Source: a virus
DNA length: 64,000 nt
IMG/VR virus record: IMGVR_UViG_3300008117_000025
Location: 1-64,000 of that record
Reading direction: 5' to 3' (one strand)
Position 1 is the first letter of the stretch, and each line of letters opens with the position of its first letter. The translations under genes and the position numbers were made by a program. A model generated the notes under the pieces. It made no database searches. It had not been told where the DNA came from and saw nothing but the letters and a program-made list of their open reading frames with translations. Positions 1 to 64,000 of this stretch are shown piece after piece.

Positions 1-126
1 AAATGCTTTTTGTATTTGCTCCCTCTCCATTGTTTTAGCCTTGGCTATTTCCGCCAAGTAGGAGTTGATTATCCTTATAGGTAATTGCTCTACAAACCAT
101 TCCATTGCTGTTATATTCTGTTTCAT
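1..126 (-). CDS. Hypothetical protein, partial (runs off window start)
   Basis: Manual translation MKQNITAMEWFVEQLPIRII...MEREQIQKAF; ATG overlaps the TGA of 123..506. Confidence 0.6.
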   Translation of the reverse strand, partial: MKQNITAMEWFVEQLPIRIINSYLAEIAKAKTMEREQIQKAF

Positions 127-506
127 AAACTTTCCATTTTCATCATATCCATTATCATTTCATTTGCTATTTTATACACTCTAAAGAACGCATCCATATC
201 TTCCTCACTAAGATCCAATAACCTACTACCAACGCTAAGCAAATTAACATCGGGTTCACGGCGATTTGGTTCCAACCAAGCAATAACATAACACGTTTCC
301 GGGTTTTTAAAGCATGAACTATCAATAGTGTGATTACTACGTGTCATTGCCCAACCACCACTATCATATTCTATTCTTTCATATCCCTCATCTAATAATT
401 CTTTCTCTGTACCATAGTACATATTCTTTTCCCACTTTACAAATTCATACTCTTTAGGTTTATAAGTGGTTTGTCTGCATTCAATATCGTTAATTCGTAT
501 ATTCAT
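123..506 (-). CDS. Hypothetical protein
   Basis: 127-aa ORF in the co-oriented gene train. Confidence 0.75.
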   Translation of the reverse strand: MNIRINDIECRQTTYKPKEYEFVKWEKNMYYGTEKELLDEGYERIEYDSGGWAMTRSNHTIDSSCFKNPETCYVIAWLEPNRREPDVNLLSVGSRLLDLSEEDMDAFFRVYKIANEMIMDMMKMESL

Positions 507-509
507 AAC

Positions 510-611
510 TTATTTACTTTTATAGTATTTAATCATTTCTTGAATTAACACTATTACTGCTGCTATGCCCATACAAGTAAGACAAAATAAATTAATTGCT
601 TCTATTAACAT
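510..611 (-). CDS. Small single-TM peptide (33 aa)
   Basis: Manual translation MLIEAINLFCLTCMGIAAVIVLIQEMIKYYKSK fills the gap between neighbours. Confidence 0.5.
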   Translation of the reverse strand: MLIEAINLFCLTCMGIAAVIVLIQEMIKYYKSK

Positions 612-616
612 AATAT

Positions 617-823
617 TTAATTTTCGTATGATTTAACTGATGGCAACCCACTATACTCACACACGTCATTTACTTTACTTATTACTTTAGTTACGTGTTT
701 GGTTATGGTCATTCCTATTCCCTCCTTCATTTTAAACGTTATTAACTTATCATTAACGCTAATAACCTTATATGGCCCACCCACCAACGTTTCTATTATA
801 TCGCCTGGTTCTATATTATTCAT
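617..823 (-). CDS. Hypothetical small beta-rich protein
   Basis: ORF 617..859; start moved to MNNIEPGD to minimise overlap with the upstream gene. Confidence 0.65.
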   Translation of the reverse strand: MNNIEPGDIIETLVGGPYKVISVNDKLITFKMKEGIGMTITKHVTKVISKVNDVCEYSGLPSVKSYEN

Positions 824-1034
824 CTTCATCGGGTTCAAGTTGGTTACCACACAAATCAATCAATTCGTTTCTCAACGTTTCATCTTCTACCTCATTACCA
901 TCCTCATCCATTACCTGCCACGAATCAAACCATTCGTTTTCTTGCAAGTTAACGTTGTAAACTGTTCCATCTTCACCTTCAACAGTGAAGTATGCTGTGC
1001 GGAGTACTTGCTGGTCTGTTATTTCGAATTTCAT
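816..1034 (-). CDS. Hypothetical acidic protein
   Basis: 72-aa D/E-rich ORF. Confidence 0.7.
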   Translation of the reverse strand: MKFEITDQQVLRTAYFTVEGEDGTVYNVNLQENEWFDSWQVMDEDGNEVEDETLRNELIDLCGNQLEPDEDE

Positions 1035-1037
1035 AAT

Positions 1038-1325
1038 TTATTTTTTAATTTCATCAAAATAAAACGTTAGTGCCTTATTATCTCCCGTTTCAATGTTAAC
1101 ATAAGTATCACCATACTCCACAACAGCACCCGATTCTATCAAGCGCTTTGCTCGTGCGAGGCGTTTCGCTACTAATGAATCGTTTACATCTGAACGTGGA
1201 TCTTCCATAAATGAAGTGGCTACATATTCACCACCACAACCACATCTGCAATGGTGGTCTTTACCTGAATAGACTTGAGAAATTTGATTGATCGTTGCGC
1301 TGAGGAATTGTTCTTTGTTTATCAT
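1038..1325 (-). CDS. Hypothetical protein with CxCGCxG motif
   Basis: VYSGKDHHCRCGCGGEY; preceded by the conserved promoter and AAATCAAAGGTTATG leader. Confidence 0.8.
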   Translation of the reverse strand: MINKEQFLSATINQISQVYSGKDHHCRCGCGGEYVATSFMEDPRSDVNDSLVAKRLARAKRLIESGAVVEYGDTYVNIETGDNKALTFYFDEIKK

Positions 1326-1340
1326 AACCTTTGATTTGTA

Positions 1341-1366
1341 TGAATATAATACTTCTACTTTGACAA
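1341..1366 (-). promoter_or_regulatory. Conserved early-type promoter TTGTCA-N12-TATATTCA
   Basis: Same motif and spacing recur upstream of 8 genes between 1.3 and 5.9 kb. Confidence 0.7.
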
Positions 1367-1636
1367 CCTAATAAAGTTATCTATGAATTCGCTATAGTTA
1401 GGATTCTCAACATACCATAATCTCCTCTTAAGCATTTTACCCTCTTTAAATATCTTAACGTATGTTCTATACACCATTACGTCGTTAGGTCTATCTATGA
1501 ACCACCCTATTTCTTTTTTCAACTCAATATCAAACCCATCCTTGGAGTAATTACTTACTACTGTTTGCTCCTTAATTAGTTTCGTTTCATCTTCCCAATA
1601 AGGTTGAATATCTTCTTTGATGATTTTGGTTTCCAT
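1355..1636 (-). CDS. Hypothetical protein
   Basis: 93-aa ORF with its own promoter copy. Confidence 0.75.
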   Translation of the reverse strand: METKIIKEDIQPYWEDETKLIKEQTVVSNYSKDGFDIELKKEIGWFIDRPNDVMVYRTYVKIFKEGKMLKRRLWYVENPNYSEFIDNFIRLSK

Positions 1637-1651
1637 ACTTTTTTATTTGTA

Positions 1652-1677
1652 TGAATATATGACCTAAACTCTGCCAA
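1652..1677 (-). promoter_or_regulatory. Promoter TTGGCA-N12-TATATTCA
   Basis: Motif copy, 12-nt spacer. Confidence 0.7.
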
Positions 1678-1728
1678 TAACCGATAATCGTATATACGTA
1701 TAAAGTGGAGTGGTGTGAGAGCCGCAAG

Positions 1729-1992
1729 CTATTCTGTATTGAACCTTTTTAGGTAATCTTCAATAAACTTATCATATTCAATCCAATGTACATAACCATC
1801 ATCCTCGGGATAATCTACTGCTACTAATACTTCATTACTATGACCCTTGGCTATACCTAATATTCCAAACCCTTCACATATTATTCCTATACTATATCCG
1901 GTTTCTAATTTGCTATGTTCCTCCATGATATCAAAATCATGTGGACATTCGGGATCGTTTATTTCGCACCATTGTTTGCTAAAGTCTGCCAT
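1729..1992 (-). CDS. Hypothetical protein (MADFSKQWCE...)
   Basis: 87-aa ORF. Confidence 0.75.
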   Translation of the reverse strand: MADFSKQWCEINDPECPHDFDIMEEHSKLETGYSIGIICEGFGILGIAKGHSNEVLVAVDYPEDDGYVHWIEYDKFIEDYLKRFNTE

Positions 1993-1993
1993 G

Positions 1994-2095
1994 TTAATTC
2001 CAATTTATGTAGTTAATAGGTGATGTTGGGTTTTCACTGTCAAGTGGAATGTACGCTATATACTCCGATATCCAAAAGAATGTATTATTACTCAT
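1994..2095 (-). CDS. Possible 33-aa peptide
   Basis: 3' part of track ORF 1994..2179 starting at MSNNTFFW; fills the gap. Confidence 0.3.
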   Translation of the reverse strand: MSNNTFFWISEYIAYIPLDSENPTSPINYINWN

Positions 2096-2267
2096 GTTCG
2101 AAGAATAAATATTCAATACAATCAGCGTACCTATCCATACCCATTTTCTTGTATGTATCGTATGCTGTTTTAATATCACAACACGCGGCTAGTTCCATCA
2201 CTTCGTGAACTACAGTGCGGCCGTAAACAGTGAATGCATCGAATAATAGTGTGAAGTTGTTTATCAT
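2088..2267 (-). CDS. Hypothetical protein
   Basis: Track ORF 2088..2351; start moved to MINNFTLL because the longer form runs through a terminator hairpin. Confidence 0.65.
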   Translation of the reverse strand: MINNFTLLFDAFTVYGRTVVHEVMELAACCDIKTAYDTYKKMGMDRYADCIEYLFFEHE

Positions 2268-2280
2268 AACGTTTAATTTG

Positions 2281-2316
2281 AAATGAAAGTAGGTGGGCAA
2301 TTTTGCCCACCCACTT
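2281..2316 (-). terminator. Intrinsic terminator
   Basis: Minus-strand stem GGTGGGCAA/TTGCCCACC followed by TACTTTCATTT. Confidence 0.65.
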
Positions 2317-2322
2317 CTATTA

Positions 2323-2628
2323 TTACTTGTATAAGAAATTTCTAATAGCATCCTTAGCTAATCCAGCTATATCACTTTCATTGAGTTCTAAACTATCCAA
2401 TTCTACTTCTCTATAATTCATAGTTAAATCATAACTATAAACCAAATCCATACTATCATCCACAATTCCAGATGCGATCTGATCTGCTAAATCATTAATT
2501 TGCTCATCAGTGAGTGTTCCTGTTGATTCGGAATCCTCAATGTCATTGATCATTTTAATTACTTGCTCTACGCTGTAGAATCCTGGGAGTTGCTTTTGTA
2601 GTGTCTCGATTGTTTGTTGTTTAGTCAT
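2323..2628 (-). CDS. Hypothetical acidic protein
   Basis: 101-aa ORF with conserved leader. Confidence 0.8.
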   Translation of the reverse strand: MTKQQTIETLQKQLPGFYSVEQVIKMINDIEDSESTGTLTDEQINDLADQIASGIVDDSMDLVYSYDLTMNYREVELDSLELNESDIAGLAKDAIRNFLYK

Positions 2629-2656
2629 AACCTTTGATTTTTTATTTTTATTTGAT

Positions 2657-2682
2657 TGAATATATAATATTTACTCTGCCTA
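2657..2682 (-). promoter_or_regulatory. Promoter TAGGCA-N12-TATATTCA
   Basis: Motif copy. Confidence 0.7.
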
Positions 2683-2684
2683 TT

Positions 2685-2978
2685 TTAACCTACCAATTCT
2701 TTTATATTATCAAACCAAGCTTGGATATCTAAACAGAATTTTACAGCTCTCTCCTCAGTCTTGGCGTAGGCAAAGAACTGACAAGTCTCTGAATCGAATT
2801 CGATCCCATCACAATCTATATGATCCTGTATATGCTCCTCAACATCGTAATTACTACGATACTCTTTAAAGCAATACTCTCTTTTGAGATTACCTGTGAT
2901 AGTGTAACCCCTGTCTCCTTCATACTTGTTGACTTCGAATCCGAATGGATAAACTTTTTCAAATAATTTTTTTGACAT
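2685..2978 (-). CDS. Hypothetical protein
   Basis: 97-aa ORF with conserved leader. Confidence 0.8.
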   Translation of the reverse strand: MSKKLFEKVYPFGFEVNKYEGDRGYTITGNLKREYCFKEYRSNYDVEEHIQDHIDCDGIEFDSETCQFFAYAKTEERAVKFCLDIQAWFDNIKELVG

Positions 2979-3001
2979 AACCTTTGATTTTTTTATTTGT
3001 A

Positions 3002-3027
3002 TGAATATAATACCAGAATTTAGCCCA
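3002..3027 (-). promoter_or_regulatory. Promoter TGGGCT-N12-TATATTCA
   Basis: Motif copy. Confidence 0.65.
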
Positions 3028-3322
3028 TTATATAATCTCCTTCGCCTTGCCCATCAACATAATCGCTATACGTTCTATTAGTTAAATTATTTTGAACATC
3101 ATAAACAGGGACATTTTCAACTTCAATACCCATTTCATCAGCCACACTAAACCATTCATCTAAATAATATAAAGTACCTACTTGTTCTTTAAATTCATCT
3201 TCACTGTAGGTATTATTTAGAAAATGATCTGTAATACCTAAACAAGTATCACCATCATAATGCATCGAAAATCGTCCTACTTCTAATGGGTTAAGTTTTA
3301 GCTCATTAAAATTAATTTTCAT
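3020..3322 (-). CDS. Hypothetical acidic protein
   Basis: 100-aa ORF. Confidence 0.75.
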   Translation of the reverse strand: MKINFNELKLNPLEVGRFSMHYDGDTCLGITDHFLNNTYSEDEFKEQVGTLYYLDEWFSVADEMGIEVENVPVYDVQNNLTNRTYSDYVDGQGEGDYIMG

Positions 3323-3342
3323 ACGTTTTAATTTTATTTGTA

Positions 3343-3368
3343 TGAATATAATATCTTTATTCTGCCAG
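3343..3368 (-). promoter_or_regulatory. Promoter CTGGCA-N12-TATATTCA
   Basis: Motif copy. Confidence 0.7.
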
Positions 3369-3899
3369 CATCAGTCGTTCATGATTGAATTTAGCTATTT
3401 CATTTCTCCCAGCTAACCAACCATACTCTGATTTAAGTTGTTCATATGCTTCATTCATTGGTTTATTAATAACTGAACCTAACATGAATGCAAATGTATT
3501 ATTTGATTCTTCGATTAGTCGCTTATCACCTTTAAGGCTATATACTAATGCTTCACCTACTTCACTAACAAACATACCACTATATAATCCCTTTAGGTTA
3601 TGTTTTTCTACGAATTGATTAGCATGACACCAAATGTATATGTTTTGTTTATCACGTAATAGTTCGGCTGTTTTAAAATCAACTATATACCCATTACTAC
3701 CTCCAAATTGACCAACACTAAACAATCCATTTGGTGAACCATGCCCCAACATTATAATTCGGTTATGAGCCAATATAAGATTTTCCACTTCAGCTATAGT
3801 ATAACCACCAGTAATAACTGTTTTAGTAGGGATATCTTCGTATATCTCTCTTAGAAAGTGAGTCGTTTTATCAAACGGATGTATTACAAGTGTTTTCAT
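3357..3899 (-). CDS. Putative clan CD (caspase/gingipain-like) cysteine peptidase
   Basis: Hydrophobic strand then GHGS (IIMLGHGSPNG) and a later strand ending in Cys (IYIWCHA), matching the His-Gly...Cys dyad layout. Confidence 0.45.
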   Translation of the reverse strand: MKTLVIHPFDKTTHFLREIYEDIPTKTVITGGYTIAEVENLILAHNRIIMLGHGSPNGLFSVGQFGGSNGYIVDFKTAELLRDKQNIYIWCHANQFVEKHNLKGLYSGMFVSEVGEALVYSLKGDKRLIEESNNTFAFMLGSVINKPMNEAYEQLKSEYGWLAGRNEIAKFNHERLMLAE

Positions 3900-4144
3900 A
3901 TATTGTAGTGTGGAGTGAATTGGTCATCATAATCTAAATTATCTTCCTGCCTTTTTATTTCATCTTCAGCATATTCAATCCAGTCACTTACTGTATCAAA
4001 CATACCTTGAGCATCACCATTAAGGTAAAGATTTATAAGTGCTTCGGCTGATTCCGATGGATATTTCCTTAGGTCTTCAGCTACCTGTAGAGTGAGATTT
4101 CGGATTTGATCTTCGCTTAAAACGCGTGTATTATTTCTATTCAT
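3896..4144 (-). CDS. Hypothetical protein
   Basis: 82-aa ORF with its own promoter. Confidence 0.75.
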   Translation of the reverse strand: MNRNNTRVLSEDQIRNLTLQVAEDLRKYPSESAEALINLYLNGDAQGMFDTVSDWIEYAEDEIKRQEDNLDYDDQFTPHYNI

Positions 4145-4158
4145 AACCTTTATTTAAT

Positions 4159-4184
4159 TGAATATATGATTCTAACTTTGACAA
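4159..4184 (-). promoter_or_regulatory. Promoter TTGTCA-N12-TATATTCA
   Basis: Motif copy. Confidence 0.7.
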
Positions 4185-4385
4185 TTAATAATCATCCTCA
4201 TCAAAATCATATCCATCTTCCATATCGGATTCAAAATAAAATTGCCCAATTTCATCTAATTCAGTGTAGTAATCTTCAAGTGTTTGAATGAAATCTTCCA
4301 AATCGAAATTATCAGGTTGACCCTTTTCATTCAGTACATTAGTTGCTACTGTAATCAATTCGCTGAGAATGTCTTTAACTTCCAT
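4185..4385 (-). CDS. Hypothetical very acidic protein
   Basis: 66 aa, D/E-rich C-terminus. Confidence 0.7.
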   Translation of the reverse strand: MEVKDILSELITVATNVLNEKGQPDNFDLEDFIQTLEDYYTELDEIGQFYFESDMEDGYDFDEDDY

Positions 4386-4402
4386 TTTTATTTAATTTTT
4401 AA

Positions 4403-4428
4403 TAAATATATGACTTAAGCTTCGCCCA
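4403..4428 (-). promoter_or_regulatory. Promoter TGGGCG-N12-TATATTTA
   Basis: Motif copy. Confidence 0.6.
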
Positions 4429-4705
4429 CAACACCTATATAAGGGAAATTTATTCTTCCTCCATTTAAAACGGAGATGATTTCCAATATTGCTTTTTGGC
4501 TATCAATATGGGCTTGTTTACTATCATTAGCATGTTCAATCAATTCATTTATTTTCTTAAGCATACCAATTATATCCATATTTTGGGTATGTTGTTCCCT
4601 ATCTATTTCAATTAATTCCTGTTGTATTTTACGAATATGAAGTATTAAGTATAGGTTTACTAATCCTAATACTACTATCATTATTATTTCCAAAATTCCC
4701 ACCAT
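4415..4705 (-). CDS. N-terminal TM plus coiled-coil protein
   Basis: Hydrophobic residues 3-22 followed by a heptad-like region. Confidence 0.7.
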   Translation of the reverse strand: MVGILEIIMIVVLGLVNLYLILHIRKIQQELIEIDREQHTQNMDIIGMLKKINELIEHANDSKQAHIDSQKAILEIISVLNGGRINFPYIGVVGEA

Positions 4706-4971
4706 TTTTTATTTGATTGAGGTAAACATTTTGAGAATGGATTATTACTAAACGATACTTTACCGTGATATTTAGAAGACATCATATTAAAGAATATCTC
4801 ATGGTATTTTTCAGGTATTGTACTAAAATCAGCTTCAACCTTAACACTCAATTCAATTGGAGTATTTTTTTCCATCACTGTTAGAACCTCATTTAATGTT
4901 ACTAACTGTGATGTTTGAATGTTTAGATGTGAACCAAGCCCAACAAATATTTCTTCTTGTTTCTTCTTCAT
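4684..4971 (-). CDS. Hypothetical protein with C-terminal KKWWEFWK motif
   Basis: Track ORF 4684..5013; start moved to MKKKQEE because the upstream part is a terminator hairpin. Confidence 0.7.
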   Translation of the reverse strand: MKKKQEEIFVGLGSHLNIQTSQLVTLNEVLTVMEKNTPIELSVKVEADFSTIPEKYHEIFFNMMSSKYHGKVSFSNNPFSKCLPQSNKKWWEFWK

Positions 4972-4974
4972 AAC

Positions 4975-5015
4975 AATAAATGTAAGGTGGGGGTTTTGAA
5001 CCCCCAACCTCACTT
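4975..5015 (-). terminator. Intrinsic terminator after DUF932 gene
   Basis: Stem GGGGGTT/AACCCCC extended by AGGT/ACCT; T-rich tail. Confidence 0.55.
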
Positions 5016-5018
5016 AAA

Positions 5019-5804
5019 TCAAAGGTAACTTTCAGCCAGTTCGAACAATTGTTCGTTTATCTCTATGTCTTTTTGGAAGTTCTTAACCGAACGAGCCTTA
5101 CGCTTACCAGCTCTATATGAACCACCAATTAGTTTTTCTTGTACCCTATTAAACACAGCCCACATATCATTGCCTGCGTCTTGAGGGCGATCAACAGCAA
5201 GTACATCCATAATGTTTACTCTTGCTTTAGTTCTCAATTGCATTGCTTTAGTAGCAAAATCCTGTATTTGATCATCAGTCAATTCAGTTGACTTAAACAA
5301 GTTAATTTTCTGAACCAGGTTAGGTAGTTTAGCAATTATTTCCTGGATTTTAGTTTGTAGTGTTTCAAAGGTGTAGTTAGTGTGCCTAATTGAAACATTG
5401 TTAAAATCAGCATCTGCAACTACCAATCCATTACTACATACCAACCTAAAGATACCTACTCTAAAGTTGAATGCTGCTTTACCATCATGTGAATTGGTAA
5501 GTAGGATCTGTGGAAATGAATCGTCTCCGTCTTTACCCTTAATCATAATATTTGGGTTACGGAATACAACCATGTGTTTTTGGAATCCCTTATATTTACG
5601 GGATTTTACCTCTTGTGCTTTAGTTACTTCCCAACCCAAACTCATCAAATCCTCTACAACACGTGCTGTTGGGGTTTGAATATACTTGTCTGTTAGGTGA
5701 GGTGCTTTTTCAGTTGTAAATACTGATGGAGCGATTGCTTTAATTCTCTCAAGTGAAAATACTTCACCCAGAATCATGTTGTTTGTTTGTAATTCGTTTG
5801 ACAT
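5019..5804 (-). CDS. DUF932 (DUF945)-family protein
   Basis: PQILLTNSHDGKAAFNFRVGIFRLVCSNGLV and WAVFNRVQEKL motifs. Confidence 0.85.
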   Translation of the reverse strand: MSNELQTNNMILGEVFSLERIKAIAPSVFTTEKAPHLTDKYIQTPTARVVEDLMSLGWEVTKAQEVKSRKYKGFQKHMVVFRNPNIMIKGKDGDDSFPQILLTNSHDGKAAFNFRVGIFRLVCSNGLVVADADFNNVSIRHTNYTFETLQTKIQEIIAKLPNLVQKINLFKSTELTDDQIQDFATKAMQLRTKARVNIMDVLAVDRPQDAGNDMWAVFNRVQEKLIGGSYRAGKRKARSVKNFQKDIEINEQLFELAESYL

Positions 5805-5834
5805 AACCTTTGATTTTTTAATTATTTAATACAC

Positions 5835-5860
5835 TAAATCTACACTTATTATTCTGACCG
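5835..5860 (-). promoter_or_regulatory. Promoter CGGTCA-N12-TAGATTTA
   Basis: Motif copy upstream of the DUF932 gene. Confidence 0.6.
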
Positions 5861-5862
5861 AC

Positions 5863-6057
5863 CTAATTTAGGACGGCTTGTTTAGCATATATAATTGCTT
5901 CACTATACATTTCTTGCTCCCATTCTGTTTCGGGATGGAATTCCTTATTAACCGCCTCAACTAATTTTCTATTATCTGTAATACCACACATTACCATTGA
6001 TGAAACAAGAGCTTCAATTTGCATACATTTAAAGTACATTTCAGCGTTGGTAGTCAT
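5863..6057 (-). CDS. Hypothetical protein
   Basis: Track ORF 5863..6105; likely start MTTNAEMY. Confidence 0.65.
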   Translation of the reverse strand: MTTNAEMYFKCMQIEALVSSMVMCGITDNRKLVEAVNKEFHPETEWEQEMYSEAIIYAKQAVLN

Positions 6058-6058
6058 A

Positions 6059-6250
6059 CTATTTAAATTTTTCTTGTTGTTGTTTTCTAAACTTAAGCCA
6101 TTCAAATTGCTCAGCCAAACTTGCTCCTCGTTGTCCTAATTCAGCCCATGTTTCCTCGTGTAATGGTTTACGTTTAGTTTTTTTATGCAATGATCTATCT
6201 AATTTCCTACTCGCTTTGTCTTGTGCTTGATCTTTAGTAATAATTGGCAT
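6059..6250 (-). CDS. Hypothetical basic protein
   Basis: 63-aa ORF. Confidence 0.65.
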   Translation of the reverse strand: MPIITKDQAQDKASRKLDRSLHKKTKRKPLHEETWAELGQRGASLAEQFEWLKFRKQQQEKFK

Positions 6251-6253
6251 TTA

Positions 6254-6889
6254 TTATTTATTTATTTTAAATTTAAATCCAGTAATTTGCTCAACCACAC
6301 TAACAGGTACTTCATTATTTTTTAAACCATCTGCTTTACTACCATTATTCTCAAACAAAAATGCTTCGTATGTATTCATTCTCTTATTATATATAACCTT
6401 CCAACATTGTTTAGGTACTGATGTTGTACCTATTTTTTTAGCTACTCCAACTGAACCAGCCCAAATATACAGTGAATCATATTTAAGTGATTCTTCACGT
6501 GTCATTTCTTCTAATGATTTCCAATCACCCCTGTTTAATTGTGGTGTTTGGGGAGTCATATTGCTGAAGTAAAACGATTCAGTCATTTTGACTATATCAC
6601 AAGCACCATCTGCTGCTGGAAATATATGGCCACGATCATATCCTGAGGCATTATAGTCAGCTTGTAAATTAGTGTGTTGTAATAATTTAGGGTCAGGTCC
6701 AAAATTGTCTGTTCGTTTTACTTTGGTTGAACAATTTAACATTGCTCTTGTTAACCACCATTCAACCTTAACAGGGTAATGTTTGGATTTGCTAAATGTT
6801 GTCTTGTAGGCTTTGTGAGTGATTGTAACTGTATCTTGAGCTGAAACAGTAAAACTAATCAATAATAGAAGGGATAATAGGTATTTCAT
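6254..6889 (-). CDS. Exported DNA/RNA non-specific endonuclease (NucA/EndoG type)
   Basis: GYDRGHIFPAAD catalytic motif, NMTPQTPQLNRGDWKSLEE; signal peptide MKYLLSLLLLISFTVSA-Q. Confidence 0.9.
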   Translation of the reverse strand: MKYLLSLLLLISFTVSAQDTVTITHKAYKTTFSKSKHYPVKVEWWLTRAMLNCSTKVKRTDNFGPDPKLLQHTNLQADYNASGYDRGHIFPAADGACDIVKMTESFYFSNMTPQTPQLNRGDWKSLEEMTREESLKYDSLYIWAGSVGVAKKIGTTSVPKQCWKVIYNKRMNTYEAFLFENNGSKADGLKNNEVPVSVVEQITGFKFKINK

Positions 6890-6903
6890 ACCTATAAATA
6901 TCA

Positions 6904-7131
6904 CTACATATCCATTATTGATTTGGAGATAGCCTCATAATATTCTTCTCTTAAACGCCTAACAACAGCCTCAGCGCTTGCTACACCTGCTTTAAACATT
7001 TGATCATTGTGTTGATAACCACGTTCATTGATTACTTTGAAAATTTCTTCAAATAGTTCAAATCCAAAATAAGTACCATCAATTGTTTTATACTTATCAA
7101 AATGTAAGGCGTGTACTGAATTCATATCCAA
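6904..7131 (-). CDS. Hypothetical protein
   Basis: 75-aa ORF. Confidence 0.65.
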   Translation of the reverse strand: MDMNSVHALHFDKYKTIDGTYFGFELFEEIFKVINERGYQHNDQMFKAGVASAEAVVRRLREEYYEAISKSIMDM

Positions 7132-7325
7132 TTGTATTTAGATTGTTTAAGTGCTTGTCTTTCACCTGCGCTTCGTGGTTTAGATTCAATTCTAACACCA
7201 GTTGCTTTTAATTTACGGCCTCTTCTCTTATAAGGACATTCCTCAGGTTCATCCCATTTCCATTTCTTTACTTTTTCAAGGAATAATGCTCTATAACTTG
7301 CTAAACGTTCGGCTTCTGTTCTCAT
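7122..7325 (-). CDS. Hypothetical basic protein
   Basis: 67-aa ORF, coupled to neighbours. Confidence 0.65.
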   Translation of the reverse strand: MRTEAERLASYRALFLEKVKKWKWDEPEECPYKRRGRKLKATGVRIESKPRSAGERQALKQSKYNWI

Positions 7326-7519
7326 ATTAGTTCAAATATAAGTTCTTGACCTTGACAAATATACTCTAATGTATCAAATTTATTCATGTGATTGAGTGGT
7401 TTAGCCTCATCTTCATTCATTGACCACTGTGGTACACCACCATATTTTAAACCAGTGAAATAACCATACTCACTCATTACAATATACTCTTGTTGTTTAG
7501 TTGGTTTTTTCTTCTTCAT
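7322..7519 (-). CDS. Hypothetical protein
   Basis: 65-aa ORF. Confidence 0.65.
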   Translation of the reverse strand: MKKKKPTKQQEYIVMSEYGYFTGLKYGGVPQWSMNEDEAKPLNHMNKFDTLEYICQGQELIFELI

Positions 7520-7522
7520 AAG

Positions 7523-7756
7523 TTAATTTACCATATCAAAACTTATATTACTTTCAGACATCAATTCATGTAATTTATCTCTCACTTCCTGATATGCATC
7601 ATATTTGTCTTCAGGTAAATCATCAGAAGCATATTTAGTTTTGGCTCTTAAATCCTGATCCAATTCCCAAAGTACACTCCAAAAATTAGATGCGTTAGTT
7701 GTTAATGTAAATTCTGTTTGATCATCAGGTAAATTAAATTCTAATATTGCTTTCAT
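7523..7756 (-). CDS. Hypothetical protein (MKAILEFNLPDD family)
   Basis: 77-aa ORF; N-terminal motif recurrent in uncultured phages. Confidence 0.75.
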   Translation of the reverse strand: MKAILEFNLPDDQTEFTLTTNASNFWSVLWELDQDLRAKTKYASDDLPEDKYDAYQEVRDKLHELMSESNISFDMVN

Positions 7757-7763
7757 AACTTAT

Positions 7764-7976
7764 TTATTTTATCTTTTTAATTATAAATTGTATTAATTTT
7801 ACTAACAATACTACTGATGCTATTGCATTAAATTCTTCAAATCCTGGTTCTTGATCTGAAATTAATATCCAAATTATGCCAATCAAAATAACTAAACCAT
7901 GAACTCCCCATAACAATGCTATAGGGAGTGCTACTATCATTCCTAGTACTTCTAGTATTTTTAATAGTATTTTCAA
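7764..7976 (-). CDS. Small membrane protein
   Basis: Two hydrophobic segments. Confidence 0.65.
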   Translation of the reverse strand: MKILLKILEVLGMIVALPIALLWGVHGLVILIGIIWILISDQEPGFEEFNAIASVVLLVKLIQFIIKKIK

Positions 7977-8596
7977 GGTTTAAGATACTTGGGTTTGAGT
8001 ATTAGATCCCAATAGTCAGTTACTATATTATCCTTACCATTTTTACCTAATTGTCTCCATGTTTGTGGACATTTACGTCTACAAAATGCTATACGCTCAC
8101 GTTTAGATTGTTTCTTATCTGAACAATATTCATAGCACACCCATGATTCCCAATAATGACTTTGATGTGGGTGATAAAATGTAGCTGCTATTTGATAACC
8201 AAAGAATACAAATGATATTACTGGGTTCCATTCATGTCTAATATCGTATTGATCCCATTTTGTCTTCCAGCCTAAACCACACATACCGAATCCCACTTTA
8301 AGTGGTACTGAGAATGAATAGCACATCTTTTCTTTATATACCTCATCAAATGATATTACAGTATGTTTGAATTTTGAATCAGGATTTCGTTCATTCCATT
8401 TTATTCTTTCTTCTATTGTTTTCAATGCAGCTTCGGTTGCCAACTTAGGAGTTGCCTTAACCCATTTACGAGGGAGGAAGTATGGAGTACCAACTTGTGT
8501 TTTACCAATATACCATTTAACTTTAAATGGGGTAAATGGGCTAAATAATGCTTTAATCCATCTCAAATCATCTAATATATATTTTAATTTTTTCAT
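7973..8596 (-). CDS. Hypothetical Trp-rich protein
   Basis: 207-aa ORF. Confidence 0.75.
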   Translation of the reverse strand: MKKLKYILDDLRWIKALFSPFTPFKVKWYIGKTQVGTPYFLPRKWVKATPKLATEAALKTIEERIKWNERNPDSKFKHTVISFDEVYKEKMCYSFSVPLKVGFGMCGLGWKTKWDQYDIRHEWNPVISFVFFGYQIAATFYHPHQSHYWESWVCYEYCSDKKQSKRERIAFCRRKCPQTWRQLGKNGKDNIVTDYWDLILKPKYLKP

Positions 8597-8597
8597 A

Positions 8598-8981
8598 TTA
8601 TTTATATTTAACGTATTCTTTTACTTCTTTAATTTCTGAGTTAAATAGCAAATTAATTTGATTTTTTATTTCAAATCTTTCATCATTAATATAATAAACT
8701 TTCCTTGCCAAACTAATAAATTCACCTTCAAATCGTTGTTCTAATTCTAATATTCTTAATTGATCCTCTACATCCCAAAGCCTAGAATTAACCTCAACTA
8801 AAGATGAATACAAATCAGACATACCAGGATGTTCAAGATATGGTATTGCTGTGTTATGTAGCAGAGCGAATTCATTATTTATGAGTTGTAATTTCTCCTC
8901 ATTTTTTATTTTATCTAATTTGATTTGGAGAATAGATAATTTATCAATCAATTCACCAATGCTAACCTGAATGTGTATCAT
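8598..8981 (-). CDS. DUF6165-like protein
   Basis: VSIGELIDKLSILQIK ... NSRLWDVED ... ARKVYYINDERFEIK ... EVKEY. Confidence 0.75.
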   Translation of the reverse strand: MIHIQVSIGELIDKLSILQIKLDKIKNEEKLQLINNEFALLHNTAIPYLEHPGMSDLYSSLVEVNSRLWDVEDQLRILELEQRFEGEFISLARKVYYINDERFEIKNQINLLFNSEIKEVKEYVKYK

Positions 8982-9721
8982 TATTTAACTGAATTTATTC
9001 TTAATTTATTGTCTTCTATAATTAAATAATCACCTGACGTGTCCATCGTATCGATGAAATAATATCTACCTCCTGTAAATTGATCTGATCCTTTTAAATC
9101 AATTCGTTTCATATGAGTATGGCCTACAACTTGGATATAATCTTTCTTTAATCCTTTCTCATGTTTCTTATTAGAAGACATTAAAGATCTAGGTCTAATC
9201 CAAATTGGTGTTTGAGTTGAGTTATCACCATACGCATCGAATCCATTGAATTCAAATGCTTTAGGCTTATATCTAAACAATTCATTTAGATCTACTACTA
9301 CACTCTCTTTAGACCAATCATCTTTTCCAAATACTTGATCCATAAACACAGGACTTACGCCAGCATGAGTAAATAAGTAATTATCAAACCCATAAGCCAT
9401 TTGTAAATGATGTCTATTCTCATCTATGACTTGAGTAATTGATGGTGCGATTCTATGTTGATAACCACTTGTGCCTGTATATCCAATTTCGGGGAAATAG
9501 TGATGGTCATGGTTACCAATCAACATTACAACCTCAACTTGTGGGTTATCTTCCTTGTATTTAATAATGTTTTTGAAATTATCTATTTGCTCAACACCAG
9601 GAATGTCATATGAATCAAAGTAATCACCTATAAAGATAAGCCTATCAATAGGTTCTTCTTGATAAATTGCTAATTTCCAGTTAGAGCGTCCGTGGGTATC
9701 ACCCAATACTACTGTCTTCAT
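8981..9721 (-). CDS. Calcineurin-like metallophosphoesterase
   Basis: GDTHG, GDYFD, GNHD, THAG, VGHT motifs. Confidence 0.9.
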   Translation of the reverse strand: MKTVVLGDTHGRSNWKLAIYQEEPIDRLIFIGDYFDSYDIPGVEQIDNFKNIIKYKEDNPQVEVVMLIGNHDHHYFPEIGYTGTSGYQHRIAPSITQVIDENRHHLQMAYGFDNYLFTHAGVSPVFMDQVFGKDDWSKESVVVDLNELFRYKPKAFEFNGFDAYGDNSTQTPIWIRPRSLMSSNKKHEKGLKKDYIQVVGHTHMKRIDLKGSDQFTGGRYYFIDTMDTSGDYLIIEDNKLRINSVK

Positions 9722-9750
9722 AACTATAAAAGTATGTTAGTTGATTTGGA

Positions 9751-9981
9751 TTACCAAACTTTCCACCAAGGTTTTTTTGGTTGTTGTTTTGGTTTAGGTA
9801 TTCTATGTACTTTGTTTAATAACAAATTAGCGTGTTTTTGTATTAATAACCTTTCTCCTTGCTCTAATCCACTTATATTAATATGAATTTGTACAGGGGC
9901 TACAATACCATTGGCTTCAATGGATGTTGTAATAACATGATATTCTTTCCCTTTAACGAAGACTGTACGTATCATGCTCAT
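9751..9981 (-). CDS. Hypothetical protein with C-terminal KKPWWKVW motif
   Basis: 76-aa ORF. Confidence 0.7.
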   Translation of the reverse strand: MSMIRTVFVKGKEYHVITTSIEANGIVAPVQIHINISGLEQGERLLIQKHANLLLNKVHRIPKPKQQPKKPWWKVW

Positions 9982-9990
9982 AAATATAGT

Positions 9991-11115
9991 TTAATTAGAA
10001 AGTGGTGCTTTAATTGCTGGATGTGATTGATAATTTTCTAATTGTATATCATCTTCTAATAGGCATTTACAGAAATTATCATTTTGAAATGAATTAAATA
10101 CTGCGATAGCGTCTAAAGGTCCTTCACCGCACGAACCGCTTTCAGTAGGCCAGAATTCAGTGTTAATGTTTAACTTAGGTAATTTATAAGGATGTCTTGA
10201 ACATTGCTCAGCTGCTTGCTCAATATGATTACTATATAAATGTACGTCTCCTAAATTACCAATCAATTCATCAGGTATCATATTTACTGCCTTAGCTATT
10301 ATCTCAAGTAACAATCCATATGAAGCAATATTGAATGGTAAACCTAAAAATGTATCTACTGAACGTTGATTCCACATTAAAGAGATTGCTCTAGTTGGAG
10401 TGTTCCATTCATTATTCATTTTCCATTCCATATCTTCGAGACTCCAATTTTGCCAATCCCAGTAGACACGTCGTTTTTCTCGGGATAAGTCCATTCTTTC
10501 TTCCAAACTCAACACTCTCGTATAAACTTGAAATCCATAATGGCAAGGTGGTAATACCATTTGGTCTAATTCACCTACATTCCAAGCACTAACCATCAAT
10601 CGTCTGCTATCTGGATTTGTTTTGAGTTCTTTGATTAGGTTTCCGATTTGGTCTATGTACACATCATCACCGCCATTATTTTTACCATCCCAACTTCTCC
10701 AGTTCTTACCATAAATCGGTCCTAATTCACCCCATATTTTTGCAAACTTATCATCGGTTTTGATTTTGTTGATGAACTCTTCTTGTGAATAAGGTCTAGC
10801 ACCTAATGTTTTAGTATGCTCAAACATATTTTTACTTAGATAGTTCTTATAAGCGTCACCATCCCAAATATGGCAATTATTATCAACTAAGAATTTAATA
10901 TTAGTATCACCTCTCAAGAACCAAAGTAATTCTGTTACCATTGTTTTGAATGCCATCTTCTTTGTAGTTAACAATGGAAATCCTTCCTTCATATTGTGTC
11001 TGATCTGCCAACCGAAGATTGATTTAGTACCTGTTCCTGTACGGTCTTGTTTTTCAACACCAAAGTGGATGATTTGTTGAAGTAATTCTTTATATTGACG
11101 ATCTAGATTATTCAT
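9991..11115 (-). CDS. thyA: Thymidylate synthase
   Basis: DRTGTGT, FPLLTTKK, LPPCH catalytic Cys, QRSVDTFLGLPFNIASY. Confidence 0.97.
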   Translation of the reverse strand: MNNLDRQYKELLQQIIHFGVEKQDRTGTGTKSIFGWQIRHNMKEGFPLLTTKKMAFKTMVTELLWFLRGDTNIKFLVDNNCHIWDGDAYKNYLSKNMFEHTKTLGARPYSQEEFINKIKTDDKFAKIWGELGPIYGKNWRSWDGKNNGGDDVYIDQIGNLIKELKTNPDSRRLMVSAWNVGELDQMVLPPCHYGFQVYTRVLSLEERMDLSREKRRVYWDWQNWSLEDMEWKMNNEWNTPTRAISLMWNQRSVDTFLGLPFNIASYGLLLEIIAKAVNMIPDELIGNLGDVHLYSNHIEQAAEQCSRHPYKLPKLNINTEFWPTESGSCGEGPLDAIAVFNSFQNDNFCKCLLEDDIQLENYQSHPAIKAPLSN

Positions 11116-11363
11116 TCAGTTTCATTTGAAATAATATCACCAAATTGACTAGCAGCTTTAGGATTACGCTCGGCAAATATTTCATATGCAACTTGATATC
11201 TACCTAGTTCAACCTGAGTTGGAAATAATTCCCAATGTAATGAATCAGCAACGTGTTGGATACTATCACATTTAGATTGTGCAACAATAATTTTATACTG
11301 TTGGTCTGCTCGTAGCATCACTTCTATAGCTACAAACACAAGGAATATTAGTACGTATTTCAT
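11112..11363 (-). CDS. Hypothetical protein with N-terminal TM
   Basis: 83-aa ORF. Confidence 0.7.
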   Translation of the reverse strand: MKYVLIFLVFVAIEVMLRADQQYKIIVAQSKCDSIQHVADSLHWELFPTQVELGRYQVAYEIFAERNPKAASQFGDIISNETE

Positions 11364-11506
11364 AATATTTCGTTTTTATCTTCTTCATTAAAAAAATCTT
11401 CACCCTTATAGTCTGGGTGATTTTTCATCATGTAATCAATTCCACCAACCCATAGCCAAGCGATTGATGCTGATAATGCGATTATGAATATAATTAGTCC
11501 CACCAT
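11360..11506 (-). CDS. Small TM protein (48 aa)
   Basis: Manual translation MVGLIIFIIALSASIAWLWVGGIDYMMKNHPDYKGEDFF... Confidence 0.6.
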   Translation of the reverse strand: MVGLIIFIIALSASIAWLWVGGIDYMMKNHPDYKGEDFFNEEDKNEIL

Positions 11507-11988
11507 CTTGTAATGTTTTGTTCTAGTATTTTAAATAATAATTTGTGAGCTCGTTCTTGATTTGTTTTAGCTATATTAAATGCTTTTTTACCTTTATCCT
11601 TAATTTTAAATTGTTTAGCTATTCTAGGGTATTTTTTAAAATATTCATCATAGCGTTCTGATTTTTCAAATGTTATCATCTCATACATACCTGGATGATC
11701 TTCACTATCAACAAATATAAGTTCTGAGTCGTGATAGTTTTGGTACTCACACGCATAGAATTCATCTTGTATCCTTTCAATCAAACGAACACACAACATC
11801 ATTATTTCAGCATCGCGTTTAGCTGAAACATGGCGATCGTGGTAAACAATATATTCGGCTTGGTTTTTGAGTTTAAATTTAAGTATCTCAAAAATAAAGT
11901 GGTCATCCCAGTCTCTATCTTTCCAGATAATGGGAAACCACCTTACTAAATTACGAATATTCCTAAAGAATTGTTTTATCTTATACAT
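11494..11988 (-). CDS. Hypothetical protein
   Basis: 164-aa ORF (WFPIIWKDRDWD). Confidence 0.75.
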   Translation of the reverse strand: MYKIKQFFRNIRNLVRWFPIIWKDRDWDDHFIFEILKFKLKNQAEYIVYHDRHVSAKRDAEIMMLCVRLIERIQDEFYACEYQNYHDSELIFVDSEDHPGMYEMITFEKSERYDEYFKKYPRIAKQFKIKDKGKKAFNIAKTNQERAHKLLFKILEQNITRWWD

Positions 11989-12026
11989 AACTATTAAATA
12001 TAAAACCTATTGTTTGGACAACCAAA

Positions 12027-12455
12027 TTATTTAATTGCCAATACAACTGTAATAAACATTACTGCTAATGTAAATAGTTGTTGATTTATTCTTTCCTTTC
12101 TAAATTCACGCTCACGATGTTCATATATTTTTTTATTTGCTAGATATAGTGTTTTAATACTATCTGTTTCGGCTTTAGCTAATCTATAATTATTTAATTC
12201 TTGATTATAACTGTTATATACTTTTTGTAAACGCTGACCATTAAATATCATATATTGATTATGATAATATTTAACTGAGTCAAGGTGTAATTTTAAGCTA
12301 TCTATTTGTTTTTGCTTATCAACAAATACTTTATTTATCTTATCACCATCCTCAACAGACATTACAATAACTTCCTTATTATTTATTTTCTGAATTGTCT
12401 GTGATTGGCAAAAATTTAAACTTAGAGCCAGTATTAGGCTTAACAGTATTCTCAT
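12027..12455 (-). CDS. Signal peptide, coiled coil and C-terminal TM protein
   Basis: MRILLSLILALSLNFCQS-Q; C-terminal LFTLAVMFITVVLAI. Confidence 0.7.
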   Translation of the reverse strand: MRILLSLILALSLNFCQSQTIQKINNKEVIVMSVEDGDKINKVFVDKQKQIDSLKLHLDSVKYYHNQYMIFNGQRLQKVYNSYNQELNNYRLAKAETDSIKTLYLANKKIYEHREREFRKERINQQLFTLAVMFITVVLAIK

Positions 12456-12696
12456 TTAATTCTTGTTTTAATTGGTTTACTTCCTGTTTTAACTCAGTTA
12501 TTTGTTCAGCTGTTTTAGTTATTATTTGCTCTGTTTTCTTATCAGCAGCTTCTATAGCGACTTTATTTGCAGCCCTAACAGAATCTGCTTTACGAAGCAA
12601 CGCTTCAAATTCAGCTTCTTTCTTCATTTCTTCACTCGGCTGTTGACTTACAGCATTACATGAAGCTAAGAATATTAATAATAAAATGAGTCTCAT
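12379..12696 (-). CDS. Coiled-coil lipoprotein (o-spanin candidate)
   Basis: Lipobox FLAS-C at residue 13, long heptad repeat. Confidence 0.55.
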   Translation of the reverse strand: MRLILLLIFLASCNAVSQQPSEEMKKEAEFEALLRKADSVRAANKVAIEAADKKTEQIITKTAEQITELKQEVNQLKQELNENTVKPNTGSKFKFLPITDNSENK

Positions 12697-13034
12697 TATT
12701 GGGGTATTTTATTTAATGATTCTAATACTTGAATCTTAGAATTAAGGGCAGATGCTTCACCTACAAGTTTAACTACCTGTGTTTGTAAAGTGTCTACTTT
12801 TACTTCTAATCTTTCAATTGTGACGTCTTGTTTACCTACATTCTTTTCATTTGACATTTTGATATCAACATAAAGATAGCCTACTGCTATAATACAAATA
12901 AACATTAGACCCTTAACTGGGTCTTTACTAAATTCTTTAAATGAGATAGGAGGTTTTACTGCTCCTGCTACTGAATCTACTGCTGATTTTTTTGGTGCCA
13001 TGTTATTTTTATTTACTGTGTTTTCCGTCTTCAA
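12696..13034 (-). CDS. Single-TM coiled-coil protein (i-spanin candidate)
   Basis: TM GLMFICIIAVGYLYV followed by a coiled coil. Confidence 0.5.
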   Translation of the reverse strand: MKTENTVNKNNMAPKKSAVDSVAGAVKPPISFKEFSKDPVKGLMFICIIAVGYLYVDIKMSNEKNVGKQDVTIERLEVKVDTLQTQVVKLVGEASALNSKIQVLESLNKIPQ

Positions 13035-13281
13035 ATGCTTTCCATTCTTCTAAATCATCGATGCGTTGTTCTTGTTCTTCGAGCCAAGCCGATTTACGAG
13101 TGCGTTCATCAATAATCTGTTGTACTTTATTATCAGTTTCTTTTTTAAGCTCTTCTATTTCTTTGTGCATAAGCCTAAACTCACTGAAGATACCTCCAGC
13201 GGCAAATGCTACTGTGAGGATACCTACAATGATACTCCAGTTATTGGATAAAAAATTTGATGTTTTACTGTTCTCCATCAT
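13009..13281 (-). CDS. Single-TM coiled-coil protein
   Basis: Track ORF 13009..13323; likely start MMENSK; TM WSIIVGILTVAFAAGGIF. Confidence 0.65.
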   Translation of the reverse strand: MMENSKTSNFLSNNWSIIVGILTVAFAAGGIFSEFRLMHKEIEELKKETDNKVQQIIDERTRKSAWLEEQEQRIDDLEEWKAFEDGKHSK

Positions 13282-13519
13282 TAGATTCTTTTCCTTTATT
13301 GATCCATTTATCAACAGAACCAATACCGAAAGAACCTAAAGTTAACCACATAAAGGCATTAAATATAAACTCTTGAATTACAAGTTCTTTACCAAGAGTT
13401 CCAGTAACAATGTCTGCTACAGCAAAAACTACCATCATTACAAATGCACAGAAACCAATAAAACTTTTTTCATTAATGCTGTTGTCGTCGTTAAATAACG
13501 CTTTGAAGAAATTTTTCAT
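13265..13519 (-). CDS. Two-TM small membrane protein (holin candidate)
   Basis: Two hydrophobic helices and a charged C-terminal tail. Confidence 0.45.
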   Translation of the reverse strand: MKNFFKALFNDDNSINEKSFIGFCAFVMMVVFAVADIVTGTLGKELVIQEFIFNAFMWLTLGSFGIGSVDKWINKGKESNDGEQ

Positions 13520-13540
13520 ACTTTTAATTTTTAATGGTCA

Positions 13541-13586
13541 AATAAAAAAAGGTTGTATATATTTCTATATACAACCTCAATTTTTT
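13541..13586. terminator. Bidirectional-type intrinsic terminator
   Basis: 11-bp stem AGGTTGTATAT/ATATACAACCT flanked by an A-run and a T-run. Confidence 0.75.
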
Positions 13587-13614
13587 GCACCAATAAATAT
13601 ACTAAAAGTATAGT

Positions 13615-13791
13615 TTATTTGATTGGGGTTTCATGAGATGATTGACCACCAACACCGACAGAATCAACATTAACTGAATCTACTACTACGGTAGTGTCAA
13701 CTACAGTTGTTGAGTCGTTAGTAACGGTTTCACCTGATCCGCCGCAAGAGATCAAAAACATAGCGGCAACTGCAATAATTGCTTTTTTCAT
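13615..13791 (-). CDS. 58-aa lipoprotein with D-S/T-x repeats (missing from ORF track)
   Basis: Manual translation MKKAIIAVAAMFLISCGGSGETVTNDSTTVVDTTVVVDSVNVDSVGVGGQSSHETPIK; lipobox LIS-C; own promoter and terminator. Confidence 0.85.
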   Translation of the reverse strand: MKKAIIAVAAMFLISCGGSGETVTNDSTTVVDTTVVVDSVNVDSVGVGGQSSHETPIK

Positions 13792-13810
13792 ATACTTTAT
13801 TTTATTTACT

Positions 13811-13835
13811 TAAATGTATAAAGATATTTTGACCG
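13811..13835 (-). promoter_or_regulatory. Promoter CGGTCA-N11-TACATTTA
   Basis: Variant of the repeated motif upstream of the lipoprotein gene. Confidence 0.55.
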
Positions 13836-13842
13836 AACCAAA

Positions 13843-14757
13843 TTATTTTAATCCTACTTGAGATGCAATTACAGCAACATCATCCTGGATAAATGTACAT
13901 CCATTAGGAGTTGGTCCTTTCCACCATAATGCTAAGCAATTACCTCCAATAGATCCCATGATTGGTCCACTAATTCCTTCACATGGTTTATAGGTATATA
14001 AGAGATTGCAATTAGCATCGTATGCAGATTGATGATATAATCCTACAGTATGTCCCGATTCATGTGAGGTAGCTACTCTTATTCTTAATGTATTATAAGA
14101 CATAGTATTAGAGAATACAAAGCATGGAGTATTATCACCCCAGAACATACTACCGACATATGCAACACCAGCAACTCCAGGATATATTTCACTAGAAGTA
14201 GTAATTACCACTCTCATTCTTTTTGCTATACTAGCATTAAGATAAACATTCTCGTCTGTAGTTACAATTACATTAAACTTGGCGTAGTCCTTAGACACAC
14301 TATCTAATATAGTTTGTATATCTGCTGGGTATAGTCCACTTGGTGATAATTGTTTAGCTACTCCATTATTCCACATTGGGTTATTTAAATAATAGCCATC
14401 GAAGTCTAATAAAATAACAGACGCTGTTGTTGGTTCATTACCATAGGGATATGGATCGCAAGCATCACCTATGCCATCTTTATCACTGTCTTTTTGATCT
14501 GCATTTTTTACCTTTGGACAATTGTCTACATTGTCTAGAATACCATCTCTATCTGAGTCTTTTAACCTAGTTGATCCTCCTATTCTAGCCATTTCAAACT
14601 CATCTCTTGTCTTAAATGGATCATTGTTAAGTGGGCCAAAGTCACAGACTTCAACTTTTGGATTATCAGGTCGTGTGGTGGTTTTTTCTTTAGTACAGGT
14701 AGCAAATAATAAAATAGTAAATACAAATGCAAATGCAAATGGTAGAAGGTTCTTCAT
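13843..14757 (-). CDS. Lipoprotein-like zinc metalloprotease (metzincin) with thrombospondin type-3 repeats
   Basis: HESGHTVGLYH (HExxHxxGxxH) and Met-turn PIMG; DSDRDGILDNVDNCP...DSDKDGIGDACD; signal ending FAT-C. Confidence 0.85.
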   Translation of the reverse strand: MKNLLPFAFAFVFTILLFATCTKEKTTTRPDNPKVEVCDFGPLNNDPFKTRDEFEMARIGGSTRLKDSDRDGILDNVDNCPKVKNADQKDSDKDGIGDACDPYPYGNEPTTASVILLDFDGYYLNNPMWNNGVAKQLSPSGLYPADIQTILDSVSKDYAKFNVIVTTDENVYLNASIAKRMRVVITTSSEIYPGVAGVAYVGSMFWGDNTPCFVFSNTMSYNTLRIRVATSHESGHTVGLYHQSAYDANCNLLYTYKPCEGISGPIMGSIGGNCLALWWKGPTPNGCTFIQDDVAVIASQVGLK

Positions 14758-14794
14758 TATTAATTTTTAATGGGTTCTACCAATAAATATTTCT

Positions 14795-14956
14795 CTATCT
14801 TACAAGTACAATAGGGGAATATATGACTTCTCCATCAATATGTTCTGCTTCAACTCTAATCAAGACCGGCTTTGGAGCCTCTGTTACTTGAGTTGTATTT
14901 TCTTTAGTGCAAGTATTAAATAACAAAGTTACCATAAATAATAAAATATATTTCAT
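14795..14956 (-). CDS. 53-aa lipoprotein-like peptide (missing from ORF track)
   Basis: Manual translation MKYILLFMVTLLFNTCTKENTTQ...; shares T-C-T-K-E with the neighbouring protease. Confidence 0.65.
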   Translation of the reverse strand: MKYILLFMVTLLFNTCTKENTTQVTEAPKPVLIRVEAEHIDGEVIYSPIVLVR

Positions 14957-14959
14957 AGA

Positions 14960-15523
14960 TTAGAATTTTACGAGTACAGAATATTTTTTACGACTTGTTG
15001 AACCATAAGGTACAATACCATTAGGGAATAAAATTGTCACTCGCTTAAATGTTTTTCCATCATTACTAACCATTATACCATAACTTTTAATAGTATGATC
15101 TTCTTCAACATCAAACGTAAGTTTAATTAGATTAGGACCTACTCTTTCTGCGGTAATACCTCCAAATTTAATAGGTAATACAACAGTAGATTGTAATTCA
15201 ACCCAACCATTATCTGGGTTTTGTCTGCAATTTGCCCCTGATTCTCTTTTTACTTTTAAATTTACTTGGGGAGTTTGAGGTGCTGTGATTAGAACTATAG
15301 TCTCTTGTAGACTAGTCATTATTTGAGAGGATGTACCTCCTACTTTATCTATTTTTACTCCTAAATCACAATTAACTTTGTTGATAATTTTGAATATGTG
15401 ACTTCCAGCATTGTAACCAACGTATTCAATTCTCAAAACATTGTTTTCATTTAATTGACCTCCATTTTGGGAGTAACCAAACAAATACAATAACAACATA
15501 ACAAATAACAATAACTTTTTCAT
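14960..15523 (-). CDS. Secreted protein with Bacteroidota-type LPV/I Ig-like domain
   Basis: Signal peptide ending GYS-Q; VLPIKF...LTFDV...IMVSNDGKTF resembles the LPVxLxxF...ERSxDGxxF module of Bacteroidota secreted proteins. Confidence 0.65.
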   Translation of the reverse strand: MKKLLLFVMLLLYLFGYSQNGGQLNENNVLRIEYVGYNAGSHIFKIINKVNCDLGVKIDKVGGTSSQIMTSLQETIVLITAPQTPQVNLKVKRESGANCRQNPDNGWVELQSTVVLPIKFGGITAERVGPNLIKLTFDVEEDHTIKSYGIMVSNDGKTFKRVTILFPNGIVPYGSTSRKKYSVLVKF

Positions 15524-15540
15524 TTTAGGTACGGTTTAGA

Positions 15541-15574
15541 TTAAAAAATAAGGGGCAACCTTGCGGTCGCCCCT
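15541..15574 (-). terminator. Intrinsic terminator, GCAA tetraloop
   Basis: AGGGGCGACC-GCAA-GGTTGCCCCT followed by TATTTTTT. Confidence 0.85.
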
Positions 15575-15866
15575 GTAAATTGATGGGAATAACGATTACC
15601 CATAACCCCTGAACGGACCCCTTTTCACCCACTATCCACAAAGATGATCAGTCGATGTGTTGAGATAGGCTGGATTGTCTACCAGCGACGCCTGCGGAGA
15701 TCGTCATTGAATTTCTTCGGCGTATCCAGAGCACTGTTGGGTTGCGCATTCTACCCTTAGTGATGGTGGTTTTATCTCATCCGTCTGTAGTACCCAGCTC
15801 AATAGCTTTTCAGCTATATCACCAGTGCCTTAGCCCCTCTCAAGAGCTTATTCGGCCACAGTTTGT
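15575..15866 (-). ncRNA. Unidentified ~290-nt structured RNA candidate
   Basis: GC-rich, no credible ORF, TATATTTA box at 15872-15879, terminator downstream, several helices (see findings). Confidence 0.65.
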
Positions 15867-15886
15867 ATATATAAATATATTAAATT

Positions 15887-16285
15887 TGGTGGAGATGGTG
15901 GGATTCGAACCCACGTCTTACTAAGTACCTATAATACTAGCGTTTCACATGCTTAGATCTGAACAAGTCTGATCAGTAGGGCTGACCGTTATGGTCGTTT
16001 CCACCACCCTATTTTATGACTATAGGGAAAACTACGGCTCGCAATATGCGTCCGGATGCCGTCTCTATAGCGTACGACTCGCTGTTGTGTTCTGTTCCTA
16101 GGCTCTCTACCGCCCGATGCGGACTAGGCTGCTAAAGCGTAATCGGCGCCTACGAAAGACATCAAGTCTTCGAAGGTCATAGTTGACATTTCGTCAGTTA
16201 TTGTTTTGTAGCTTTTTAAGACGACACTACCGAACGTCTGCATGTAGTACTATCGATCGCAAAGCAATCAATACCAAACATCCCC
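15887..16285 (-). ncRNA. ssrA: tmRNA
   Basis: Acceptor GGGGAUG/CAUCUCC with G3:U70, encoded ACCA end, T-arm GTGGGTTCGAATCCCAC, tag ORF 16195-16124 DEMSTMTFEDLMSFVGADYALAA*. Confidence 0.95.
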
Positions 16286-16291
16286 ATATTA

Positions 16292-16615
16292 TCAAAGAAC
16301 TTCTGTTTTCAATTTACGACCTCTTTTCTTACCCTCCAAAATTTTCTTTATTTCAGCACACAATTCATATTCTTCCATTACTATTAAATCATTCATACAA
16401 TTACTAAGTAATTCTTTGTATTGTGATTTATCAATGGTAAACACTAATCCATCTAAATTTTTGAAGGTAATATCAAATATATCTATCTGATCTTTACCTC
16501 GTTTAAAGGCACTTAACACACATTTAGCCATTTTTAAAACAATATCTGGGTCTCTACCTTTGAGTTTAAGGTAAAACTCATCACTGTTTTTTAAATTTAA
16601 ATAATGACATGCCAT
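16292..16615 (-). CDS. Hypothetical protein with UVR (UvrB/C)-like helix
   Basis: Start moved to MACHYL because the longer ORF overlaps the tRNA; EEYELCAEIKKIL motif. Confidence 0.7.
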   Translation of the reverse strand: MACHYLNLKNSDEFYLKLKGRDPDIVLKMAKCVLSAFKRGKDQIDIFDITFKNLDGLVFTIDKSQYKELLSNCMNDLIVMEEYELCAEIKKILEGKKRGRKLKTEVL

Positions 16616-16630
16616 GTCTATAACTATTAG

Positions 16631-16717
16631 TGCCCCCAGCGGGAATCGAACCCGCACTCGCTTTTTCGGCGAACAGGATTTTAAGTCCTGCGTGTCTACC
16701 TATTCCACCACAAGGGC
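16631..16717 (-). tRNA. tRNA-Leu(TAA)
   Basis: D-loop GGTGGAATAGGTAGACAC, anticodon arm CAGGA-CTTAAAA-TCCTG, long variable arm, T-arm GCGGGTTCGATTCCCGC; CCA not encoded. Confidence 0.93.
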
Positions 16718-16863
16718 AAGAGTGGGTCTATTCCCCACAGTCAGAAGAACTTGAAACTTACCTACGCACCAGTGAGGTATTCTTCGTGGTTGTTCACAGA
16801 GCTTGTTCAGCGTGCACCATTCCAAGTTGTCGTGCGTGTCAATTAAGACGTACTGTGTTCAGG

Positions 16864-17020
16864 CTGTAAGGGAAGGAGTCGAACCTTCACGCTGCGATTC
16901 AGTAATGGACAAAATAGCCGGCTTTGTGGTCAACCCATATCTATTTACCTATTTCGTTTTTCAGCGCCCACGAGACGAGTGGGGGTGTCTGCCAGACCTA
17001 GGTCATTTCACCACCTTACA
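16864..17020 (-). ncRNA. Aberrant tRNA-like RNA (157 nt)
   Basis: Perfect acceptor TGTAAGG/CCTTACA and T-arm GAAGG-TTCGACT-CCTTC; hairpin inserted in the D-loop, loop TCGTCTC, ~77-nt variable arm. Confidence 0.7.
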
Positions 17021-17021
17021 A

Positions 17022-17219
17022 TCATTGTTTTCTCTCTTTATATAACCTAATCCATGTCATTGAGACATCGACTGCCATTAAAACGGGAGCCATTACTAGA
17101 ATAGCTAGTGTTTCTAGGGCTGGAGTTGCATAGAGAGGATCGTTATTTTTCTTACTGTAACTATTATACATTTTATAGATACAATAAATAACTGATATTA
17201 TATAAATTGCTAAGATCAT
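17022..17219 (-). CDS. Small membrane protein
   Basis: Two hydrophobic segments. Confidence 0.65.
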   Translation of the reverse strand: MILAIYIISVIYCIYKMYNSYSKKNNDPLYATPALETLAILVMAPVLMAVDVSMTWIRLYKERKQ

Positions 17220-17425
17220 GCTGATAAAATTACTTCTGCGATTTTAGATTCTGAAGCTGCTTTAACTTCAAATTCTTGTTCGCCTTGAGCTGTAAGGTAT
17301 TCTACTATTCTAGCTTCTGCTTCAGTTACTGACATAGCATCTACTAGATAGTTTACACTTTGCTTTTTTAATTTACCATTCACTTCTACTGTGAATTGTA
17401 CTTTAACTTGAAAATATTGTGCCAT
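17216..17425 (-). CDS. DUF4494-like protein (Bacteroidota family)
   Basis: YFQVKV...YLVDAMSVTEAEARI...FEV. Confidence 0.7.
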   Translation of the reverse strand: MAQYFQVKVQFTVEVNGKLKKQSVNYLVDAMSVTEAEARIVEYLTAQGEQEFEVKAASESKIAEVILSA

Positions 17426-17427
17426 TA

Positions 17428-17718
17428 TTATTGTTTTTCGTATGTTGAATAATCATATAAATGAGGTCTGTATTTTAGGAGCGCTTTAGAAAATTTGGAA
17501 CGCTGTCTAAATTGTTCTGGTGTTTCATCTTCACTACGCATTGGTCTCATATTCATAAAATAGTCAATGTCGTCATTAGTTAGTTGGGTTTCATTTGCAA
17601 ACATCATCATCTTAGTAAACCCAAGTGAACCTACTAACTGTACTCCTGCTCTCCAAGCTTGTTTTATTTCTGCTGATAGTTGAAACTCTGAAAATTGTTG
17701 TGCTAATTCGTAACGCAT
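17428..17718 (-). CDS. Hypothetical protein
   Basis: 96-aa ORF with its own promoter. Confidence 0.75.
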   Translation of the reverse strand: MRYELAQQFSEFQLSAEIKQAWRAGVQLVGSLGFTKMMMFANETQLTNDDIDYFMNMRPMRSEDETPEQFRQRSKFSKALLKYRPHLYDYSTYEKQ

Positions 17719-17735
17719 ATTTTTTATTTATAGAT

Positions 17736-17760
17736 TAAATATACAACCTTATTTTGCCTA
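17736..17760 (-). promoter_or_regulatory. Promoter TAGGCA-N11-TATATTTA
   Basis: Variant of the repeated motif. Confidence 0.55.
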
Positions 17761-18360
17761 ATCCAAAAGACCTAATGCTTTCATATTCTCAAGATGAGCC
17801 TCATCTAAGTCCCACTCATGAGCCACTGCTTTAACCTCAGTATTGTCTTCAATATGGCGCACTTGATCTGGGGTAAGTGGGTCAGCAACAAGTAGAAAAT
17901 AATCGTTGTAACACAATAACTCAAGATTATCAAGAAGATAATTATTGCGGTTGCCATCTTTGAAATTTAATAATAGGGGTATTTTATAATCAGTTACTCT
18001 GCGTTCACAGAAGCCACAATGGTAACATTCTTCCTTTAAGTAACCTTCTTTTATTCCTTTAAATTTGATTTTTTCTGGGGTGAAGGATTCCCATCCTGTT
18101 CCGGTTTCAAATATGAGTTTAACATTTGGATCTCGCTTTCGGTTAGGGAGGAATTTTGGGATGCCTTTTCCACTTTGGTTTTTATGAGAGTCAAATAGAG
18201 TAGGCGAATGAGGGTCGGATTCATCTAGTCTAAATAATTTAGCATATGGTTTATAATGTTGATACGAGCAGCCTAAGTAACGAGCAGCAGCACGATTCGA
18301 TTTTGTAAATCGCATTGCGCGCAGAATGTCTTCTCTGCTAAATACTTTTGCTAAAGGCAT
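17758..18360 (-). CDS. HTH plus degenerate HNH-domain protein
   Basis: N-terminal SNRAAARYLGCSY helix pair; CYHCG...LLLNFKDGNRNNYLLDNLELLCYNDY matches the HNH scaffold but lacks the His residues. Confidence 0.65.
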   Translation of the reverse strand: MPLAKVFSREDILRAMRFTKSNRAAARYLGCSYQHYKPYAKLFRLDESDPHSPTLFDSHKNQSGKGIPKFLPNRKRDPNVKLIFETGTGWESFTPEKIKFKGIKEGYLKEECYHCGFCERRVTDYKIPLLLNFKDGNRNNYLLDNLELLCYNDYFLLVADPLTPDQVRHIEDNTEVKAVAHEWDLDEAHLENMKALGLLD

Positions 18361-18363
18361 AAC

Positions 18364-18771
18364 TTATTTTTTCTTTTTATTCCTTAAATGATTAGCCAAA
18401 TTCCAAAGGTCAGTTGGATTTTCAAGTGGAATTGGATGTCCATCTTGATCTAATAATTGATTTACTGACCCATCTGGGTTTAGTCTTTCATATATGTAGA
18501 AGAATATAACTTCACCTGCTTCTCTTCCAAAATGGAGAGTAAATAATCTATCTATAACCTCAAAAAATTTCTCATCGTATTCATAAAGGTCTAACTTTAA
18601 TTCAGTATGAAGTAAATTACCTCGTACTTGTATTTCCTCCATAGCCAGAACTGCTTTTTCAAACATTTCTCTACTAATATCGTCTTCAGTTTTTCTCTTA
18701 CGCTTTAACGTTGTATCAGTACCAATTATACTTTCAATCGACGTTTTTATCCCTTGAGTATGCTCTTCCAT
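18364..18771 (-). CDS. Hypothetical protein
   Basis: 135-aa ORF. Confidence 0.75.
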   Translation of the reverse strand: MEEHTQGIKTSIESIIGTDTTLKRKRKTEDDISREMFEKAVLAMEEIQVRGNLLHTELKLDLYEYDEKFFEVIDRLFTLHFGREAGEVIFFYIYERLNPDGSVNQLLDQDGHPIPLENPTDLWNLANHLRNKKKK

Positions 18772-18773
18772 AA

Positions 18774-19091
18774 CTACAATTTATTGATTAAATCTCTACA
18801 TTCAATACACTTATTATATTCTTCCTTTTCAGCATAATAATCAAGAGCTGTTTCTAGAGATGATTTCCACTTATCTTTTTTTAATTCGATATAGTATTCT
18901 GAATTAGCTACTTCGAATAATGAAATAGATTTTTTATTTTTATTAATTCCCTCTTTAATAGCAACTACAGTTTCGTCTATAACAATTTGGATTATTTCAG
19001 GAGTTTCTGTTAGTATACTATAAGATACTCCTGGTAGCAAACTTACTCTGAATACAGGTATCTTTCGCCTCATTTTTTTAGTTTTAATCAT
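18774..19091 (-). CDS. Hypothetical protein with UVR-like C-terminal helix
   Basis: EEYNKCIECRDLINKL; probable paralogue of 16292..16615. Confidence 0.7.
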   Translation of the reverse strand: MIKTKKMRRKIPVFRVSLLPGVSYSILTETPEIIQIVIDETVVAIKEGINKNKKSISLFEVANSEYYIELKKDKWKSSLETALDYYAEKEEYNKCIECRDLINKL

Positions 19092-19093
19092 AA

Positions 19094-19402
19094 CTACACA
19101 GCAGGAGGAGGAGGTGGTGTTTCAGTACTACCCCCACCACTAATTGCATTTTTAATAAATAATTTAAAATCAGCAATTGGGATTAAGAATCCAATTACAT
19201 TTGAATATGGTACATCTGTATCCTGAGATACAGTTAAATTATATTGGGATAATCCTTGAGTTAATTTAGCTTGTAATTTTTGAGTTGCTTCTGCTTTAGC
19301 ATCACCTTCAATTGCCTGTGGCAATACAAATTGTACTTTGATACCCTTTTTAGTTGGGTTATGATTAACGTCTACTCTTAATTTAGGTTTTACTTCAGCC
19401 AT
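19094..19402 (-). CDS. Hypothetical protein, Pro-rich tail
   Basis: 102-aa ORF. Confidence 0.75.
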   Translation of the reverse strand: MAEVKPKLRVDVNHNPTKKGIKVQFVLPQAIEGDAKAEATQKLQAKLTQGLSQYNLTVSQDTDVPYSNVIGFLIPIADFKLFIKNAISGGGSTETPPPPPAV

Positions 19403-19426
19403 TACAAATATGTTTATGTATAAATA

Positions 19427-19963
19427 TTATAAAATTTCGTTTACTAGCCCATATTTATGTGCTACTTTAACATCAAAATACCATTCTCCTTGCTTATCTT
19501 TAACATCTTTTAACATCTTAGGTGTAAATTTTGTTCTAGATAATAAATAGCTATCACAAATTTTATCGATACGTTCCACTTCTTTTAATTCCTGTTTATG
19601 ATGTACCACTTTACCTTCAACAGGATACCCAGCTTCATGATACATAAACGTAGCATTTTTACTTGCCATTCGTTGGTGTCCAGCCGCGTATATTATTAGA
19701 GCCATGGACATTGCTGAACCATGACATATAGTATAAACTGGAGTCAGCGAATTATCAATTACATCTATTAAGGCAAGCCCGCTATATACTTCTCCTCCAA
19801 ATGAATTGATTATTAGTTTAATTGGTTCTACTTGCGTTTTTTTAGCGTCCTCCTCATTAATTTCATATATTAACTGAATAATATCATTGATTATTTCTGA
19901 ATCAATGTCTCCTAGTGTTAGTGTTCTGCTAAGTTTGGGTTTGTAGTCGGAACGCCTTGCCAT
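19427..19963 (-). CDS. clpP: ClpP-like protease subunit
   Basis: INSFGGEV, GSAMSMA (catalytic Ser), FMYHE (His), KYGLVNEI. Confidence 0.88.
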   Translation of the reverse strand: MARRSDYKPKLSRTLTLGDIDSEIINDIIQLIYEINEEDAKKTQVEPIKLIINSFGGEVYSGLALIDVIDNSLTPVYTICHGSAMSMALIIYAAGHQRMASKNATFMYHEAGYPVEGKVVHHKQELKEVERIDKICDSYLLSRTKFTPKMLKDVKDKQGEWYFDVKVAHKYGLVNEIL

Positions 19964-19994
19964 ATACTCAAGTTTCTCTCATAAATATAAGACT

Positions 19995-20762
19995 CTAAAA
20001 GATTAATTTTGAATTATTAATAGGATTATGTTTAGCATAGGTTCCCCATTTATAATAGAAATATTCATGGCATTGTTGTTCAATTTGTTGATTTTTTACT
20101 GTATCTTCAGGTAATCGTGTTCCTAGTGATACAAAGTGATAGAAATGACAATTGTATGTTCTTAACATTTTCATTCCTACCATTTCACATTTCATAAAAA
20201 ATTCCCAATCTACTACCCAATGCCCTGGGTATGACTCATCCCATCCACCTATTTTTAAGTAGTCTTTTTTAGACATAAAGATAGGGAGTGTTGAGCCTGT
20301 TTCCTCAATTTTATCTTCAATTAGGTTTACTTCATATTTCCAAAATGCTTTTAAATCAAATGTTTTAGGATCACGTCCTAAATCTTTAATATGAAATTGC
20401 CTAAACATACTAGGTGTAGGTTCAATTTGATTTGGAGATATTACTGAATTAGGAGTATACATCTTTGTTAAGTATGTATCCCAATTTGAGGGAAATACAT
20501 TATCATCATTAACAATTAGAATTAATTCATTTGAGGCGTTATAAACTCCTAAATTAGTTGCTCTACACAGTCCTTGATTTTCACCTAAATCGAGTATATC
20601 AATTTTGTCTTTATATTTTTCTAATACCTCTTTATTTAAATCATAATAACCATCTACCACAACAATTATTTGGTTATTATGTATTTGTCCTTCAATAGCA
20701 GATTGAAGGCATAAATCCAATGCTTCTGGTTCTTTATATGCTGGTATTATTACAGATATCAT
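19995..20762 (-). CDS. Glycosyltransferase family 2
   Basis: SVIIPAY, VVVDG, NLG, VNDD, GGWDE. Confidence 0.9.
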   Translation of the reverse strand: MISVIIPAYKEPEALDLCLQSAIEGQIHNNQIIVVVDGYYDLNKEVLEKYKDKIDILDLGENQGLCRATNLGVYNASNELILIVNDDNVFPSNWDTYLTKMYTPNSVISPNQIEPTPSMFRQFHIKDLGRDPKTFDLKAFWKYEVNLIEDKIEETGSTLPIFMSKKDYLKIGGWDESYPGHWVVDWEFFMKCEMVGMKMLRTYNCHFYHFVSLGTRLPEDTVKNQQIEQQCHEYFYYKWGTYAKHNPINNSKLIF

Positions 20763-21426
20763 TCCAATTAGTTAAAGGTGATAACCAAGCTGTTTCTCCA
20801 TGAGTTGAATAACCTGGTATTGGGGTTATTAAGCTACGTCCTTTATCTCGCAACTCCAAAAACATTTGAAAATCATGAGGGTGAGTTGTTGAGGTCCATT
20901 TTCTGAGTATAGGTTCGTCTTCACGAAGTGTTTTTACTTTAGCTGCAAATGTCATTGTTGTTGAATTAGTTAGTTTCCAATGACATGATTCTGATAGAAA
21001 TACTTTAGTATATTCACCTCCTCCCTCTACAAACGGATTAGCTCCGTCCATATACTTATCGGGATGGTCATATAATGCAGTATAATCTGTTCCCATATTG
21101 AAGGCCTCAAGTAATATTTTATCAGATGTAGGTCGATGTAGATAATCGTTTTCAATAAAATAAACTATTTCATCATTATTATAGCTTAAAGCTTCATCTA
21201 ATGCTAAATTAAAAGTCCCAGCTCCGTGACCTACATTTACTTTTATAATATTAGATTGATATTTACTTATTATTTCGTCTGTTAATTCAGAAGTATTATC
21301 AGCAATAACCAACCAATCAGCTTCTTTAAAACATACAGAAGCATTTCTTAAACAATTTTCATTATTGATATAATTAGGTTTTACCTTATTATACCCTGCA
21401 TCTGATATTCTATATATTATTTTCAT
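20734..21426 (-). CDS. GT-A fold glycosyltransferase-like protein
   Basis: VYFIENDYLH (ExD) motif; glycan-locus context. Confidence 0.65.
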   Translation of the reverse strand: MKIIYRISDAGYNKVKPNYINNENCLRNASVCFKEADWLVIADNTSELTDEIISKYQSNIIKVNVGHGAGTFNLALDEALSYNNDEIVYFIENDYLHRPTSDKILLEAFNMGTDYTALYDHPDKYMDGANPFVEGGGEYTKVFLSESCHWKLTNSTTMTFAAKVKTLREDEPILRKWTSTTHPHDFQMFLELRDKGRSLITPIPGYSTHGETAWLSPLTNWNDICNNTSI

Positions 21427-22130
21427 TATTTTATTATATAACAACCTGGTGGGAATCCTGAATTATCTAGTGTATGGGTTTTATTAAGGTCTAATTTTTC
21501 ATTAGTTACTGGGTGTAGGATAAATTCAGGTAGGTTTTTTTCTTTGAAAAAATATTTAATTGCATCTAAAGTTTCATATAAACAAGAATCATCAAATATT
21601 ATATATCCCCCTGGTTGGACTTTATTGTATAATTCTTCTAGTACTTCTAAGGTAGCAGAATAAGCATCTACATCTATTCGTAATAGGGCTACTTTTTCAA
21701 TTCCAGATGTAGGTAAAGTATCTTTTACAAATCCTTTTAAAAACTTAATTCGGTCTTGATCTCCTAACCCATAATGTTCAAAATGGGATTTTACTTCTTC
21801 TAAACTAATAGCAAGGGGCCCAATTGCATTATATGTAAATAGAGGAGTATGTCTTTCTTTTTCATATTGGTGTTTAGCTCCTTCTAAAGGCTGAAATCCT
21901 TGAAATGAATCACTCACCCAGATATTTTTATCTGAGAATACGTGGCTTAAAAATATACTAAAACCTCCTCTCCAGCATCCACATTCAACAACATCCCCAT
22001 CTATATTAGATATATTTTCATAATTATTAAGTATAGTGTTAAACTCATTTAAACTAACCATTGTGATTTTATTACCAATAATATCCTGGATTAGTTCTTC
22101 ATAAGTAGTGATAGATTCTGTTGATTTCAT
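21426..22130 (-). CDS. TylF/MycF/NovP-family sugar O-methyltransferase
   Basis: GDVVECGCWRGG, SDSFQG, KGFVKDTLP, LRIDVDAY, PGGYIIFDD. Confidence 0.9.
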   Translation of the reverse strand: MKSTESITTYEELIQDIIGNKITMVSLNEFNTILNNYENISNIDGDVVECGCWRGGFSIFLSHVFSDKNIWVSDSFQGFQPLEGAKHQYEKERHTPLFTYNAIGPLAISLEEVKSHFEHYGLGDQDRIKFLKGFVKDTLPTSGIEKVALLRIDVDAYSATLEVLEELYNKVQPGGYIIFDDSCLYETLDAIKYFFKEKNLPEFILHPVTNEKLDLNKTHTLDNSGFPPGCYIIK

Positions 22131-23023
22131 ATTGTTTTATTATTTATAAGGTAATTAATACGTTTACTAATATATTGGGAAGTTTTTTCTCTAAAATTTT
22201 CTCTTTGAGAGGGAATATCGTTTAATATTATATGGTTTTTATAGAAAGAGGTATAATCCATTTTACCATGCTCATATATTGTTTGTCCTTCTAAAACATA
22301 CTGTTGATAATCCAATCCTTTACTTCTACATATATCAGCAACAGTCATAGAATATAAATCCCACCCTCCATATCCACTCCAGTCATTCTCAACCGGGGCT
22401 ATATCATTATAAAAGGATTTATTATATAAATCAAACCACCCAGCATATTTACTATGTTGAAGAGGTCTTAAAGTAACCTCCTGAGTTGAATTTGCTTGGT
22501 TAAATGCAATGCGAAATATATCTTGTTCAGTATATTGATTATAGGGAACATCATGATAAATTGGGTTGACAAGTGGATCCCAAGTACTATCCCATAGTTT
22601 AGCTATTTGGGGAGTAATAGTAAAATATTTATTTGGAATTTGTTTTGATGCTTCAATTAAGTAATATAATGCCTGTTCACTGAACCAAATATCGGGGCAT
22701 ATACTAATATACCCATCTGTATTATTATCAATTGATTCTTTTTCTAAATCAAGATGACCATATAATTGATCTCCACTATATATTTTTGAATTATGTGTAA
22801 TTTTTTTAGCTAATATTTTTTCTAAATCTTTATACTTATCTATAAAGAATTCTTTAGATAATTTAGATTCATCCCAATTAATAATATAACTAGATAAATT
22901 TAAACATGAATCTAATACAATATCATCTTTAATATAAGGAAGTGATTTAGCTATTCGATCATATGTTAATAAAGCCAAATCAATCTCCCAGGGCATTATG
23001 TGATATCTTATTTTATAAATCAT
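22127..23023 (-). CDS. Putative glycosyltransferase-like protein
   Basis: ICPDIWF, GYGGWD motifs; locus context. Confidence 0.5.
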   Translation of the reverse strand: MIYKIRYHIMPWEIDLALLTYDRIAKSLPYIKDDIVLDSCLNLSSYIINWDESKLSKEFFIDKYKDLEKILAKKITHNSKIYSGDQLYGHLDLEKESIDNNTDGYISICPDIWFSEQALYYLIEASKQIPNKYFTITPQIAKLWDSTWDPLVNPIYHDVPYNQYTEQDIFRIAFNQANSTQEVTLRPLQHSKYAGWFDLYNKSFYNDIAPVENDWSGYGGWDLYSMTVADICRSKGLDYQQYVLEGQTIYEHGKMDYTSFYKNHIILNDIPSQRENFREKTSQYISKRINYLINNKTI

Positions 23024-23784
23024 TTTAATTTATTATAAATTTCTACAATTCCTTGCTCTAATCCAATATAAGGTAAATTAATGGGTTTTTCGGCCCCTAT
23101 ATAAGATTCCCCATATTCTTGCATTATATGAATTGGCACTTCATAATCAGATAAAGTATTTATTTTTTCTACTATATTTTTTAGAGTAACAGCAATTGAG
23201 TATCTACATTCAGTTTCCTTTGGAGGGTTGGACTCATTAATATAGTATTCTACTATTTGAATAAAATCAGGCATATATATAAAATCCATATATTTGTTTT
23301 GATATATTATTATAGGTTCTTTATTTATATATCTATTAATACTTGCTTTAATAAATCTAGTATCTAATTCATTTTCATCAAACACACCAAATATTCTTAT
23401 ATTATAAAAATTAGGTATATTAGTTATGGAGTTCCTAATAACCAGTTTACTCAAACCATAAGGAGTATCAGGGAAATATATTTCAGCTCCAGAACCAAAA
23501 TGAATAAGTTTATTAAAATGATTTTGATTTGATAATAGATTATAATACATTTTTAAATTATCATCCATTATACCCCAATTTGTATCTTTTGGATTAGTTA
23601 TTCCGGAAGCAGCACAGTGTATTACAACATCAAACCAAGTATCTAAAAAATAAAAATCAACATCTTCAGAATTAGTTAAATCACATTTATTTCTAGTAAT
23701 AGTAGCTACTTCATACTTATCTTTTAAAGCATTATATAGCGATTTGCCTATATAACCGTTAGTTCCTGTAATTAGAATTTTCAT
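23020..23784 (-). CDS. NAD-dependent epimerase/reductase (extended SDR)
   Basis: ITGTNGYIG, VIHCAA, YGLSK (YxxxK). Confidence 0.88.
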   Translation of the reverse strand: MKILITGTNGYIGKSLYNALKDKYEVATITRNKCDLTNSEDVDFYFLDTWFDVVIHCAASGITNPKDTNWGIMDDNLKMYYNLLSNQNHFNKLIHFGSGAEIYFPDTPYGLSKLVIRNSITNIPNFYNIRIFGVFDENELDTRFIKASINRYINKEPIIIYQNKYMDFIYMPDFIQIVEYYINESNPPKETECRYSIAVTLKNIVEKINTLSDYEVPIHIMQEYGESYIGAEKPINLPYIGLEQGIVEIYNKLK

Positions 23785-24317
23785 TTTGTCTTAGAATAAT
23801 CCGCAAACTCAACTAATATAGTGCTAACTCCATCTTCACGACCTAATGCTTTTTCATAAGCAGGCATTATTTCTTCTGGTTCATTTAATTCAATTACTTC
23901 TATATTCTTAAGCATGGAACGAAATGCATCTGAGAAATTACCTTTATGTTGACATTGGGGGTCTACTGGGTGTTCACTTCCAACGGCTACTCTAATAATA
24001 ACTTTAGGGGTACATTTACCATTAGACATAGTTATAAACTTATCTAAATGATTTACTATTTGATCTGTTCCCATTAATATAAAATTCCATCTAGGATATG
24101 TTGATACGGGGATCATACCTTCAATAGCCATTCCGTTTGCTAGTCCTGATTGTAGATATTCAGCTACAGGGAGTTCTATTTTTTTATTATCAGGAAGGTG
24201 TTTTAATGAATCATATAGTCCTGTTCCTTCATATTCTACTGCTTGTCCTATAAACATTGTTTTAGGATGCTCAGCTAGAAAACTCATTGCTCGTTTTAAT
24301 TCTTCAAAATATTTCAT
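23781..24317 (-). CDS. TPP-dependent enzyme, beta (transketolase pyrimidine-binding) subunit
   Basis: IELPVAEYLQSGLANGMAIEG, QIVNHLDK, PQHKG-like motif. Confidence 0.85.
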   Translation of the reverse strand: MKYFEELKRAMSFLAEHPKTMFIGQAVEYEGTGLYDSLKHLPDNKKIELPVAEYLQSGLANGMAIEGMIPVSTYPRWNFILMGTDQIVNHLDKFITMSNGKCTPKVIIRVAVGSEHPVDPQCQHKGNFSDAFRSMLKNIEVIELNEPEEIMPAYEKALGREDGVSTILVEFADYSKTK

Positions 24318-24320
24318 ATA

Positions 24321-24950
24321 TTAAAATTGAACCCTCACACCAGCACCAGCATGGGGGTATTTTTCATTATTGTATTGATAGTAATATAAGTTCTTTTGTT
24401 TGAGTATCCCACCTTTATATTCGGTTTCTAAATAATAAGGTTTATTTCTATTCCAAATATCTGGGGTTGGGGTGCAAACTGATTTTTTATTATCTTCAAC
24501 AATGAATGTAATAGGTAAATTGTGGTTTAGACTGTATTTATAAGCCTCATGGAATGCTCCAGTTTCAGCACTCATATCTCCAACCCAACACCATACTCTG
24601 TTTGACTTACCTTGCAATTTAAGAGCAAATGCAATTCCAGCTGCAATTGAAGGGATACCACCAACAATTGAACTGCAAATGAATTTATATTCAGGTAAGT
24701 TCATAACCATAGACTTACCATTCATTATATTTTCTCTTATTATTTCTTTAGGAATGCCTTTAAGTAATCCTTGGTAGTGGTTTCTCCAAGTACAACACAC
24801 CCAATCATTTTCAATATCAATTTCTTTAAATACTTCTATTATTGATTCTTCATTCCCCGAATACAAATGAATAGGTGCTTTAATACTACCTGCATTAAAT
24901 GTATCTCCTATTTCTGTTTCAAAGGATATTAATTCTTCCTTGGTTACCAT
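24321..24950 (-). CDS. TPP-dependent enzyme, alpha (E1-like) subunit
   Basis: PIHLYSGNE, WRNHY, SSIVGG, VGDMSAE...IVEDN TPP-binding motif. Confidence 0.85.
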   Translation of the reverse strand: MVTKEELISFETEIGDTFNAGSIKAPIHLYSGNEESIIEVFKEIDIENDWVCCTWRNHYQGLLKGIPKEIIRENIMNGKSMVMNLPEYKFICSSIVGGIPSIAAGIAFALKLQGKSNRVWCWVGDMSAETGAFHEAYKYSLNHNLPITFIVEDNKKSVCTPTPDIWNRNKPYYLETEYKGGILKQKNLYYYQYNNEKYPHAGAGVRVQF

Positions 24951-25888
24951 ATGAACTTATTTTTATAATATTTTATAATATGAGATAATTCTTCATCAAA
25001 TTTCATTTTAGGTTCCCAACCTAATGCTCTTAATTTAGAATCATCTAAGGCATATCTAACATCTTGTCCTACTCTAGAATATGTAAAATCTAAATGTTTA
25101 GATGGTGTTTCAAACCCATATTCATATATCACTTTACAGACTGTGTCTATATTTGATTGTTCAAACCCACCAGCAATATTGTATATTTCATTTTCTACTT
25201 CTGCTTCAATAATAGTAATAATAGCTTCTGCAGTATCACTAGCATGTAACCAATTTCTAATAGGTGTACCATTATTATGTAAAGGTATTTTTCTACCTAA
25301 TTCTAAATACTTACATGTTTTAGGAATTAATTTTTCAACATATTGACCAATACCATAATTGTTAGTTGGTCTAACAATAATGTAAGGTAATTTATATGTT
25401 CTAGCCCAAGCTAATACTAACATATCAGCTGCTGCTTTAGTTGCTGAGTATGGGTTAGATGGTTTAAGTAGGTCAGTTTCAGTATGAGCACCCTCATCTA
25501 TGTCACCATATACTTCATCAGTACTGAAGTGAAGTAGTATTGGTGTTTTGGAGGTTTCTTGTCTGTAATTTTTAATTAGTTCTAATAGGTTGTGAACACC
25601 ATTAATATTGGAATGAATAAACTCATCACTATTAGCTATTGAATTACCAACATGGGTCTCAGCAGCAGTATTAATTATATAATCACATTCATACAAAAAT
25701 TTCAAATCATTTATATCACAATGTACAAATGAAAAATTTTTATATTGTTTAAATTCATTTAGTAGTGTTTTATTAGCGGCGTACGTCATTTTATCTATAC
25801 CTTTAACATACCACCCTTTTTTTAGACAGATCCTTGTAATATAAGATCCTATAAATCCTAAACACCCTGTTATATATACTATTTTCAT
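24944..25888 (-). CDS. rfbB: dTDP-glucose 4,6-dehydratase-like
   Basis: AAETHV, STDEVYGD, PSNPYSATKAAAD, RPTNNYG, EKLIP, DVRYALD. Confidence 0.88.
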   Translation of the reverse strand: MKIVYITGCLGFIGSYITRICLKKGWYVKGIDKMTYAANKTLLNEFKQYKNFSFVHCDINDLKFLYECDYIINTAAETHVGNSIANSDEFIHSNINGVHNLLELIKNYRQETSKTPILLHFSTDEVYGDIDEGAHTETDLLKPSNPYSATKAAADMLVLAWARTYKLPYIIVRPTNNYGIGQYVEKLIPKTCKYLELGRKIPLHNNGTPIRNWLHASDTAEAIITIIEAEVENEIYNIAGGFEQSNIDTVCKVIYEYGFETPSKHLDFTYSRVGQDVRYALDDSKLRALGWEPKMKFDEELSHIIKYYKNKFIW

Positions 25889-25889
25889 T

Positions 25890-26723
25890 TTAGTTTTTAT
25901 TTATAGAAATCCACTCTTTTGGAAAATAATTTCCATTAATTATATTATTTAAAGAAGGATGATTTAGATAATTATAAGGACAAATAACTCTTTTATCTGG
26001 GTTTTGATTTAGGTAAGCACCCCACCAACTAAAAGTACTATTTGCAATTATATTATGATCACAAAGAGTCATTAGGCACATATCTTTAAATCTATCTAAA
26101 TTTTCAACATAAACACAATTATCTAATTTAAAATTTTCTTTTACCCATTCTATTCCATTTGAAAAGATTAAATACTTTATTTTTTTATTAGGAAAAATAG
26201 ATTGAATAACGTTAATTGCTTCTTTATAATATTCCAAAGATAAATTTAAAGATGAAACTTGTAAATAATCTCCTCTTCTAAAATGAATTGATACTAATAT
26301 TTCATCTTTTTGTTTTATATTAGAAATGTAATTTGAACAGAAATCTTTAATTTCATCTTTAAAAGTAAAAGTTTCTATTATCTTTTTTTGGATTGGATGA
26401 AATATTTCATAAGTATTAAAAATCCCGCTAATATTATAATTTTGATTTGAATCTAAATAAAATAATCGCTCATCTACGGATTGGCTTTCGTCTAAATCAA
26501 TACTATATATGTCAAGATTATTAACATCTGAAATAGGGGATATATTGATTTGGGATTGGAAGGGTTCATTTAATGGGAACCCCCATCTTCTTTCTATATA
26601 TTCCTTAACAAATAGTATATCTAGTCCTGTTTTTTCACTTATAGCTAATAAAGAAGCATATTGTGACATTTGTGAGCCAAAATCACAGGAGATTGATATA
26701 TCTAATTGAGTTATAAATCCCAT
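25890..26723 (-). CDS. Alpha-1,2-fucosyltransferase (GT11)
   Basis: SIHFRRGDY, LIFSN, CDHNIIANSTFSWWGAYL. Confidence 0.9.
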   Translation of the reverse strand: MGFITQLDISISCDFGSQMSQYASLLAISEKTGLDILFVKEYIERRWGFPLNEPFQSQINISPISDVNNLDIYSIDLDESQSVDERLFYLDSNQNYNISGIFNTYEIFHPIQKKIIETFTFKDEIKDFCSNYISNIKQKDEILVSIHFRRGDYLQVSSLNLSLEYYKEAINVIQSIFPNKKIKYLIFSNGIEWVKENFKLDNCVYVENLDRFKDMCLMTLCDHNIIANSTFSWWGAYLNQNPDKRVICPYNYLNHPSLNNIINGNYFPKEWISINKN

Positions 26724-26728
26724 TTTAT

Positions 26729-28069
26729 TTAATGGCTTTTCATAAAAGCATCAACTACCTGCTCAATATAATCTAACTGCTCATCAGTAATTCCGGGATA
26801 TACTCCTAGGAAGAATGTATCTAGAGTAGTTTTAGTTGCTATTGGGAATTGAGTTCTTGGATTTTCATATTCCTTAGCTAGTTTTTCATGGGCAGGATGG
26901 AAAAGAGCATTGCCTGTAAAATAAGACCTAGTTTGGATTTTTGCTCCTTCCATATGATTGACCATTTCAGATTTAGTAAAAGGAGTATTATCTTTTAATG
27001 TTACTAGATAACCAAACCAAGAAACATCTGCTTTATCATTCCATGTAGGCATGTAAAAATATTCAGAATATTTAGAAAATATATTATATAAGCGATTAAA
27101 ATTATATTTTCTTCGAGCATGCATTTCATCAAGCTTATCTAATTGAGCAAGACCCATTGCTGCTTGCATTTCAGTTGGTTTTAGATTATATCCAATTTCT
27201 TCAAACACATACCTATGATCAAAAATAATATCATCCTGTTCTTTAAACCAAGCACCAAATCTACAACCGCATGCTGTACCTTCTGTTACATTTCCTGGTT
27301 TAGCCGAATTACAATAACATGCTCTACCCCAATCTCTGAGTGAGGCTAGAGCCATTCTCTTTTTAGCTGAATTAACAGCTACAAACCCACCTTCACCCAT
27401 TGTCATATGATGTGCTGGGAAGAAGGAGCAAGTTGAGATATCCCCAAAGGTTCCTAGGGGTTTTCCGTCCCAGGTACTACCTAAGGCGTCGCAAGTATCT
27501 TCTAAATAAATCAAATCGTATTTCTTTACTATATCCATAAGTCTATCCATATCAGGAGGATTACCTAATACGTGTGCAAAGATTATACCTTTAATTTCTT
27601 TATTAACATCTTTTTCAAGTAAATCTTCAACTTGATCCAGATTAAGGTTTAAATTAGGAAGTTCAACATCAACAAAAACAGGAACAAATCCACTTTGAAT
27701 CAAGGGATTGATTGTTGTGGGAAAACATACTACAGGAGTAATAAATTTAGAACCTTTAGGTAATTCACCACCACGTTTAGTTGTTAAAAGAGATACCATA
27801 AGCAAATTAGCAGAACTACCTGAATTTACTACAATACCGTCTTTCTTACCAAGTAGCGGTGCAAATTTTAGCTCAAATTCTCTTCCTTTTTCTCCCAAAA
27901 TAAACCACTCATCTAATAAAGAGTTAACACCTGCTACAAACTCCTTATCATCATAGAATGGACCTGAATATTGCACCCAGTCTTTACCGGCTTCCCATTT
28001 TTTATTTTTCTTTTTTTCTTTTACATAAGCACTGATGGCATCTAATATAGCCTGTTTTGCTGTATTCAT
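26729..28069 (-). CDS. rfbH: NDP-4-keto-6-deoxyglucose 3-dehydrase (E1/RfbH/DdhC)
   Basis: NSGSSANL, SFFPAHHMTMGEGG (His at the PLP-Lys position), DWGRACYC...C Fe-S segment, GYNLKPT. Confidence 0.88.
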   Translation of the reverse strand: MNTAKQAILDAISAYVKEKKKNKKWEAGKDWVQYSGPFYDDKEFVAGVNSLLDEWFILGEKGREFELKFAPLLGKKDGIVVNSGSSANLLMVSLLTTKRGGELPKGSKFITPVVCFPTTINPLIQSGFVPVFVDVELPNLNLNLDQVEDLLEKDVNKEIKGIIFAHVLGNPPDMDRLMDIVKKYDLIYLEDTCDALGSTWDGKPLGTFGDISTCSFFPAHHMTMGEGGFVAVNSAKKRMALASLRDWGRACYCNSAKPGNVTEGTACGCRFGAWFKEQDDIIFDHRYVFEEIGYNLKPTEMQAAMGLAQLDKLDEMHARRKYNFNRLYNIFSKYSEYFYMPTWNDKADVSWFGYLVTLKDNTPFTKSEMVNHMEGAKIQTRSYFTGNALFHPAHEKLAKEYENPRTQFPIATKTTLDTFFLGVYPGITDEQLDYIEQVVDAFMKSH

Positions 28070-28070
28070 C

Positions 28071-28883
28071 TTATACTAATTTATTAAGTTTAAATATTTC
28101 TAAAATCTTATCTACTATATTTTGTTCATAATTAACATATTGTAATGCTAGTTTGTAATTTTCCTCAATAATGTCCTTTTTAGATTCATAATACTGAGGT
28201 GTTAATTTATTTGAAAGGTAAATAAAATCATCTGGATTTTCAAATTTAATTACACCTTTTTCATTAAAAAAATTATCTATATTTGAACATCCCCAATATA
28301 TTGGGATTGTTTTTAGTAGGAAACAATCTAATATTTTTTCACTAAACCACCCTCTATGTGAAAAGTTCTCAATAGCTACACCAAACATAGAATCACTAAA
28401 TATTTCTTCCTTATCAATTCGAGCTTTTTCAATATTACTTCTGTCTCCGTATGTGTGGAAGAATTTAGTAGGAACTTTAATTTCATTTTTTCTAGCTAAT
28501 ATCTCATGCCTCATTTGATGACCATATGATTTTAATAAAGTACCACACAAATGGGCAATTTTAAATTCTTTAGAATGGTTTACTTCATATTGGTGCGGCT
28601 TAAACCAGGTATGACCAAAAGGTAAAAATATTGCATTCTCGCAGCTATTTAATATTTTATCATCCCAGGTTATTATAATATTAAATAAATCTTTATTTTG
28701 AATAACCCAATCGTGTTTACCAAAATATTCATTAGGTTCATATAATGTTATAATATTAATGGGGGATAATTCCTCTTGGGACTGAGGTATACATTCAACG
28801 AATAAGGAAAAATCAAGATCTTTAAGATGATCTAGTTTTTCTTCAAATATTTTTTTATCTAAAAAATCAATTTTTAGTTTCAC
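28071..28883 (-). CDS. GT10-like (alpha-1,3/4-fucosyltransferase-like) protein
   Basis: FGVAIEN, FSEKILDCF, TIPIYWG. Confidence 0.75.
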   Translation of the reverse strand: MKLKIDFLDKKIFEEKLDHLKDLDFSLFVECIPQSQEELSPINIITLYEPNEYFGKHDWVIQNKDLFNIIITWDDKILNSCENAIFLPFGHTWFKPHQYEVNHSKEFKIAHLCGTLLKSYGHQMRHEILARKNEIKVPTKFFHTYGDRSNIEKARIDKEEIFSDSMFGVAIENFSHRGWFSEKILDCFLLKTIPIYWGCSNIDNFFNEKGVIKFENPDDFIYLSNKLTPQYYESKKDIIEENYKLALQYVNYEQNIVDKILEIFKLNKLV

Positions 28884-29850
28884 TATTATAATAATTTAAC
28901 CAGTATTCAATCATTTCATCTAACATTGTTTCAAAAGTATATTTTGGAGACCATCCTAGTGCTCTTAATTTAGATGAATCCCCTTTTAACACATCTAATT
29001 CCTCAGGCCTAAAATATTTTTCATCTTTAACTACATATTCTTTCCAATCTAAACCCAATGATAAAAATACATAATCACATAATTCTTTAACAGTATGAGA
29101 AACTCCAGTAGCACAAACAAAATCATCTGGGTTTGGTTGTTGTAGGATCAACCACATTGCTTCTACATAATCCTTTGCATGTCCCCAATCTCTAGAAGCA
29201 TCTAGATTACCTAATTTAAGCTCATTAGATAATTTTAATTTAATTTTAACTGCTTCTTTTACTACTTTGTTAGTAACAAAATTAGTACCACGTCTTGAAG
29301 ATTCATGATTAAATAAAATACCATTTGAAATAAACATATTATAAGAATTTCTATAATTTCTACAAATGTTATATCCAAACACTTTAGCACACCCATAAGG
29401 AGAAACAGGATGCATTGGAGTAGTTTCTCTTTGAAAACCATCATCATCAATACAATTACCAAACATTTCAGAAGAAGAAGCTTGATATATTTTAGCATCA
29501 GGTTTAATAAGCCTAACAGCTTCAAGTAAATTTAATACTCCTATTCCTGTAGTGTTAGCAGTATAAATTGGTTGATCAAATGAAATTCTAACATGAGATT
29601 GAGCTCCTAAATTATAGATTTCATCTGGTTGGATTACTTGGATTGCTTTAATAAGGGAGGATAGATCTGTTAAGTCAGCATATATTAATTTGACTTGATC
29701 AAATATACTATCTAAACGAGCAGTTTGGTTTTCAGATACAGAATTGCGCTTTAAAATACCATATACTTCATATCCTTTACTTAGCAAAAATTCAGCTAAA
29801 TAACTACCATCCTGTCCATTTATACCTGTTATAAGTGCTTTAGAAATCAT
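28867..29850 (-). CDS. gmd: GDP-mannose 4,6-dehydratase
   Basis: ALITGINGQDGSYLAE, YNLGAQSHV, QASSSEMFG, NHESSRRG, RDWGHAKDY. Confidence 0.97.
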   Translation of the reverse strand: MISKALITGINGQDGSYLAEFLLSKGYEVYGILKRNSVSENQTARLDSIFDQVKLIYADLTDLSSLIKAIQVIQPDEIYNLGAQSHVRISFDQPIYTANTTGIGVLNLLEAVRLIKPDAKIYQASSSEMFGNCIDDDGFQRETTPMHPVSPYGCAKVFGYNICRNYRNSYNMFISNGILFNHESSRRGTNFVTNKVVKEAVKIKLKLSNELKLGNLDASRDWGHAKDYVEAMWLILQQPNPDDFVCATGVSHTVKELCDYVFLSLGLDWKEYVVKDEKYFRPEELDVLKGDSSKLRALGWSPKYTFETMLDEMIEYWLNYYNSETKN

Positions 29851-30764
29851 AATACATTGTTTTCAAGTATATAATCGTATGTTTGCTTTATCCCACTATA
29901 TAAATTTCTAGAATTAAAAGATGGTATTTTTAATTTTAATAAATCAGTTGATACATCTTTTCTATATTGTCCATTTGGTTTAGTAGTATCAAATTCAATA
30001 TTTAAATAACTAGCATTACATGCTTCAAGAGCAATTTCAGCCATTTGTTTAATTGTTAAATTCTCAGAAATAGCTACATTCATGTTATCATAAATCTCAT
30101 TTTCTAAACAATAATTGATAACATACGCTAAATCATCAGAATGCATAAATTGTCTTAATGGAGATCCATCCCCAAACAATATTATTTTGGAATCATTATT
30201 AACTTTGGCTTTATGTATCTTTTTAATTAAAGCCGCTATAAAATGACTATTATCTCCATATTTATCAAATTCACCATATAAATTACAAGGAATTAAATAT
30301 TGATACTTAGTCCCATATTGATTATTATAAGCATCAATTTGAACAGCTAATGAGCGTTTAGCATAACCATAGGAGAAATTAGTTAATGCTGGAGGGCCAA
30401 TATGTAAATCATTTTCTATCATAGGATAACTAGAGACTACATCGGGGTAAGCGCATGTGCTTAGTATTCCTATAAATCTTTTTACTCCGCTTAGATAGGA
30501 ATATTTTACTAATTGTGTATTCATTAATACATTATCATCAAAATATTCAGCAGGTTTTGCAATATTATCTATTATACCTCCTACTTTAGCAGCTAGGTGT
30601 ATAATAGCATCTGGGGATTCCTTGATGAGCATTTGTTGGATTCCCTCTCTTGTTGTTAGATTATAGTCTTTGGAGGAAATATAAGTAGCATGAGGTAGAT
30701 ATTTTTGTAATGATCTACCTACCATTCCTGTTCCCCCAGTAATTAAAGTTTTATAATTGCTCAT
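29847..30764 (-). CDS. fcl: GDP-L-fucose synthase
   Basis: TGGTGMVG, HLAAKVGGI, STCAYP, YGYAKR, PCNLYG, RQFMHSDD, KPNGQ. Confidence 0.93.
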   Translation of the reverse strand: MSNYKTLITGGTGMVGRSLQKYLPHATYISSKDYNLTTREGIQQMLIKESPDAIIHLAAKVGGIIDNIAKPAEYFDDNVLMNTQLVKYSYLSGVKRFIGILSTCAYPDVVSSYPMIENDLHIGPPALTNFSYGYAKRSLAVQIDAYNNQYGTKYQYLIPCNLYGEFDKYGDNSHFIAALIKKIHKAKVNNDSKIILFGDGSPLRQFMHSDDLAYVINYCLENEIYDNMNVAISENLTIKQMAEIALEACNASYLNIEFDTTKPNGQYRKDVSTDLLKLKIPSFNSRNLYSGIKQTYDYILENNVL

Positions 30765-31371
30765 AAAAAGCATTTTGTTTTTCTTGTCTTTTAATATCTT
30801 TTGGATGAAATAAACAGTATTCTTCTAGTTCAGGTAAAGGAGAAAATTCTTTAAATCCATCTAATCTCTCATGTACTTTATTTATCCATTTTATATTAGG
30901 AATGTTTTTCCAAATTCTCCATTGATAGTCAGGAAAGTTAACCCAACCTTTATCATTAACATTCCATCTCCATTTTTGTATATGCTGATCAGTTAAGTCC
31001 GAAACAGTATTTATCCTTGGGACAAGCATAACTTCAACACTGGGGTTATAAGCGAGTATTTTTGGTAAGCTCTCAATAAACCAAGGATGAATATATTCAT
31101 CTGCATCTATTTGGAAAATATAATCTTTTAAGCATTCTTTAGCAAGATTATTTTTAAATGAGGCAAAATCATTATTAAGAGGAAATTCAATTACTCTAAG
31201 ATTTGCTCTTCCAAAGTCAAAGCATGTAGATCTAACTTCTACTGTTGCTGTTTTATCTAGTTGAATAACTATTTCATCTTCAGGTCTTATAGATTCAGTT
31301 AGTATTTCTAATAGTCTATCTAATTCAACATGCTCATTACAAGCAGTAATAGCGTAACTAATTGTGGACAT
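30751..31371 (-). CDS. Glycosyltransferase family 2
   Basis: ISYAITACNE, FQIDADE, VHE; start moved to MSTISY. Confidence 0.85.
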   Translation of the reverse strand: MSTISYAITACNEHVELDRLLEILTESIRPEDEIVIQLDKTATVEVRSTCFDFGRANLRVIEFPLNNDFASFKNNLAKECLKDYIFQIDADEYIHPWFIESLPKILAYNPSVEVMLVPRINTVSDLTDQHIQKWRWNVNDKGWVNFPDYQWRIWKNIPNIKWINKVHERLDGFKEFSPLPELEEYCLFHPKDIKRQEKQNAFYEQL

Positions 31372-31375
31372 AACA

Positions 31376-31771
31376 TTATTTTTTCTTTTCAAAGAAACCT
31401 ATATAATCAAGAGCTTCCATAAAATCTTTTTCCTCAAAATGTTTTACTGTTATCATATCTGCTTTTCCATCCTTAGATTGTACTGCAGCCCACTTCCATT
31501 CATCTTTATTTTTGCCGTCAGCAAATATCATTGATTTATCTTCTAGAATTACAGTACTTGGATACCAATGTAACCCATTTTCATCTTTAAATTTAAGATC
31601 TTTATAAAGTTGGGGCATTACTGATTCTGTTACTTCTAATTTATCTTCTGTTAGAGTTGAATTAGATGTGAATCCACACCCAAAACAACTCCAAATAGTT
31701 AATACATCATTAAATACTTCATGACAAGCATTACCTCCACATCTAGGACAATCTATAAGTTGTTCTTTCAT
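31376..31771 (-). CDS. Zn-ribbon hypothetical protein
   Basis: CPRCGG and CFGCG motifs. Confidence 0.75.
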   Translation of the reverse strand: MKEQLIDCPRCGGNACHEVFNDVLTIWSCFGCGFTSNSTLTEDKLEVTESVMPQLYKDLKFKDENGLHWYPSTVILEDKSMIFADGKNKDEWKWAAVQSKDGKADMITVKHFEEKDFMEALDYIGFFEKKK

Positions 31772-33069
31772 TAGTCTACCTTTTTAAGTTTAGGTAATTC
31801 AATTTTCTTCAATTGAGGAAGTTTAAGTTGTACTGGCTTAGGTACTTGTTCATTTAGTATAGAGATTAATCTTTCAGACATTTTTTCTAAACTAAATTCG
31901 GTACGTGAACGGTAAGCTTGTCTTTTTGCTCCATCAACATACTTTTTATAATTTTTATAAATATCTTCAAACACATCAGATGCTTTTTTATAATCAACAG
32001 TAAACCATTTACTTTCAGTTGTAATCATATTAGCTACAGCGGCGGATGGATGAACATTTGTTAGTTCTCCAGGGAGCATAATTGACATTTCTGGATCGAG
32101 AAAATCTGTATGTCCACTCCAGTTGCTGGCTATTACTGGTTTTTGGGAAAGTGATGCTTCAAGAAGTGGTCGACCGTATCCTTCACCTTTAGTGAATGTA
32201 GTAAATGCTTTTACTTTGGGGTGGTTATATAATTCATTTATTTGTTCGTCTTCTAACTCACCATGAAGTAAATAAACATTAGGTAAATCACCTCCTACAC
32301 TTTCTTGAATGCGTCTAATCTTATCAAGCATTTCTTCTCTATCCATAACTGAATAAGTAGCACTACTTGTTTTTAGGATTAGACCTGGTTTTTGTTTTTT
32401 GTCTTTGAATGTTTCAAGGAAAGTTTTAATTAGCATTCCTGTATCTTTTCTGTCTTGTCCTAATTCTCCTTGTAACCAATGTCCAACATAAAGAAAATTA
32501 AATTCTTCACTTACTAAATCATTAATTACATCATTAATTTCACCTTCAACATTATCTAGTTTTTTATATATTTCAGTATTTACACCTTCAAATAATACTT
32601 CAACAGGAGAAGTTAATTCTACTCTTCTTACTACTTGATGTGATTGATTGTCTTTTTCTTCAAATTTACTATTTTCAAATGTTTGTTTAGTAAAATTAGA
32701 AGATACTAGATTTAAATTCATTCTATTTAAACCATCAATCCAACTAGGATCACAGAGTGTAGTTTCAATACCCGCGGTAATACCAATATTAAATTTACCT
32801 ACTGGTTGGAATTCATTTGGTACTGTAATTTGGATCCAGCAATCTGGTTGTTTTGGGAGTTGAGGAGTTTGTAAAATACAATCTTTAAGTAACTTATGAT
32901 CGGGATTATTATTATCTAAAAATCCCCATGATGTATTACCCCAACGTTGAGCAAGTATTTTTACATCAAATTTACCTGATTTTATAATTGGTAGTACTAT
33001 GTCTCTAGATCGCCCACCATATCCAGAAAAGGTATCAATTGGGCAGCTTATAACTATTAGTGGTTTCAT
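31771..33069 (-). CDS. GT-B fold glycosyltransferase (GT4-like)
   Basis: SGYG, EGYGRPLLEA, SGHTDFL. Confidence 0.85.
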   Translation of the reverse strand: MKPLIVISCPIDTFSGYGGRSRDIVLPIIKSGKFDVKILAQRWGNTSWGFLDNNNPDHKLLKDCILQTPQLPKQPDCWIQITVPNEFQPVGKFNIGITAGIETTLCDPSWIDGLNRMNLNLVSSNFTKQTFENSKFEEKDNQSHQVVRRVELTSPVEVLFEGVNTEIYKKLDNVEGEINDVINDLVSEEFNFLYVGHWLQGELGQDRKDTGMLIKTFLETFKDKKQKPGLILKTSSATYSVMDREEMLDKIRRIQESVGGDLPNVYLLHGELEDEQINELYNHPKVKAFTTFTKGEGYGRPLLEASLSQKPVIASNWSGHTDFLDPEMSIMLPGELTNVHPSAAVANMITTESKWFTVDYKKASDVFEDIYKNYKKYVDGAKRQAYRSRTEFSLEKMSERLISILNEQVPKPVQLKLPQLKKIELPKLKKVD

Positions 33070-33070
33070 A

Positions 33071-34531
33071 TTATTGTGCGATAACGTGTTTTACAAAATG
33101 TTTAGGTTCTTTTAATGCTTCTACTTTAATTAATTCAAAAGCATATCTTGGTTCCCATTTATTAAAGGTTTCATCAATTGATTCAACTACATTCTTACAC
33201 ATATTTTTTGCTGATTGCATTGATTCATCTGATGTAACCCACTCTCGAGCAGCCTCACATTGCTCTTTATATAATTCGGGATTATTTATTTTTGAATTAT
33301 ATACAGCTTCAATTTGTTTGGCAATATCGTGTGGATCCATTCTATCATCAAATATATAAGGCGTAGGAACTGAACCTATTAAGCTAATATTACTTGGAAA
33401 TACTGGGTAAGCCCATCTGCCGTGTTTTTTATATTTACCCCTATGATTGGAACCAAATTCTTCTGTAAATTTAACCCATTCTCCATTTTCATCTTCAAAA
33501 CGCATTTGATCTTGCATACCACCAGTTACACCAGCAATAATAGGTTTACCACACATCATTCCTTCAGTAAGTGATAATCCCCATCCTTCATTTGAACTTA
33601 TTAAAGCAACAACATCAGCTGAGTTGTAAAGTAAATTCATTATGTTAGTTGGGTATCTTCCATTTGAAAATGTAACATTGTATTTAGGATTATTACCATA
33701 TAACATTTGATGTACTGCAGGAAGATCAGTTCCATTTTCATCTACTGGTTGGGTATGAAGTGTAAAGATACATTCTTTAGCTTTATCTTCTGGGAGGGAA
33801 TCAATGAATATCTTCCAGGCAAGCATCAAATCAGGAACTGATTTACGGCGAATGTTTCTTGCATTATATAAAAGATTAAATTTATATTCTTTTCCTCCAA
33901 ATAATTTATCTTTAAATTCTTTAAGTGCAAGATATTCAGGATGGGAAGAATCAATAGGGAAGAAATGATTTTCATTAATTCCATGAGGAACATACTTAAT
34001 TACTTTTTCAGCTGCTAATTCAGGACCAAGAACACATCTATTAATGTTTTCCGTTTGTTTTGAAATAGCCATTAAACAATCGCATGATTCATAATATGAT
34101 TTATTATACATTGGATAAGGCAAATCATCCCAAATATTTAAATAAATCAAAGGAATTTTCTTTCTAATTTCCTGTTCCATCTGAAATAACCAAACCCAAT
34201 ATCTTGGATCTGTAAAGATCATAATTGCATCTGGGTTTTCAAGATCCATTAATTGGCGAATTAGTTCTGGGCTGCCATAGCCATCGATTGGGTAGAGATA
34301 AACACTAGCATCTTCAATACCTGCTATATTGTTAGTATCACCATTAAGATCAAATCGTTTCCCTTTTTCAGGATGGTTAATAGCACCCCCTACATTTACC
34401 CAATTATAATGATGAGCTGTACCTAAAACTATTTCGCGTGCCATAGTAGAGATACCACTTGTCATTCTAATATCATCACAAAGCAACATTATTTTTTTTC
34501 GCTGTGCTTGCGGAATATAACCTTCTTTCAT
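33071..34531 (-). CDS. GT-B fold glycosyltransferase (GT4-like)
   Basis: RNIRRK, EGWGLSLTEGMMCGKPII. Confidence 0.88.
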   Translation of the reverse strand: MKEGYIPQAQRKKIMLLCDDIRMTSGISTMAREIVLGTAHHYNWVNVGGAINHPEKGKRFDLNGDTNNIAGIEDASVYLYPIDGYGSPELIRQLMDLENPDAIMIFTDPRYWVWLFQMEQEIRKKIPLIYLNIWDDLPYPMYNKSYYESCDCLMAISKQTENINRCVLGPELAAEKVIKYVPHGINENHFFPIDSSHPEYLALKEFKDKLFGGKEYKFNLLYNARNIRRKSVPDLMLAWKIFIDSLPEDKAKECIFTLHTQPVDENGTDLPAVHQMLYGNNPKYNVTFSNGRYPTNIMNLLYNSADVVALISSNEGWGLSLTEGMMCGKPIIAGVTGGMQDQMRFEDENGEWVKFTEEFGSNHRGKYKKHGRWAYPVFPSNISLIGSVPTPYIFDDRMDPHDIAKQIEAVYNSKINNPELYKEQCEAAREWVTSDESMQSAKNMCKNVVESIDETFNKWEPRYAFELIKVEALKEPKHFVKHVIAQ

Positions 34532-34541
34532 ATAACTAATT

Positions 34542-34736
34542 TTAAATACTACCTGTAAATTGTGTGTCTAATTGATTGTGAATATTTTTTCTGAAGTCTT
34601 CATTTGTTAGGTAAAGATACATTGCTCTTTCTGTTAATTTTTGAACGCTGAACTTATACTTAACACAAGCAATTTTGAATTGCTCAAATAAATCTTCAGG
34701 AACTTTCACGCTTGTTAATTGCATTTTGTTTCCCAT
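34542..34736 (-). CDS. Small ribbon-helix-helix-like DNA-binding protein
   Basis: Alternating strand LTSVKV followed by two helices. Confidence 0.5.
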   Translation of the reverse strand: MGNKMQLTSVKVPEDLFEQFKIACVKYKFSVQKLTERAMYLYLTNEDFRKNIHNQLDTQFTGSI

Positions 34737-34769
34737 AATATTATATTTTGATATAAATATATACGCTTA

Positions 34770-35714
34770 TTAGGAAGAATGCATTTTATCACAAAGTTCT
34801 TGTTTATTATTATAGGGGCACCACTTACATGATTTTTCACCTACATTTTTAAGATACGACTTTATTTTAGGTTTACCAACTTCATCAAAGCAATCGCTAA
34901 TAAAAGATTGAAATTGTTCTATTGTTTGTTTTCGCTTGGTTTTTCCACTAGCGGGTTTGAATGACTGAACCCTGGGAATAGGGTATTCAGCTTGTTCATA
35001 GATTTTGCGCTTAACGATGAAGAATTCGACTTCGATTTGTTCAACGTCCCATCCAAATTGTCTAGCGAAGTATTCTTTGTATAGTAGGACTTGAGCAACT
35101 TTTTGATCGTCTCTTTTTTCACTGTCACTCCATCCACGTGTCGACGTTTTGATATCATATATATAAACTTTTTTTAAATCTTCATCATATAGAGCAAAGT
35201 CAATGAATGCTTTGTAGTAGATGTTATTTGCTATTTTTAAAAGTAAAGGTAATTCAATACCTAATAATTTCATTTTACGAATAGTGAATAATTTATTTCT
35301 ATTCTTTTTAATCCAACTCAACATAGTAATCCCATCATTGAAGAACTCACCCATTTCCTCAGCATTAGTGAAATGTAATCCTGCTGCTTTATATTCTTCA
35401 GCATACACTTCTCTAAATCGCTCTTGAAATAGAGCTTCTAGATCCATTTTATCAGCAGATGCTCCACTCTCATTATACATTGTAGTAATATATGATTGAA
35501 GTGTTTCATGAAAAGCCGTACCAAACACGGTATGAATACTAGCTTGGTACGGCTGTTTATTCTCTACATAGGTTAAATACCATTTGTGAGGGCATGAACT
35601 CCACATTGAGAATTGAGAGTATGAGACGCTACGCTGGAAACTATGATTTATTTCTGGCGGTTGGTAGTTTTTGATTTTTAGCTCGACCTCAGATAACTTT
35701 TTCTTGGCTGCCAC
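34770..35714 (-). CDS. PD-(D/E)xK Cas4/RecB-like nuclease
   Basis: CP..W, FGTAFH, FID...YDIKT, C-terminal CKWCPY...C. Confidence 0.88.
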   Translation of the reverse strand: MAAKKKLSEVELKIKNYQPPEINHSFQRSVSYSQFSMWSSCPHKWYLTYVENKQPYQASIHTVFGTAFHETLQSYITTMYNESGASADKMDLEALFQERFREVYAEEYKAAGLHFTNAEEMGEFFNDGITMLSWIKKNRNKLFTIRKMKLLGIELPLLLKIANNIYYKAFIDFALYDEDLKKVYIYDIKTSTRGWSDSEKRDDQKVAQVLLYKEYFARQFGWDVEQIEVEFFIVKRKIYEQAEYPIPRVQSFKPASGKTKRKQTIEQFQSFISDCFDEVGKPKIKSYLKNVGEKSCKWCPYNNKQELCDKMHSS

Positions 35715-35904
35715 TTATGTATTCTTGTTTTATTTTTTCTAGGTATAGGATAGCATCCATATGTTCTTGTTTAGCGTGTTCAATCCACTCTATTAAAGTT
35801 AAATCGGTACGATCTAAATCAACACCATATTTTGCTTTACCTTTAGCAGCACGAACAGCAAACTGATCTATAATTGAAGTGACAATTGAGTCTAGTTTAT
35901 CCAT
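35689..35904 (-). CDS. Small all-alpha conserved phage protein (possibly NTP-PPase-like)
   Basis: KYGVDLDR...EHAKQEHMDAILYL. Confidence 0.6.
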   Translation of the reverse strand: MDKLDSIVTSIIDQFAVRAAKGKAKYGVDLDRTDLTLIEWIEHAKQEHMDAILYLEKIKQEYISGSQEKVI

Positions 35905-36268
35905 TGATTTGGTTTATAATATTTTCTAATTCATCTTTAGAAAGCATATCAATATATTCCTTAGCTTCACTTTTACTTATTTCATAATAAGTGGCTACTG
36001 CTTCTACTTGATCTACTTTATATTCCTTTTTGTTCTTAGCTTTAATATATTTAAGATACTTATACTGTTTTGGAATAAGATCTTTATATAGATTATAAAG
36101 ATACTCACCTTTCATCTGCCAAGTATTCTTTTGTACTATATTAACCACTTCACAATAATCAGGATCCATACTTAAATAACGATTGATCATCCAGTTATTC
36201 CAACCTTCATCTCCTAAGTATGGTCCCTTATTAGTTGTAATATTTTTAAGATGGTCAAATATATTCAT
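35897..36268 (-). CDS. Clamp loader small subunit (T4 gp62-like)
   Basis: NNWMINRYLSM...LIPK...YIK pattern; position in replication cluster. Confidence 0.7.
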   Translation of the reverse strand: MNIFDHLKNITTNKGPYLGDEGWNNWMINRYLSMDPDYCEVVNIVQKNTWQMKGEYLYNLYKDLIPKQYKYLKYIKAKNKKEYKVDQVEAVATYYEISKSEAKEYIDMLSKDELENIINQING

Positions 36269-36513
36269 TAGTAATATCTTGAGTCGTTTTGATTTTTATT
36301 AGCAGTATTAGTTAACATAATATAATGATCTAATTCTGACTTTAAATCTAGGTATTTTTTAAATAAACCTTGGAGTTCAGTTTCTAGAAATTTAATTTTT
36401 TCATCTGATGCTTTTAAAGTTTCGGCTAGTCCCATTATTTGGGCTTTTAAAGCACTATTTTCTTGTTGTAGCTCGTTTGCTTTCATTTTATATCTATTAA
36501 ATATTTTCAGCAT
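36268..36513 (-). CDS. Coiled-coil protein
   Basis: Heptad repeat. Confidence 0.7.
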   Translation of the reverse strand: MLKIFNRYKMKANELQQENSALKAQIMGLAETLKASDEKIKFLETELQGLFKKYLDLKSELDHYIMLTNTANKNQNDSRYY

Positions 36514-36736
36514 TATTTCTTAATTGCAAAGGAATAAATTCTTCATTTACATGGCCACACTTACTACAAACAAATACAGGAATTGGAATCATAGCATCCT
36601 GTGCTGTACCTGTGATAAAGCGAGAGGCTTTGCGAAGCATTACCCCTTCTTGAAATATTTCATTACTGCATTCATCACACGACATTCCTGTAGTTTTATC
36701 TAATGTGATATTTAGATTCATTTGTTCTTGACTCAT
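36497..36736 (-). CDS. Zn-finger hypothetical protein
   Basis: CDEC and CSKCGH. Confidence 0.8.
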   Translation of the reverse strand: MSQEQMNLNITLDKTTGMSCDECSNEIFQEGVMLRKASRFITGTAQDAMIPIPVFVCSKCGHVNEEFIPLQLRNNAENI

Positions 36737-36748
36737 ATTACTTGTTTT

Positions 36749-36931
36749 TTAGTATTTTTTTAATTCATCTTCTAACCATTCTTCTTTACTTTTCGGTTCG
36801 AATAGTTCTGCTGCTTTTGCAGCCTTTGGAGAAAGTAAAGCAATTAATTCAGCTTTATCAGCTTGATATTTGCTTATAAATTCTTCGTAATACTTATCAA
36901 CATTTTCTAATAACTCTTCTTTTGTTATCAT
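36749..36931 (-). CDS. Hypothetical protein
   Basis: 60-aa ORF. Confidence 0.65.
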   Translation of the reverse strand: MITKEELLENVDKYYEEFISKYQADKAELIALLSPKAAKAAELFEPKSKEEWLEDELKKY

Positions 36932-37848
36932 ATTACTTGTTTTTTAGTTATTTCTAATATTTTTGCTATTGCAGCTGCAAAGTTAATTTCTTTATCTGGT
37001 ACTACACCTGCTCTCCAAATATGGTCATCTAATATAACTGATAATTCAGCATCGTGACCATAACTAAATTCAGATAATTGCTCAAACATATAGCGATAAG
37101 CAACTTGAAAATCGTCTACTTGCGCGTCAGCTACAAGTTGGCGAGCTTGATACCAAGCATCTTTATCGCGTTTTTTCAATATTTGAATTAGTTGTTTAGT
37201 CCAGTCTACATTAAGAGCAACCCATTCATATTTCCCATCTTTAACACCTGCTTGTAAATTCTTAATAATTGAACGAACATCAGGATAAAATTCCTTAACT
37301 AGTAATGCTACATTTTGAAGATCATATACTATACCTTCAACATCAAGGATATTAGTGCAAACATGCCTTGCAACATCACCTTTAGATGGTGGTTTTAGAA
37401 TATGAATTTCACAGCGTGATTGAAGAGGCTCAATCAAACGTTCAATGTAATTACAAGTAAGTACAAAGCGAGTTGTGATTGAATACTCTTCAATTAGATT
37501 ACGAAGCGCTGCTTGTGCGGGCTGAGTTAAGAAATCAGCCTCATCTAGAATGACAACCTTAAGCGGTTGGAATGTTGATGTGGAGGCAAATTGTTTTACT
37601 TTATCTCTAATAATATCAATACCATTTTCATCACTAGCATTAATGTAAAGATAATCACATTTAATGTTTTTAACAATTAATTTTGCTAGTGTGGTTTTAC
37701 CTGTACCTGCTGTACCGGTGAAGATGAAATGGGGTATATCGTTTTTAGATATACAATCGGAGATGCGGTTTTTAACCGCATCATTTCCGATGTATTGTTC
37801 TAATGTTTCTGATCTATATTTCTCAATCCAGAGAGAGTGTTGCTTCAT
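36928..37848 (-). CDS. Clamp loader large subunit (RFC/T4 gp44-like AAA+)
   Basis: WIEKYR, GTAGTGKTT, INASDE, DEAD, SRC motif. Confidence 0.95.
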   Translation of the reverse strand: MKQHSLWIEKYRSETLEQYIGNDAVKNRISDCISKNDIPHFIFTGTAGTGKTTLAKLIVKNIKCDYLYINASDENGIDIIRDKVKQFASTSTFQPLKVVILDEADFLTQPAQAALRNLIEEYSITTRFVLTCNYIERLIEPLQSRCEIHILKPPSKGDVARHVCTNILDVEGIVYDLQNVALLVKEFYPDVRSIIKNLQAGVKDGKYEWVALNVDWTKQLIQILKKRDKDAWYQARQLVADAQVDDFQVAYRYMFEQLSEFSYGHDAELSVILDDHIWRAGVVPDKEINFAAAIAKILEITKKQVI

Positions 37849-37868
37849 AACTATTATTTTGTTTTAAA

Positions 37869-39479
37869 TTACATTCCAAATTGTGACAAATCAACCTCAT
37901 CTTTCTTTTTCTCAGCTGGTTTATCATGGATAACACATTCTGTCATTAGGAGTGTAACCGCAGCTGCTGCTGCGTTTTCAAGTGCACAACGTACTACTTT
38001 AGTAGGATCGATAATACCTGATTTGAAAGCATCTACTGTTCTTTCCTCGTTGATGTCAGGAACAGCGTTTTTTTCTTTTAGCGCTTGGATCCACTCATAA
38101 TAGTCTTCACCAGCATTAGTTAGAATTTTTTGGAGGGGTTGGTTACATGCTTTAAATACAATTTGACCTCCCAATCCAAAATCACTGTTATCTCTATTTT
38201 TAATTACATTTTTAGCATTAAATAGAGCCATACCTGCACCTGGTAAGATACCCTCTTCAAGTGCTGCTTTAGTTGCTTGGAGAGCATCGTCAATGCGGTC
38301 TTTTCTTTCCTTCATTTCTACTTCAGTACCTCCACCTACATTGATAATAGCTACACCACCTACAATCTTAGCAAGGCGATCTTGTAAACGCTCGATTTCG
38401 TATGGTGAATTTGCTTGATCGATTTGAGCTTTTAATTCATCAATGCGAGCATCTATTTTCTCAGTTTCACCTTTACCATCAACAATTGTAGTAGTATCTT
38501 TACCTACAGTGATTGTTCTAGCACTACCTAACCAGGACATATTAAACTTATCCAGTTTCATTCCTTTTTGTGGTGAAACCAAAGTACCACCAGTTACAAT
38601 AGCAATATCTTCAAGGATAAGTGTTCTACGATCTCCAAAGTCAGGTGCTTTGACAGCTACCACTTTTAAAATACCTCTCATTTTATTTACAATGAGTGTT
38701 GAAAGTGCTTCACCATCAATATCTTCAGCTACAATCAATAACGACTTATTATCTGAGGAAATGCGTTCGAGGATAGGGAGGAGATCTTTTACAGCGCTAA
38801 TTCTACCATCAAACAATAAAATAGAGGCATCAGTAAGTACTGCTTGCATTGTATTATTATCAGTCACCATATAAGGTGATTTATAACCTCTATCAAACTG
38901 AAGACCTTCTACTACTTCAAGTGATGTTTCACCTGAACGAGATTCTTCCACTGTTACAATACCATCTCTTCCTACTTTATCAATTGCTGTAGCAACTAAT
39001 TCTCCAATTTCCTCATCCCCATTAGCTGAGAGTGTAGCAATTTGTTTAATTTGCTTTTCATCAGTGATATCTACAGATGATGCTCTCAATTCAGATACTA
39101 CATCCTTAACTGCTTCTTCAATACCACGTTTTACTTGAGTAACATTAACTGATGGTTTTGATGTTGCCTCAAGTGCTTGGTCAGCAACAGACCATGCTAG
39201 TAGAGTTGAAGTAGTGGTTCCATCACCTGCTTGATCAACTGTTTTTTGTGCTGCTTGTTTAATTACAGTTGCAGCCATGTTTTCAATTGGATCTTCTAAA
39301 GTAATGGTTTTAGCAACAGTAACACCATCTTTAGTTGATGCTACTTGTCCATGATCTTTTTCAATCAATACATTACGCCCAAAAGGACCCATTGTTACTG
39401 TTACAGCATCGTGTACTTTTTTAATACCGGCTTGTAGTTTTTCTTTCGCTTCACGATCAAATTTAATTATTTTACTCAT
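37869..39479 (-). CDS. groL: Chaperonin GroEL
   Basis: TKDGVTVA, GDGTTT, GLQFDRGY, KAPDFGDRR, IIDPTKV. Confidence 0.97.
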   Translation of the reverse strand: MSKIIKFDREAKEKLQAGIKKVHDAVTVTMGPFGRNVLIEKDHGQVASTKDGVTVAKTITLEDPIENMAATVIKQAAQKTVDQAGDGTTTSTLLAWSVADQALEATSKPSVNVTQVKRGIEEAVKDVVSELRASSVDITDEKQIKQIATLSANGDEEIGELVATAIDKVGRDGIVTVEESRSGETSLEVVEGLQFDRGYKSPYMVTDNNTMQAVLTDASILLFDGRISAVKDLLPILERISSDNKSLLIVAEDIDGEALSTLIVNKMRGILKVVAVKAPDFGDRRTLILEDIAIVTGGTLVSPQKGMKLDKFNMSWLGSARTITVGKDTTTIVDGKGETEKIDARIDELKAQIDQANSPYEIERLQDRLAKIVGGVAIINVGGGTEVEMKERKDRIDDALQATKAALEEGILPGAGMALFNAKNVIKNRDNSDFGLGGQIVFKACNQPLQKILTNAGEDYYEWIQALKEKNAVPDINEERTVDAFKSGIIDPTKVVRCALENAAAAAVTLLMTECVIHDKPAEKKKDEVDLSQFGM

Positions 39480-39482
39480 ATT

Positions 39483-39773
39483 TTATTTTTCTAAAATTGC
39501 CAATAAATCTTGTTCTTTCATTACAATGTATTCTTCCCCTTCAACGGTCATTTTGGTTCCACCAAAGGCAGGAAATACTGCTGTTTCACCTACTTGAACT
39601 CCAGTTGCAAGCCAAGTCCCCGTAACTGAATAGATTCCAGGTCCAACAGCTACTATTTCACCCATAAGTGGTTTTTCTTTTCCCATATCCGGTACTACAA
39701 TGTTTCCGTACATTGTTTCAGTTTCGTCTAATTGTTTAATCACAACGTGATTATAAAGTGGTTTTATCTTCAT
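39483..39773 (-). CDS. groS: Co-chaperonin GroES
   Basis: KPLYNHVVI, GEIVAVGPG, DLLAI. Confidence 0.95.
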   Translation of the reverse strand: MKIKPLYNHVVIKQLDETETMYGNIVVPDMGKEKPLMGEIVAVGPGIYSVTGTWLATGVQVGETAVFPAFGGTKMTVEGEEYIVMKEQDLLAILEK

Positions 39774-39960
39774 ATTTCATTTTTTGTTTGTGTGCAAATA
39801 AAGCATCTTCTAAAAGCTCAATAGGAAATTCAATTGGACCATATTCGCCATCTGAGCAGTCAAATATGACTTTATCTTCATAAAGATCTAGATGAGCTAT
39901 CCTACTATAGCGAGCTTCTGTCCTGAATACTGTTGTTAAATTTTTTATAAATCTATTCAT
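39751..39960 (-). CDS. Hypothetical protein
   Basis: 69-aa ORF; its start is 5 nt from the downstream inverted-repeat arm. Confidence 0.65.
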   Translation of the reverse strand: MNRFIKNLTTVFRTEARYSRIAHLDLYEDKVIFDCSDGEYGPIEFPIELLEDALFAHKQKMKYEDKTTL

Positions 39961-39965
39961 AACTT

Positions 39966-39985
39966 GAAGATAATGACAGGTCTTC
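39966..39985. repeat. Inverted-repeat arm (3' side of hsp20)
   Basis: GAAGATAATGACAGGTCTTC; reverse complement of 40470-40490 except for one indel. Confidence 0.85.
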
Positions 39986-39997
39986 GGTTTTCAAAAC

Positions 39998-40423
39998 TTA
40001 TTTAATTGTAACCTTTTTAGGTGCTTTTTCCTCTGCATAAGGAATATCTATAATAAGCAAACCCTTATCCATATTGGCTTCTAATTTAGCTAAATTAAGT
40101 TTAGAAGCTACCTTCCATGCTAAATCAAAAGAGCGACGAGTAATACCTCTTTGTATATAGGATTTCTCTACTCCTTCTGTTACTTGTTTATCGTGGGTAA
40201 TTCTTAATATATCGGACTCTACTAGAATTTCTATATCTGATTTGTTAAGTCCTACTACTGCGAGTTCAAATCGTAAACCTGTTTCTGTTTCGTAAATATC
40301 AACTGGGTAGTTGATTTTGCTTTCAATTGTGTTAAATGTTGAGTTAGTGTCTAGGATATTTTTCCAAACGACATCAAATGGATCGAATGTCCAATTACTG
40401 TTCCAACGTGTTAGTTGTGTCAT
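39998..40423 (-). CDS. Small heat shock protein Hsp20
   Basis: YPVDIYE, ELAVVG, ITRRSF, MDKGLLIIDIP; start set at MTQLTRW. Confidence 0.93.
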   Translation of the reverse strand: MTQLTRWNSNWTFDPFDVVWKNILDTNSTFNTIESKINYPVDIYETETGLRFELAVVGLNKSDIEILVESDILRITHDKQVTEGVEKSYIQRGITRRSFDLAWKVASKLNLAKLEANMDKGLLIIDIPYAEEKAPKKVTIK

Positions 40424-40469
40424 AGTTTTTGTTTTGTGCATCCCTAAGGTATGCGGTTAATTAATAGGT

Positions 40470-40490
40470 GAAGACCTGTCATGTATCTTC
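40470..40490. repeat. Inverted-repeat arm (5' UTR of hsp20)
   Basis: GAAGACCTGTCATGTATCTTC. Confidence 0.85.
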
Positions 40491-40495
40491 GATAA

Positions 40496-40503
40496 TAAAT
40501 ATA
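40496..40503 (-). promoter_or_regulatory. TATATTTA box upstream of hsp20
   Basis: One of about 10 intergenic copies of (T)ATATTTAT. Confidence 0.55.
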
Positions 40504-40509
40504 TACGGA

Positions 40510-41241
40510 TTAGTTTTTAGGTGGGAGATAATATGTGCTTTTGATAGAGTTTTCTGTATTGAATTCTAGTTTCAAAATACCATTCTCATCAAAATAGCCT
40601 ATTCCTTCTGCACCTTTATTTTCTGTAAATATTTCAAATAAGTAGTTTGCATTATACTGGAATTCAGATGATGGGAGTTCCATTTCAGCATTTGGTGTTT
40701 GGAAGCTAATTTTATCATCGTGTGATGTTTTGCCTCCTAATGTGAAATAAATACCTTTATCTCCTTCACCATTAAATAATGCTTGTATTTTCACTTCATC
40801 GCTACCTAATGCTTTCTTTGCTTTATTATATCGCTCAATAAATTCAGAATCAATATTAAATGAATATCCGAATGTGATTTGGGATTCATCTAACACCATT
40901 GTTTCCATAGGCATCATTCTTAGATCAGCAAGATGATAAGTCAAATCATATTCCATATCAGCAATATTCAATTTAGTGGAAGTGTTGTTTTTAGTTTCAA
41001 CGTTTAATTGAATGAATTGGTTTGTAATACCAATTAATTTAAGGAGTTTATTTGTATCATAAATTCCTAATGTACAATCGTCAAGATCAAAATTATCTGC
41101 TTCAACTGACCCTGCTAGATCTTTAGTTGCAGATGTAAATAATATCTGTACTTTCTTATCTTTAATTGTCCACTTTACCTTTTCGTGTATTCCATTCAAG
41201 TAATACTTCTCAATAACCGATACTAATAGTTGTTTTTCCAT
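40510..41241 (-). CDS. DNA polymerase sliding clamp (T4 gp45-like)
   Basis: Two-domain length of 243 aa, GIYDTNKLL pattern, lies between polB and clamp loaders. Confidence 0.75.
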   Translation of the reverse strand: MEKQLLVSVIEKYYLNGIHEKVKWTIKDKKVQILFTSATKDLAGSVEADNFDLDDCTLGIYDTNKLLKLIGITNQFIQLNVETKNNTSTKLNIADMEYDLTYHLADLRMMPMETMVLDESQITFGYSFNIDSEFIERYNKAKKALGSDEVKIQALFNGEGDKGIYFTLGGKTSHDDKISFQTPNAEMELPSSEFQYNANYLFEIFTENKGAEGIGYFDENGILKLEFNTENSIKSTYYLPPKN

Positions 41242-41242
41242 A

Positions 41243-41581
41243 TTATTTCCAAAATAATTGTATTAAAATTATGCAAACTCCTAGGCCCAAACAAGTAAGT
41301 GTTTTAAGTGTTAAAGGTTCTCTAAATAAATAATGAGACATAAATGTAAATACTACTACTCCTATTCCAAAGCCTATTAAACGTGATGGCCATATTGCAC
41401 CGTCATATGCTTCTACAAAGTTTCTTACTGATGCCATAAAGACGTATGATATAGGGACTCCTAAAAATGCAGTTAAAATTGGATGATTTTTAAACCATTC
41501 TATTTTTAATTGTCCTTGTAACTGGACAAATGTAAGTATTTGGGCTAAAGTTCCAAGTAATATTCCGTATAGTATTTTCAT
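41243..41581 (-). CDS. Multi-TM small membrane protein
   Basis: Four hydrophobic segments (SMR/EamA-like size). Confidence 0.7.
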   Translation of the reverse strand: MKILYGILLGTLAQILTFVQLQGQLKIEWFKNHPILTAFLGVPISYVFMASVRNFVEAYDGAIWPSRLIGFGIGVVVFTFMSHYLFREPLTLKTLTCLGLGVCIILIQLFWK

Positions 41582-44157
41582 TATATAAATTTAAAGAATT
41601 TATTTACTTTATCATTTAATGAGGGGAAATTCCATCCTAAATCCTCATAAATGCCTTTTAGTTTATTTAGTAGTGCTGATTCAAATCCCTCTTCCCTATC
41701 AGCAAATTCATCAATTAATTTAACAATGAAATCAGGATCATTGCCTGTAAATCCAATTACATCAATATTGTATGGATTGGTTTTTAATTGAATATATTTC
41801 ATTTTATCACCAACAGTAAACAATGGATATTGTTTTTGTACTTTTCTAAATTTAAGTAAGTCGTTATAGTAGATAGCTGCTTTAGTATTGATTGGGCATT
41901 TTAATTTTAATGTTGAAAATATTTCACCTGTTTTAGGAGCACGCTCAATATATGATTCTATATTCTTTACTCCTGTTGGTTTAGCTACCTCTTCAATAGG
42001 CATTGTTTTAACATATTTTTTAAAATCAATTATTTGCTGGTCGATTTCTGCTTTGGGTTTACCAAACATAATATCTTGAATTAGTTTCTCTCCAAATTTA
42101 GAATACATTGGAGTCATATTTGATTTCATCAAATCTAATCCTTTCATATCTAATTCATCAACAGTAACACCTTCTTTATTTACAATGTACATTGCATAAC
42201 GACGTTTACCTGCGAAATATCCCCTTTCAATAATTACCTCTTGCTTTAATTCAAAATAATGATCACGTTTACCTACATTAAAGTATTCTCTAGTTACACG
42301 ATTAATATTATCGTTTGCTGCTTTCTGTATTTCAGTAGTAATTTCTAGTGTTGCTTTAATATATTCATCCTTAGTTTTAGTTTCTGGGTAGCGTTGTAGT
42401 ACTAGATCCTTAACTTGAATGAATAGTGAATCGGTATCTGATGTTACAACGTAGTCTTTATCTTCAGTACCTAGTTGTTTATTCATCCATTCATTACAGA
42501 ATTTAATTGATTCTTGAGTTACACGTTGACCTGTTAATGTAATGGCTTTAGATATCATTTTATGACCATCAGTATAGCGCCAACCATTAATAGCATAACA
42601 ACCATAAACGTCATTTAATTTAATTTTATATGCGTGTTGTCTACGATTATAGAATTCACCTTTAACAGCATCACCTGATTTGTATGCTTTTTTCATTGCA
42701 TTTTTGTATTCAACGCGTTTGTTAAACCAATCCGTTAATACATCACATACTACTGATGAGCGATCTGTTCTAAACATAGCACCTGATGCTGCTAGTAACC
42801 AATTGTTTTCTTTAATAAGAGCAATTAGTGTTCCTACTTTTACAGTTGCTTGTTGTGTAGTTTGCTTTGGGGTTAGTTTTTCAATTGTAATTACATCTTC
42901 AGGATCCATTTGTTTTAGATCATCTAATGTCCAATTATTATCGTATTTATCTTTATTTACAATACGACCAACGAATGTCTCAATTCCAATATTTAAAGAA
43001 CGAATAATAGACGGATACAACGAGGTAAAGTCCAAATCAATAACCCACTCATATAATCCTGGTACTGGGTCTTTTAAGTAGCCTCCAGCATATTCTTCAT
43101 GTGCTTCTTTTAGTGATGGGTTTGTAGTTGTAGGTTTATTTGGTGAAACTATACCTTGGCGTTTTAGATAAGTAAGGATAGCTCCATCATTTAATACAGT
43201 TGATAGGTAGATCATTTCATAAGGCACATGACACAAATGACAAATAGCAACTGTTAATTCAATAAATTTAAATTTCTTTTCTAATTCAATAATAATTTCT
43301 ACGTCGCGAAGATTATATTCGATAAATTTATTTGGGTCTTCTCTAAATAATCTATCAAGATTACCTTCATAATCTATTTTACCTAAATTAACATATTTAG
43401 TTCCTATATCATTTAATTTATAGGATGGCTCGTTTTTAGGATTATATTTTTTATATAATAATAGATAATCAAGATGATTAATACCTCCTAATTCAATTGG
43501 TTGAGATGTATCCCATTCAGTAAATTTAATTTTGCGAATTGGAGATAAACGAGCAGCCTCATCTCTACCTAATACATTACATATTCTGTAGTAGAGATAT
43601 GGTACGTCAAAGAACCCACTATTCCATCCTGTAATAATAGTAGGGTCAACTGATTCCCATAATTCAAGAAATAGTGATAGTAATTCTTCCTCACTGCTGC
43701 AGGGTACTACTTGTCTATTATCTTCTTTTATTGCTTGTAGTTGCTTTTTCTCATCTAGAATAAGACAATAATATACTTTAGTTGTAGCATCATACAATGA
43801 AATTGAAGTAATTTTCATTGGTGCTGTCTTAATATATTCAGTAGTTAAAGCACCACCAATTTCACACTCAATATCAAAGTAAATAACATTTTGCCACTCA
43901 GGAGTGTCGTCACTATCTTTATACTTATCAATTAGTACTGCTGTTAGACGATCAATGTCTGATTCGTATAGATGGTTGTCATTCCATTCATATTTGGTAA
44001 CTACTTTTGCTAGTTTACCGTCTAATGTTGGAATAGTACCATTACTATCTATTTGATAGCGAGGGATAGTGTATTGAAATTCACTCCATCCATTTTTATC
44101 ATCACGTAAATGAAATTTGTAGTTCGGTTTCCCGTCGTAGTAGATTGCTTGATACAT
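41581..44157 (-). CDS. DNA polymerase family B (T4 gp43-like)
   Basis: ExoI FDIEC, ExoII GWN..FD, ExoIII YN..D; DFTSLYPS, KxxxNxxYG, DTDS. Confidence 0.97.
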   Translation of the reverse strand: MYQAIYYDGKPNYKFHLRDDKNGWSEFQYTIPRYQIDSNGTIPTLDGKLAKVVTKYEWNDNHLYESDIDRLTAVLIDKYKDSDDTPEWQNVIYFDIECEIGGALTTEYIKTAPMKITSISLYDATTKVYYCLILDEKKQLQAIKEDNRQVVPCSSEEELLSLFLELWESVDPTIITGWNSGFFDVPYLYYRICNVLGRDEAARLSPIRKIKFTEWDTSQPIELGGINHLDYLLLYKKYNPKNEPSYKLNDIGTKYVNLGKIDYEGNLDRLFREDPNKFIEYNLRDVEIIIELEKKFKFIELTVAICHLCHVPYEMIYLSTVLNDGAILTYLKRQGIVSPNKPTTTNPSLKEAHEEYAGGYLKDPVPGLYEWVIDLDFTSLYPSIIRSLNIGIETFVGRIVNKDKYDNNWTLDDLKQMDPEDVITIEKLTPKQTTQQATVKVGTLIALIKENNWLLAASGAMFRTDRSSVVCDVLTDWFNKRVEYKNAMKKAYKSGDAVKGEFYNRRQHAYKIKLNDVYGCYAINGWRYTDGHKMISKAITLTGQRVTQESIKFCNEWMNKQLGTEDKDYVVTSDTDSLFIQVKDLVLQRYPETKTKDEYIKATLEITTEIQKAANDNINRVTREYFNVGKRDHYFELKQEVIIERGYFAGKRRYAMYIVNKEGVTVDELDMKGLDLMKSNMTPMYSKFGEKLIQDIMFGKPKAEIDQQIIDFKKYVKTMPIEEVAKPTGVKNIESYIERAPKTGEIFSTLKLKCPINTKAAIYYNDLLKFRKVQKQYPLFTVGDKMKYIQLKTNPYNIDVIGFTGNDPDFIVKLIDEFADREEGFESALLNKLKGIYEDLGWNFPSLNDKVNKFFKFI

Positions 44158-44163
44158 AACCCT

Positions 44164-44188
44164 TAAATATACTAAATTACTTTGACAA
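44164..44188 (-). promoter_or_regulatory. Promoter TTGTCA-N11-TATATTTA upstream of polB
   Basis: Variant of the repeated motif. Confidence 0.6.
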
Positions 44189-44198
44189 AGCCAAAATA

Positions 44199-44567
44199 TT
44201 AAACTTCATCTACTACATTAAAGGATATACCTGAGTTAGCAAATATATTTCTAGACAATTCAAAGATTGTAGTACCGGAGGAAGGACAAGCATCATTTCC
44301 AGATGCCCAATAAAATCCATATTGTGTTGATGTATTATTAGGATCTACTATTCTAACACGAATATTATTTACACTAGTACCTTGAGAAGCTTCTAAAGTA
44401 CAAGTAAAGTTATTAATTAAACTACCTATTAAATTAAATGTACTACCATTATCTACAGATACATAGAATTGTGGATCTATGCCTGGAGGATTTGTTGAGT
44501 CTAGTCGGCCATATAGGCTCACAGTATAGGTTACAGCAGCAGGTTGTATCCATATTTTAAAAGGCAT
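44199..44567 (-). CDS. Hypothetical beta-rich structural protein
   Basis: 122-aa S/T/N-rich ORF at the end of the fibre locus. Confidence 0.7.
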   Translation of the reverse strand: MPFKIWIQPAAVTYTVSLYGRLDSTNPPGIDPQFYVSVDNGSTFNLIGSLINNFTCTLEASQGTSVNNIRVRIVDPNNTSTQYGFYWASGNDACPSSGTTIFELSRNIFANSGISFNVVDEV

Positions 44568-44578
44568 AAAGATATAAT

Positions 44579-45160
44579 TTAAGTATAATCAGGTAAAATT
44601 ACAAAATATAGATATTGTCCTTTATTAGAATCATAAGTATAGTTGTAATTAAAATTTAAATTTAATGGAGTTGATAAAGATTCTGTTATTGTTGTGGCAG
44701 ATCCTGAGCCACTTCCATTATTGCTCCAGGGTTTTCCATAAAAAACATACATTCTCGATACACCGTAATTATTACTCCCAGATATATTAATAGACCATGT
44801 TGTATTTGAAGTACCAGCATCTATAATCAACATTGTTGATGGAATAATAGAAGTATCATAAGTAAAATGGGATTGTAAAGTACCAGTTACTGAAGAGGAA
44901 ATATAGAGTGTACGGTCATACCCATACCAGGCGGACATTGATAGATTCTGTTTACTCATAGTAACAGGATTGCCGGAAAGAGACCATCTAGAACCAGAGG
45001 AAAGATAATTTATAGGTGTATAAACACCAGAATTAGGGTAATAGGTACTAAATTGACTTCCAGCAGCCCATTCACTAAAGGCATAATTAGATAATGAACT
45101 TTGAGACATCTCTGTCCTTACATCATTAAATGATATTTGTCCGCTATTTGGTAATGCCAT
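44579..45160 (-). CDS. Fibre-associated structural protein
   Basis: MALPNSGQISFNDVRTEM N-terminus, typical of genes following S74 fibres. Confidence 0.7.
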   Translation of the reverse strand: MALPNSGQISFNDVRTEMSQSSLSNYAFSEWAAGSQFSTYYPNSGVYTPINYLSSGSRWSLSGNPVTMSKQNLSMSAWYGYDRTLYISSSVTGTLQSHFTYDTSIIPSTMLIIDAGTSNTTWSINISGSNNYGVSRMYVFYGKPWSNNGSGSGSATTITESLSTPLNLNFNYNYTYDSNKGQYLYFVILPDYT

Positions 45161-48100
45161 TTACCTTCAATTTTAATTCATTAATTTGTGTTTGTTGTTC
45201 CTTAATTGCTTCAACTAACAAACCTACCATTTTAGAATAATCTAACGCTAAATATCCATCTTCTCTTTCTATTACTATCTCAGGTAATACTTCTTGTACT
45301 TCCTGAGCTATCAATCCTATGCTTGGAGTTGATTTGGTTACTTCACCTGCATTATCATTCCACTTCCATTTAACACCATTTAGTTTTAATAGTTTATCTA
45401 AGGCGTTTATAATAGGAGTGACATCATCTTTTAAGCGTTTATCTGAGGAGGAGAAGGCTGTTATGTCACCGGTTGCTGTAATAGCTCCTGTTACTGCTAG
45501 TGTAGACCCATTAAATGTTAAGTTAGTTTCAGCAACAGCAGCATTTGAACTTCCATCAGAAGTTAATACTCTATTATCACTAGCATTTGATATTGTAGTA
45601 AATCCAGTGCCGCTTGAACCGCTTGAACCGCTTGAACCAGGTGAACCAGGAGAACCCGTGTTACCACTAGTGCCGCTTGATCCACTTGAACCAGGTGAAC
45701 CAGGAGAACCCGTGTTACCGCTAGTACCGCTTGAGCCACTTGATCCACTTGAACCAGGTGAACCAGGAGAACCCGTGTTACCGCTAGTACCGCTTGAGCC
45801 ACTTGATCCTCTTGTACCGCTAGTACCACTTGAACCACTAGAACCTGTTTGTCCACTTGTTCCACTAGAACCAGCTGAACCTGCAGAGCCACTAGTACCA
45901 CTTGAACCGCTTGATCCAGCAGTACCGCTTGAGCCTGGTGAGCCAGGAGAACCTGTATTACCACTAGTACCGCTTGAGCCTGGTGAGCCAGGAGCGCCAT
46001 TAGCACCGCTAGTACCACTTGAGCCACTTAAGCCACTAGTACCGCTTGAGCCAGGAGCACCATTAGCACCGCTTGTACCACTTGATCCAGGAGCACCATT
46101 AGCACCGCTTGTACCACTTGAACCACTTGTACCACTAGTACCGCTTGATCCGCTTGAACCGCTAGTACCGCTTGAGCCACTTAAACCACTAGTACCACTT
46201 GAGCCGTTTTGACCACTTGTACCGCTTGAACCGCTTGCACCATTTTGACCACTTGTACCGCTTGAACCATTAACTCCACTAGTACCACTTGAGCCAGCTG
46301 AACCACTAGTACCACTTGAGCCACTTGATCCGCTTGTGCCACTTGAGCCGTTTTGACCTGAAGTACCGCTTGAACCGTTTTGACCTGAAGTACCACTTGA
46401 GCCATTTTGGCCGCTAGTACCGCTAGAGCCAGATGAGCCAGCTGAGCCTGAGGTTCCACTCGATCCGCTAGTACCGCTAGAGCCATTAGCTCCACTAGTA
46501 CCACTAGAACCAGAAGTTCCTGAACTTCCACTTGTTCCTGATGTTCCAGAACTTCCACTTGTTCCTGATGTTCCAGAACTACCAGAGGTGCCACTACTTC
46601 CGTTTTGGCCTGAAGTGCCACTTGAGCCATTCTGACCTGAAGTGCCGCTTGAACCTGATGTTCCAGATGAACCGGGTTGACCAGGAACACCTCCTACATT
46701 TATTTGCCAATCAGTATAAGGTCCACCAGATCCAAAAGTTGTTGTAACATTTATAATTAATTGATTAGTACCTGAAGTATAACTTGTAACAGTTCCTTCC
46801 ATTCTAGTAGCATAATCTGCTGCTCTTGCTGCAATTACAGTTTGGCCATTTGTGTATGCTAAACCAGCTGTAGTTACAGTGAATGTTTTACTTCCAGTTC
46901 CTATTGATTGAGATGTAGTAGAAGTTGTAGCGTATTTGTCTCCGTTCTGACCAGAGGTACCAGCTGAACCTGATGAACCACTAGTTCCTGATGAACCACT
47001 AGTTCCTGATGAACCTGAAGAACCTGAGGTGCCGCTTGAACCGCTTGATCCGCTTGTGCCGCTTGAGCCGTTTTGACCGCTAGTGCCGCTTGAGCCATTT
47101 TGACCTGAAGTACCGCTTGAGCCACTTAAGCCACTAGTACCGCTTGAGCCAGCTGAGCCACTAGTACCGCTTGAGCCAGCTGAGCCACTAGTACCGCTTG
47201 AGCCACTAGAACCACTAGAACCACTAGTACCACTTGAGCCATTTTGGCCTGATGTGCCGCTAGAGCCATTTTGACCTGATGTGCCGCTTGAACCATTGGC
47301 TCCACTAGTACCACTTGAGCCAGCTGAACCGCTAGTACCGCTTGAGCCATTTTGGCCTGATGTGCCGCTAGAGCCATTTTGACCTGATGTACCACTTGAG
47401 CCGTTAGCCCCTGATGTACCGCTTGAACCGCTAGAGCCATTAGCTCCACTAGTACCGCTTGAACCATTTTGACCAGAAGTACCACTAGAGCCTCTTGTGC
47501 CACTTGAACCGCTTGAGCCGCTTGATCCGCTTGTGCCGCTTGAACCGTTCTGGCCTGATGTACCACTTGATCCATTTTGACCACTAGTACCGCTAGAACC
47601 GTTTTGGCCTGATGTGCCACTTGATCCACTCGTACCGCTTGAACCACTTGAGCCGGCTGAGCCGTTGGTACCACTTGAACCACTTGAGCCACTTGTTCCG
47701 GATGAACCATTTTGACCTGAAGTACCGCTTGAGCCATTAGCTCCTGAGGTACCTGATGAGCCGTTTTGGCCGCTTGTGCCGCTTGAGCCGTTTTGGCCGC
47801 TAGTACCGCTTGAACCACTTGTTCCACTAGTACCGCTTGAACCACTTGTTCCACTAGTACCGCTTGAGCCACTTAAGCCACTAGTACCGCTTGAACCACT
47901 AGAACCACTTGAGCCAGATGATCCATTTACTCCACTAGTACCAGATGAACCACTTAAGCCACTAGTACCGCTTGAACCACTTGAGCCGGCTGAACCGCTA
48001 GTACCACTTGAGCCACTTGATCCCCTAGTTCCTGAGGAACCACTTGAGCCAGAAGTGCCACTTGATCCACTTGAGCCACTGCTACCACTTGTACCTGATG

Positions 48101-51100
48101 TACCAAATGATAAACCTGAGGTGCCTGAAGAACCTGTAGAACCAGCTGTACCTGATGAACCAGCTGTACCAGATGATCCTGGGGCTCCTTGGCCTACTAA
48201 TACATTTCCTAATACTCCGTACACGCGTAGGCTATAGACTGCCCAAGTACCAGCAGTAATAGAAGATACTGCTATTGTAACGTTACCACCTGAAGTTAAT
48301 GCTTCAGAATATTTTGCAGGTGCTCTGTATATTGCAGTATCACCATTACCAGAAGCCAAGTGTTCTAACGTAATTGTTTCTTTAACAGATCCACTATATG
48401 ATAATGTAAATACTATTGTTACGTCTTGAGCCGAGGTTGCTGTTAATCCTATCTCAGCTTCAGCTATAATATTGGAATAATTGTTAGAAGGTACAGTGTA
48501 TGTTTTGATATTAGCATTTGTGCCTGTGCCTGTATTAGTTGTTTCATCAGCATATAATAATACAGTTGAACCTGTTAAGTTAACTGTTGTTGCTCCTACA
48601 ATATATGAAGCAGACACTGCATATGATGCTGTGTTTGCAAATGATGCTGTGCCAGATAAAGATCCTGTAAATCCTTGAGTTGAAGTGGTTGAACCACTAA
48701 CAACTAAACTACCTGTTATAGTTGCAGAACCAGTATATGGGAATGAAGCACCTGCATTTAATGCATAAGATGATGTAGCAGCATATGAAGATGTACCTAA
48801 TAGGCTACCTGTAAAGCTATTAGCAATTATAGAACCTGTTATATTAAAGGTGCCACTTACAAAGCTCATACTAACAGAAGCGGTTGCTGCATTTGTGCTA
48901 CCATCTGACAATAATATTCTTCCAATAGCTGGGGTGTTGATTGTTTCAAATCCTACACCGCTTGTGCCACTTGTACCACTTGATCCTCTTGTACCACTTG
49001 AACCTGAAGATCCAGCAGATCCAGATGAGCCGGAGGTACCGCTTGAACCATTAGCACCGCTTGTTCCAGATGATCCAGATGTACCGCTTGATCCGCTAGT
49101 ACCAGTAGAACCACTTGTACCTGTAGAGCCGCTTGTTCCACTTGATCCACTTAAACCGCTTGTACCACTAGAGCCAGTTTGACCACTAGTACCGGATGAA
49201 CCGGTTTGACCACTAGTACCACTTGAACCGCTTGTACCAGATAAACCACTTGTACCTGTAGAGCCGCTTGTTCCACTTGATCCACTTAAACCGCTTGTAC
49301 CACTAGAGCCAGTTTGACCACTAGTACCACTTGAACCGCTTGTACCGCTTGAGCCACTTGAGCCACTAGTACCGCTTGAACCTCTTGTTCCACTAGTACC
49401 ACTAGAACCACTAGTACCACTTGAGCCACTTAATCCACTAGTACCACTAGAACCGCTTATGCCGCTAGAACCACTTGAACCACTTGTTCCGCTTGATCCA
49501 CTAGTACCGCTTGATCCACTTGAACCACCTGTTCCGCTTGATCCGCTTGAGCCACTAGTACCGCTTGATCCGCTAGTACCGCTTGAGCCACTTGAACCAC
49601 TCGTTCCAGATAACCCACTTGTACCTGCTGAACCACTTGATCCGCTAGTGCCGCTTGAGCCACTTGAGCCACTTGTTCCGGATGAGCCAGATGAGCCTGA
49701 AGTGCCAGATGAACCTGAACTACCATTAGCTCCTGAAGTACCAGAGCTACCTGAGCTACCGTCACCACCAGAAGCGCCTGCAAGGTTTACTTCCCAGCTA
49801 GTATATGTTCCTGATCCTATAACTAAATTAGGAGTTCCGTATGTTAATAATCCATTAGATGGATTGTAAGATTCAACAGGAACTTCTTGATAATTAGTAA
49901 GATTATATGCAAGAATTGCTGTTTGAGCAATTGAATATGCTAAATTAATTCCAACAGTTAAACTTCCACTTAGTCCTAATGTTACAGAACTTGTAGATGA
50001 TGTTAAGTATCTATCTCCTGATAAGCCAGCTGTGCCTGAGGAACCAGATGAGCCAGAGCTACCGCTAGTTCCTGAACTACCTGAAGTACCATTAGTACCA
50101 CTTGAGCCGGAGCTACCACTAGTTCCTGAGCTTCCACTTGAGCCTGAGGTGCCGCTTGAGCCATTTTGGCCTGAAGTACCGCTTGAGCCACTTGATCCAG
50201 AAGTACCTGCTGAACCAGATGTACCTGCTGAGCCCGAAGAACCAGTTGAGCCTGATGTACCACTTGAACCACTTGTACCACTTGACCCAGATGTACCGCT
50301 TGAACCGCTTGAACCTGAGGTACCGGTTGAACCAGAAGTACCGGATGAGCCCGAAGAACCAGTTGAGCCTGATGTACCACTTGTACCTGATTCTCCTGAA
50401 GTGCCTGAGGAGCCACTAGAACCTGTTGTACCACTTGAACCTGAAGAGCCTGAAGTGCCTGTTGAACCAGATGTACCTGCTGAGCCTGAAGAGCCAGTTG
50501 TACCAGATGAACCGCTTGTGCCTGATTCTCCTGAAGTACCTGTTGATCCGCTAGTACCACTAGAGCCTGAAGTGCCGCTTGAACCTGTAGTACCACTTGA
50601 GCCGCTAGAGCCACTTAAGCCTGATGTACCACTTGAACCACTTGTACCACTGGTACCGTTTGTACCGCTTGAGCCACTTGTACCTGATTCTCCACTTGTA
50701 CCTGATTCACCACTAGTGCCAGAAGAACCTGCAGTACCTGAAGTGCCTTGTACTAATAATTCCCAGTTAGGATTAGATGTAGGAACAGCACTTCCTGCTG
50801 GTATATCTATAGTTGCTATATATGAAGATTCATTGTAGTAGGTAAGATCATTTATAATATAGTTAGTATAATCATTCCATTCTCCTTTCCATGCAAGTCC
50901 AGTACCTGCTGCACCCGGTATACCTGTTAAGCGAATTGACCAGTTACAACACTCACCTGTTCCTTCAAAACTATATGGTTTAAAATTAAGATTTCCCGTT
51001 GTTGGGTTATAAGATATAACTTCACCTGTTATTACATTACAATTATCATTACAGATTAATTGAATAAAATCACCAGCACCAAATGAAAGATCTGTACTAG

Positions 51101-51179
51101 TAGTTATTGTTAAATCACAATAATTACTAGTTTCACAAGATCCAGAAGAAACACAACAATCATCTATAATTCGGGACAT
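45144..51179 (-). CDS. Giant Gly-Ser/Thr repeat tail fibre with C-terminal peptidase S74 chaperone (2011 aa)
   Basis: SDKRLK...IGLIAQEV...DYSKMVGLLVEAIKEQ; G-S/T-S/T tracts; three copies of a ~85-aa beta module; WKGEW...NW motif. Confidence 0.85.
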   Translation of the reverse strand: MSRIIDDCCVSSGSCETSNYCDLTITTSTDLSFGAGDFIQLICNDNCNVITGEVISYNPTTGNLNFKPYSFEGTGECCNWSIRLTGIPGAAGTGLAWKGEWNDYTNYIINDLTYYNESSYIATIDIPAGSAVPTSNPNWELLVQGTSGTAGSSGTSGESGTSGESGTSGSSGTNGTSGTSGSSGTSGLSGSSGSSGTTGSSGTSGSSGTSGSTGTSGESGTSGSSGTTGSSGSAGTSGSTGTSGSSGSSGTTGSSGSSGTSGESGTSGTSGSTGSSGSSGTSGSTGTSGSSGSSGTSGSSGTSGSSGTSGSTGSSGSAGTSGSAGTSGSSGSSGTSGQNGSSGTSGSSGSSGTSGSSGSSGTNGTSGSSGTSGSSGSSGSSGTAGLSGDRYLTSSTSSVTLGLSGSLTVGINLAYSIAQTAILAYNLTNYQEVPVESYNPSNGLLTYGTPNLVIGSGTYTSWEVNLAGASGGDGSSGSSGTSGANGSSGSSGTSGSSGSSGTSGSSGSSGTSGSSGSAGTSGLSGTSGSSGSSGTSGSSGTSGSSGSSGTGGSSGSSGTSGSSGTSGSSGSSGISGSSGTSGLSGSSGTSGSSGTSGTRGSSGTSGSSGSSGTSGSSGTSGQTGSSGTSGLSGSSGTSGSTGTSGLSGTSGSSGTSGQTGSSGTSGQTGSSGTSGLSGSSGTSGSTGTSGSTGTSGSSGTSGSSGTSGANGSSGTSGSSGSAGSSGSSGTRGSSGTSGTSGVGFETINTPAIGRILLSDGSTNAATASVSMSFVSGTFNITGSIIANSFTGSLLGTSSYAATSSYALNAGASFPYTGSATITGSLVVSGSTTSTQGFTGSLSGTASFANTASYAVSASYIVGATTVNLTGSTVLLYADETTNTGTGTNANIKTYTVPSNNYSNIIAEAEIGLTATSAQDVTIVFTLSYSGSVKETITLEHLASGNGDTAIYRAPAKYSEALTSGGNVTIAVSSITAGTWAVYSLRVYGVLGNVLVGQGAPGSSGTAGSSGTAGSTGSSGTSGLSFGTSGTSGSSGSSGSSGTSGSSGSSGTRGSSGSSGTSGSAGSSGSSGTSGLSGSSGTSGVNGSSGSSGSSGSSGTSGLSGSSGTSGTSGSSGTSGTSGSSGTSGQNGSSGTSGQNGSSGTSGANGSSGTSGQNGSSGTSGSSGSSGTNGSAGSSGSSGTSGSSGTSGQNGSSGTSGQNGSSGTSGQNGSSGTSGSSGSSGSSGTRGSSGTSGQNGSSGTSGANGSSGSSGTSGANGSSGTSGQNGSSGTSGQNGSSGTSGSAGSSGTSGANGSSGTSGQNGSSGTSGQNGSSGTSGSSGSSGSSGTSGSAGSSGTSGSAGSSGTSGLSGSSGTSGQNGSSGTSGQNGSSGTSGSSGSSGTSGSSGSSGTSGSSGTSGSSGSAGTSGQNGDKYATTSTTSQSIGTGSKTFTVTTAGLAYTNGQTVIAARAADYATRMEGTVTSYTSGTNQLIINVTTTFGSGGPYTDWQINVGGVPGQPGSSGTSGSSGTSGQNGSSGTSGQNGSSGTSGSSGTSGTSGSSGTSGTSGSSGTSGSSGTSGANGSSGTSGSSGTSGSAGSSGSSGTSGQNGSSGTSGQNGSSGTSGQNGSSGTSGSSGSSGTSGSAGSSGTSGVNGSSGTSGQNGASGSSGTSGQNGSSGTSGLSGSSGTSGSSGSSGTSGTSGSSGTSGANGAPGSSGTSGANGAPGSSGTSGLSGSSGTSGANGAPGSPGSSGTSGNTGSPGSPGSSGTAGSSGSSGTSGSAGSAGSSGTSGQTGSSGSSGTSGTRGSSGSSGTSGNTGSPGSPGSSGSSGSSGTSGNTGSPGSPGSSGSSGTSGNTGSPGSPGSSGSSGSSGTGFTTISNASDNRVLTSDGSSNAAVAETNLTFNGSTLAVTGAITATGDITAFSSSDKRLKDDVTPIINALDKLLKLNGVKWKWNDNAGEVTKSTPSIGLIAQEVQEVLPEIVIEREDGYLALDYSKMVGLLVEAIKEQQTQINELKLKVNGITK
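45590..50750. repeat. GSS/GTS tripeptide-coding tandem repeat tracts (fibre 1)
   Basis: 9-nt periodic degenerate repeat interrupted by globular modules. Confidence 0.9.
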
Positions 51180-51206
51180 CTATATTGATTTTTATTTTAC
51201 ATTACT

Positions 51207-51410
51207 TTAAAAAGGTGGAACATCACATAATGTTTTTGATATTATTTCACCACATCCTCCTGAAACTGTATAACAATAGGTACCATCTGAATAGAAATTA
51301 TCTGGTACAGGTGAATTAAAGGAAGAGTCGGTGTATATAAAACTACCAACATTAAGTATTATAGATCTACTATAAAAACATCCATAAATTGGAACAAAAA
51401 TAGGGCCCAT
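51207..51410 (-). CDS. Small Cys-containing structural protein
   Basis: VGSFIYTDSS...YSDG module, also present in 51448..52650. Confidence 0.6.
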   Translation of the reverse strand: MGPIFVPIYGCFYSRSIILNVGSFIYTDSSFNSPVPDNFYSDGTYCYTVSGGCGEIISKTLCDVPPF

Positions 51411-51447
51411 ATTTATATTTTACAATAATTATTTAAAGTTTATATAT

Positions 51448-52650
51448 TTAACATCCACAAGGATTATTCCAAGTTCCACATTGTGAGTTGGGGTAATCAT
51501 TAAAATAATCACTATTTACTATATCTGCGGGTGGTTGAATAGGAGGAAGTATATTTTGTGTTGTTATAGAACCATATCTAACACAATCTGAAAGTGTATA
51601 TAGATATAATTGCCCCTCAGGTTCAAAAGTTGAATTTTCTGTTGTTATTAAACCATACTGTGTAGTTCCACTACAATCAACATATTTAAAAGATCCTGTT
51701 TCAGCTGCATATAATAATATATTTTGGAAACATCCATTAAATGCTTTATATACTATACAAGCTCCTGCACAATCTGGTGTAACTAAAGGACCAACTGCTG
51801 AGTCTCTTCTTGCTAAACAGTGTGCAACTGGAGTACAAGAGCCTAGATCAGTAATTACACCACTATCATTTACAACTAAACAATTAGTACCATCATAATA
51901 AGTACCAGTATCTGCTATTGTTGTTAAAGAAGAGTCTGTGTATAGGAAGCATCCAACTTCTAGATCGCAACAATCACTGTATATAGTAGGTGATAAAGCT
52001 TGAGTTGAATATGTTACTATAACAAGTCCATTTCCACCAACACCACCATTTCTTGTTGAAGAACCTAAATCAGTATTTGCTCCTCCTGATCCACCACCCC
52101 CAAAGCTAGCTCCTGGATTTCCATTATTTCCTGGGGTTACTCCATTTGCTCCTAATCCTCCATAAAAATTTGTTGCTGATCCTCCAACATTATTTACTGC
52201 ATTGCTTCCACTATTAGTAGAACCGGCACCTCCTCCTCCTCCACCAGACCCTGCATCTACTCCATTTCCTCCATTTCCACCTTTAAATATTATATCACCA
52301 ACACACCCTGCTGTACTACCAGAAGCTCCAGTAGCATATGCTGGCGTTGCTCCAGTAGCATTATTGCCATTTATCCCTCCTTTAGCATAAACTACATTAA
52401 TATTATCAAACCAAGAATCTCTATTACCCGCTCCACCTTGACCAACAGTAACTGTATATCCTTGTCCTGGGTTAACAGGATAATTCATTTTTTTAGCATA
52501 TGCACCTCCAGATCCACCACCACCACGACCTCCAAGGCGAGTAGAAAGTCCACCTGATCCCCCAGCTCCCCATGCTTCTATAGTTACATGATTAACATTG
52601 GCTGGTACTGTAAAGGTTCCATTTGTATAAAAAAATTCTTTTTGTCTCAT
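51448..52650 (-). CDS. Glycine-rich-domain fibre/adhesin-like protein with Cys-rich C-terminus
   Basis: TFTVPANV..VTIEAWGAGGSGG...GGGGSGGAY, VGQGG, GGNGLVIVTY. Confidence 0.8.
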   Translation of the reverse strand: MRQKEFFYTNGTFTVPANVNHVTIEAWGAGGSGGLSTRLGGRGGGGSGGAYAKKMNYPVNPGQGYTVTVGQGGAGNRDSWFDNINVVYAKGGINGNNATGATPAYATGASGSTAGCVGDIIFKGGNGGNGVDAGSGGGGGGAGSTNSGSNAVNNVGGSATNFYGGLGANGVTPGNNGNPGASFGGGGSGGANTDLGSSTRNGGVGGNGLVIVTYSTQALSPTIYSDCCDLEVGCFLYTDSSLTTIADTGTYYDGTNCLVVNDSGVITDLGSCTPVAHCLARRDSAVGPLVTPDCAGACIVYKAFNGCFQNILLYAAETGSFKYVDCSGTTQYGLITTENSTFEPEGQLYLYTLSDCVRYGSITTQNILPPIQPPADIVNSDYFNDYPNSQCGTWNNPCGC

Positions 52651-52690
52651 ATAAAAACTAATTTATTAATATTTTTAACAACTAATACAA

Positions 52691-55600
52691 TTAATTACAT
52701 CCTTCAACACATCCTCTTGCATAGTTATCTTCTGCTTCACAGCAATCACCTGGTGTTTCTGATGTTGGAGTATATCCTACACAGAATGAACAATATATTG
52801 GGCATTCTTCAAGTGGGAGAGTAATACAGGTAGTACTGGTTCCTGAGAGTTTAACTGAAGTACCACTTGTACCTGAACTACCTGATGTACCAGATGAACC
52901 GGAGGTTCCTGAACTACCACTAGATCCACTTGTACCTGAACTACCTGATGAACCTGAAGTACCTGTAGAGCCTGATGTACCTGTTGAACCAGATGTTCCT
53001 GAACTACCACTTGATCCACTTGATCCTGTTGTACCTGATGAACCTGAAGTGCCAGTTGATCCGCTAGTACCTGATGAACCGCTAGTACCTGATGAACCCG
53101 ATGATCCACCAGAACCACTTGTACCTGCTGAGCCTGCAGATCCACTTGTACCTGTTGAGCCTGAGCTTCCTCCAGTACCTGAACTTCCTGAGCTACCATT
53201 TGCCCCACTTGTTCCTGAACTTCCTGATGTTCCGCTTGAGCCACTAGTACCAGAAGTACCACTTGAGCCTGAATTGCCAGAAGTACCTGATGATCCTCTT
53301 GTGCCGGAGGTTCCACTAGAACCTGAAGTTCCACTAGAGCCTGAAGTGCCGGATGTACCAGAACTACCATCAATTCCTGATGTACCAGATGAACCAGAGG
53401 TGCCATTAGAACCCGAAATGCCGGATGTTCCTGAACTACCATCAATCCCTGATGTTCCTGATGAGCCTGAACTACCTGATGTACCTGAACTACCTGATGT
53501 ACCAGATGAGCCAGATGTTCCAGAGCTACCATTTGTGCCTGAAATACCAGATGTACCTGAACTACCAGATGTACCAGATGAGCCAGATACGCCGGAAGTA
53601 CCAGCGTCTCCTGTTATACCACTAGTACCTGAGGTACCATTTGATGTGCCTGATGTACCTGTTGTGCCTGATGTACCAAATGAATATCCTGAAGACCCAG
53701 CAGTTCCTGAAGTACCAAATGATATACCGGATGTACCTGCTGAACCTGAAGAACCTGTTGTACCTGCTGTACCATTGCCTGAGGTTCCACTTGTACCAGT
53801 TTGACCACTTGTACCGCTTGATCCACGAGTACCACTAGTACCACTTGTACCACTAGTACCATTTGTTCCTGAAATACCTGAAGTACCGCTTGAGCCTGTT
53901 GTACCTGAAGTACCAGTTGTGCCTGAAGTGCCATTAGTACCATCTGCACCTGAGGTTCCAGAAGATCCATTAGTACCATTTATTCCTGAAGTACCATTAG
54001 TACCTGAAATACCAGAAGTACCATTTGAACCACTAACACCTGAAGAGCCAGAAGTACCAAAAGTACCATCAGAGCCAGAAGTGCCAGAAGAACCACTTGA
54101 ACCGTCAACTCCGGAAGAACCAGAACTACCTGATGTACCATGGGTTCCACTTGATCCTGAACTACCTGATGAGCCTGAAGAACCAGCTGACCCAGCTGAT
54201 CCAGCTGTTCCTGATGAGCCTGCAGAACCTGCAGAGCCAGCAGTACCTGCAGAGCCGGATGAACCACTTGATCCAGAGCTTCCTGAAGAACCACTAGAGC
54301 CAGCTTCACCACTTGTTCCTGAACTTCCATCTTCTCCGTCTACTCCTGATAATCCTGAAGAACCAGAACTACCACTAGTACCTGTCTCTCCACTAGTACC
54401 GGAACTTCCTTCAGTTCCTGATGTACCTGAAGTGCCATTTATTCCTGATGAACCTGAAGTGCCATTAGATGTACCTGAGGTACCTGTTGTGCCTGAAGTA
54501 CCGTATGTGTATCCAGAAGAACCAGCTGTGCCGGAGGTACCAAATGATAGACCTGAAGTGCCTGCTGAACCTGATGATCCTGTTTCTCCGCTTGTACCTG
54601 AAGTACCTGTTTCTCCGCTTGTACCTGAAGTACCTGTTTCTCCGCTTGTACCTGAAGTACCAGATGTGCCTGAGGTACCTGTTGTACCACTTGTACCTGC
54701 TGTACCACTTGTACCTGTTTCTCCACTAGTACCAGAGGAACCAGATGTACCAAAAGTACCTGATAAACCTGAAGTACCGCTTGATCCTGTTGTACCTGAA
54801 GTACCAGTTGTACCACTTGTACCTTGTGTTCCACTAGTGCCGCTAGTACCTGTTGTGCCTGATGTACCTGTTGTACCGCTTGTTCCAGCAGTTCCATTAC
54901 CTGAAGTGCCTGATGTACCAGCAGTTCCGTTACCTGAGGTACCACTTGTACCTGCAGTTCCATTACCTGAAGTACCTGAGGTACCTGATGAGCCTGAAGT
55001 ACCTGTTGTACCGCTTGTTCCAGCAGTTCCATTACCTGAAGTGCCTGATGTACCTGTTGTGCCTGATGTGCCTGTTGTGCCTGATGTACCTGTTGTGCCG
55101 CTTGAACCTGAAGTGCCTGATGTACCTGTTGTGCCTGATGTACCTGTTGTGCCTGAAGTGCCAGCAGTTCCGTTACCTGAGGTACCACTTGTACCTGCAG
55201 TTCCATTACCTGAAGTGCCAGAAGTACCTGTTGTACCTGAAGTACCGTTTGATGTACCTGATGTACCTGTTGTACCTGATGTACCGTATGTGTATCCTGA
55301 AGATCCTGCTGTACCCGACGTACCGAATGATATACCTGATGTACCTGCTGAACCTGAAGAACCTGTTGTGCCTGATGTACCACTGCCTGAAGTACCACTT
55401 GTACCTGTTTCTCCACTAGTACCACTTGATCCTCTAGTACCACTAGTACCGCTTGTACCTGCAGTTCCATTACCTGAAGTGCCTGATGAGCCTGATGAGC
55501 CTGTAGTACCAGAAGTACCTGAAGTACCTGTTGTACCGCTTGTGCCTGATGAGCCTGTAGTACCAGAAGTACCTGAAGTGCCTGTTGTACCTGTTGTGCC

Positions 55601-56815
55601 GCTTGTTCCTTGTGTTCCACTGATACCGCTTGTACCTGTTGTGCCTGAAGTACCAGTTGTACCACTTGTGCCTGATGTACCTGTTGTACCAGAAGTACCA
55701 GTTGTTCCTGAAGTACCTGTTGTGCCGCTTGTTCCCGTAGTACCGCTTGTTCCCGTAGTACCGCTAGTACCTGTTGTACCGCTTGTTCCCGTAGTACCGC
55801 TAGTGCCTGATGTGCCTGTTGTGCCTGAAGTGCCTGTTGTACCGCTCGTGCCTGAGGTACCTGTTGTACCGCTAGTACCTGTTGTACCTGATGTGCCGCT
55901 AGTACCTGTTATACCTGATGTACCTGTTGTGCCGCTTGTACCTGAAGTGCCTGATGTGCCACTTATACCGCTTGTTCCACGAGCACCACTAGTACCTGAT
56001 GTTCCTGTTGTACCTGATGTACCTGTTGTGCCACTTGTGCCGGTTGTACCTGATGTGCCTGTTGTGCCGCTTGAACCTGAGGTGCCGGATGTACCTGTTG
56101 TACCAGAAGTGCCTCTTGATCCACTTGAACCTGAACTTCCAGCAGATCCAGATATACCTGATGTGCCAGAAGAACCATCTGAACCTGAAGTACCGCTTGA
56201 GCCTGTTGTACCTGAAGTACCTGAGGTGCCGCTTGTACCAGTAGTACCAGAAGTGCCTGTTGTGCCTGAAGTACCTGTTGTGCCTGCTGTACCACTTGTA
56301 CCTGCTGTACCTGAAGTACCAGCAGCAGAGCGGGCATATTTTGTTAAAATATCAAGAATATTATATATATCAGCATCAGTGAGCCAACCACCTAATGATC
56401 CTAGTCTTGTTATATCTCCAGTAGGATCTATAAATATTCCTTTAACTTCAGCTGGGTAGTTTTCAACTCCTGTATATTCAGTAGCATTTGCTAGTATTTG
56501 AACATTAGTATCTTCTAAAACACAACAAACTTCAGTTTCAGTTTGAAGAGATATAGAAGCAACTCTATATATTTTCCCATATGCTAGATTCCCTCCTTCA
56601 GCATATAGCATTCCAACTTTCACATCACGTCCATCTATTTGACCATCTGTACTACCAGCTGCTTGGTCAGAATATATAGTAAAACAGCATTGAAAAAGAT
56701 ATGATGCTCCATCAAATATACTCCCAGGATCCGAAAACGTTGGGGTTGTTGGGGAACCAGAACCTGGTTTAAGTAGTGCTCTAATTACTAATGAAGAGTT
56801 AGCTGCAGTGGGCAT
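52691..56815 (-). CDS. Giant Gly-Thr/Ser repeat protein (1374 aa)
   Basis: ~165-aa N-domain, ~1150 aa of G-T/S-T/S, 8-Cys C-terminal tail. Confidence 0.85.
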   Translation of the reverse strand: MPTAANSSLVIRALLKPGSGSPTTPTFSDPGSIFDGASYLFQCCFTIYSDQAAGSTDGQIDGRDVKVGMLYAEGGNLAYGKIYRVASISLQTETEVCCVLEDTNVQILANATEYTGVENYPAEVKGIFIDPTGDITRLGSLGGWLTDADIYNILDILTKYARSAAGTSGTAGTSGTAGTTGTSGTTGTSGTTGTSGTSGTSGTTGSSGTSGSDGSSGTSGISGSAGSSGSSGSRGTSGTTGTSGTSGSSGTTGTSGTTGTSGTTGTSGTTGTSGTSGARGTSGISGTSGTSGTSGTTGTSGITGTSGTSGTTGTSGTTGTSGTSGTTGTSGTTGTSGTSGTTGTSGTTGTSGTTGTSGTTGTSGTTGTSGTTGTSGTTGTSGTSGTTGTSGTTGTSGISGTQGTSGTTGTTGTSGTSGTTGSSGTSGTTGTSGTSGTTGSSGSSGTSGNGTAGTSGTSGTRGSSGTSGETGTSGTSGSGTSGTTGSSGSAGTSGISFGTSGTAGSSGYTYGTSGTTGTSGTSNGTSGTTGTSGTSGNGTAGTSGTSGNGTAGTSGTTGTSGTTGTSGTSGSSGTTGTSGTTGTSGTTGTSGTSGNGTAGTSGTTGTSGSSGTSGTSGNGTAGTSGTSGNGTAGTSGTSGNGTAGTSGTTGTSGTTGTSGTSGTQGTSGTTGTSGTTGSSGTSGLSGTFGTSGSSGTSGETGTSGTAGTSGTTGTSGTSGTSGTSGETGTSGTSGETGTSGTSGETGSSGSAGTSGLSFGTSGTAGSSGYTYGTSGTTGTSGTSNGTSGSSGINGTSGTSGTEGSSGTSGETGTSGSSGSSGLSGVDGEDGSSGTSGEAGSSGSSGSSGSSGSSGSAGTAGSAGSAGSSGTAGSAGSAGSSGSSGSSGSSGTHGTSGSSGSSGVDGSSGSSGTSGSDGTFGTSGSSGVSGSNGTSGISGTNGTSGINGTNGSSGTSGADGTNGTSGTTGTSGTTGSSGTSGISGTNGTSGTSGTSGTRGSSGTSGQTGTSGTSGNGTAGTTGSSGSAGTSGISFGTSGTAGSSGYSFGTSGTTGTSGTSNGTSGTSGITGDAGTSGVSGSSGTSGSSGTSGISGTNGSSGTSGSSGTSGSSGTSGSSGSSGTSGIDGSSGTSGISGSNGTSGSSGTSGIDGSSGTSGTSGSSGTSGSSGTSGTRGSSGTSGNSGSSGTSGTSGSSGTSGSSGTSGANGSSGSSGTGGSSGSTGTSGSAGSAGTSGSGGSSGSSGTSGSSGTSGSTGTSGSSGTTGSSGSSGSSGTSGSTGTSGSTGTSGSSGSSGTSGSSGSSGTSGSSGTSGSSGTSGTSVKLSGTSTTCITLPLEECPIYCSFCVGYTPTSETPGDCCEAEDNYARGCVEGCN
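52850..56330. repeat. GTT/GTS/GSS tripeptide-coding repeat (fibre 2)
   Basis: 9-nt periodicity; includes 3 exact 27-nt copies at 54579-54659. Confidence 0.9.
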
Positions 56816-56823
56816 ACTTTATT

Positions 56824-59800
56824 TTATATTAGGAAGATTATATAGGCTGTTGTTGTATTTGAAGTAACACTAGTTGCTGAACCAATTCCAGTGATAGTAA
56901 ACGTTGGGTAAGTTCCAGATGAATGATCTTGATTAACAGAAGCTAGTGCATTATTTGTAGTATACCCTGATGACATTGCTGTTCTTAGATTTACCTGGTT
57001 TGGAGATCCTGCTGTACCTATTGAAACAACAGAGCAATAATATATAGGAACTGAACGATTTGATATAGGTCTAGTAGCTGAAATTGATGTTGATGAAGCT
57101 ACACTAAATGACCATCCATTAGCTGTTAAGTCTTCTCCATTAGGACCAACAGCGCTAGCTATTGAATTTACAGCTCCTGCAACTATATTTAAAGTAACAA
57201 CATATTTTCCACCTGCAGATGATGTACCAGAAGTACCAGAAGAACCTGTTCCTCCAGTTTGGCCACTAGTTCCTGAAGTACCATTTGAAGTACCTGAGGT
57301 GCCTGTTGTACCGGAAGTACCATATGATAAACCTGATGAGCCTGCTGTACCTGAAGTACCGAATGATAGGCCTGAAGTACCAGATGAGCCAGTTTCTCCC
57401 GATGTTCCACTAGAGCCTGAGGTACCTGTTGATCCACTTGTTCCACTTGAACCACTTGAGCCATTAACACCACTTGTACCGCTTGAACCGGTTGTACCGC
57501 TTGATCCGCTTGTGCCTGTAGATCCACTAGTACCACTTGAACCGCTTGTTCCGTTTGAACCATTTTGACCAGATGTACCACTTGAACCAGTTGTACCGCT
57601 TGAGCCGCTTGTACCAGTAGAGCCACTTGTTCCACTTGAACCGCTAGTACCATTTGAACCACTTTGGCCAGATGTACCACTAGAGCCAGCTGTACCACTT
57701 GAGCCACTTGTGCCTGTAGAGCCTGATGTTCCGCTTGATCCACTTGATCCGCTTGTACCTGTAGAACCTGATGTGCCGCTTGAACCGCTTGATCCGCTTG
57801 TGCCACTTGATCCGTCTATACCTGAAGTACCACTTGAGCCTGAAGTACCACTAGAGCCTCTTGTGCCGCTTGAACCGCTTGAGCCACTAGTACCGCTTGA
57901 TCCACTAGTACCGCTTGATCCGCTTGTACCACTTGATCCACTTGATCCGCTTGATCCAGAAGTACCACTTGAACCACTTGATCCAGAAGTACCACTTGAA
58001 CCACTTGAACCATCTACTCCGCTAGTACCAGATGAGCCAGATGTACCAGTAGAGCCACTAGTGCCACTAGTTCCAGATGAACCTGAACTACCAGTTTCGC
58101 CACTAGTTCCTGAAGAACCCGAACTACCAGTTTCACCACTTGTACCAGATGAACCTGAAGTGCCAGTTGATCCACTAGTTCCTGAAGAACCCGAACTACC
58201 AGTTTCGCCGCTAGTTCCAGATGAACCATTTGTTCCATTTTCGCCACTTGTACCACTTGAACCACTTGATCCAGTTTCACCACTTGTACCTGATGAACCT
58301 CTTGTACCACTAGTTCCACTTGTACCTGATGAACCTCTTGTACCACTAGTTCCTGAAGAACCGGATGTACCTGAACTACCATCTACTCCACTTGTTCCTG
58401 AAGAGCCGTTTGTTCCTGAAACTCCAGAGGTGCCACTTGAACCTGAAGTACCGCTTGAGCCTGTTGTACCGCTAGTACCTGTTGTACCTGATGTACCGTT
58501 TGATGTACCTGAAGTACCTGTTGTACCTGAAGTACCGTATGAAAAGCCTGATGAACCTGCTGTACCTGATGTACCGAATGATATACCTGAGGTACCTGCG
58601 GAGCCGGATGAGCCGGTTGTTCCTGCTGTACCATCATTACCTGAAGTACCGCTTGAGCCAGTTACTCCACTTGTTCCTGATGAACCTCTTGTACCTGATG
58701 TACCTGAGGTGCCTGATGAGCCTGAAGTGCCGGATGAGCCTGAAGTACCAGATGAGCCGTTTGTTCCAGTTATACCACTTGTTCCAGATGAACCCCGTGT
58801 TCCACTTGAACCGGATGTACCAGATGAGCCTCTTGTACCGCTAGTTCCTGATGTACCAGATGAGCCTCTTGTACCGCTAGTTCCTGATGAACCGGATGTG
58901 CCACTTGAACCAGATGAACCACTAGTACCGGATGATCCTCTAGTACCGGATGAACCGCTTGTACCGGATGACCCTCTAGTACCGGATGTACCACTTGTAC
59001 CGCTTGAACCTGAAGTGCCAGCGCTACCACTAGTACCGGATGAACCTCTTGTACCACTAGTTCCTGATGAACCGGATGTGCCACTTGTTCCTGAAGTGCC
59101 AGATGTACCAACACTTCCGCTTGTTCCAGAAGAACCACTAGTTCCTGAAGAACCGGATGTGCCTGCACTTCCACTTGTACCTGAGCTGCCATTTGTACCT
59201 GATTCTCCAGAAGTACCAGATGATCCATTTGTCCCGGATATACCTGATGTGCCTGATGAGCCGTTGCTTCCAGATACACCTGATGTGCCTGAACTACCAC
59301 TTGTTCCTGAAGATCCGCTAGAACCTGATGTACCACTTGACCCTGAAGAGCCTGATGTACCTGATGAGCCACTAGAACCAGATGATCCTCTAGTGCCAGA
59401 TGAACCGGAAGAACCAGCTGAACCACTAGTACCAGAAGTACCAGCTGAGCCGGAAGTACCAGCGGTTCCAGATGAACCACTTGTGCCAGCAGACCCACTT
59501 GTTCCACTTGAACCTGATGTTCCTGAGGTGCCACCAGTGCCTGATGAACCTGAGGTGCCGCTTGAACCAGAAGAACCATTAGCACCAGAGGTGCCACTAG
59601 AGCCAGCAGTACCACTAGTACCAGAAGTATTAGTGGTAGTGGTTCTATAATATAATTGCTTAGACGTCGTATCGAATACAACGTAATTTGTTAATGCGTT
59701 TTCAGTTAGGGTTGCTTTTACACTTCCTGTAATGTCTACAGAACCTGTCATTTTAAATGACCCACTAACACTTAATAAGTTGCCAATTATAGCTGTGCTT

Positions 59801-60078
59801 CCAGATAGATAACTTGCACTAACTGCTGTTATTGCATTATTAGCCCAGCTTGAAGTACCATATAAAGAGCCAGTTAAATTATTAAGAACAGCACGACCAT
59901 CAACTGTAAAAAATCCAAGTACAGAGGTAGATCCAGTAATATTAATATTACTACCAGACATGTTAGTAAGAAGGTAGACAAAATTACCATCACCTTCAGG
60001 CCATGTTAACTCTGAGCCTTTTATGGCTATAGTGTTTCCCGCGTTGGCCGCAGAACTTATACGCAGTATTAATCCCAT
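56824..60078 (-). CDS. Giant Gly-Ser/Thr repeat fibre protein (1084 aa)
   Basis: N-terminal LR...KGSELT..E.DGNF anchor-like motif, GSLYGTSSWA repeats, ~800 aa GSS/GTS, beta-rich C-domain. Confidence 0.85.
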   Translation of the reverse strand: MGLILRISSAANAGNTIAIKGSELTWPEGDGNFVYLLTNMSGSNINITGSTSVLGFFTVDGRAVLNNLTGSLYGTSSWANNAITAVSASYLSGSTAIIGNLLSVSGSFKMTGSVDITGSVKATLTENALTNYVVFDTTSKQLYYRTTTTNTSGTSGTAGSSGTSGANGSSGSSGTSGSSGTGGTSGTSGSSGTSGSAGTSGSSGTAGTSGSAGTSGTSGSAGSSGSSGTRGSSGSSGSSGTSGSSGSSGTSGSSGSSGTSGSSGTSGVSGSNGSSGTSGISGTNGSSGTSGESGTNGSSGTSGSAGTSGSSGTSGSSGTSGSVGTSGTSGTSGTSGSSGTSGTRGSSGTSGSAGTSGSSGTSGTSGTRGSSGTSGSSGTRGSSGTSGSSGSSGTSGSSGTSGTRGSSGTSGTSGTRGSSGTSGSSGTRGSSGTSGITGTNGSSGTSGSSGTSGSSGTSGTSGTRGSSGTSGVTGSSGTSGNDGTAGTTGSSGSAGTSGISFGTSGTAGSSGFSYGTSGTTGTSGTSNGTSGTTGTSGTTGSSGTSGSSGTSGVSGTNGSSGTSGVDGSSGTSGSSGTSGTRGSSGTSGTSGTRGSSGTSGETGSSGSSGTSGENGTNGSSGTSGETGSSGSSGTSGSTGTSGSSGTSGETGSSGSSGTSGETGSSGSSGTSGTSGSTGTSGSSGTSGVDGSSGSSGTSGSSGSSGTSGSSGSSGSSGTSGSSGTSGSSGTSGSSGSSGTRGSSGTSGSSGTSGIDGSSGTSGSSGSSGTSGSTGTSGSSGSSGTSGSTGTSGSSGTAGSSGTSGQSGSNGTSGSSGTSGSTGTSGSSGTTGSSGTSGQNGSNGTSGSSGTSGSTGTSGSSGTTGSSGTSGVNGSSGSSGTSGSTGTSGSSGTSGETGSSGTSGLSFGTSGTAGSSGLSYGTSGTTGTSGTSNGTSGTSGQTGGTGSSGTSGTSSAGGKYVVTLNIVAGAVNSIASAVGPNGEDLTANGWSFSVASSTSISATRPISNRSVPIYYCSVVSIGTAGSPNQVNLRTAMSSGYTTNNALASVNQDHSSGTYPTFTITGIGSATSVTSNTTTAYIIFLI
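57210..59630. repeat. GSS/GTS tripeptide-coding repeat (fibre 3)
   Basis: 9-nt periodicity. Confidence 0.9.
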
Positions 60079-60129
60079 GAAAATATATATTTACTACATA
60101 TAAATATACATCTCTATGGGCAGCTTTAT

Positions 60130-60663
60130 TTATAGTGAACTTCTTTGTTTGTCATTTTGCCACTGACCATTATACTTTTCAGCAGTATTACATTCATGAA
60201 AATAGATTTGTGCTACTCTAGCATCTTTTTCAATGAATATTGTTTCATAAACATAAAGTAATGTACCCATATTTTGGGTTTCAAAACCAGGATCAAATAC
60301 AGGACTATTAATAATTGCTCCATTACGGTAAAGAGATGAGCGTTGTTTAATAAATGCTACTCTATTATCTGGGATTTTACATCCTTCATGGAATGTAATA
60401 TCATATACACCTTCATAAAGTAGCCATCCATTTACTCCATCTAGATTAATAGATTCGAGGGGGGTATAGGTAGTTAGTTCGGTTTTATCTTTAAGTACCT
60501 TACCAATTTTACTGTTATTAGATAAATTATAGGCACCACCTATTTTATTACCTATTTTCTGTACTGCTTTAAGACTAAGATCATAACCAACTTGTGCTGG
60601 TTTACCTTGTGTTGTTTCTAGAAGGAGTAAACCTTCATCTACTATTTGTTTTACGTTTAACAT
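60130..60663 (-). CDS. dCTP deaminase / dUTPase family protein
   Basis: GYDL, RSSL.R.G, FDPGF, RVAQIYF motifs. Confidence 0.8.
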   Translation of the reverse strand: MLNVKQIVDEGLLLLETTQGKPAQVGYDLSLKAVQKIGNKIGGAYNLSNNSKIGKVLKDKTELTTYTPLESINLDGVNGWLLYEGVYDITFHEGCKIPDNRVAFIKQRSSLYRNGAIINSPVFDPGFETQNMGTLLYVYETIFIEKDARVAQIYFHECNTAEKYNGQWQNDKQRSSL

Positions 60664-60675
60664 ATTATAAATGTA

Positions 60676-60846
60676 TTAAAGTTCTTCTACAATTCCAAGT
60701 ATTTCGGCTCCAATTAACAAACCACCAGCAGCATTAAAATACCATTGATCAGCATACATTAATGCTAATCCAGCTAGTATTCTAACTACTGATTTAATTA
60801 TACTAATTCTAAAATGCCAATTTGTTTTACTTTCCTTTTGTTGCAT
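60676..60846 (-). CDS. Small membrane protein (56 aa, missing from ORF track)
   Basis: Manual translation ...HFRISIIKSVVRILAG...AEILGIVEEL. Confidence 0.65.
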   Translation of the reverse strand: MQQKESKTNWHFRISIIKSVVRILAGLALMYADQWYFNAAGGLLIGAEILGIVEEL

Positions 60847-61234
60847 AATCTGCTGTTGTTTGTGAGTCTTTTTGTTCCCATGGATATACTATCCACTTAT
60901 CTCTAGGGGCTAAACTATAATAGAAATCGGGTTTAACGATTGCTGCTTGTTTATAATGGATGGTTGCTGTAGTGAAGAATTGATGGTGTTCCTTGAGTGT
61001 TTCTCCTGAATCACATATATCATCTACAACTAGGATATTTTCATAATCACCGAAGTCATTATGAGAATCAACATAAGGTAATCCCAGCTTATGAGAGAGT
61101 AGCACAGCGGGGATTAATCCTCCCCTAGGTAAACCAGTGATAGCCTCTATAGATTCATCACTTTGTTTAATTTGATGTGCTAGACTCTCAACAGCAGCCT
61201 CAATATCTTTCCAATCTAAATATATCTTATCCAT
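60827..61234 (-). CDS. Type I phosphoribosyltransferase (purine PRT-like)
   Basis: GLPRGGLIPA, ILVVDDICDSGETL (PRPP-binding), IVYPWE. Confidence 0.9.
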   Translation of the reverse strand: MDKIYLDWKDIEAAVESLAHQIKQSDESIEAITGLPRGGLIPAVLLSHKLGLPYVDSHNDFGDYENILVVDDICDSGETLKEHHQFFTTATIHYKQAAIVKPDFYYSLAPRDKWIVYPWEQKDSQTTADYATKGK

Positions 61235-61869
61235 TATTTAAATTTAGCTCCGTTTACTTCAATTGCATGAAGGAATTCTTCACGAATCAAATTATCCTTT
61301 TCCATAAACACACCACTGAATTTATTTGTAGTCATTACAGATGGATGTTTAATTCCACGATGTGAGCAACAAGTGTGTTTACAAGCAATACTAACTGCTA
61401 CTGATGGGCAATCCATTTTAGTTGCAAGATAATCGTGAATTTGTTGAGTAAGTGATTCTTGCATTTGTGGTCTACGAGAGAACCATTCTACAATACGATT
61501 CAATTTACTTAATCCAATTACATTTTCACCTGGTACATATGCTACAGTTGCATATCCTGTAAATGCAAGATTATGATGTGCACACATACTAACGATAGGA
61601 ATACCTGATTGGATTACTAGTCCATCATATCCATCATCGTTAGGAAATACTGTAATGTTAGGTTCATCTGTGATTGATCCTACAATAAGATCTTTCAGCC
61701 ATGCTTTAGCTACACGACGAGGTGTATCTTCAGTTTGTCTATCTGCTTTATAATCAAATCCTACTGCGTTAAGGAATTCGCCGTATGCTACAGCTGCTTT
61801 TTCAATCATTTGCTCTACTTCTTCTGGTGTGCGAGCTAAACTACCATTTGATTTAGTTAGTAACTTCAT
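61234..61869 (-). CDS. folE: GTP cyclohydrolase I
   Basis: TPRRVAK, SMCAHH, GLSKLNR, RRPQMQE, HTCCSHRG. Confidence 0.95.
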   Translation of the reverse strand: MKLLTKSNGSLARTPEEVEQMIEKAAVAYGEFLNAVGFDYKADRQTEDTPRRVAKAWLKDLIVGSITDEPNITVFPNDDGYDGLVIQSGIPIVSMCAHHNLAFTGYATVAYVPGENVIGLSKLNRIVEWFSRRPQMQESLTQQIHDYLATKMDCPSVAVSIACKHTCCSHRGIKHPSVMTTNKFSGVFMEKDNLIREEFLHAIEVNGAKFK

Positions 61870-62020
61870 TGTTTATTAATTGTGGATTTGTTTCTAAAAT
61901 ATTTGCTATTGAATGTACGATCTCTTCTGGTCCAAATGAAGTTTTCCAGTCACAGTCTTCTGTTACCTGGTCTACCCATTGCATGTAGAGTTTATATAGT
62001 TCGTCTCTGTTGATTTGCAT
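61853..62020 (-). CDS. Hypothetical 55-aa protein
   Basis: Manual translation MQINRDELYKLYMQWVDQVTEDCDWK... Confidence 0.6.
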   Translation of the reverse strand: MQINRDELYKLYMQWVDQVTEDCDWKTSFGPEEIVHSIANILETNPQLINNEVTN

Positions 62021-62021
62021 G

Positions 62022-62192
62022 TTATACGTTTAATGTTTTTGATTTTACTCCAGAACGAATAGTTGCATCAATGGAATATTTTTTAAGTATTTCAGCTACC
62101 AATCTACAATCTTCACTTTTAGTAAATTCATTCATGTTATCGACTGTGGTTTCAAGTTCTATCCAGAATTTTACCTCTATACTATTTTCCAT
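62022..62192 (-). CDS. Hypothetical 56-aa protein
   Basis: Manual translation MENSIEVKFWIELE...SKTLNV. Confidence 0.5.
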   Translation of the reverse strand: MENSIEVKFWIELETTVDNMNEFTKSEDCRLVAEILKKYSIDATIRSGVKSKTLNV

Positions 62193-62295
62193 CTTTATCT
62201 ATTTTATTAGCCCATTTAATAGCTAGCCATAGCATACCTAAAGGTATACCTGCAGCTACTATTATACCTAATATTAGATTAATTATATTATACAT
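62182..62295 (-). CDS. Small TM peptide (37 aa)
   Basis: Manual translation MYNIINLILGIIVAAGIPLGMLWLAIKWANKIDKDGK. Confidence 0.5.
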   Translation of the reverse strand: MYNIINLILGIIVAAGIPLGMLWLAIKWANKIDKDGK

Positions 62296-63124
62296 TAAGT
62301 GTTTTATTCCACGCAGCAATATGAAGACGAGTCAATCCACGGAAACGATATTTCTTAGCCATTTCTAAACAGAATTGAGTACGCTCTTCAAAATCTCTAA
62401 CATCATCCAACCCAGGCATACAAACTACATTCTTAAGAGGTATATTAAGCGGTTTAACGAAATCTTCAAATATTTCCTTAATATCGTCTTCAGTACTAAT
62501 AACGAATTTGAACTGGTAGTTTTTATGTTCCATAATGCGTTTAAGAGCGGCTTCGCTAAAGCGCTGAGATTTACTCATGCCTGAATTGGCTAGTTTAGGT
62601 GAGCAGTTGATTTGATCAAGCATCACAAATAGCTTATCATCAATATAGACTGTACCATTAGTTTCAATTTCATAGTATGGCTTGACGGTATTGTCAAGGT
62701 GCCTTGCAAGCCAATAATTAGTAAAATTAGTGATTGCTTGTTGATGACCTTTGATTGTTGGTTCACCACCAGTCCAGATAATATGAACATCACCATTCAA
62801 AATATCATCATATACACCTTCTTCTTTCCAACGATTAATCAAATAATCAAATTCTTTATCTTCACCTCTCCACAACCACTGGCTTGTAGAATCACAAGTC
62901 CAAGTTGCTTTACCTGTTGCATGTAAGTCACCTGTGAAGATTTCTCCGTCTTCTAGTTCTTGGTCTTTAGCGAGTTGATTTGTAAATGCTCTACTCATAC
63001 CGCAAGTTAGGTTACAAATACCTAAACGAACAAAGTAGGAGGGCACTCCCGAGGAGATACCCTCACCTTGGACAGAGTAGAAGTCACTAGATATTAATAA
63101 TTTGTTTGGATCGATTTTGCTCAT
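62288..63124 (-). CDS. queE: 7-carboxy-7-deazaguanine synthase (radical SAM)
   Basis: FYSVQGEG, FVRLGICNLTC...CDS, TGGEP, IETNGT, CSPKL; start set at MSKIDP. Confidence 0.9.
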   Translation of the reverse strand: MSKIDPNKLLISSDFYSVQGEGISSGVPSYFVRLGICNLTCGMSRAFTNQLAKDQELEDGEIFTGDLHATGKATWTCDSTSQWLWRGEDKEFDYLINRWKEEGVYDDILNGDVHIIWTGGEPTIKGHQQAITNFTNYWLARHLDNTVKPYYEIETNGTVYIDDKLFVMLDQINCSPKLANSGMSKSQRFSEAALKRIMEHKNYQFKFVISTEDDIKEIFEDFVKPLNIPLKNVVCMPGLDDVRDFEERTQFCLEMAKKYRFRGLTRLHIAAWNKTLNV

Positions 63125-63243
63125 TTCAATAATGTTTTTATATAAGTAAAGATAAGACCAATATTTGGCCACTCAGTTATTGCTAGAAGACTAAGGTGTT
63201 TTTCACCACATAGTCCTAATGTATGTTCTATAACGTGTATCAT
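63121..63243 (-). CDS. Small hypothetical protein (40 aa)
   Basis: Manual translation MIHVIEHTLGLCGEKHLSLL...; TGA overlaps the queE ATG. Confidence 0.45.
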   Translation of the reverse strand: MIHVIEHTLGLCGEKHLSLLAITEWPNIGLIFTYIKTLLK

Positions 63244-63254
63244 AATCAAAAATT

Positions 63255-63284
63255 AAAAAAGGTCCCAACCGAAGTTGGGACCTT
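63255..63284 (-). terminator. Intrinsic terminator, UUCG tetraloop
   Basis: AAGGTCCCAAC-TTCG-GTTGGGACCTT followed by TTTT. Confidence 0.9.
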
Positions 63285-63294
63285 AGGGGTGAAA

Positions 63295-63531
63295 TTAGGC
63301 AGTAGCCAATTCACTAGTTTTGGTACGGCGACGGGCCAAATTGTACATCGCATTAGCAAGGGTGTCATTTACACGACGATCACCACTTTTAACGTAGTTT
63401 ACAAAACGTGTAGTGTAACCTGTTTCTTCTGCGAGACGAGTGGTGTCTCCTTGGCGTTGACGAGCTTTGTAGAAGGCCAACTTTGCTGTTCTGTTCATGT
63501 AATTTGCACGAACGTTTGTTTGATAACTCAT
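63295..63531 (-). CDS. Small basic HTH-like DNA-binding protein
   Basis: GDTTRLAEETGYTTRFVNYVKSG helix-turn-helix pattern; own terminator. Confidence 0.65.
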   Translation of the reverse strand: MSYQTNVRANYMNRTAKLAFYKARQRQGDTTRLAEETGYTTRFVNYVKSGDRRVNDTLANAMYNLARRRTKTSELATA

Positions 63532-63546
63532 ATAACTGATTATTGA

Positions 63547-63999
63547 TTACGAATTGTGTTCTGCTAATACTTTTTCTACATGGGCTTTAGCTACTTCCCA
63601 ACTAACAGGTCCGGTTTCATCAGCATAATCTACAGGATCAGGACGACCTAATCTAATAAATGCTTCAATACGCTCTACTGATGCTGCTGATTTGTAATCT
63701 GAAAACCAATATCCTTCTTTTGATTCATATAAAACTATATCTCCATCTAATGTTTGAGCTTTAGGAATCCAAATTGGTTTATAAGATGTATTTGTGCGCT
63801 TATAGACTTCATCAAAGTTAAGACCAAGTTTTTGACAAGCCAACTCTCCATCTTTTAAGATATCAAATTTATTTACTTCAAGATAAGGAGTATAAATTGA
63901 TACTAAATGTGAATCCCAGTTACCAATAACAAAAGCATCAAAATCAGCATCTCTAAATTCTTGTCTACAATCAGGATAAATAGCATGATCACCAGCATG
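63547..63999 (-). CDS. queC: 7-cyano-7-deazaguanine synthase, C-terminal part (5' end beyond window)
   Basis: Reading frame extended upstream of the track ORF gives HAGDHAIYPDCRQEF...TPY..NKFDIL...VERIEAF..LG.PDP. Confidence 0.9.
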   Translation of the reverse strand, partial: HAGDHAIYPDCRQEFRDADFDAFVIGNWDSHLVSIYTPYLEVNKFDILKDGELACQKLGLNFDEVYKRTNTSYKPIWIPKAQTLDGDIVLYESKEGYWFSDYKSAASVERIEAFIRLGRPDPVDYADETGPVSWEVAKAHVEKVLAEHNS

Positions 64000-64000
64000 G

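What the first reader, a model, noticed from the sequence alone, without database searches (positions are those of the whole stretch)
45144..60078. Three giant proline-poor Gly-X-Y fibres made almost only of Gly, Ser and Thr
About 1150 (52691..56815) and 800 (56824..60078) near-continuous residues, plus two long tracts in the 2011-aa protein, keep strict Gly-every-third periodicity with S/T at X and Y. The S74 chaperone implies a trimer, which suggests a collagen-like helix without Pro or charge pairs; 1150 residues at about 0.29 nm each would be about 330 nm. The alternative is polyglycine-II bundles like snow-flea antifreeze protein, whose flat Thr/Ser faces could bind ice or polysaccharide. 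Composition is graded: fibre 2 is Thr-rich, fibres 1 and 3 Ser-rich.
Basis: partly seen in the sequence, partly recalled or inferred. Interest (0 to 1): 0.7.

Follow-up and report, generated by a model that had tools for sequence, protein, structure and literature searches.

The report
Serine/threonine collagen-like phage fibres, probably glycosylated
A large uncultured T4-like phage carries three giant collagen-like fibre genes whose repeats are almost only Gly, Ser and Thr, with no proline or charge pairs. Because such fibres travel with a phage copy of the bacterial adhesin-glycosylating enzyme TibC, they are probably sugar-coated, which would be a way of holding a collagen helix together that has not been shown for any phage.

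Summary
Three minus-strand ORFs (2011, 1374 and 1084 aa) hold 1303, 1155 and 801 collagenous residues. Uninterrupted Gly-X-Y runs reach 130 triplets; shuffles give at most 9. Ser plus Thr fill 82-87% of X/Y positions. There are no Lys-Gly-Asp/Glu triplets, and all 15 prolines sit in one tract.

The genome (182,846 bp, terminal repeats) has two more such fibres in its structural module. The three window genes lie in a 16-kb insertion between dcd and polB, which abut in most relatives.

The polyglycine-II reading is unsupported. Only one residue in three is Gly, and the GGX-type glycine-rich fold belongs to the 400-aa neighbour, which matches the cyanophage Pam3 fibre.

New here: the genome encodes a GT4-TibC-like protein O-glycosyltransferase (E 1.8e-59 to PDB 4RAP). 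Close relatives without it have collagen fibres built from Ala/Thr/Gln/Asp/Lys. Across IMG/VR, collagen ORFs near TibC-like genes are Ser/Thr-dominated (median 0.85, against 0.35 in controls; Fisher p 9e-4).

The cultured Microcystis phage Mel-JY01 shows the same pairing, with the fibre mis-annotated. No sugar has been demonstrated.

This scan already noted the TibC-plus-Ser/Thr-collagen pairing in at least 62 other genomes. No paper on it was found.

The parts
56824..60078 (-). Fibre C, 1084 aa. N-terminal domain (1-152), 801-residue Gly-Ser/Thr-Ser collagenous region with two register-break cassettes, and a 131-aa C-terminal domain.
   Evidence: The N-terminal domain recurs at this locus in relatives (L016 66%, L017 62%, L055 46%) and shares motifs with P0005. 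The C-terminal domain has only 4 hits among 1.84 billion representatives.
52691..56815 (-). Fibre B, 1374 aa, the Thr-rich one. Orphan 165-aa N-terminal domain with two Cys-Cys pairs, 1155-residue collagenous region with 16 breaks, and a 54-aa C-terminal tail with 9 Cys.
   Evidence: No homologue of the N-terminal domain was found.
51448..52650 (-). 400-aa glycine-rich (GGX-type) fibre protein, Pfam Gly_rich_2.
   Evidence: PF21722 E 1e-14 and phrog_863. AlphaFold2 pLDDT 85. Foldseek best matches: cyanophage Pam3 fibre 7ypx_A (E 1.6e-8) and Bxb1 tail tip, with weak matches to ALK/LTK glycine-rich domains.
51207..51410 (-). Unannotated 67-aa ORF between the glycine-rich gene and fibre A. A TATAAATA motif abuts its ATG.
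   Evidence: Read from the sequence; not tested further.
45144..51179 (-). Fibre A, 2011 aa. Cys-rich N-terminal domain, four collagen tracts (246, 276, 418 and 363 aa) separated by 77-, 254- and 81-aa domains, and a C-terminal S74 chaperone.
   Evidence: Residues 744-812 are 74% identical to P0005 residues 2208-2276. Residues 1866-2006 match S16 gp37 (6f45_A, E 1.6e-6).
45273..45446 (-). Peptidase_S74 intramolecular chaperone domain of A, with SDKRLK (Ser and Lys five residues apart).
   Evidence: PF13884 E 1.5e-17. The D, R and K of the motif are invariant in the alignment with relatives' fibre ends.
53617..53863 (-). Register-break cassette: three one-residue insertions (F, Y/F, N), each 12 residues apart. 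One of five copies; the others are at 54442-54688 and 55225-55471 in B, and 57300-57546 and 58476-58722 in C.
   Evidence: family D5, 62-85% DNA identity.
60127..60134 (-). TATAAATA (T4 late-promoter consensus) 49 nt upstream of the ATG of fibre C, overlapping the dcd stop codon.
   Evidence: Weak evidence: the motif is not enriched in the window (15 matches, 13.6 expected).
44158..60129 (-). 16-kb insertion between polB and dcd. It carries A, B, C, the glycine-rich gene and two small ORFs.
   Evidence: In 16 of the 34 related loci that show both genes, dcd lies within about 50 nt of polB. The others carry inserts of about 0.8-9 kb, and only L016 and L017 carry other collagen genes upstream of polB.

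Best explanation
A, B and C are virion fibre proteins of a large T4-like phage, most likely accessory tail or host-recognition fibres. Each most likely forms a parallel homotrimer whose Gly-X-Y tracts wind into a collagen-type triple helix about 230-370 nm long. Small globular domains and short register breaks would act as joints.

Folding is probably nucleated at the C-terminal ends. In A this is the S74 intramolecular chaperone, which should cleave itself off. In B it may be a 9-Cys tail, and in C an orphan globular domain.

The helix lacks every known stabiliser: imino acids, hydroxyproline and Lys-Asp/Glu clamps. I propose that its roughly 1,700 exposed Ser/Thr hydroxyls are O-glycosylated in the cytoplasm. 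The enzyme would be the phage's own GT4-TibC-like transferase (genome 89008-91104). The neighbouring GT2 and the GT4-FkbM-GT2-CmcI enzyme would extend and methylate the glycan. The sugars would then stabilise and hydrate the helix and give the fibre a glycan surface.

Shown: the sequence periodicity, the domain content, the insertion, the enzyme's homology and the genomic co-occurrence. Inferred: trimer formation for B and C, virion location, and glycosylation itself.
For: Periodicity and Pfam Collagen hits. S74 in A, with the D, R and K of the SDKRLK motif invariant (Ser read from the sequence), and an S16 gp37-like C-end. Shared modules with the structural-module fibres P0004 and P0005 and matches to PHROG tail-fibre families. 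The neighbouring gene folds like the cyanophage Pam3 fibre. DNA copies are only 60-70% identical and use both Ser codon families, so the repeat is kept at the protein level.

Glycosylation link. The 698-aa ORF matches TibC at E 1.8e-59, with D110, T226, K230, W305 and all four iron-finger Cys conserved. It is absent from close relatives G001-G004, whose fibres use A/T/Q or D/F/Q/K, or which have no collagen. In 80 IMG/VR loci seeded on TibC, 20 of 27 nearby collagen ORFs have S+T of at least 0.74 and almost no Pro. TibC-positive records with no collagen within 10 kb carry 3900-4700-aa Ser/Thr collagen ORFs elsewhere. Among S74-seeded controls the median S+T is 0.35. At cluster level Fisher gives OR 15, p 9e-4. 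Contigs with a 90%-identical TibC carry the P0004/P0005 orthologues with S+T of 0.83-0.90. Cultured phage Mel-JY01 has a Ser/Thr collagen ORF 1.7 kb from its TibC-like gene. Published work shows that (Gly-Pro-Thr)10 becomes triple-helical only when the Thr residues are galactosylated (PMC11923368).
Against: No experiment shows any sugar on any such fibre. The three window genes lie 29-46 kb from the TibC-like gene. TibC's adenine-contacting Arg-286 is Thr here, so the donor is unknown. TibC's known substrates are beta-helical autotransporters, not Gly-X-Y chains. There are exceptions: G005 has a TibC-like gene but no collagen, and G009 has one with Q/T/N/P-type collagen. Two Ser/Thr collagen contigs showed no TibC, but both are short. 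The survey counts are not phylogenetically independent and many contigs are fragments. The sugar-nucleotide island inside the window (19995-31392) does not track collagen. B and C have no recognised trimerisation domain. Ser and Thr have only middling triple-helix propensity (my own knowledge of host-guest peptide studies).
Confidence: 0.55

Rival explanations
1. Unglycosylated proline-free triple helix. The fibres are collagen-like trimers held together only by terminal trimerisation domains, great length, Ser/Thr-water hydrogen-bond networks and a cool habitat. The TibC-like enzyme modifies something else, such as other virion proteins or the host surface.
For: Everything that supports a trimeric fibre. 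The enzyme gene is far from the window genes. G005 has the enzyme without collagen. R286 is not conserved.
Against: It does not explain why Ser/Thr-only composition tracks TibC across phages. It also does not explain why sister phages without TibC use other residue sets. (GPT)10 without sugar is a random coil (PMC11923368).
Confidence: 0.2
2. Flexible Ser/Thr-rich spacer with no stable helix. The tracts would be disordered, mucin-like tethers (glycosylated or not) that simply space the globular domains, and the Gly periodicity would be a relic of 9-nt repeat expansion.
For: The AlphaFold2 monomer is unstructured. There are no known helix stabilisers. The underlying DNA repeat has a 9-nt period.
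Against: Gly stays at every third position for up to 130 triplets although DNA copies have diverged to 60-70% identity and codons are scrambled. Breaks are few, conserved and compensated: three +1 insertions restore the register. The same strict periodicity is kept in distant phages. An S74 chaperone and conserved entry and exit motifs flank the tracts.
Confidence: 0.15
3. Polyglycine-II bundle, as in snow-flea antifreeze protein. Each chain, or several chains, would pack into flat sheets of PGII helices whose Ser/Thr faces bind ice or polysaccharide.
For: Three-residue periodicity with small polar residues. PGII-type folds do occur in phage fibre tips, and the neighbouring ORF is of that kind.
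Against: PGII sheets need Gly at about two of every three positions (my own knowledge of the snow-flea protein and ALK/S16 gp38 structures). Here both non-Gly positions are Ser/Thr. No turn-forming breaks occur at 9-15-residue spacing across 100+ triplets. The monomer model shows no compaction. The GGX-type motif sits in a separate gene.
Confidence: 0.04

Closest known systems
Collagen-like phage tail fibres with a C-terminal S74 chaperone (PHROG 'collagen like minor tail' and tail-fibre families; E. coli O157 prophage EPclA, PMC3368898)
   Same: Gly-X-Y tracts between non-collagen domains, a trimeric fibre and an S74 or other C-terminal trimerisation unit. The proteins match phrog_5073, 6320, 8745 and 1806.
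   Different: EPclA and most viral collagens rely on Pro and about 22% charged residues, and KGD makes up 13% of viral triplets (PMC11923368). Here Pro and Lys are essentially absent, Ser dominates Y, and the tracts are 10-50 times longer than the short phage examples described in reviews (PMC8968730).
TibC-TibA and Aah-AIDA-I (bacterial autotransporter heptosyltransferases, BAHT; PDB 4RAP; PMC4358343)
   Same: A cytoplasmic enzyme that hyperglycosylates Ser in a long repetitive surface fibre encoded in the same genome. The match is E 1.8e-59 over 343 residues, and the catalytic Asp, three of four sugar-binding residues and the four-Cys iron finger are kept.
   Different: The candidate substrate is a Gly-X-Y chain, not a beta-helical autotransporter. 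The enzyme is fused to a GT4 domain. Arg-286, which reads the adenine of ADP-heptose, is Thr. The setting is a phage virion, not a bacterial adhesin.
Glycosylated collagen-like proteins: Bacillus BclA (Gly-Pro-Thr with O-linked oligosaccharides) and Riftia cuticle collagen (galactosyl-Thr at Y)
   Same: Hydroxyproline-free collagen in which O-glycosylated hydroxy-amino acids at Y take over stabilisation (cited in PMC8968730, and PMC11923368).
   Different: Those proteins keep Pro at X and use Thr. Here X is also Ser/Thr, Y is mainly Ser, and the predicted transferase belongs to a different family.
T4/S16-type long tail fibre (gp34-gp37 plus a gp38-like tip) and the cyanophage Pam3 fibre
   Same: A tandem set of fibre genes, an S16 gp37-like C-end on A and a glycine-rich fibre protein in the cluster.
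   Different: The shafts are collagen-like rather than beta-structured. The cluster sits among replication genes, not in the structural module. Whether A, B and C join into one fibre is unknown.
Mycobacteriophage virion glycosylation (Freeman et al. 2023, cited in PMC12619734)
   Same: Phage-encoded glycosyltransferases decorate the phage's own virion proteins.
   Different: There the glycans sit on the C-termini of capsid and tail-tube subunits and are added by other enzyme families. No collagen-like acceptor or BAHT enzyme is involved.

Membership tests
Collagen triple-helix repeat (Pfam PF01391) | Gly at every third residue over long uninterrupted runs | tested here: met
   Runs of up to 130 triplets, against at most 9 in shuffles. 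PF01391 E 1e-103 to 1e-174.
Collagen triple-helix repeat (Pfam PF01391) | Known helix stabilisers: high Pro/Hyp content or Lys-Gly-Asp/Glu salt-bridge triplets | tested here: not met
   15 Pro, 1 Lys and 0 KG[DE] in 3765 tract residues of the genome's five fibres.
Collagen triple-helix repeat (Pfam PF01391) | A trimerisation domain next to the tracts | tested here: inconclusive
   S74 is present in A only. The C-terminal domains of B and C have no recognisable family.
Collagen triple-helix repeat (Pfam PF01391) | Triple-helical conformation of the folded protein | not testable with these tools
   Only monomers can be modelled. The monomer gave pLDDT 31, which says nothing about a trimer.
Peptidase_S74 intramolecular chaperone (PF13884) | Domain match above the curated cut-off, plus a Ser and a Lys five residues apart at the cleavage site | tested here: met
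   64 bits against a cut-off of 22. SDKRLK is read, and its D, R and K are invariant in the alignment. The dyad spacing is from my own knowledge of endosialidase.
Bacterial autotransporter heptosyltransferase (BAHT: TibC/Aah) | Sequence homology over the catalytic domain, with catalytic Asp-110 and sugar-binding Thr-226, Lys-230 and Trp-305 | tested here: met
   E 1.8e-59 over TibC residues 37-385. All four residues are conserved in the alignment. Their roles are taken from PMC4358343.
Bacterial autotransporter heptosyltransferase (BAHT: TibC/Aah) | Iron-finger Cys-339, 342, 358 and 370 | tested here: met
   All four are aligned and conserved.
Bacterial autotransporter heptosyltransferase (BAHT: TibC/Aah) | Arg-286, which contacts adenine N1 and sets ADP-heptose specificity | tested here: not met
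   The aligned residue is Thr (role). The donor sugar nucleotide may therefore differ.
Bacterial autotransporter heptosyltransferase (BAHT: TibC/Aah) | The substrate is an autotransporter adhesin encoded nearby | tested here: not met
   No autotransporter was seen. The recurrent neighbour is a Ser/Thr collagen-like ORF.
Bacterial autotransporter heptosyltransferase (BAHT: TibC/Aah) | Transfer of heptose to Ser of the acceptor | not testable with these tools
   Needs biochemistry.
Polyglycine-II bundle (snow-flea antifreeze protein, ALK/LTK glycine-rich domain, S16 gp38) | Gly at about two of every three positions, and short helices joined by turns | tested here: not met
   The fibres have one Gly per triplet and no turn-spaced breaks. 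The GGX pattern and the fold match are in ORF 51448-52650 instead.

The most novel reading that the evidence does not exclude
Dense O-glycosylation of Ser/Thr by a phage BAHT-type enzyme module is a third, general way to stabilise a collagen triple helix, besides imino acids and salt bridges. It would allow proline-free, charge-free 'glyco-collagen' fibres 0.2-1 micrometre long that many aquatic phages use as sugar-coated feelers. This would be an exception to the salt-bridge folding code recently proposed as universal for collagens, viral ones included.
Probability: 0.45. Interest if true: 0.8.

Novelty: new variant of a known kind. Interest (0 to 1): 0.62.

Why it matters
Collagen biophysics explains helix stability by proline or hydroxyproline and, most recently, by Lys-Asp/Glu clamps said to be common to all domains of life and to viruses (PMC11923368). 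These fibres have neither, over more than a thousand residues. Either they are a natural test case for a different stabilising principle, or they are not helices at all.

The genomic link to a TibC-type protein glycosyltransferase makes a sharp prediction. It is testable in a cultured system, Microcystis phage Mel-JY01. If true, it would extend virion glycosylation from a few mycobacteriophage capsids to a widespread class of aquatic phage fibres. It would widen the known substrate range of the BAHT family. It would also offer a hydroxyproline-free, enzyme-tunable collagen scaffold.

There is a practical annotation point too. These genes are easily called on the wrong strand, as in the Mel-JY01 GenBank record.

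Tried and rejected
1. Link to the sugar-nucleotide and glycosyltransferase island inside the window (19995-31392). The island is variable. It is absent from G003, which has five collagen fibres, and present with 52-72% identical genes in collagen-free G004. It therefore does not track collagen. The two large phrog_2170 glycosyltransferases (31771-34531) are core genes of the clade.

2. Homologues of the end domains. The N-terminal domain of B and the C-terminal domain of C have no match in GenBank phages. The N-terminal domain of B has none in IMG/VR by pattern and none in the 5.8-billion-protein set at near length. The C-terminal domain of C has 4 hits among 1.84 billion representatives and nothing in the ESM Atlas. 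No function could be assigned to either.

3. PDB sequence search of the fibres. It returns only animal collagens and a Gly-Ala-Pro-Gly-Ser-Gln 'spindle/axial fibril' entry (8zxl), all through periodicity alone. No solved Ser/Thr-only tract exists.

4. The glycine-rich ORF has no sequence match in the PDB. Only the fold search was informative.

5. AlphaFold2 monomer of a 200-residue tract. It gave pLDDT 31, which is uninformative for a trimer and gives no sign of a self-folding bundle.

6. T4 late-promoter motif. TATAAATA lies 49 nt upstream of C, but the motif is not enriched in the window, so this is weak evidence.

7. An S74 profile from eight sequences was too divergent to seed a scan. A five-sequence profile worked.

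8. Literature. No paper in the held library links a phage TibC-like enzyme or a heptosyltransferase to collagen-like fibres, and none mentions Mel-JY01.


Full report
OBSERVATION. Pfam Collagen matches them at E 1e-174, 1e-133 and 1e-103, and A alone carries Peptidase_S74 at residues 1912-1969.

Uninterrupted (G-x-x) runs reach 130, 95 and 126 triplets. A thousand shuffles of C give at most 9. Merged collagenous regions hold 1303 residues in A (four tracts of 246, 276, 418 and 363), 1155 in B (16 short breaks) and 801 in C (6 breaks). At 0.286 nm per residue this is about 373, 330 and 229 nm.

X is Ser or Thr, and Y is Ser in 70-85% of triplets. GSS and GTS are the two commonest triplets in every tract set. 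B is the Thr-rich protein. In the 3765 tract residues of all five fibres of the genome there are 15 Pro (all in the last tract of A), one Lys and no Lys-Gly-Asp/Glu triplet.

The DNA copies are only 60-70% identical. Ser is written with both codon families (TCA 41%, AGT 24%, TCT 16%, AGC 15%). The periodicity is therefore kept at the protein level and is not a fresh slippage product. Long plus-strand ORFs inside the repeats are mirror artefacts.

CONTEXT. The window is the first 64 kb of a complete 182,846-bp IMG/VR phage genome with terminal repeats. It is T4-like, with PolB, clamp loader, GroEL, hsp20, sheath and preQ0 genes. Its nearest cultured relative is Microcystis phage Mel-JY01, at only 36% PolB identity.

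The genome has two further Ser/Thr collagen proteins in its structural module: P0004 (571 aa, 108103-109818) and P0005 (2357 aa, 109835-116908).

Forty-four related loci were fetched, with PolB 57-95% identical; 34 of them show both genes, and in 16 of those dcd lies within about 50 nt of polB. In this genome 16 kb (44158-60129) is inserted there. Other relatives hold inserts of about 0.8-9 kb, and only L016 and L017 hold other collagen genes there. L016 has a single 734-aa fibre with the N-terminal domain of C (66% identity), an Ala/Thr-Gln/Thr collagen tract and the S74 end of A (45%). The block here therefore looks like an expanded version of one ancestral accessory-fibre gene.

A shares a 69-residue, 74%-identical module with the C-end of P0005 (E 2e-26). 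C shares motifs with P0005. The C-end of A resembles the S16 gp37 fibre tip.

The 400-aa gene between B and A is Pfam Gly_rich_2. Its AlphaFold2 model (pLDDT 85) matches the cyanophage Pam3 fibre (E 1.6e-8) and the Bxb1 tail tip. It matches the polyglycine-II-rich ALK/LTK domains weakly. Together these place the block among virion fibre genes. Virion location itself is inferred.

WHICH FOLD. A collagen supercoil buries one residue in three. Polyglycine-II sheets need Gly at about two of three positions (my own knowledge of the snow-flea protein and related structures). The fibres have one Gly per triplet and Ser/Thr at both other positions. They lack turn-spaced breaks. The GGX-type pattern lies in the separate 400-aa gene. 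A 200-residue tract modelled as a monomer stays unstructured (pLDDT 31). That gives no support for a self-folding bundle and is silent on a trimer.

Against simple disorder stand four points: the strict register kept through DNA divergence, the S74 chaperone, conserved entry and exit motifs, and a compensated break cassette. In that cassette three one-residue insertions (F, Y/F, N), each 12 residues apart, together restore the register. It is present five times in B and C. I therefore favour a triple helix. It lacks every stabiliser that the literature treats as general (PMC8968730; PMC11923368).

GLYCOSYLATION LINK. A lead from other first-stage notes was tested. ORF 89008-91104 (698 aa) is a GT4 domain fused to a TibC-like domain. 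It matches TibC (PDB 4RAP) at E 1.8e-59 over 343 residues.

Using the residue roles in PMC4358343, the catalytic Asp-110 is conserved. So are Thr-226, Lys-230, Trp-305 and the four iron-finger cysteines. Arg-286, which reads the adenine of ADP-heptose, is Thr.

Downstream lie a GT2, a 1109-aa GT4-FkbM-GT2-CmcI enzyme and five 2OG oxygenases. After them come a 1732-aa propeller protein, P0004 and P0005.

Within the clade, complete relatives G001-G004 lack the TibC-like gene. Their collagen fibres use Ala/Thr-Gln/Thr (G001, G002) or Asp/Phe/Ala-Gln/Lys (five ORFs in G003). G004 has no collagen.

Across IMG/VR at least 395 stretches encode TibC-like proteins. In the 80 best loci (32 clusters at 80% identity), 12 clusters have collagen ORFs within 10 kb. 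Nine of these are Ser/Thr-type (S+T at least 0.75 of X/Y, Pro about 0, 1200-2600 aa), on the same strand as the TibC-like gene and 0-6 kb from it.

Three TibC-positive records with no collagen within 10 kb carry 3900-4700-aa Ser/Thr collagen ORFs elsewhere, with S+T of 0.84-0.89. The two contigs whose TibC is 90% identical to this one carry P0005- and P0004-like fibres with S+T of 0.90 and 0.83.

As a control, 80 loci seeded on the S74 domain gave 23 collagen ORFs with a median S+T of 0.35 and no TibC within 10 kb. The most Ser/Thr-rich of them (L292) does have a TibC-like gene elsewhere in its 316-kb record.

At cluster or record level the table is 16/7 against 2/13 (odds ratio 15, Fisher p 9e-4). 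ORF-level medians are 0.85 against 0.35 (Mann-Whitney p 2e-4). The 1109-aa partner enzyme has homologues in 59 of the 80 TibC loci.

Only four GenBank phage records have a TibC-like gene. One is the cultured Mel-JY01, where it forms the C-end of a 1226-aa 'FkbM' CDS. A Ser/Thr-only collagen ORF lies 1.7 kb upstream. It is unannotated: two wrong-strand 'hypothetical' CDSs cover it. It runs in frame across the record ends, for about 1771 aa.

CAVEATS. No sugar has been shown on any such fibre. The counts are not phylogenetically corrected and many contigs are fragments. G005 has a stand-alone TibC-like gene (38% identity) and no collagen. G009 pairs one with Gln/Thr/Asn/Pro collagen. Most of the non-Ser/Thr collagens near TibC still have S+T of 0.61-0.70. 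The three window genes are 29-46 kb from the enzyme gene. The sugar-nucleotide island inside the window (GDP-mannose dehydratases, DegT, GT10/GT11, TylF) does not track collagen. The R286T change leaves the donor open.

COMPARISON AND NOVELTY. Collagen-like phage fibres with S74 ends are well known. Thr-rich bacterial collagens and glycosylated BclA are also known.

The link to a BAHT-type enzyme was not found in any paper of the held library. This scan has noted it repeatedly, in 79 findings from at least 62 other genomes, with several follow-ups reaching the same reading. What this window adds is fourfold:
- the within-clade contrast;
- the insertion hot spot between dcd and polB;
- the Arg-286 change;

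VERDICT. My estimates are about 0.75 for trimeric collagen-like virion fibres and about 0.55 for these fibres also being O-glycosylated by the TibC-like module.

Noticed in passing
window 44158-60129: The junction between dcd and polB is an insertion hot spot. In 16 of the 34 related loci that show both genes they lie within about 50 nt of each other. Others carry unrelated inserts of about 0.8-9 kb, and this genome carries 16 kb of fibre genes.
   Followed up: partly
window 19995-31392: A second variable island encodes GDP-sugar enzymes: two or three GDP-mannose dehydratase/epimerase genes, a DegT aminotransferase, GT10- and GT11-type fucosyltransferase-like genes, a TylF O-methyltransferase and a GT2. 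It is absent from relative G003 and present in collagen-free G004. Its target is unknown.
   Followed up: partly
L306:2-3052 and L309:9738-11999 (GenBank PP395634.1, Microcystis phage Mel-JY01): A Ser/Thr-only collagen-like ORF of about 1771 aa runs in frame across the ends of the linear record and is not annotated. Two 'hypothetical protein' CDSs (1-651 and 739-2298) are called on the opposite strand of its repeats. The TibC-like domain is annotated only as 'methyltransferase FkbM'.
   Followed up: yes
genome 89008-91104 (L011:9008-11104): In the phage TibC-like domain the residue aligned with TibC Arg-286 is Thr. In TibC this residue contacts adenine N1 and excludes guanine. All other key residues are kept. 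The sugar-nucleotide donor may therefore not be ADP-heptose.
   Followed up: partly
genome 98765-101875 (L011:18765-19436, L009:73-1875): Five tandem 2OG-Fe(II) oxygenase genes lie between the glycosyltransferases and the structural fibre genes. The only prolines in any tract (14 at Y positions in Gly-Ser-Pro and Gly-Ala-Pro triplets) are in the last tract of A, so a prolyl-hydroxylase role is conceivable. This was not tested.
   Followed up: no
window 53617-53863, 54442-54688, 55225-55471, 57300-57546, 58476-58722: A conserved break cassette, about 40 residues long, occurs five times in B and C. It has three one-residue insertions (Phe, Tyr/Phe, Asn), each 12 residues apart, which together restore the Gly register. 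It may be a joint or a docking site.
   Followed up: partly
window 52691-52855, 56321-56815 and 50748-51179: Cys-rich end modules flank the tracts: 9 Cys in the last 54 residues of B, and Cys-Cys pairs in the N-terminal domains of A and B. Similar Cys-Cys-containing junctions flank the Mel-JY01 tracts. They may be disulfide or metal knots that staple the trimer.
   Followed up: no
window 51207-51410: A 67-aa ORF with 4 Cys lies between the glycine-rich gene and fibre A. A TATAAATA motif ends on the A of its ATG.
   Followed up: no
L056, L057 (relative G003, 81-107 kb): Within one genome all collagen tracts share one residue set. G003 has Asp/Phe/Ala at X and Gln/Lys at Y in five ORFs, and this genome has Ser/Thr in five ORFs. 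This suggests genome-wide homogenisation or a genome-specific constraint on composition.
   Followed up: partly
L303, L304 (records G011, G013): Other TibC-positive phage records encode Ser/Thr collagen-like ORFs of 3900-4700 aa. If helical, these would approach or exceed one micrometre.
   Followed up: partly
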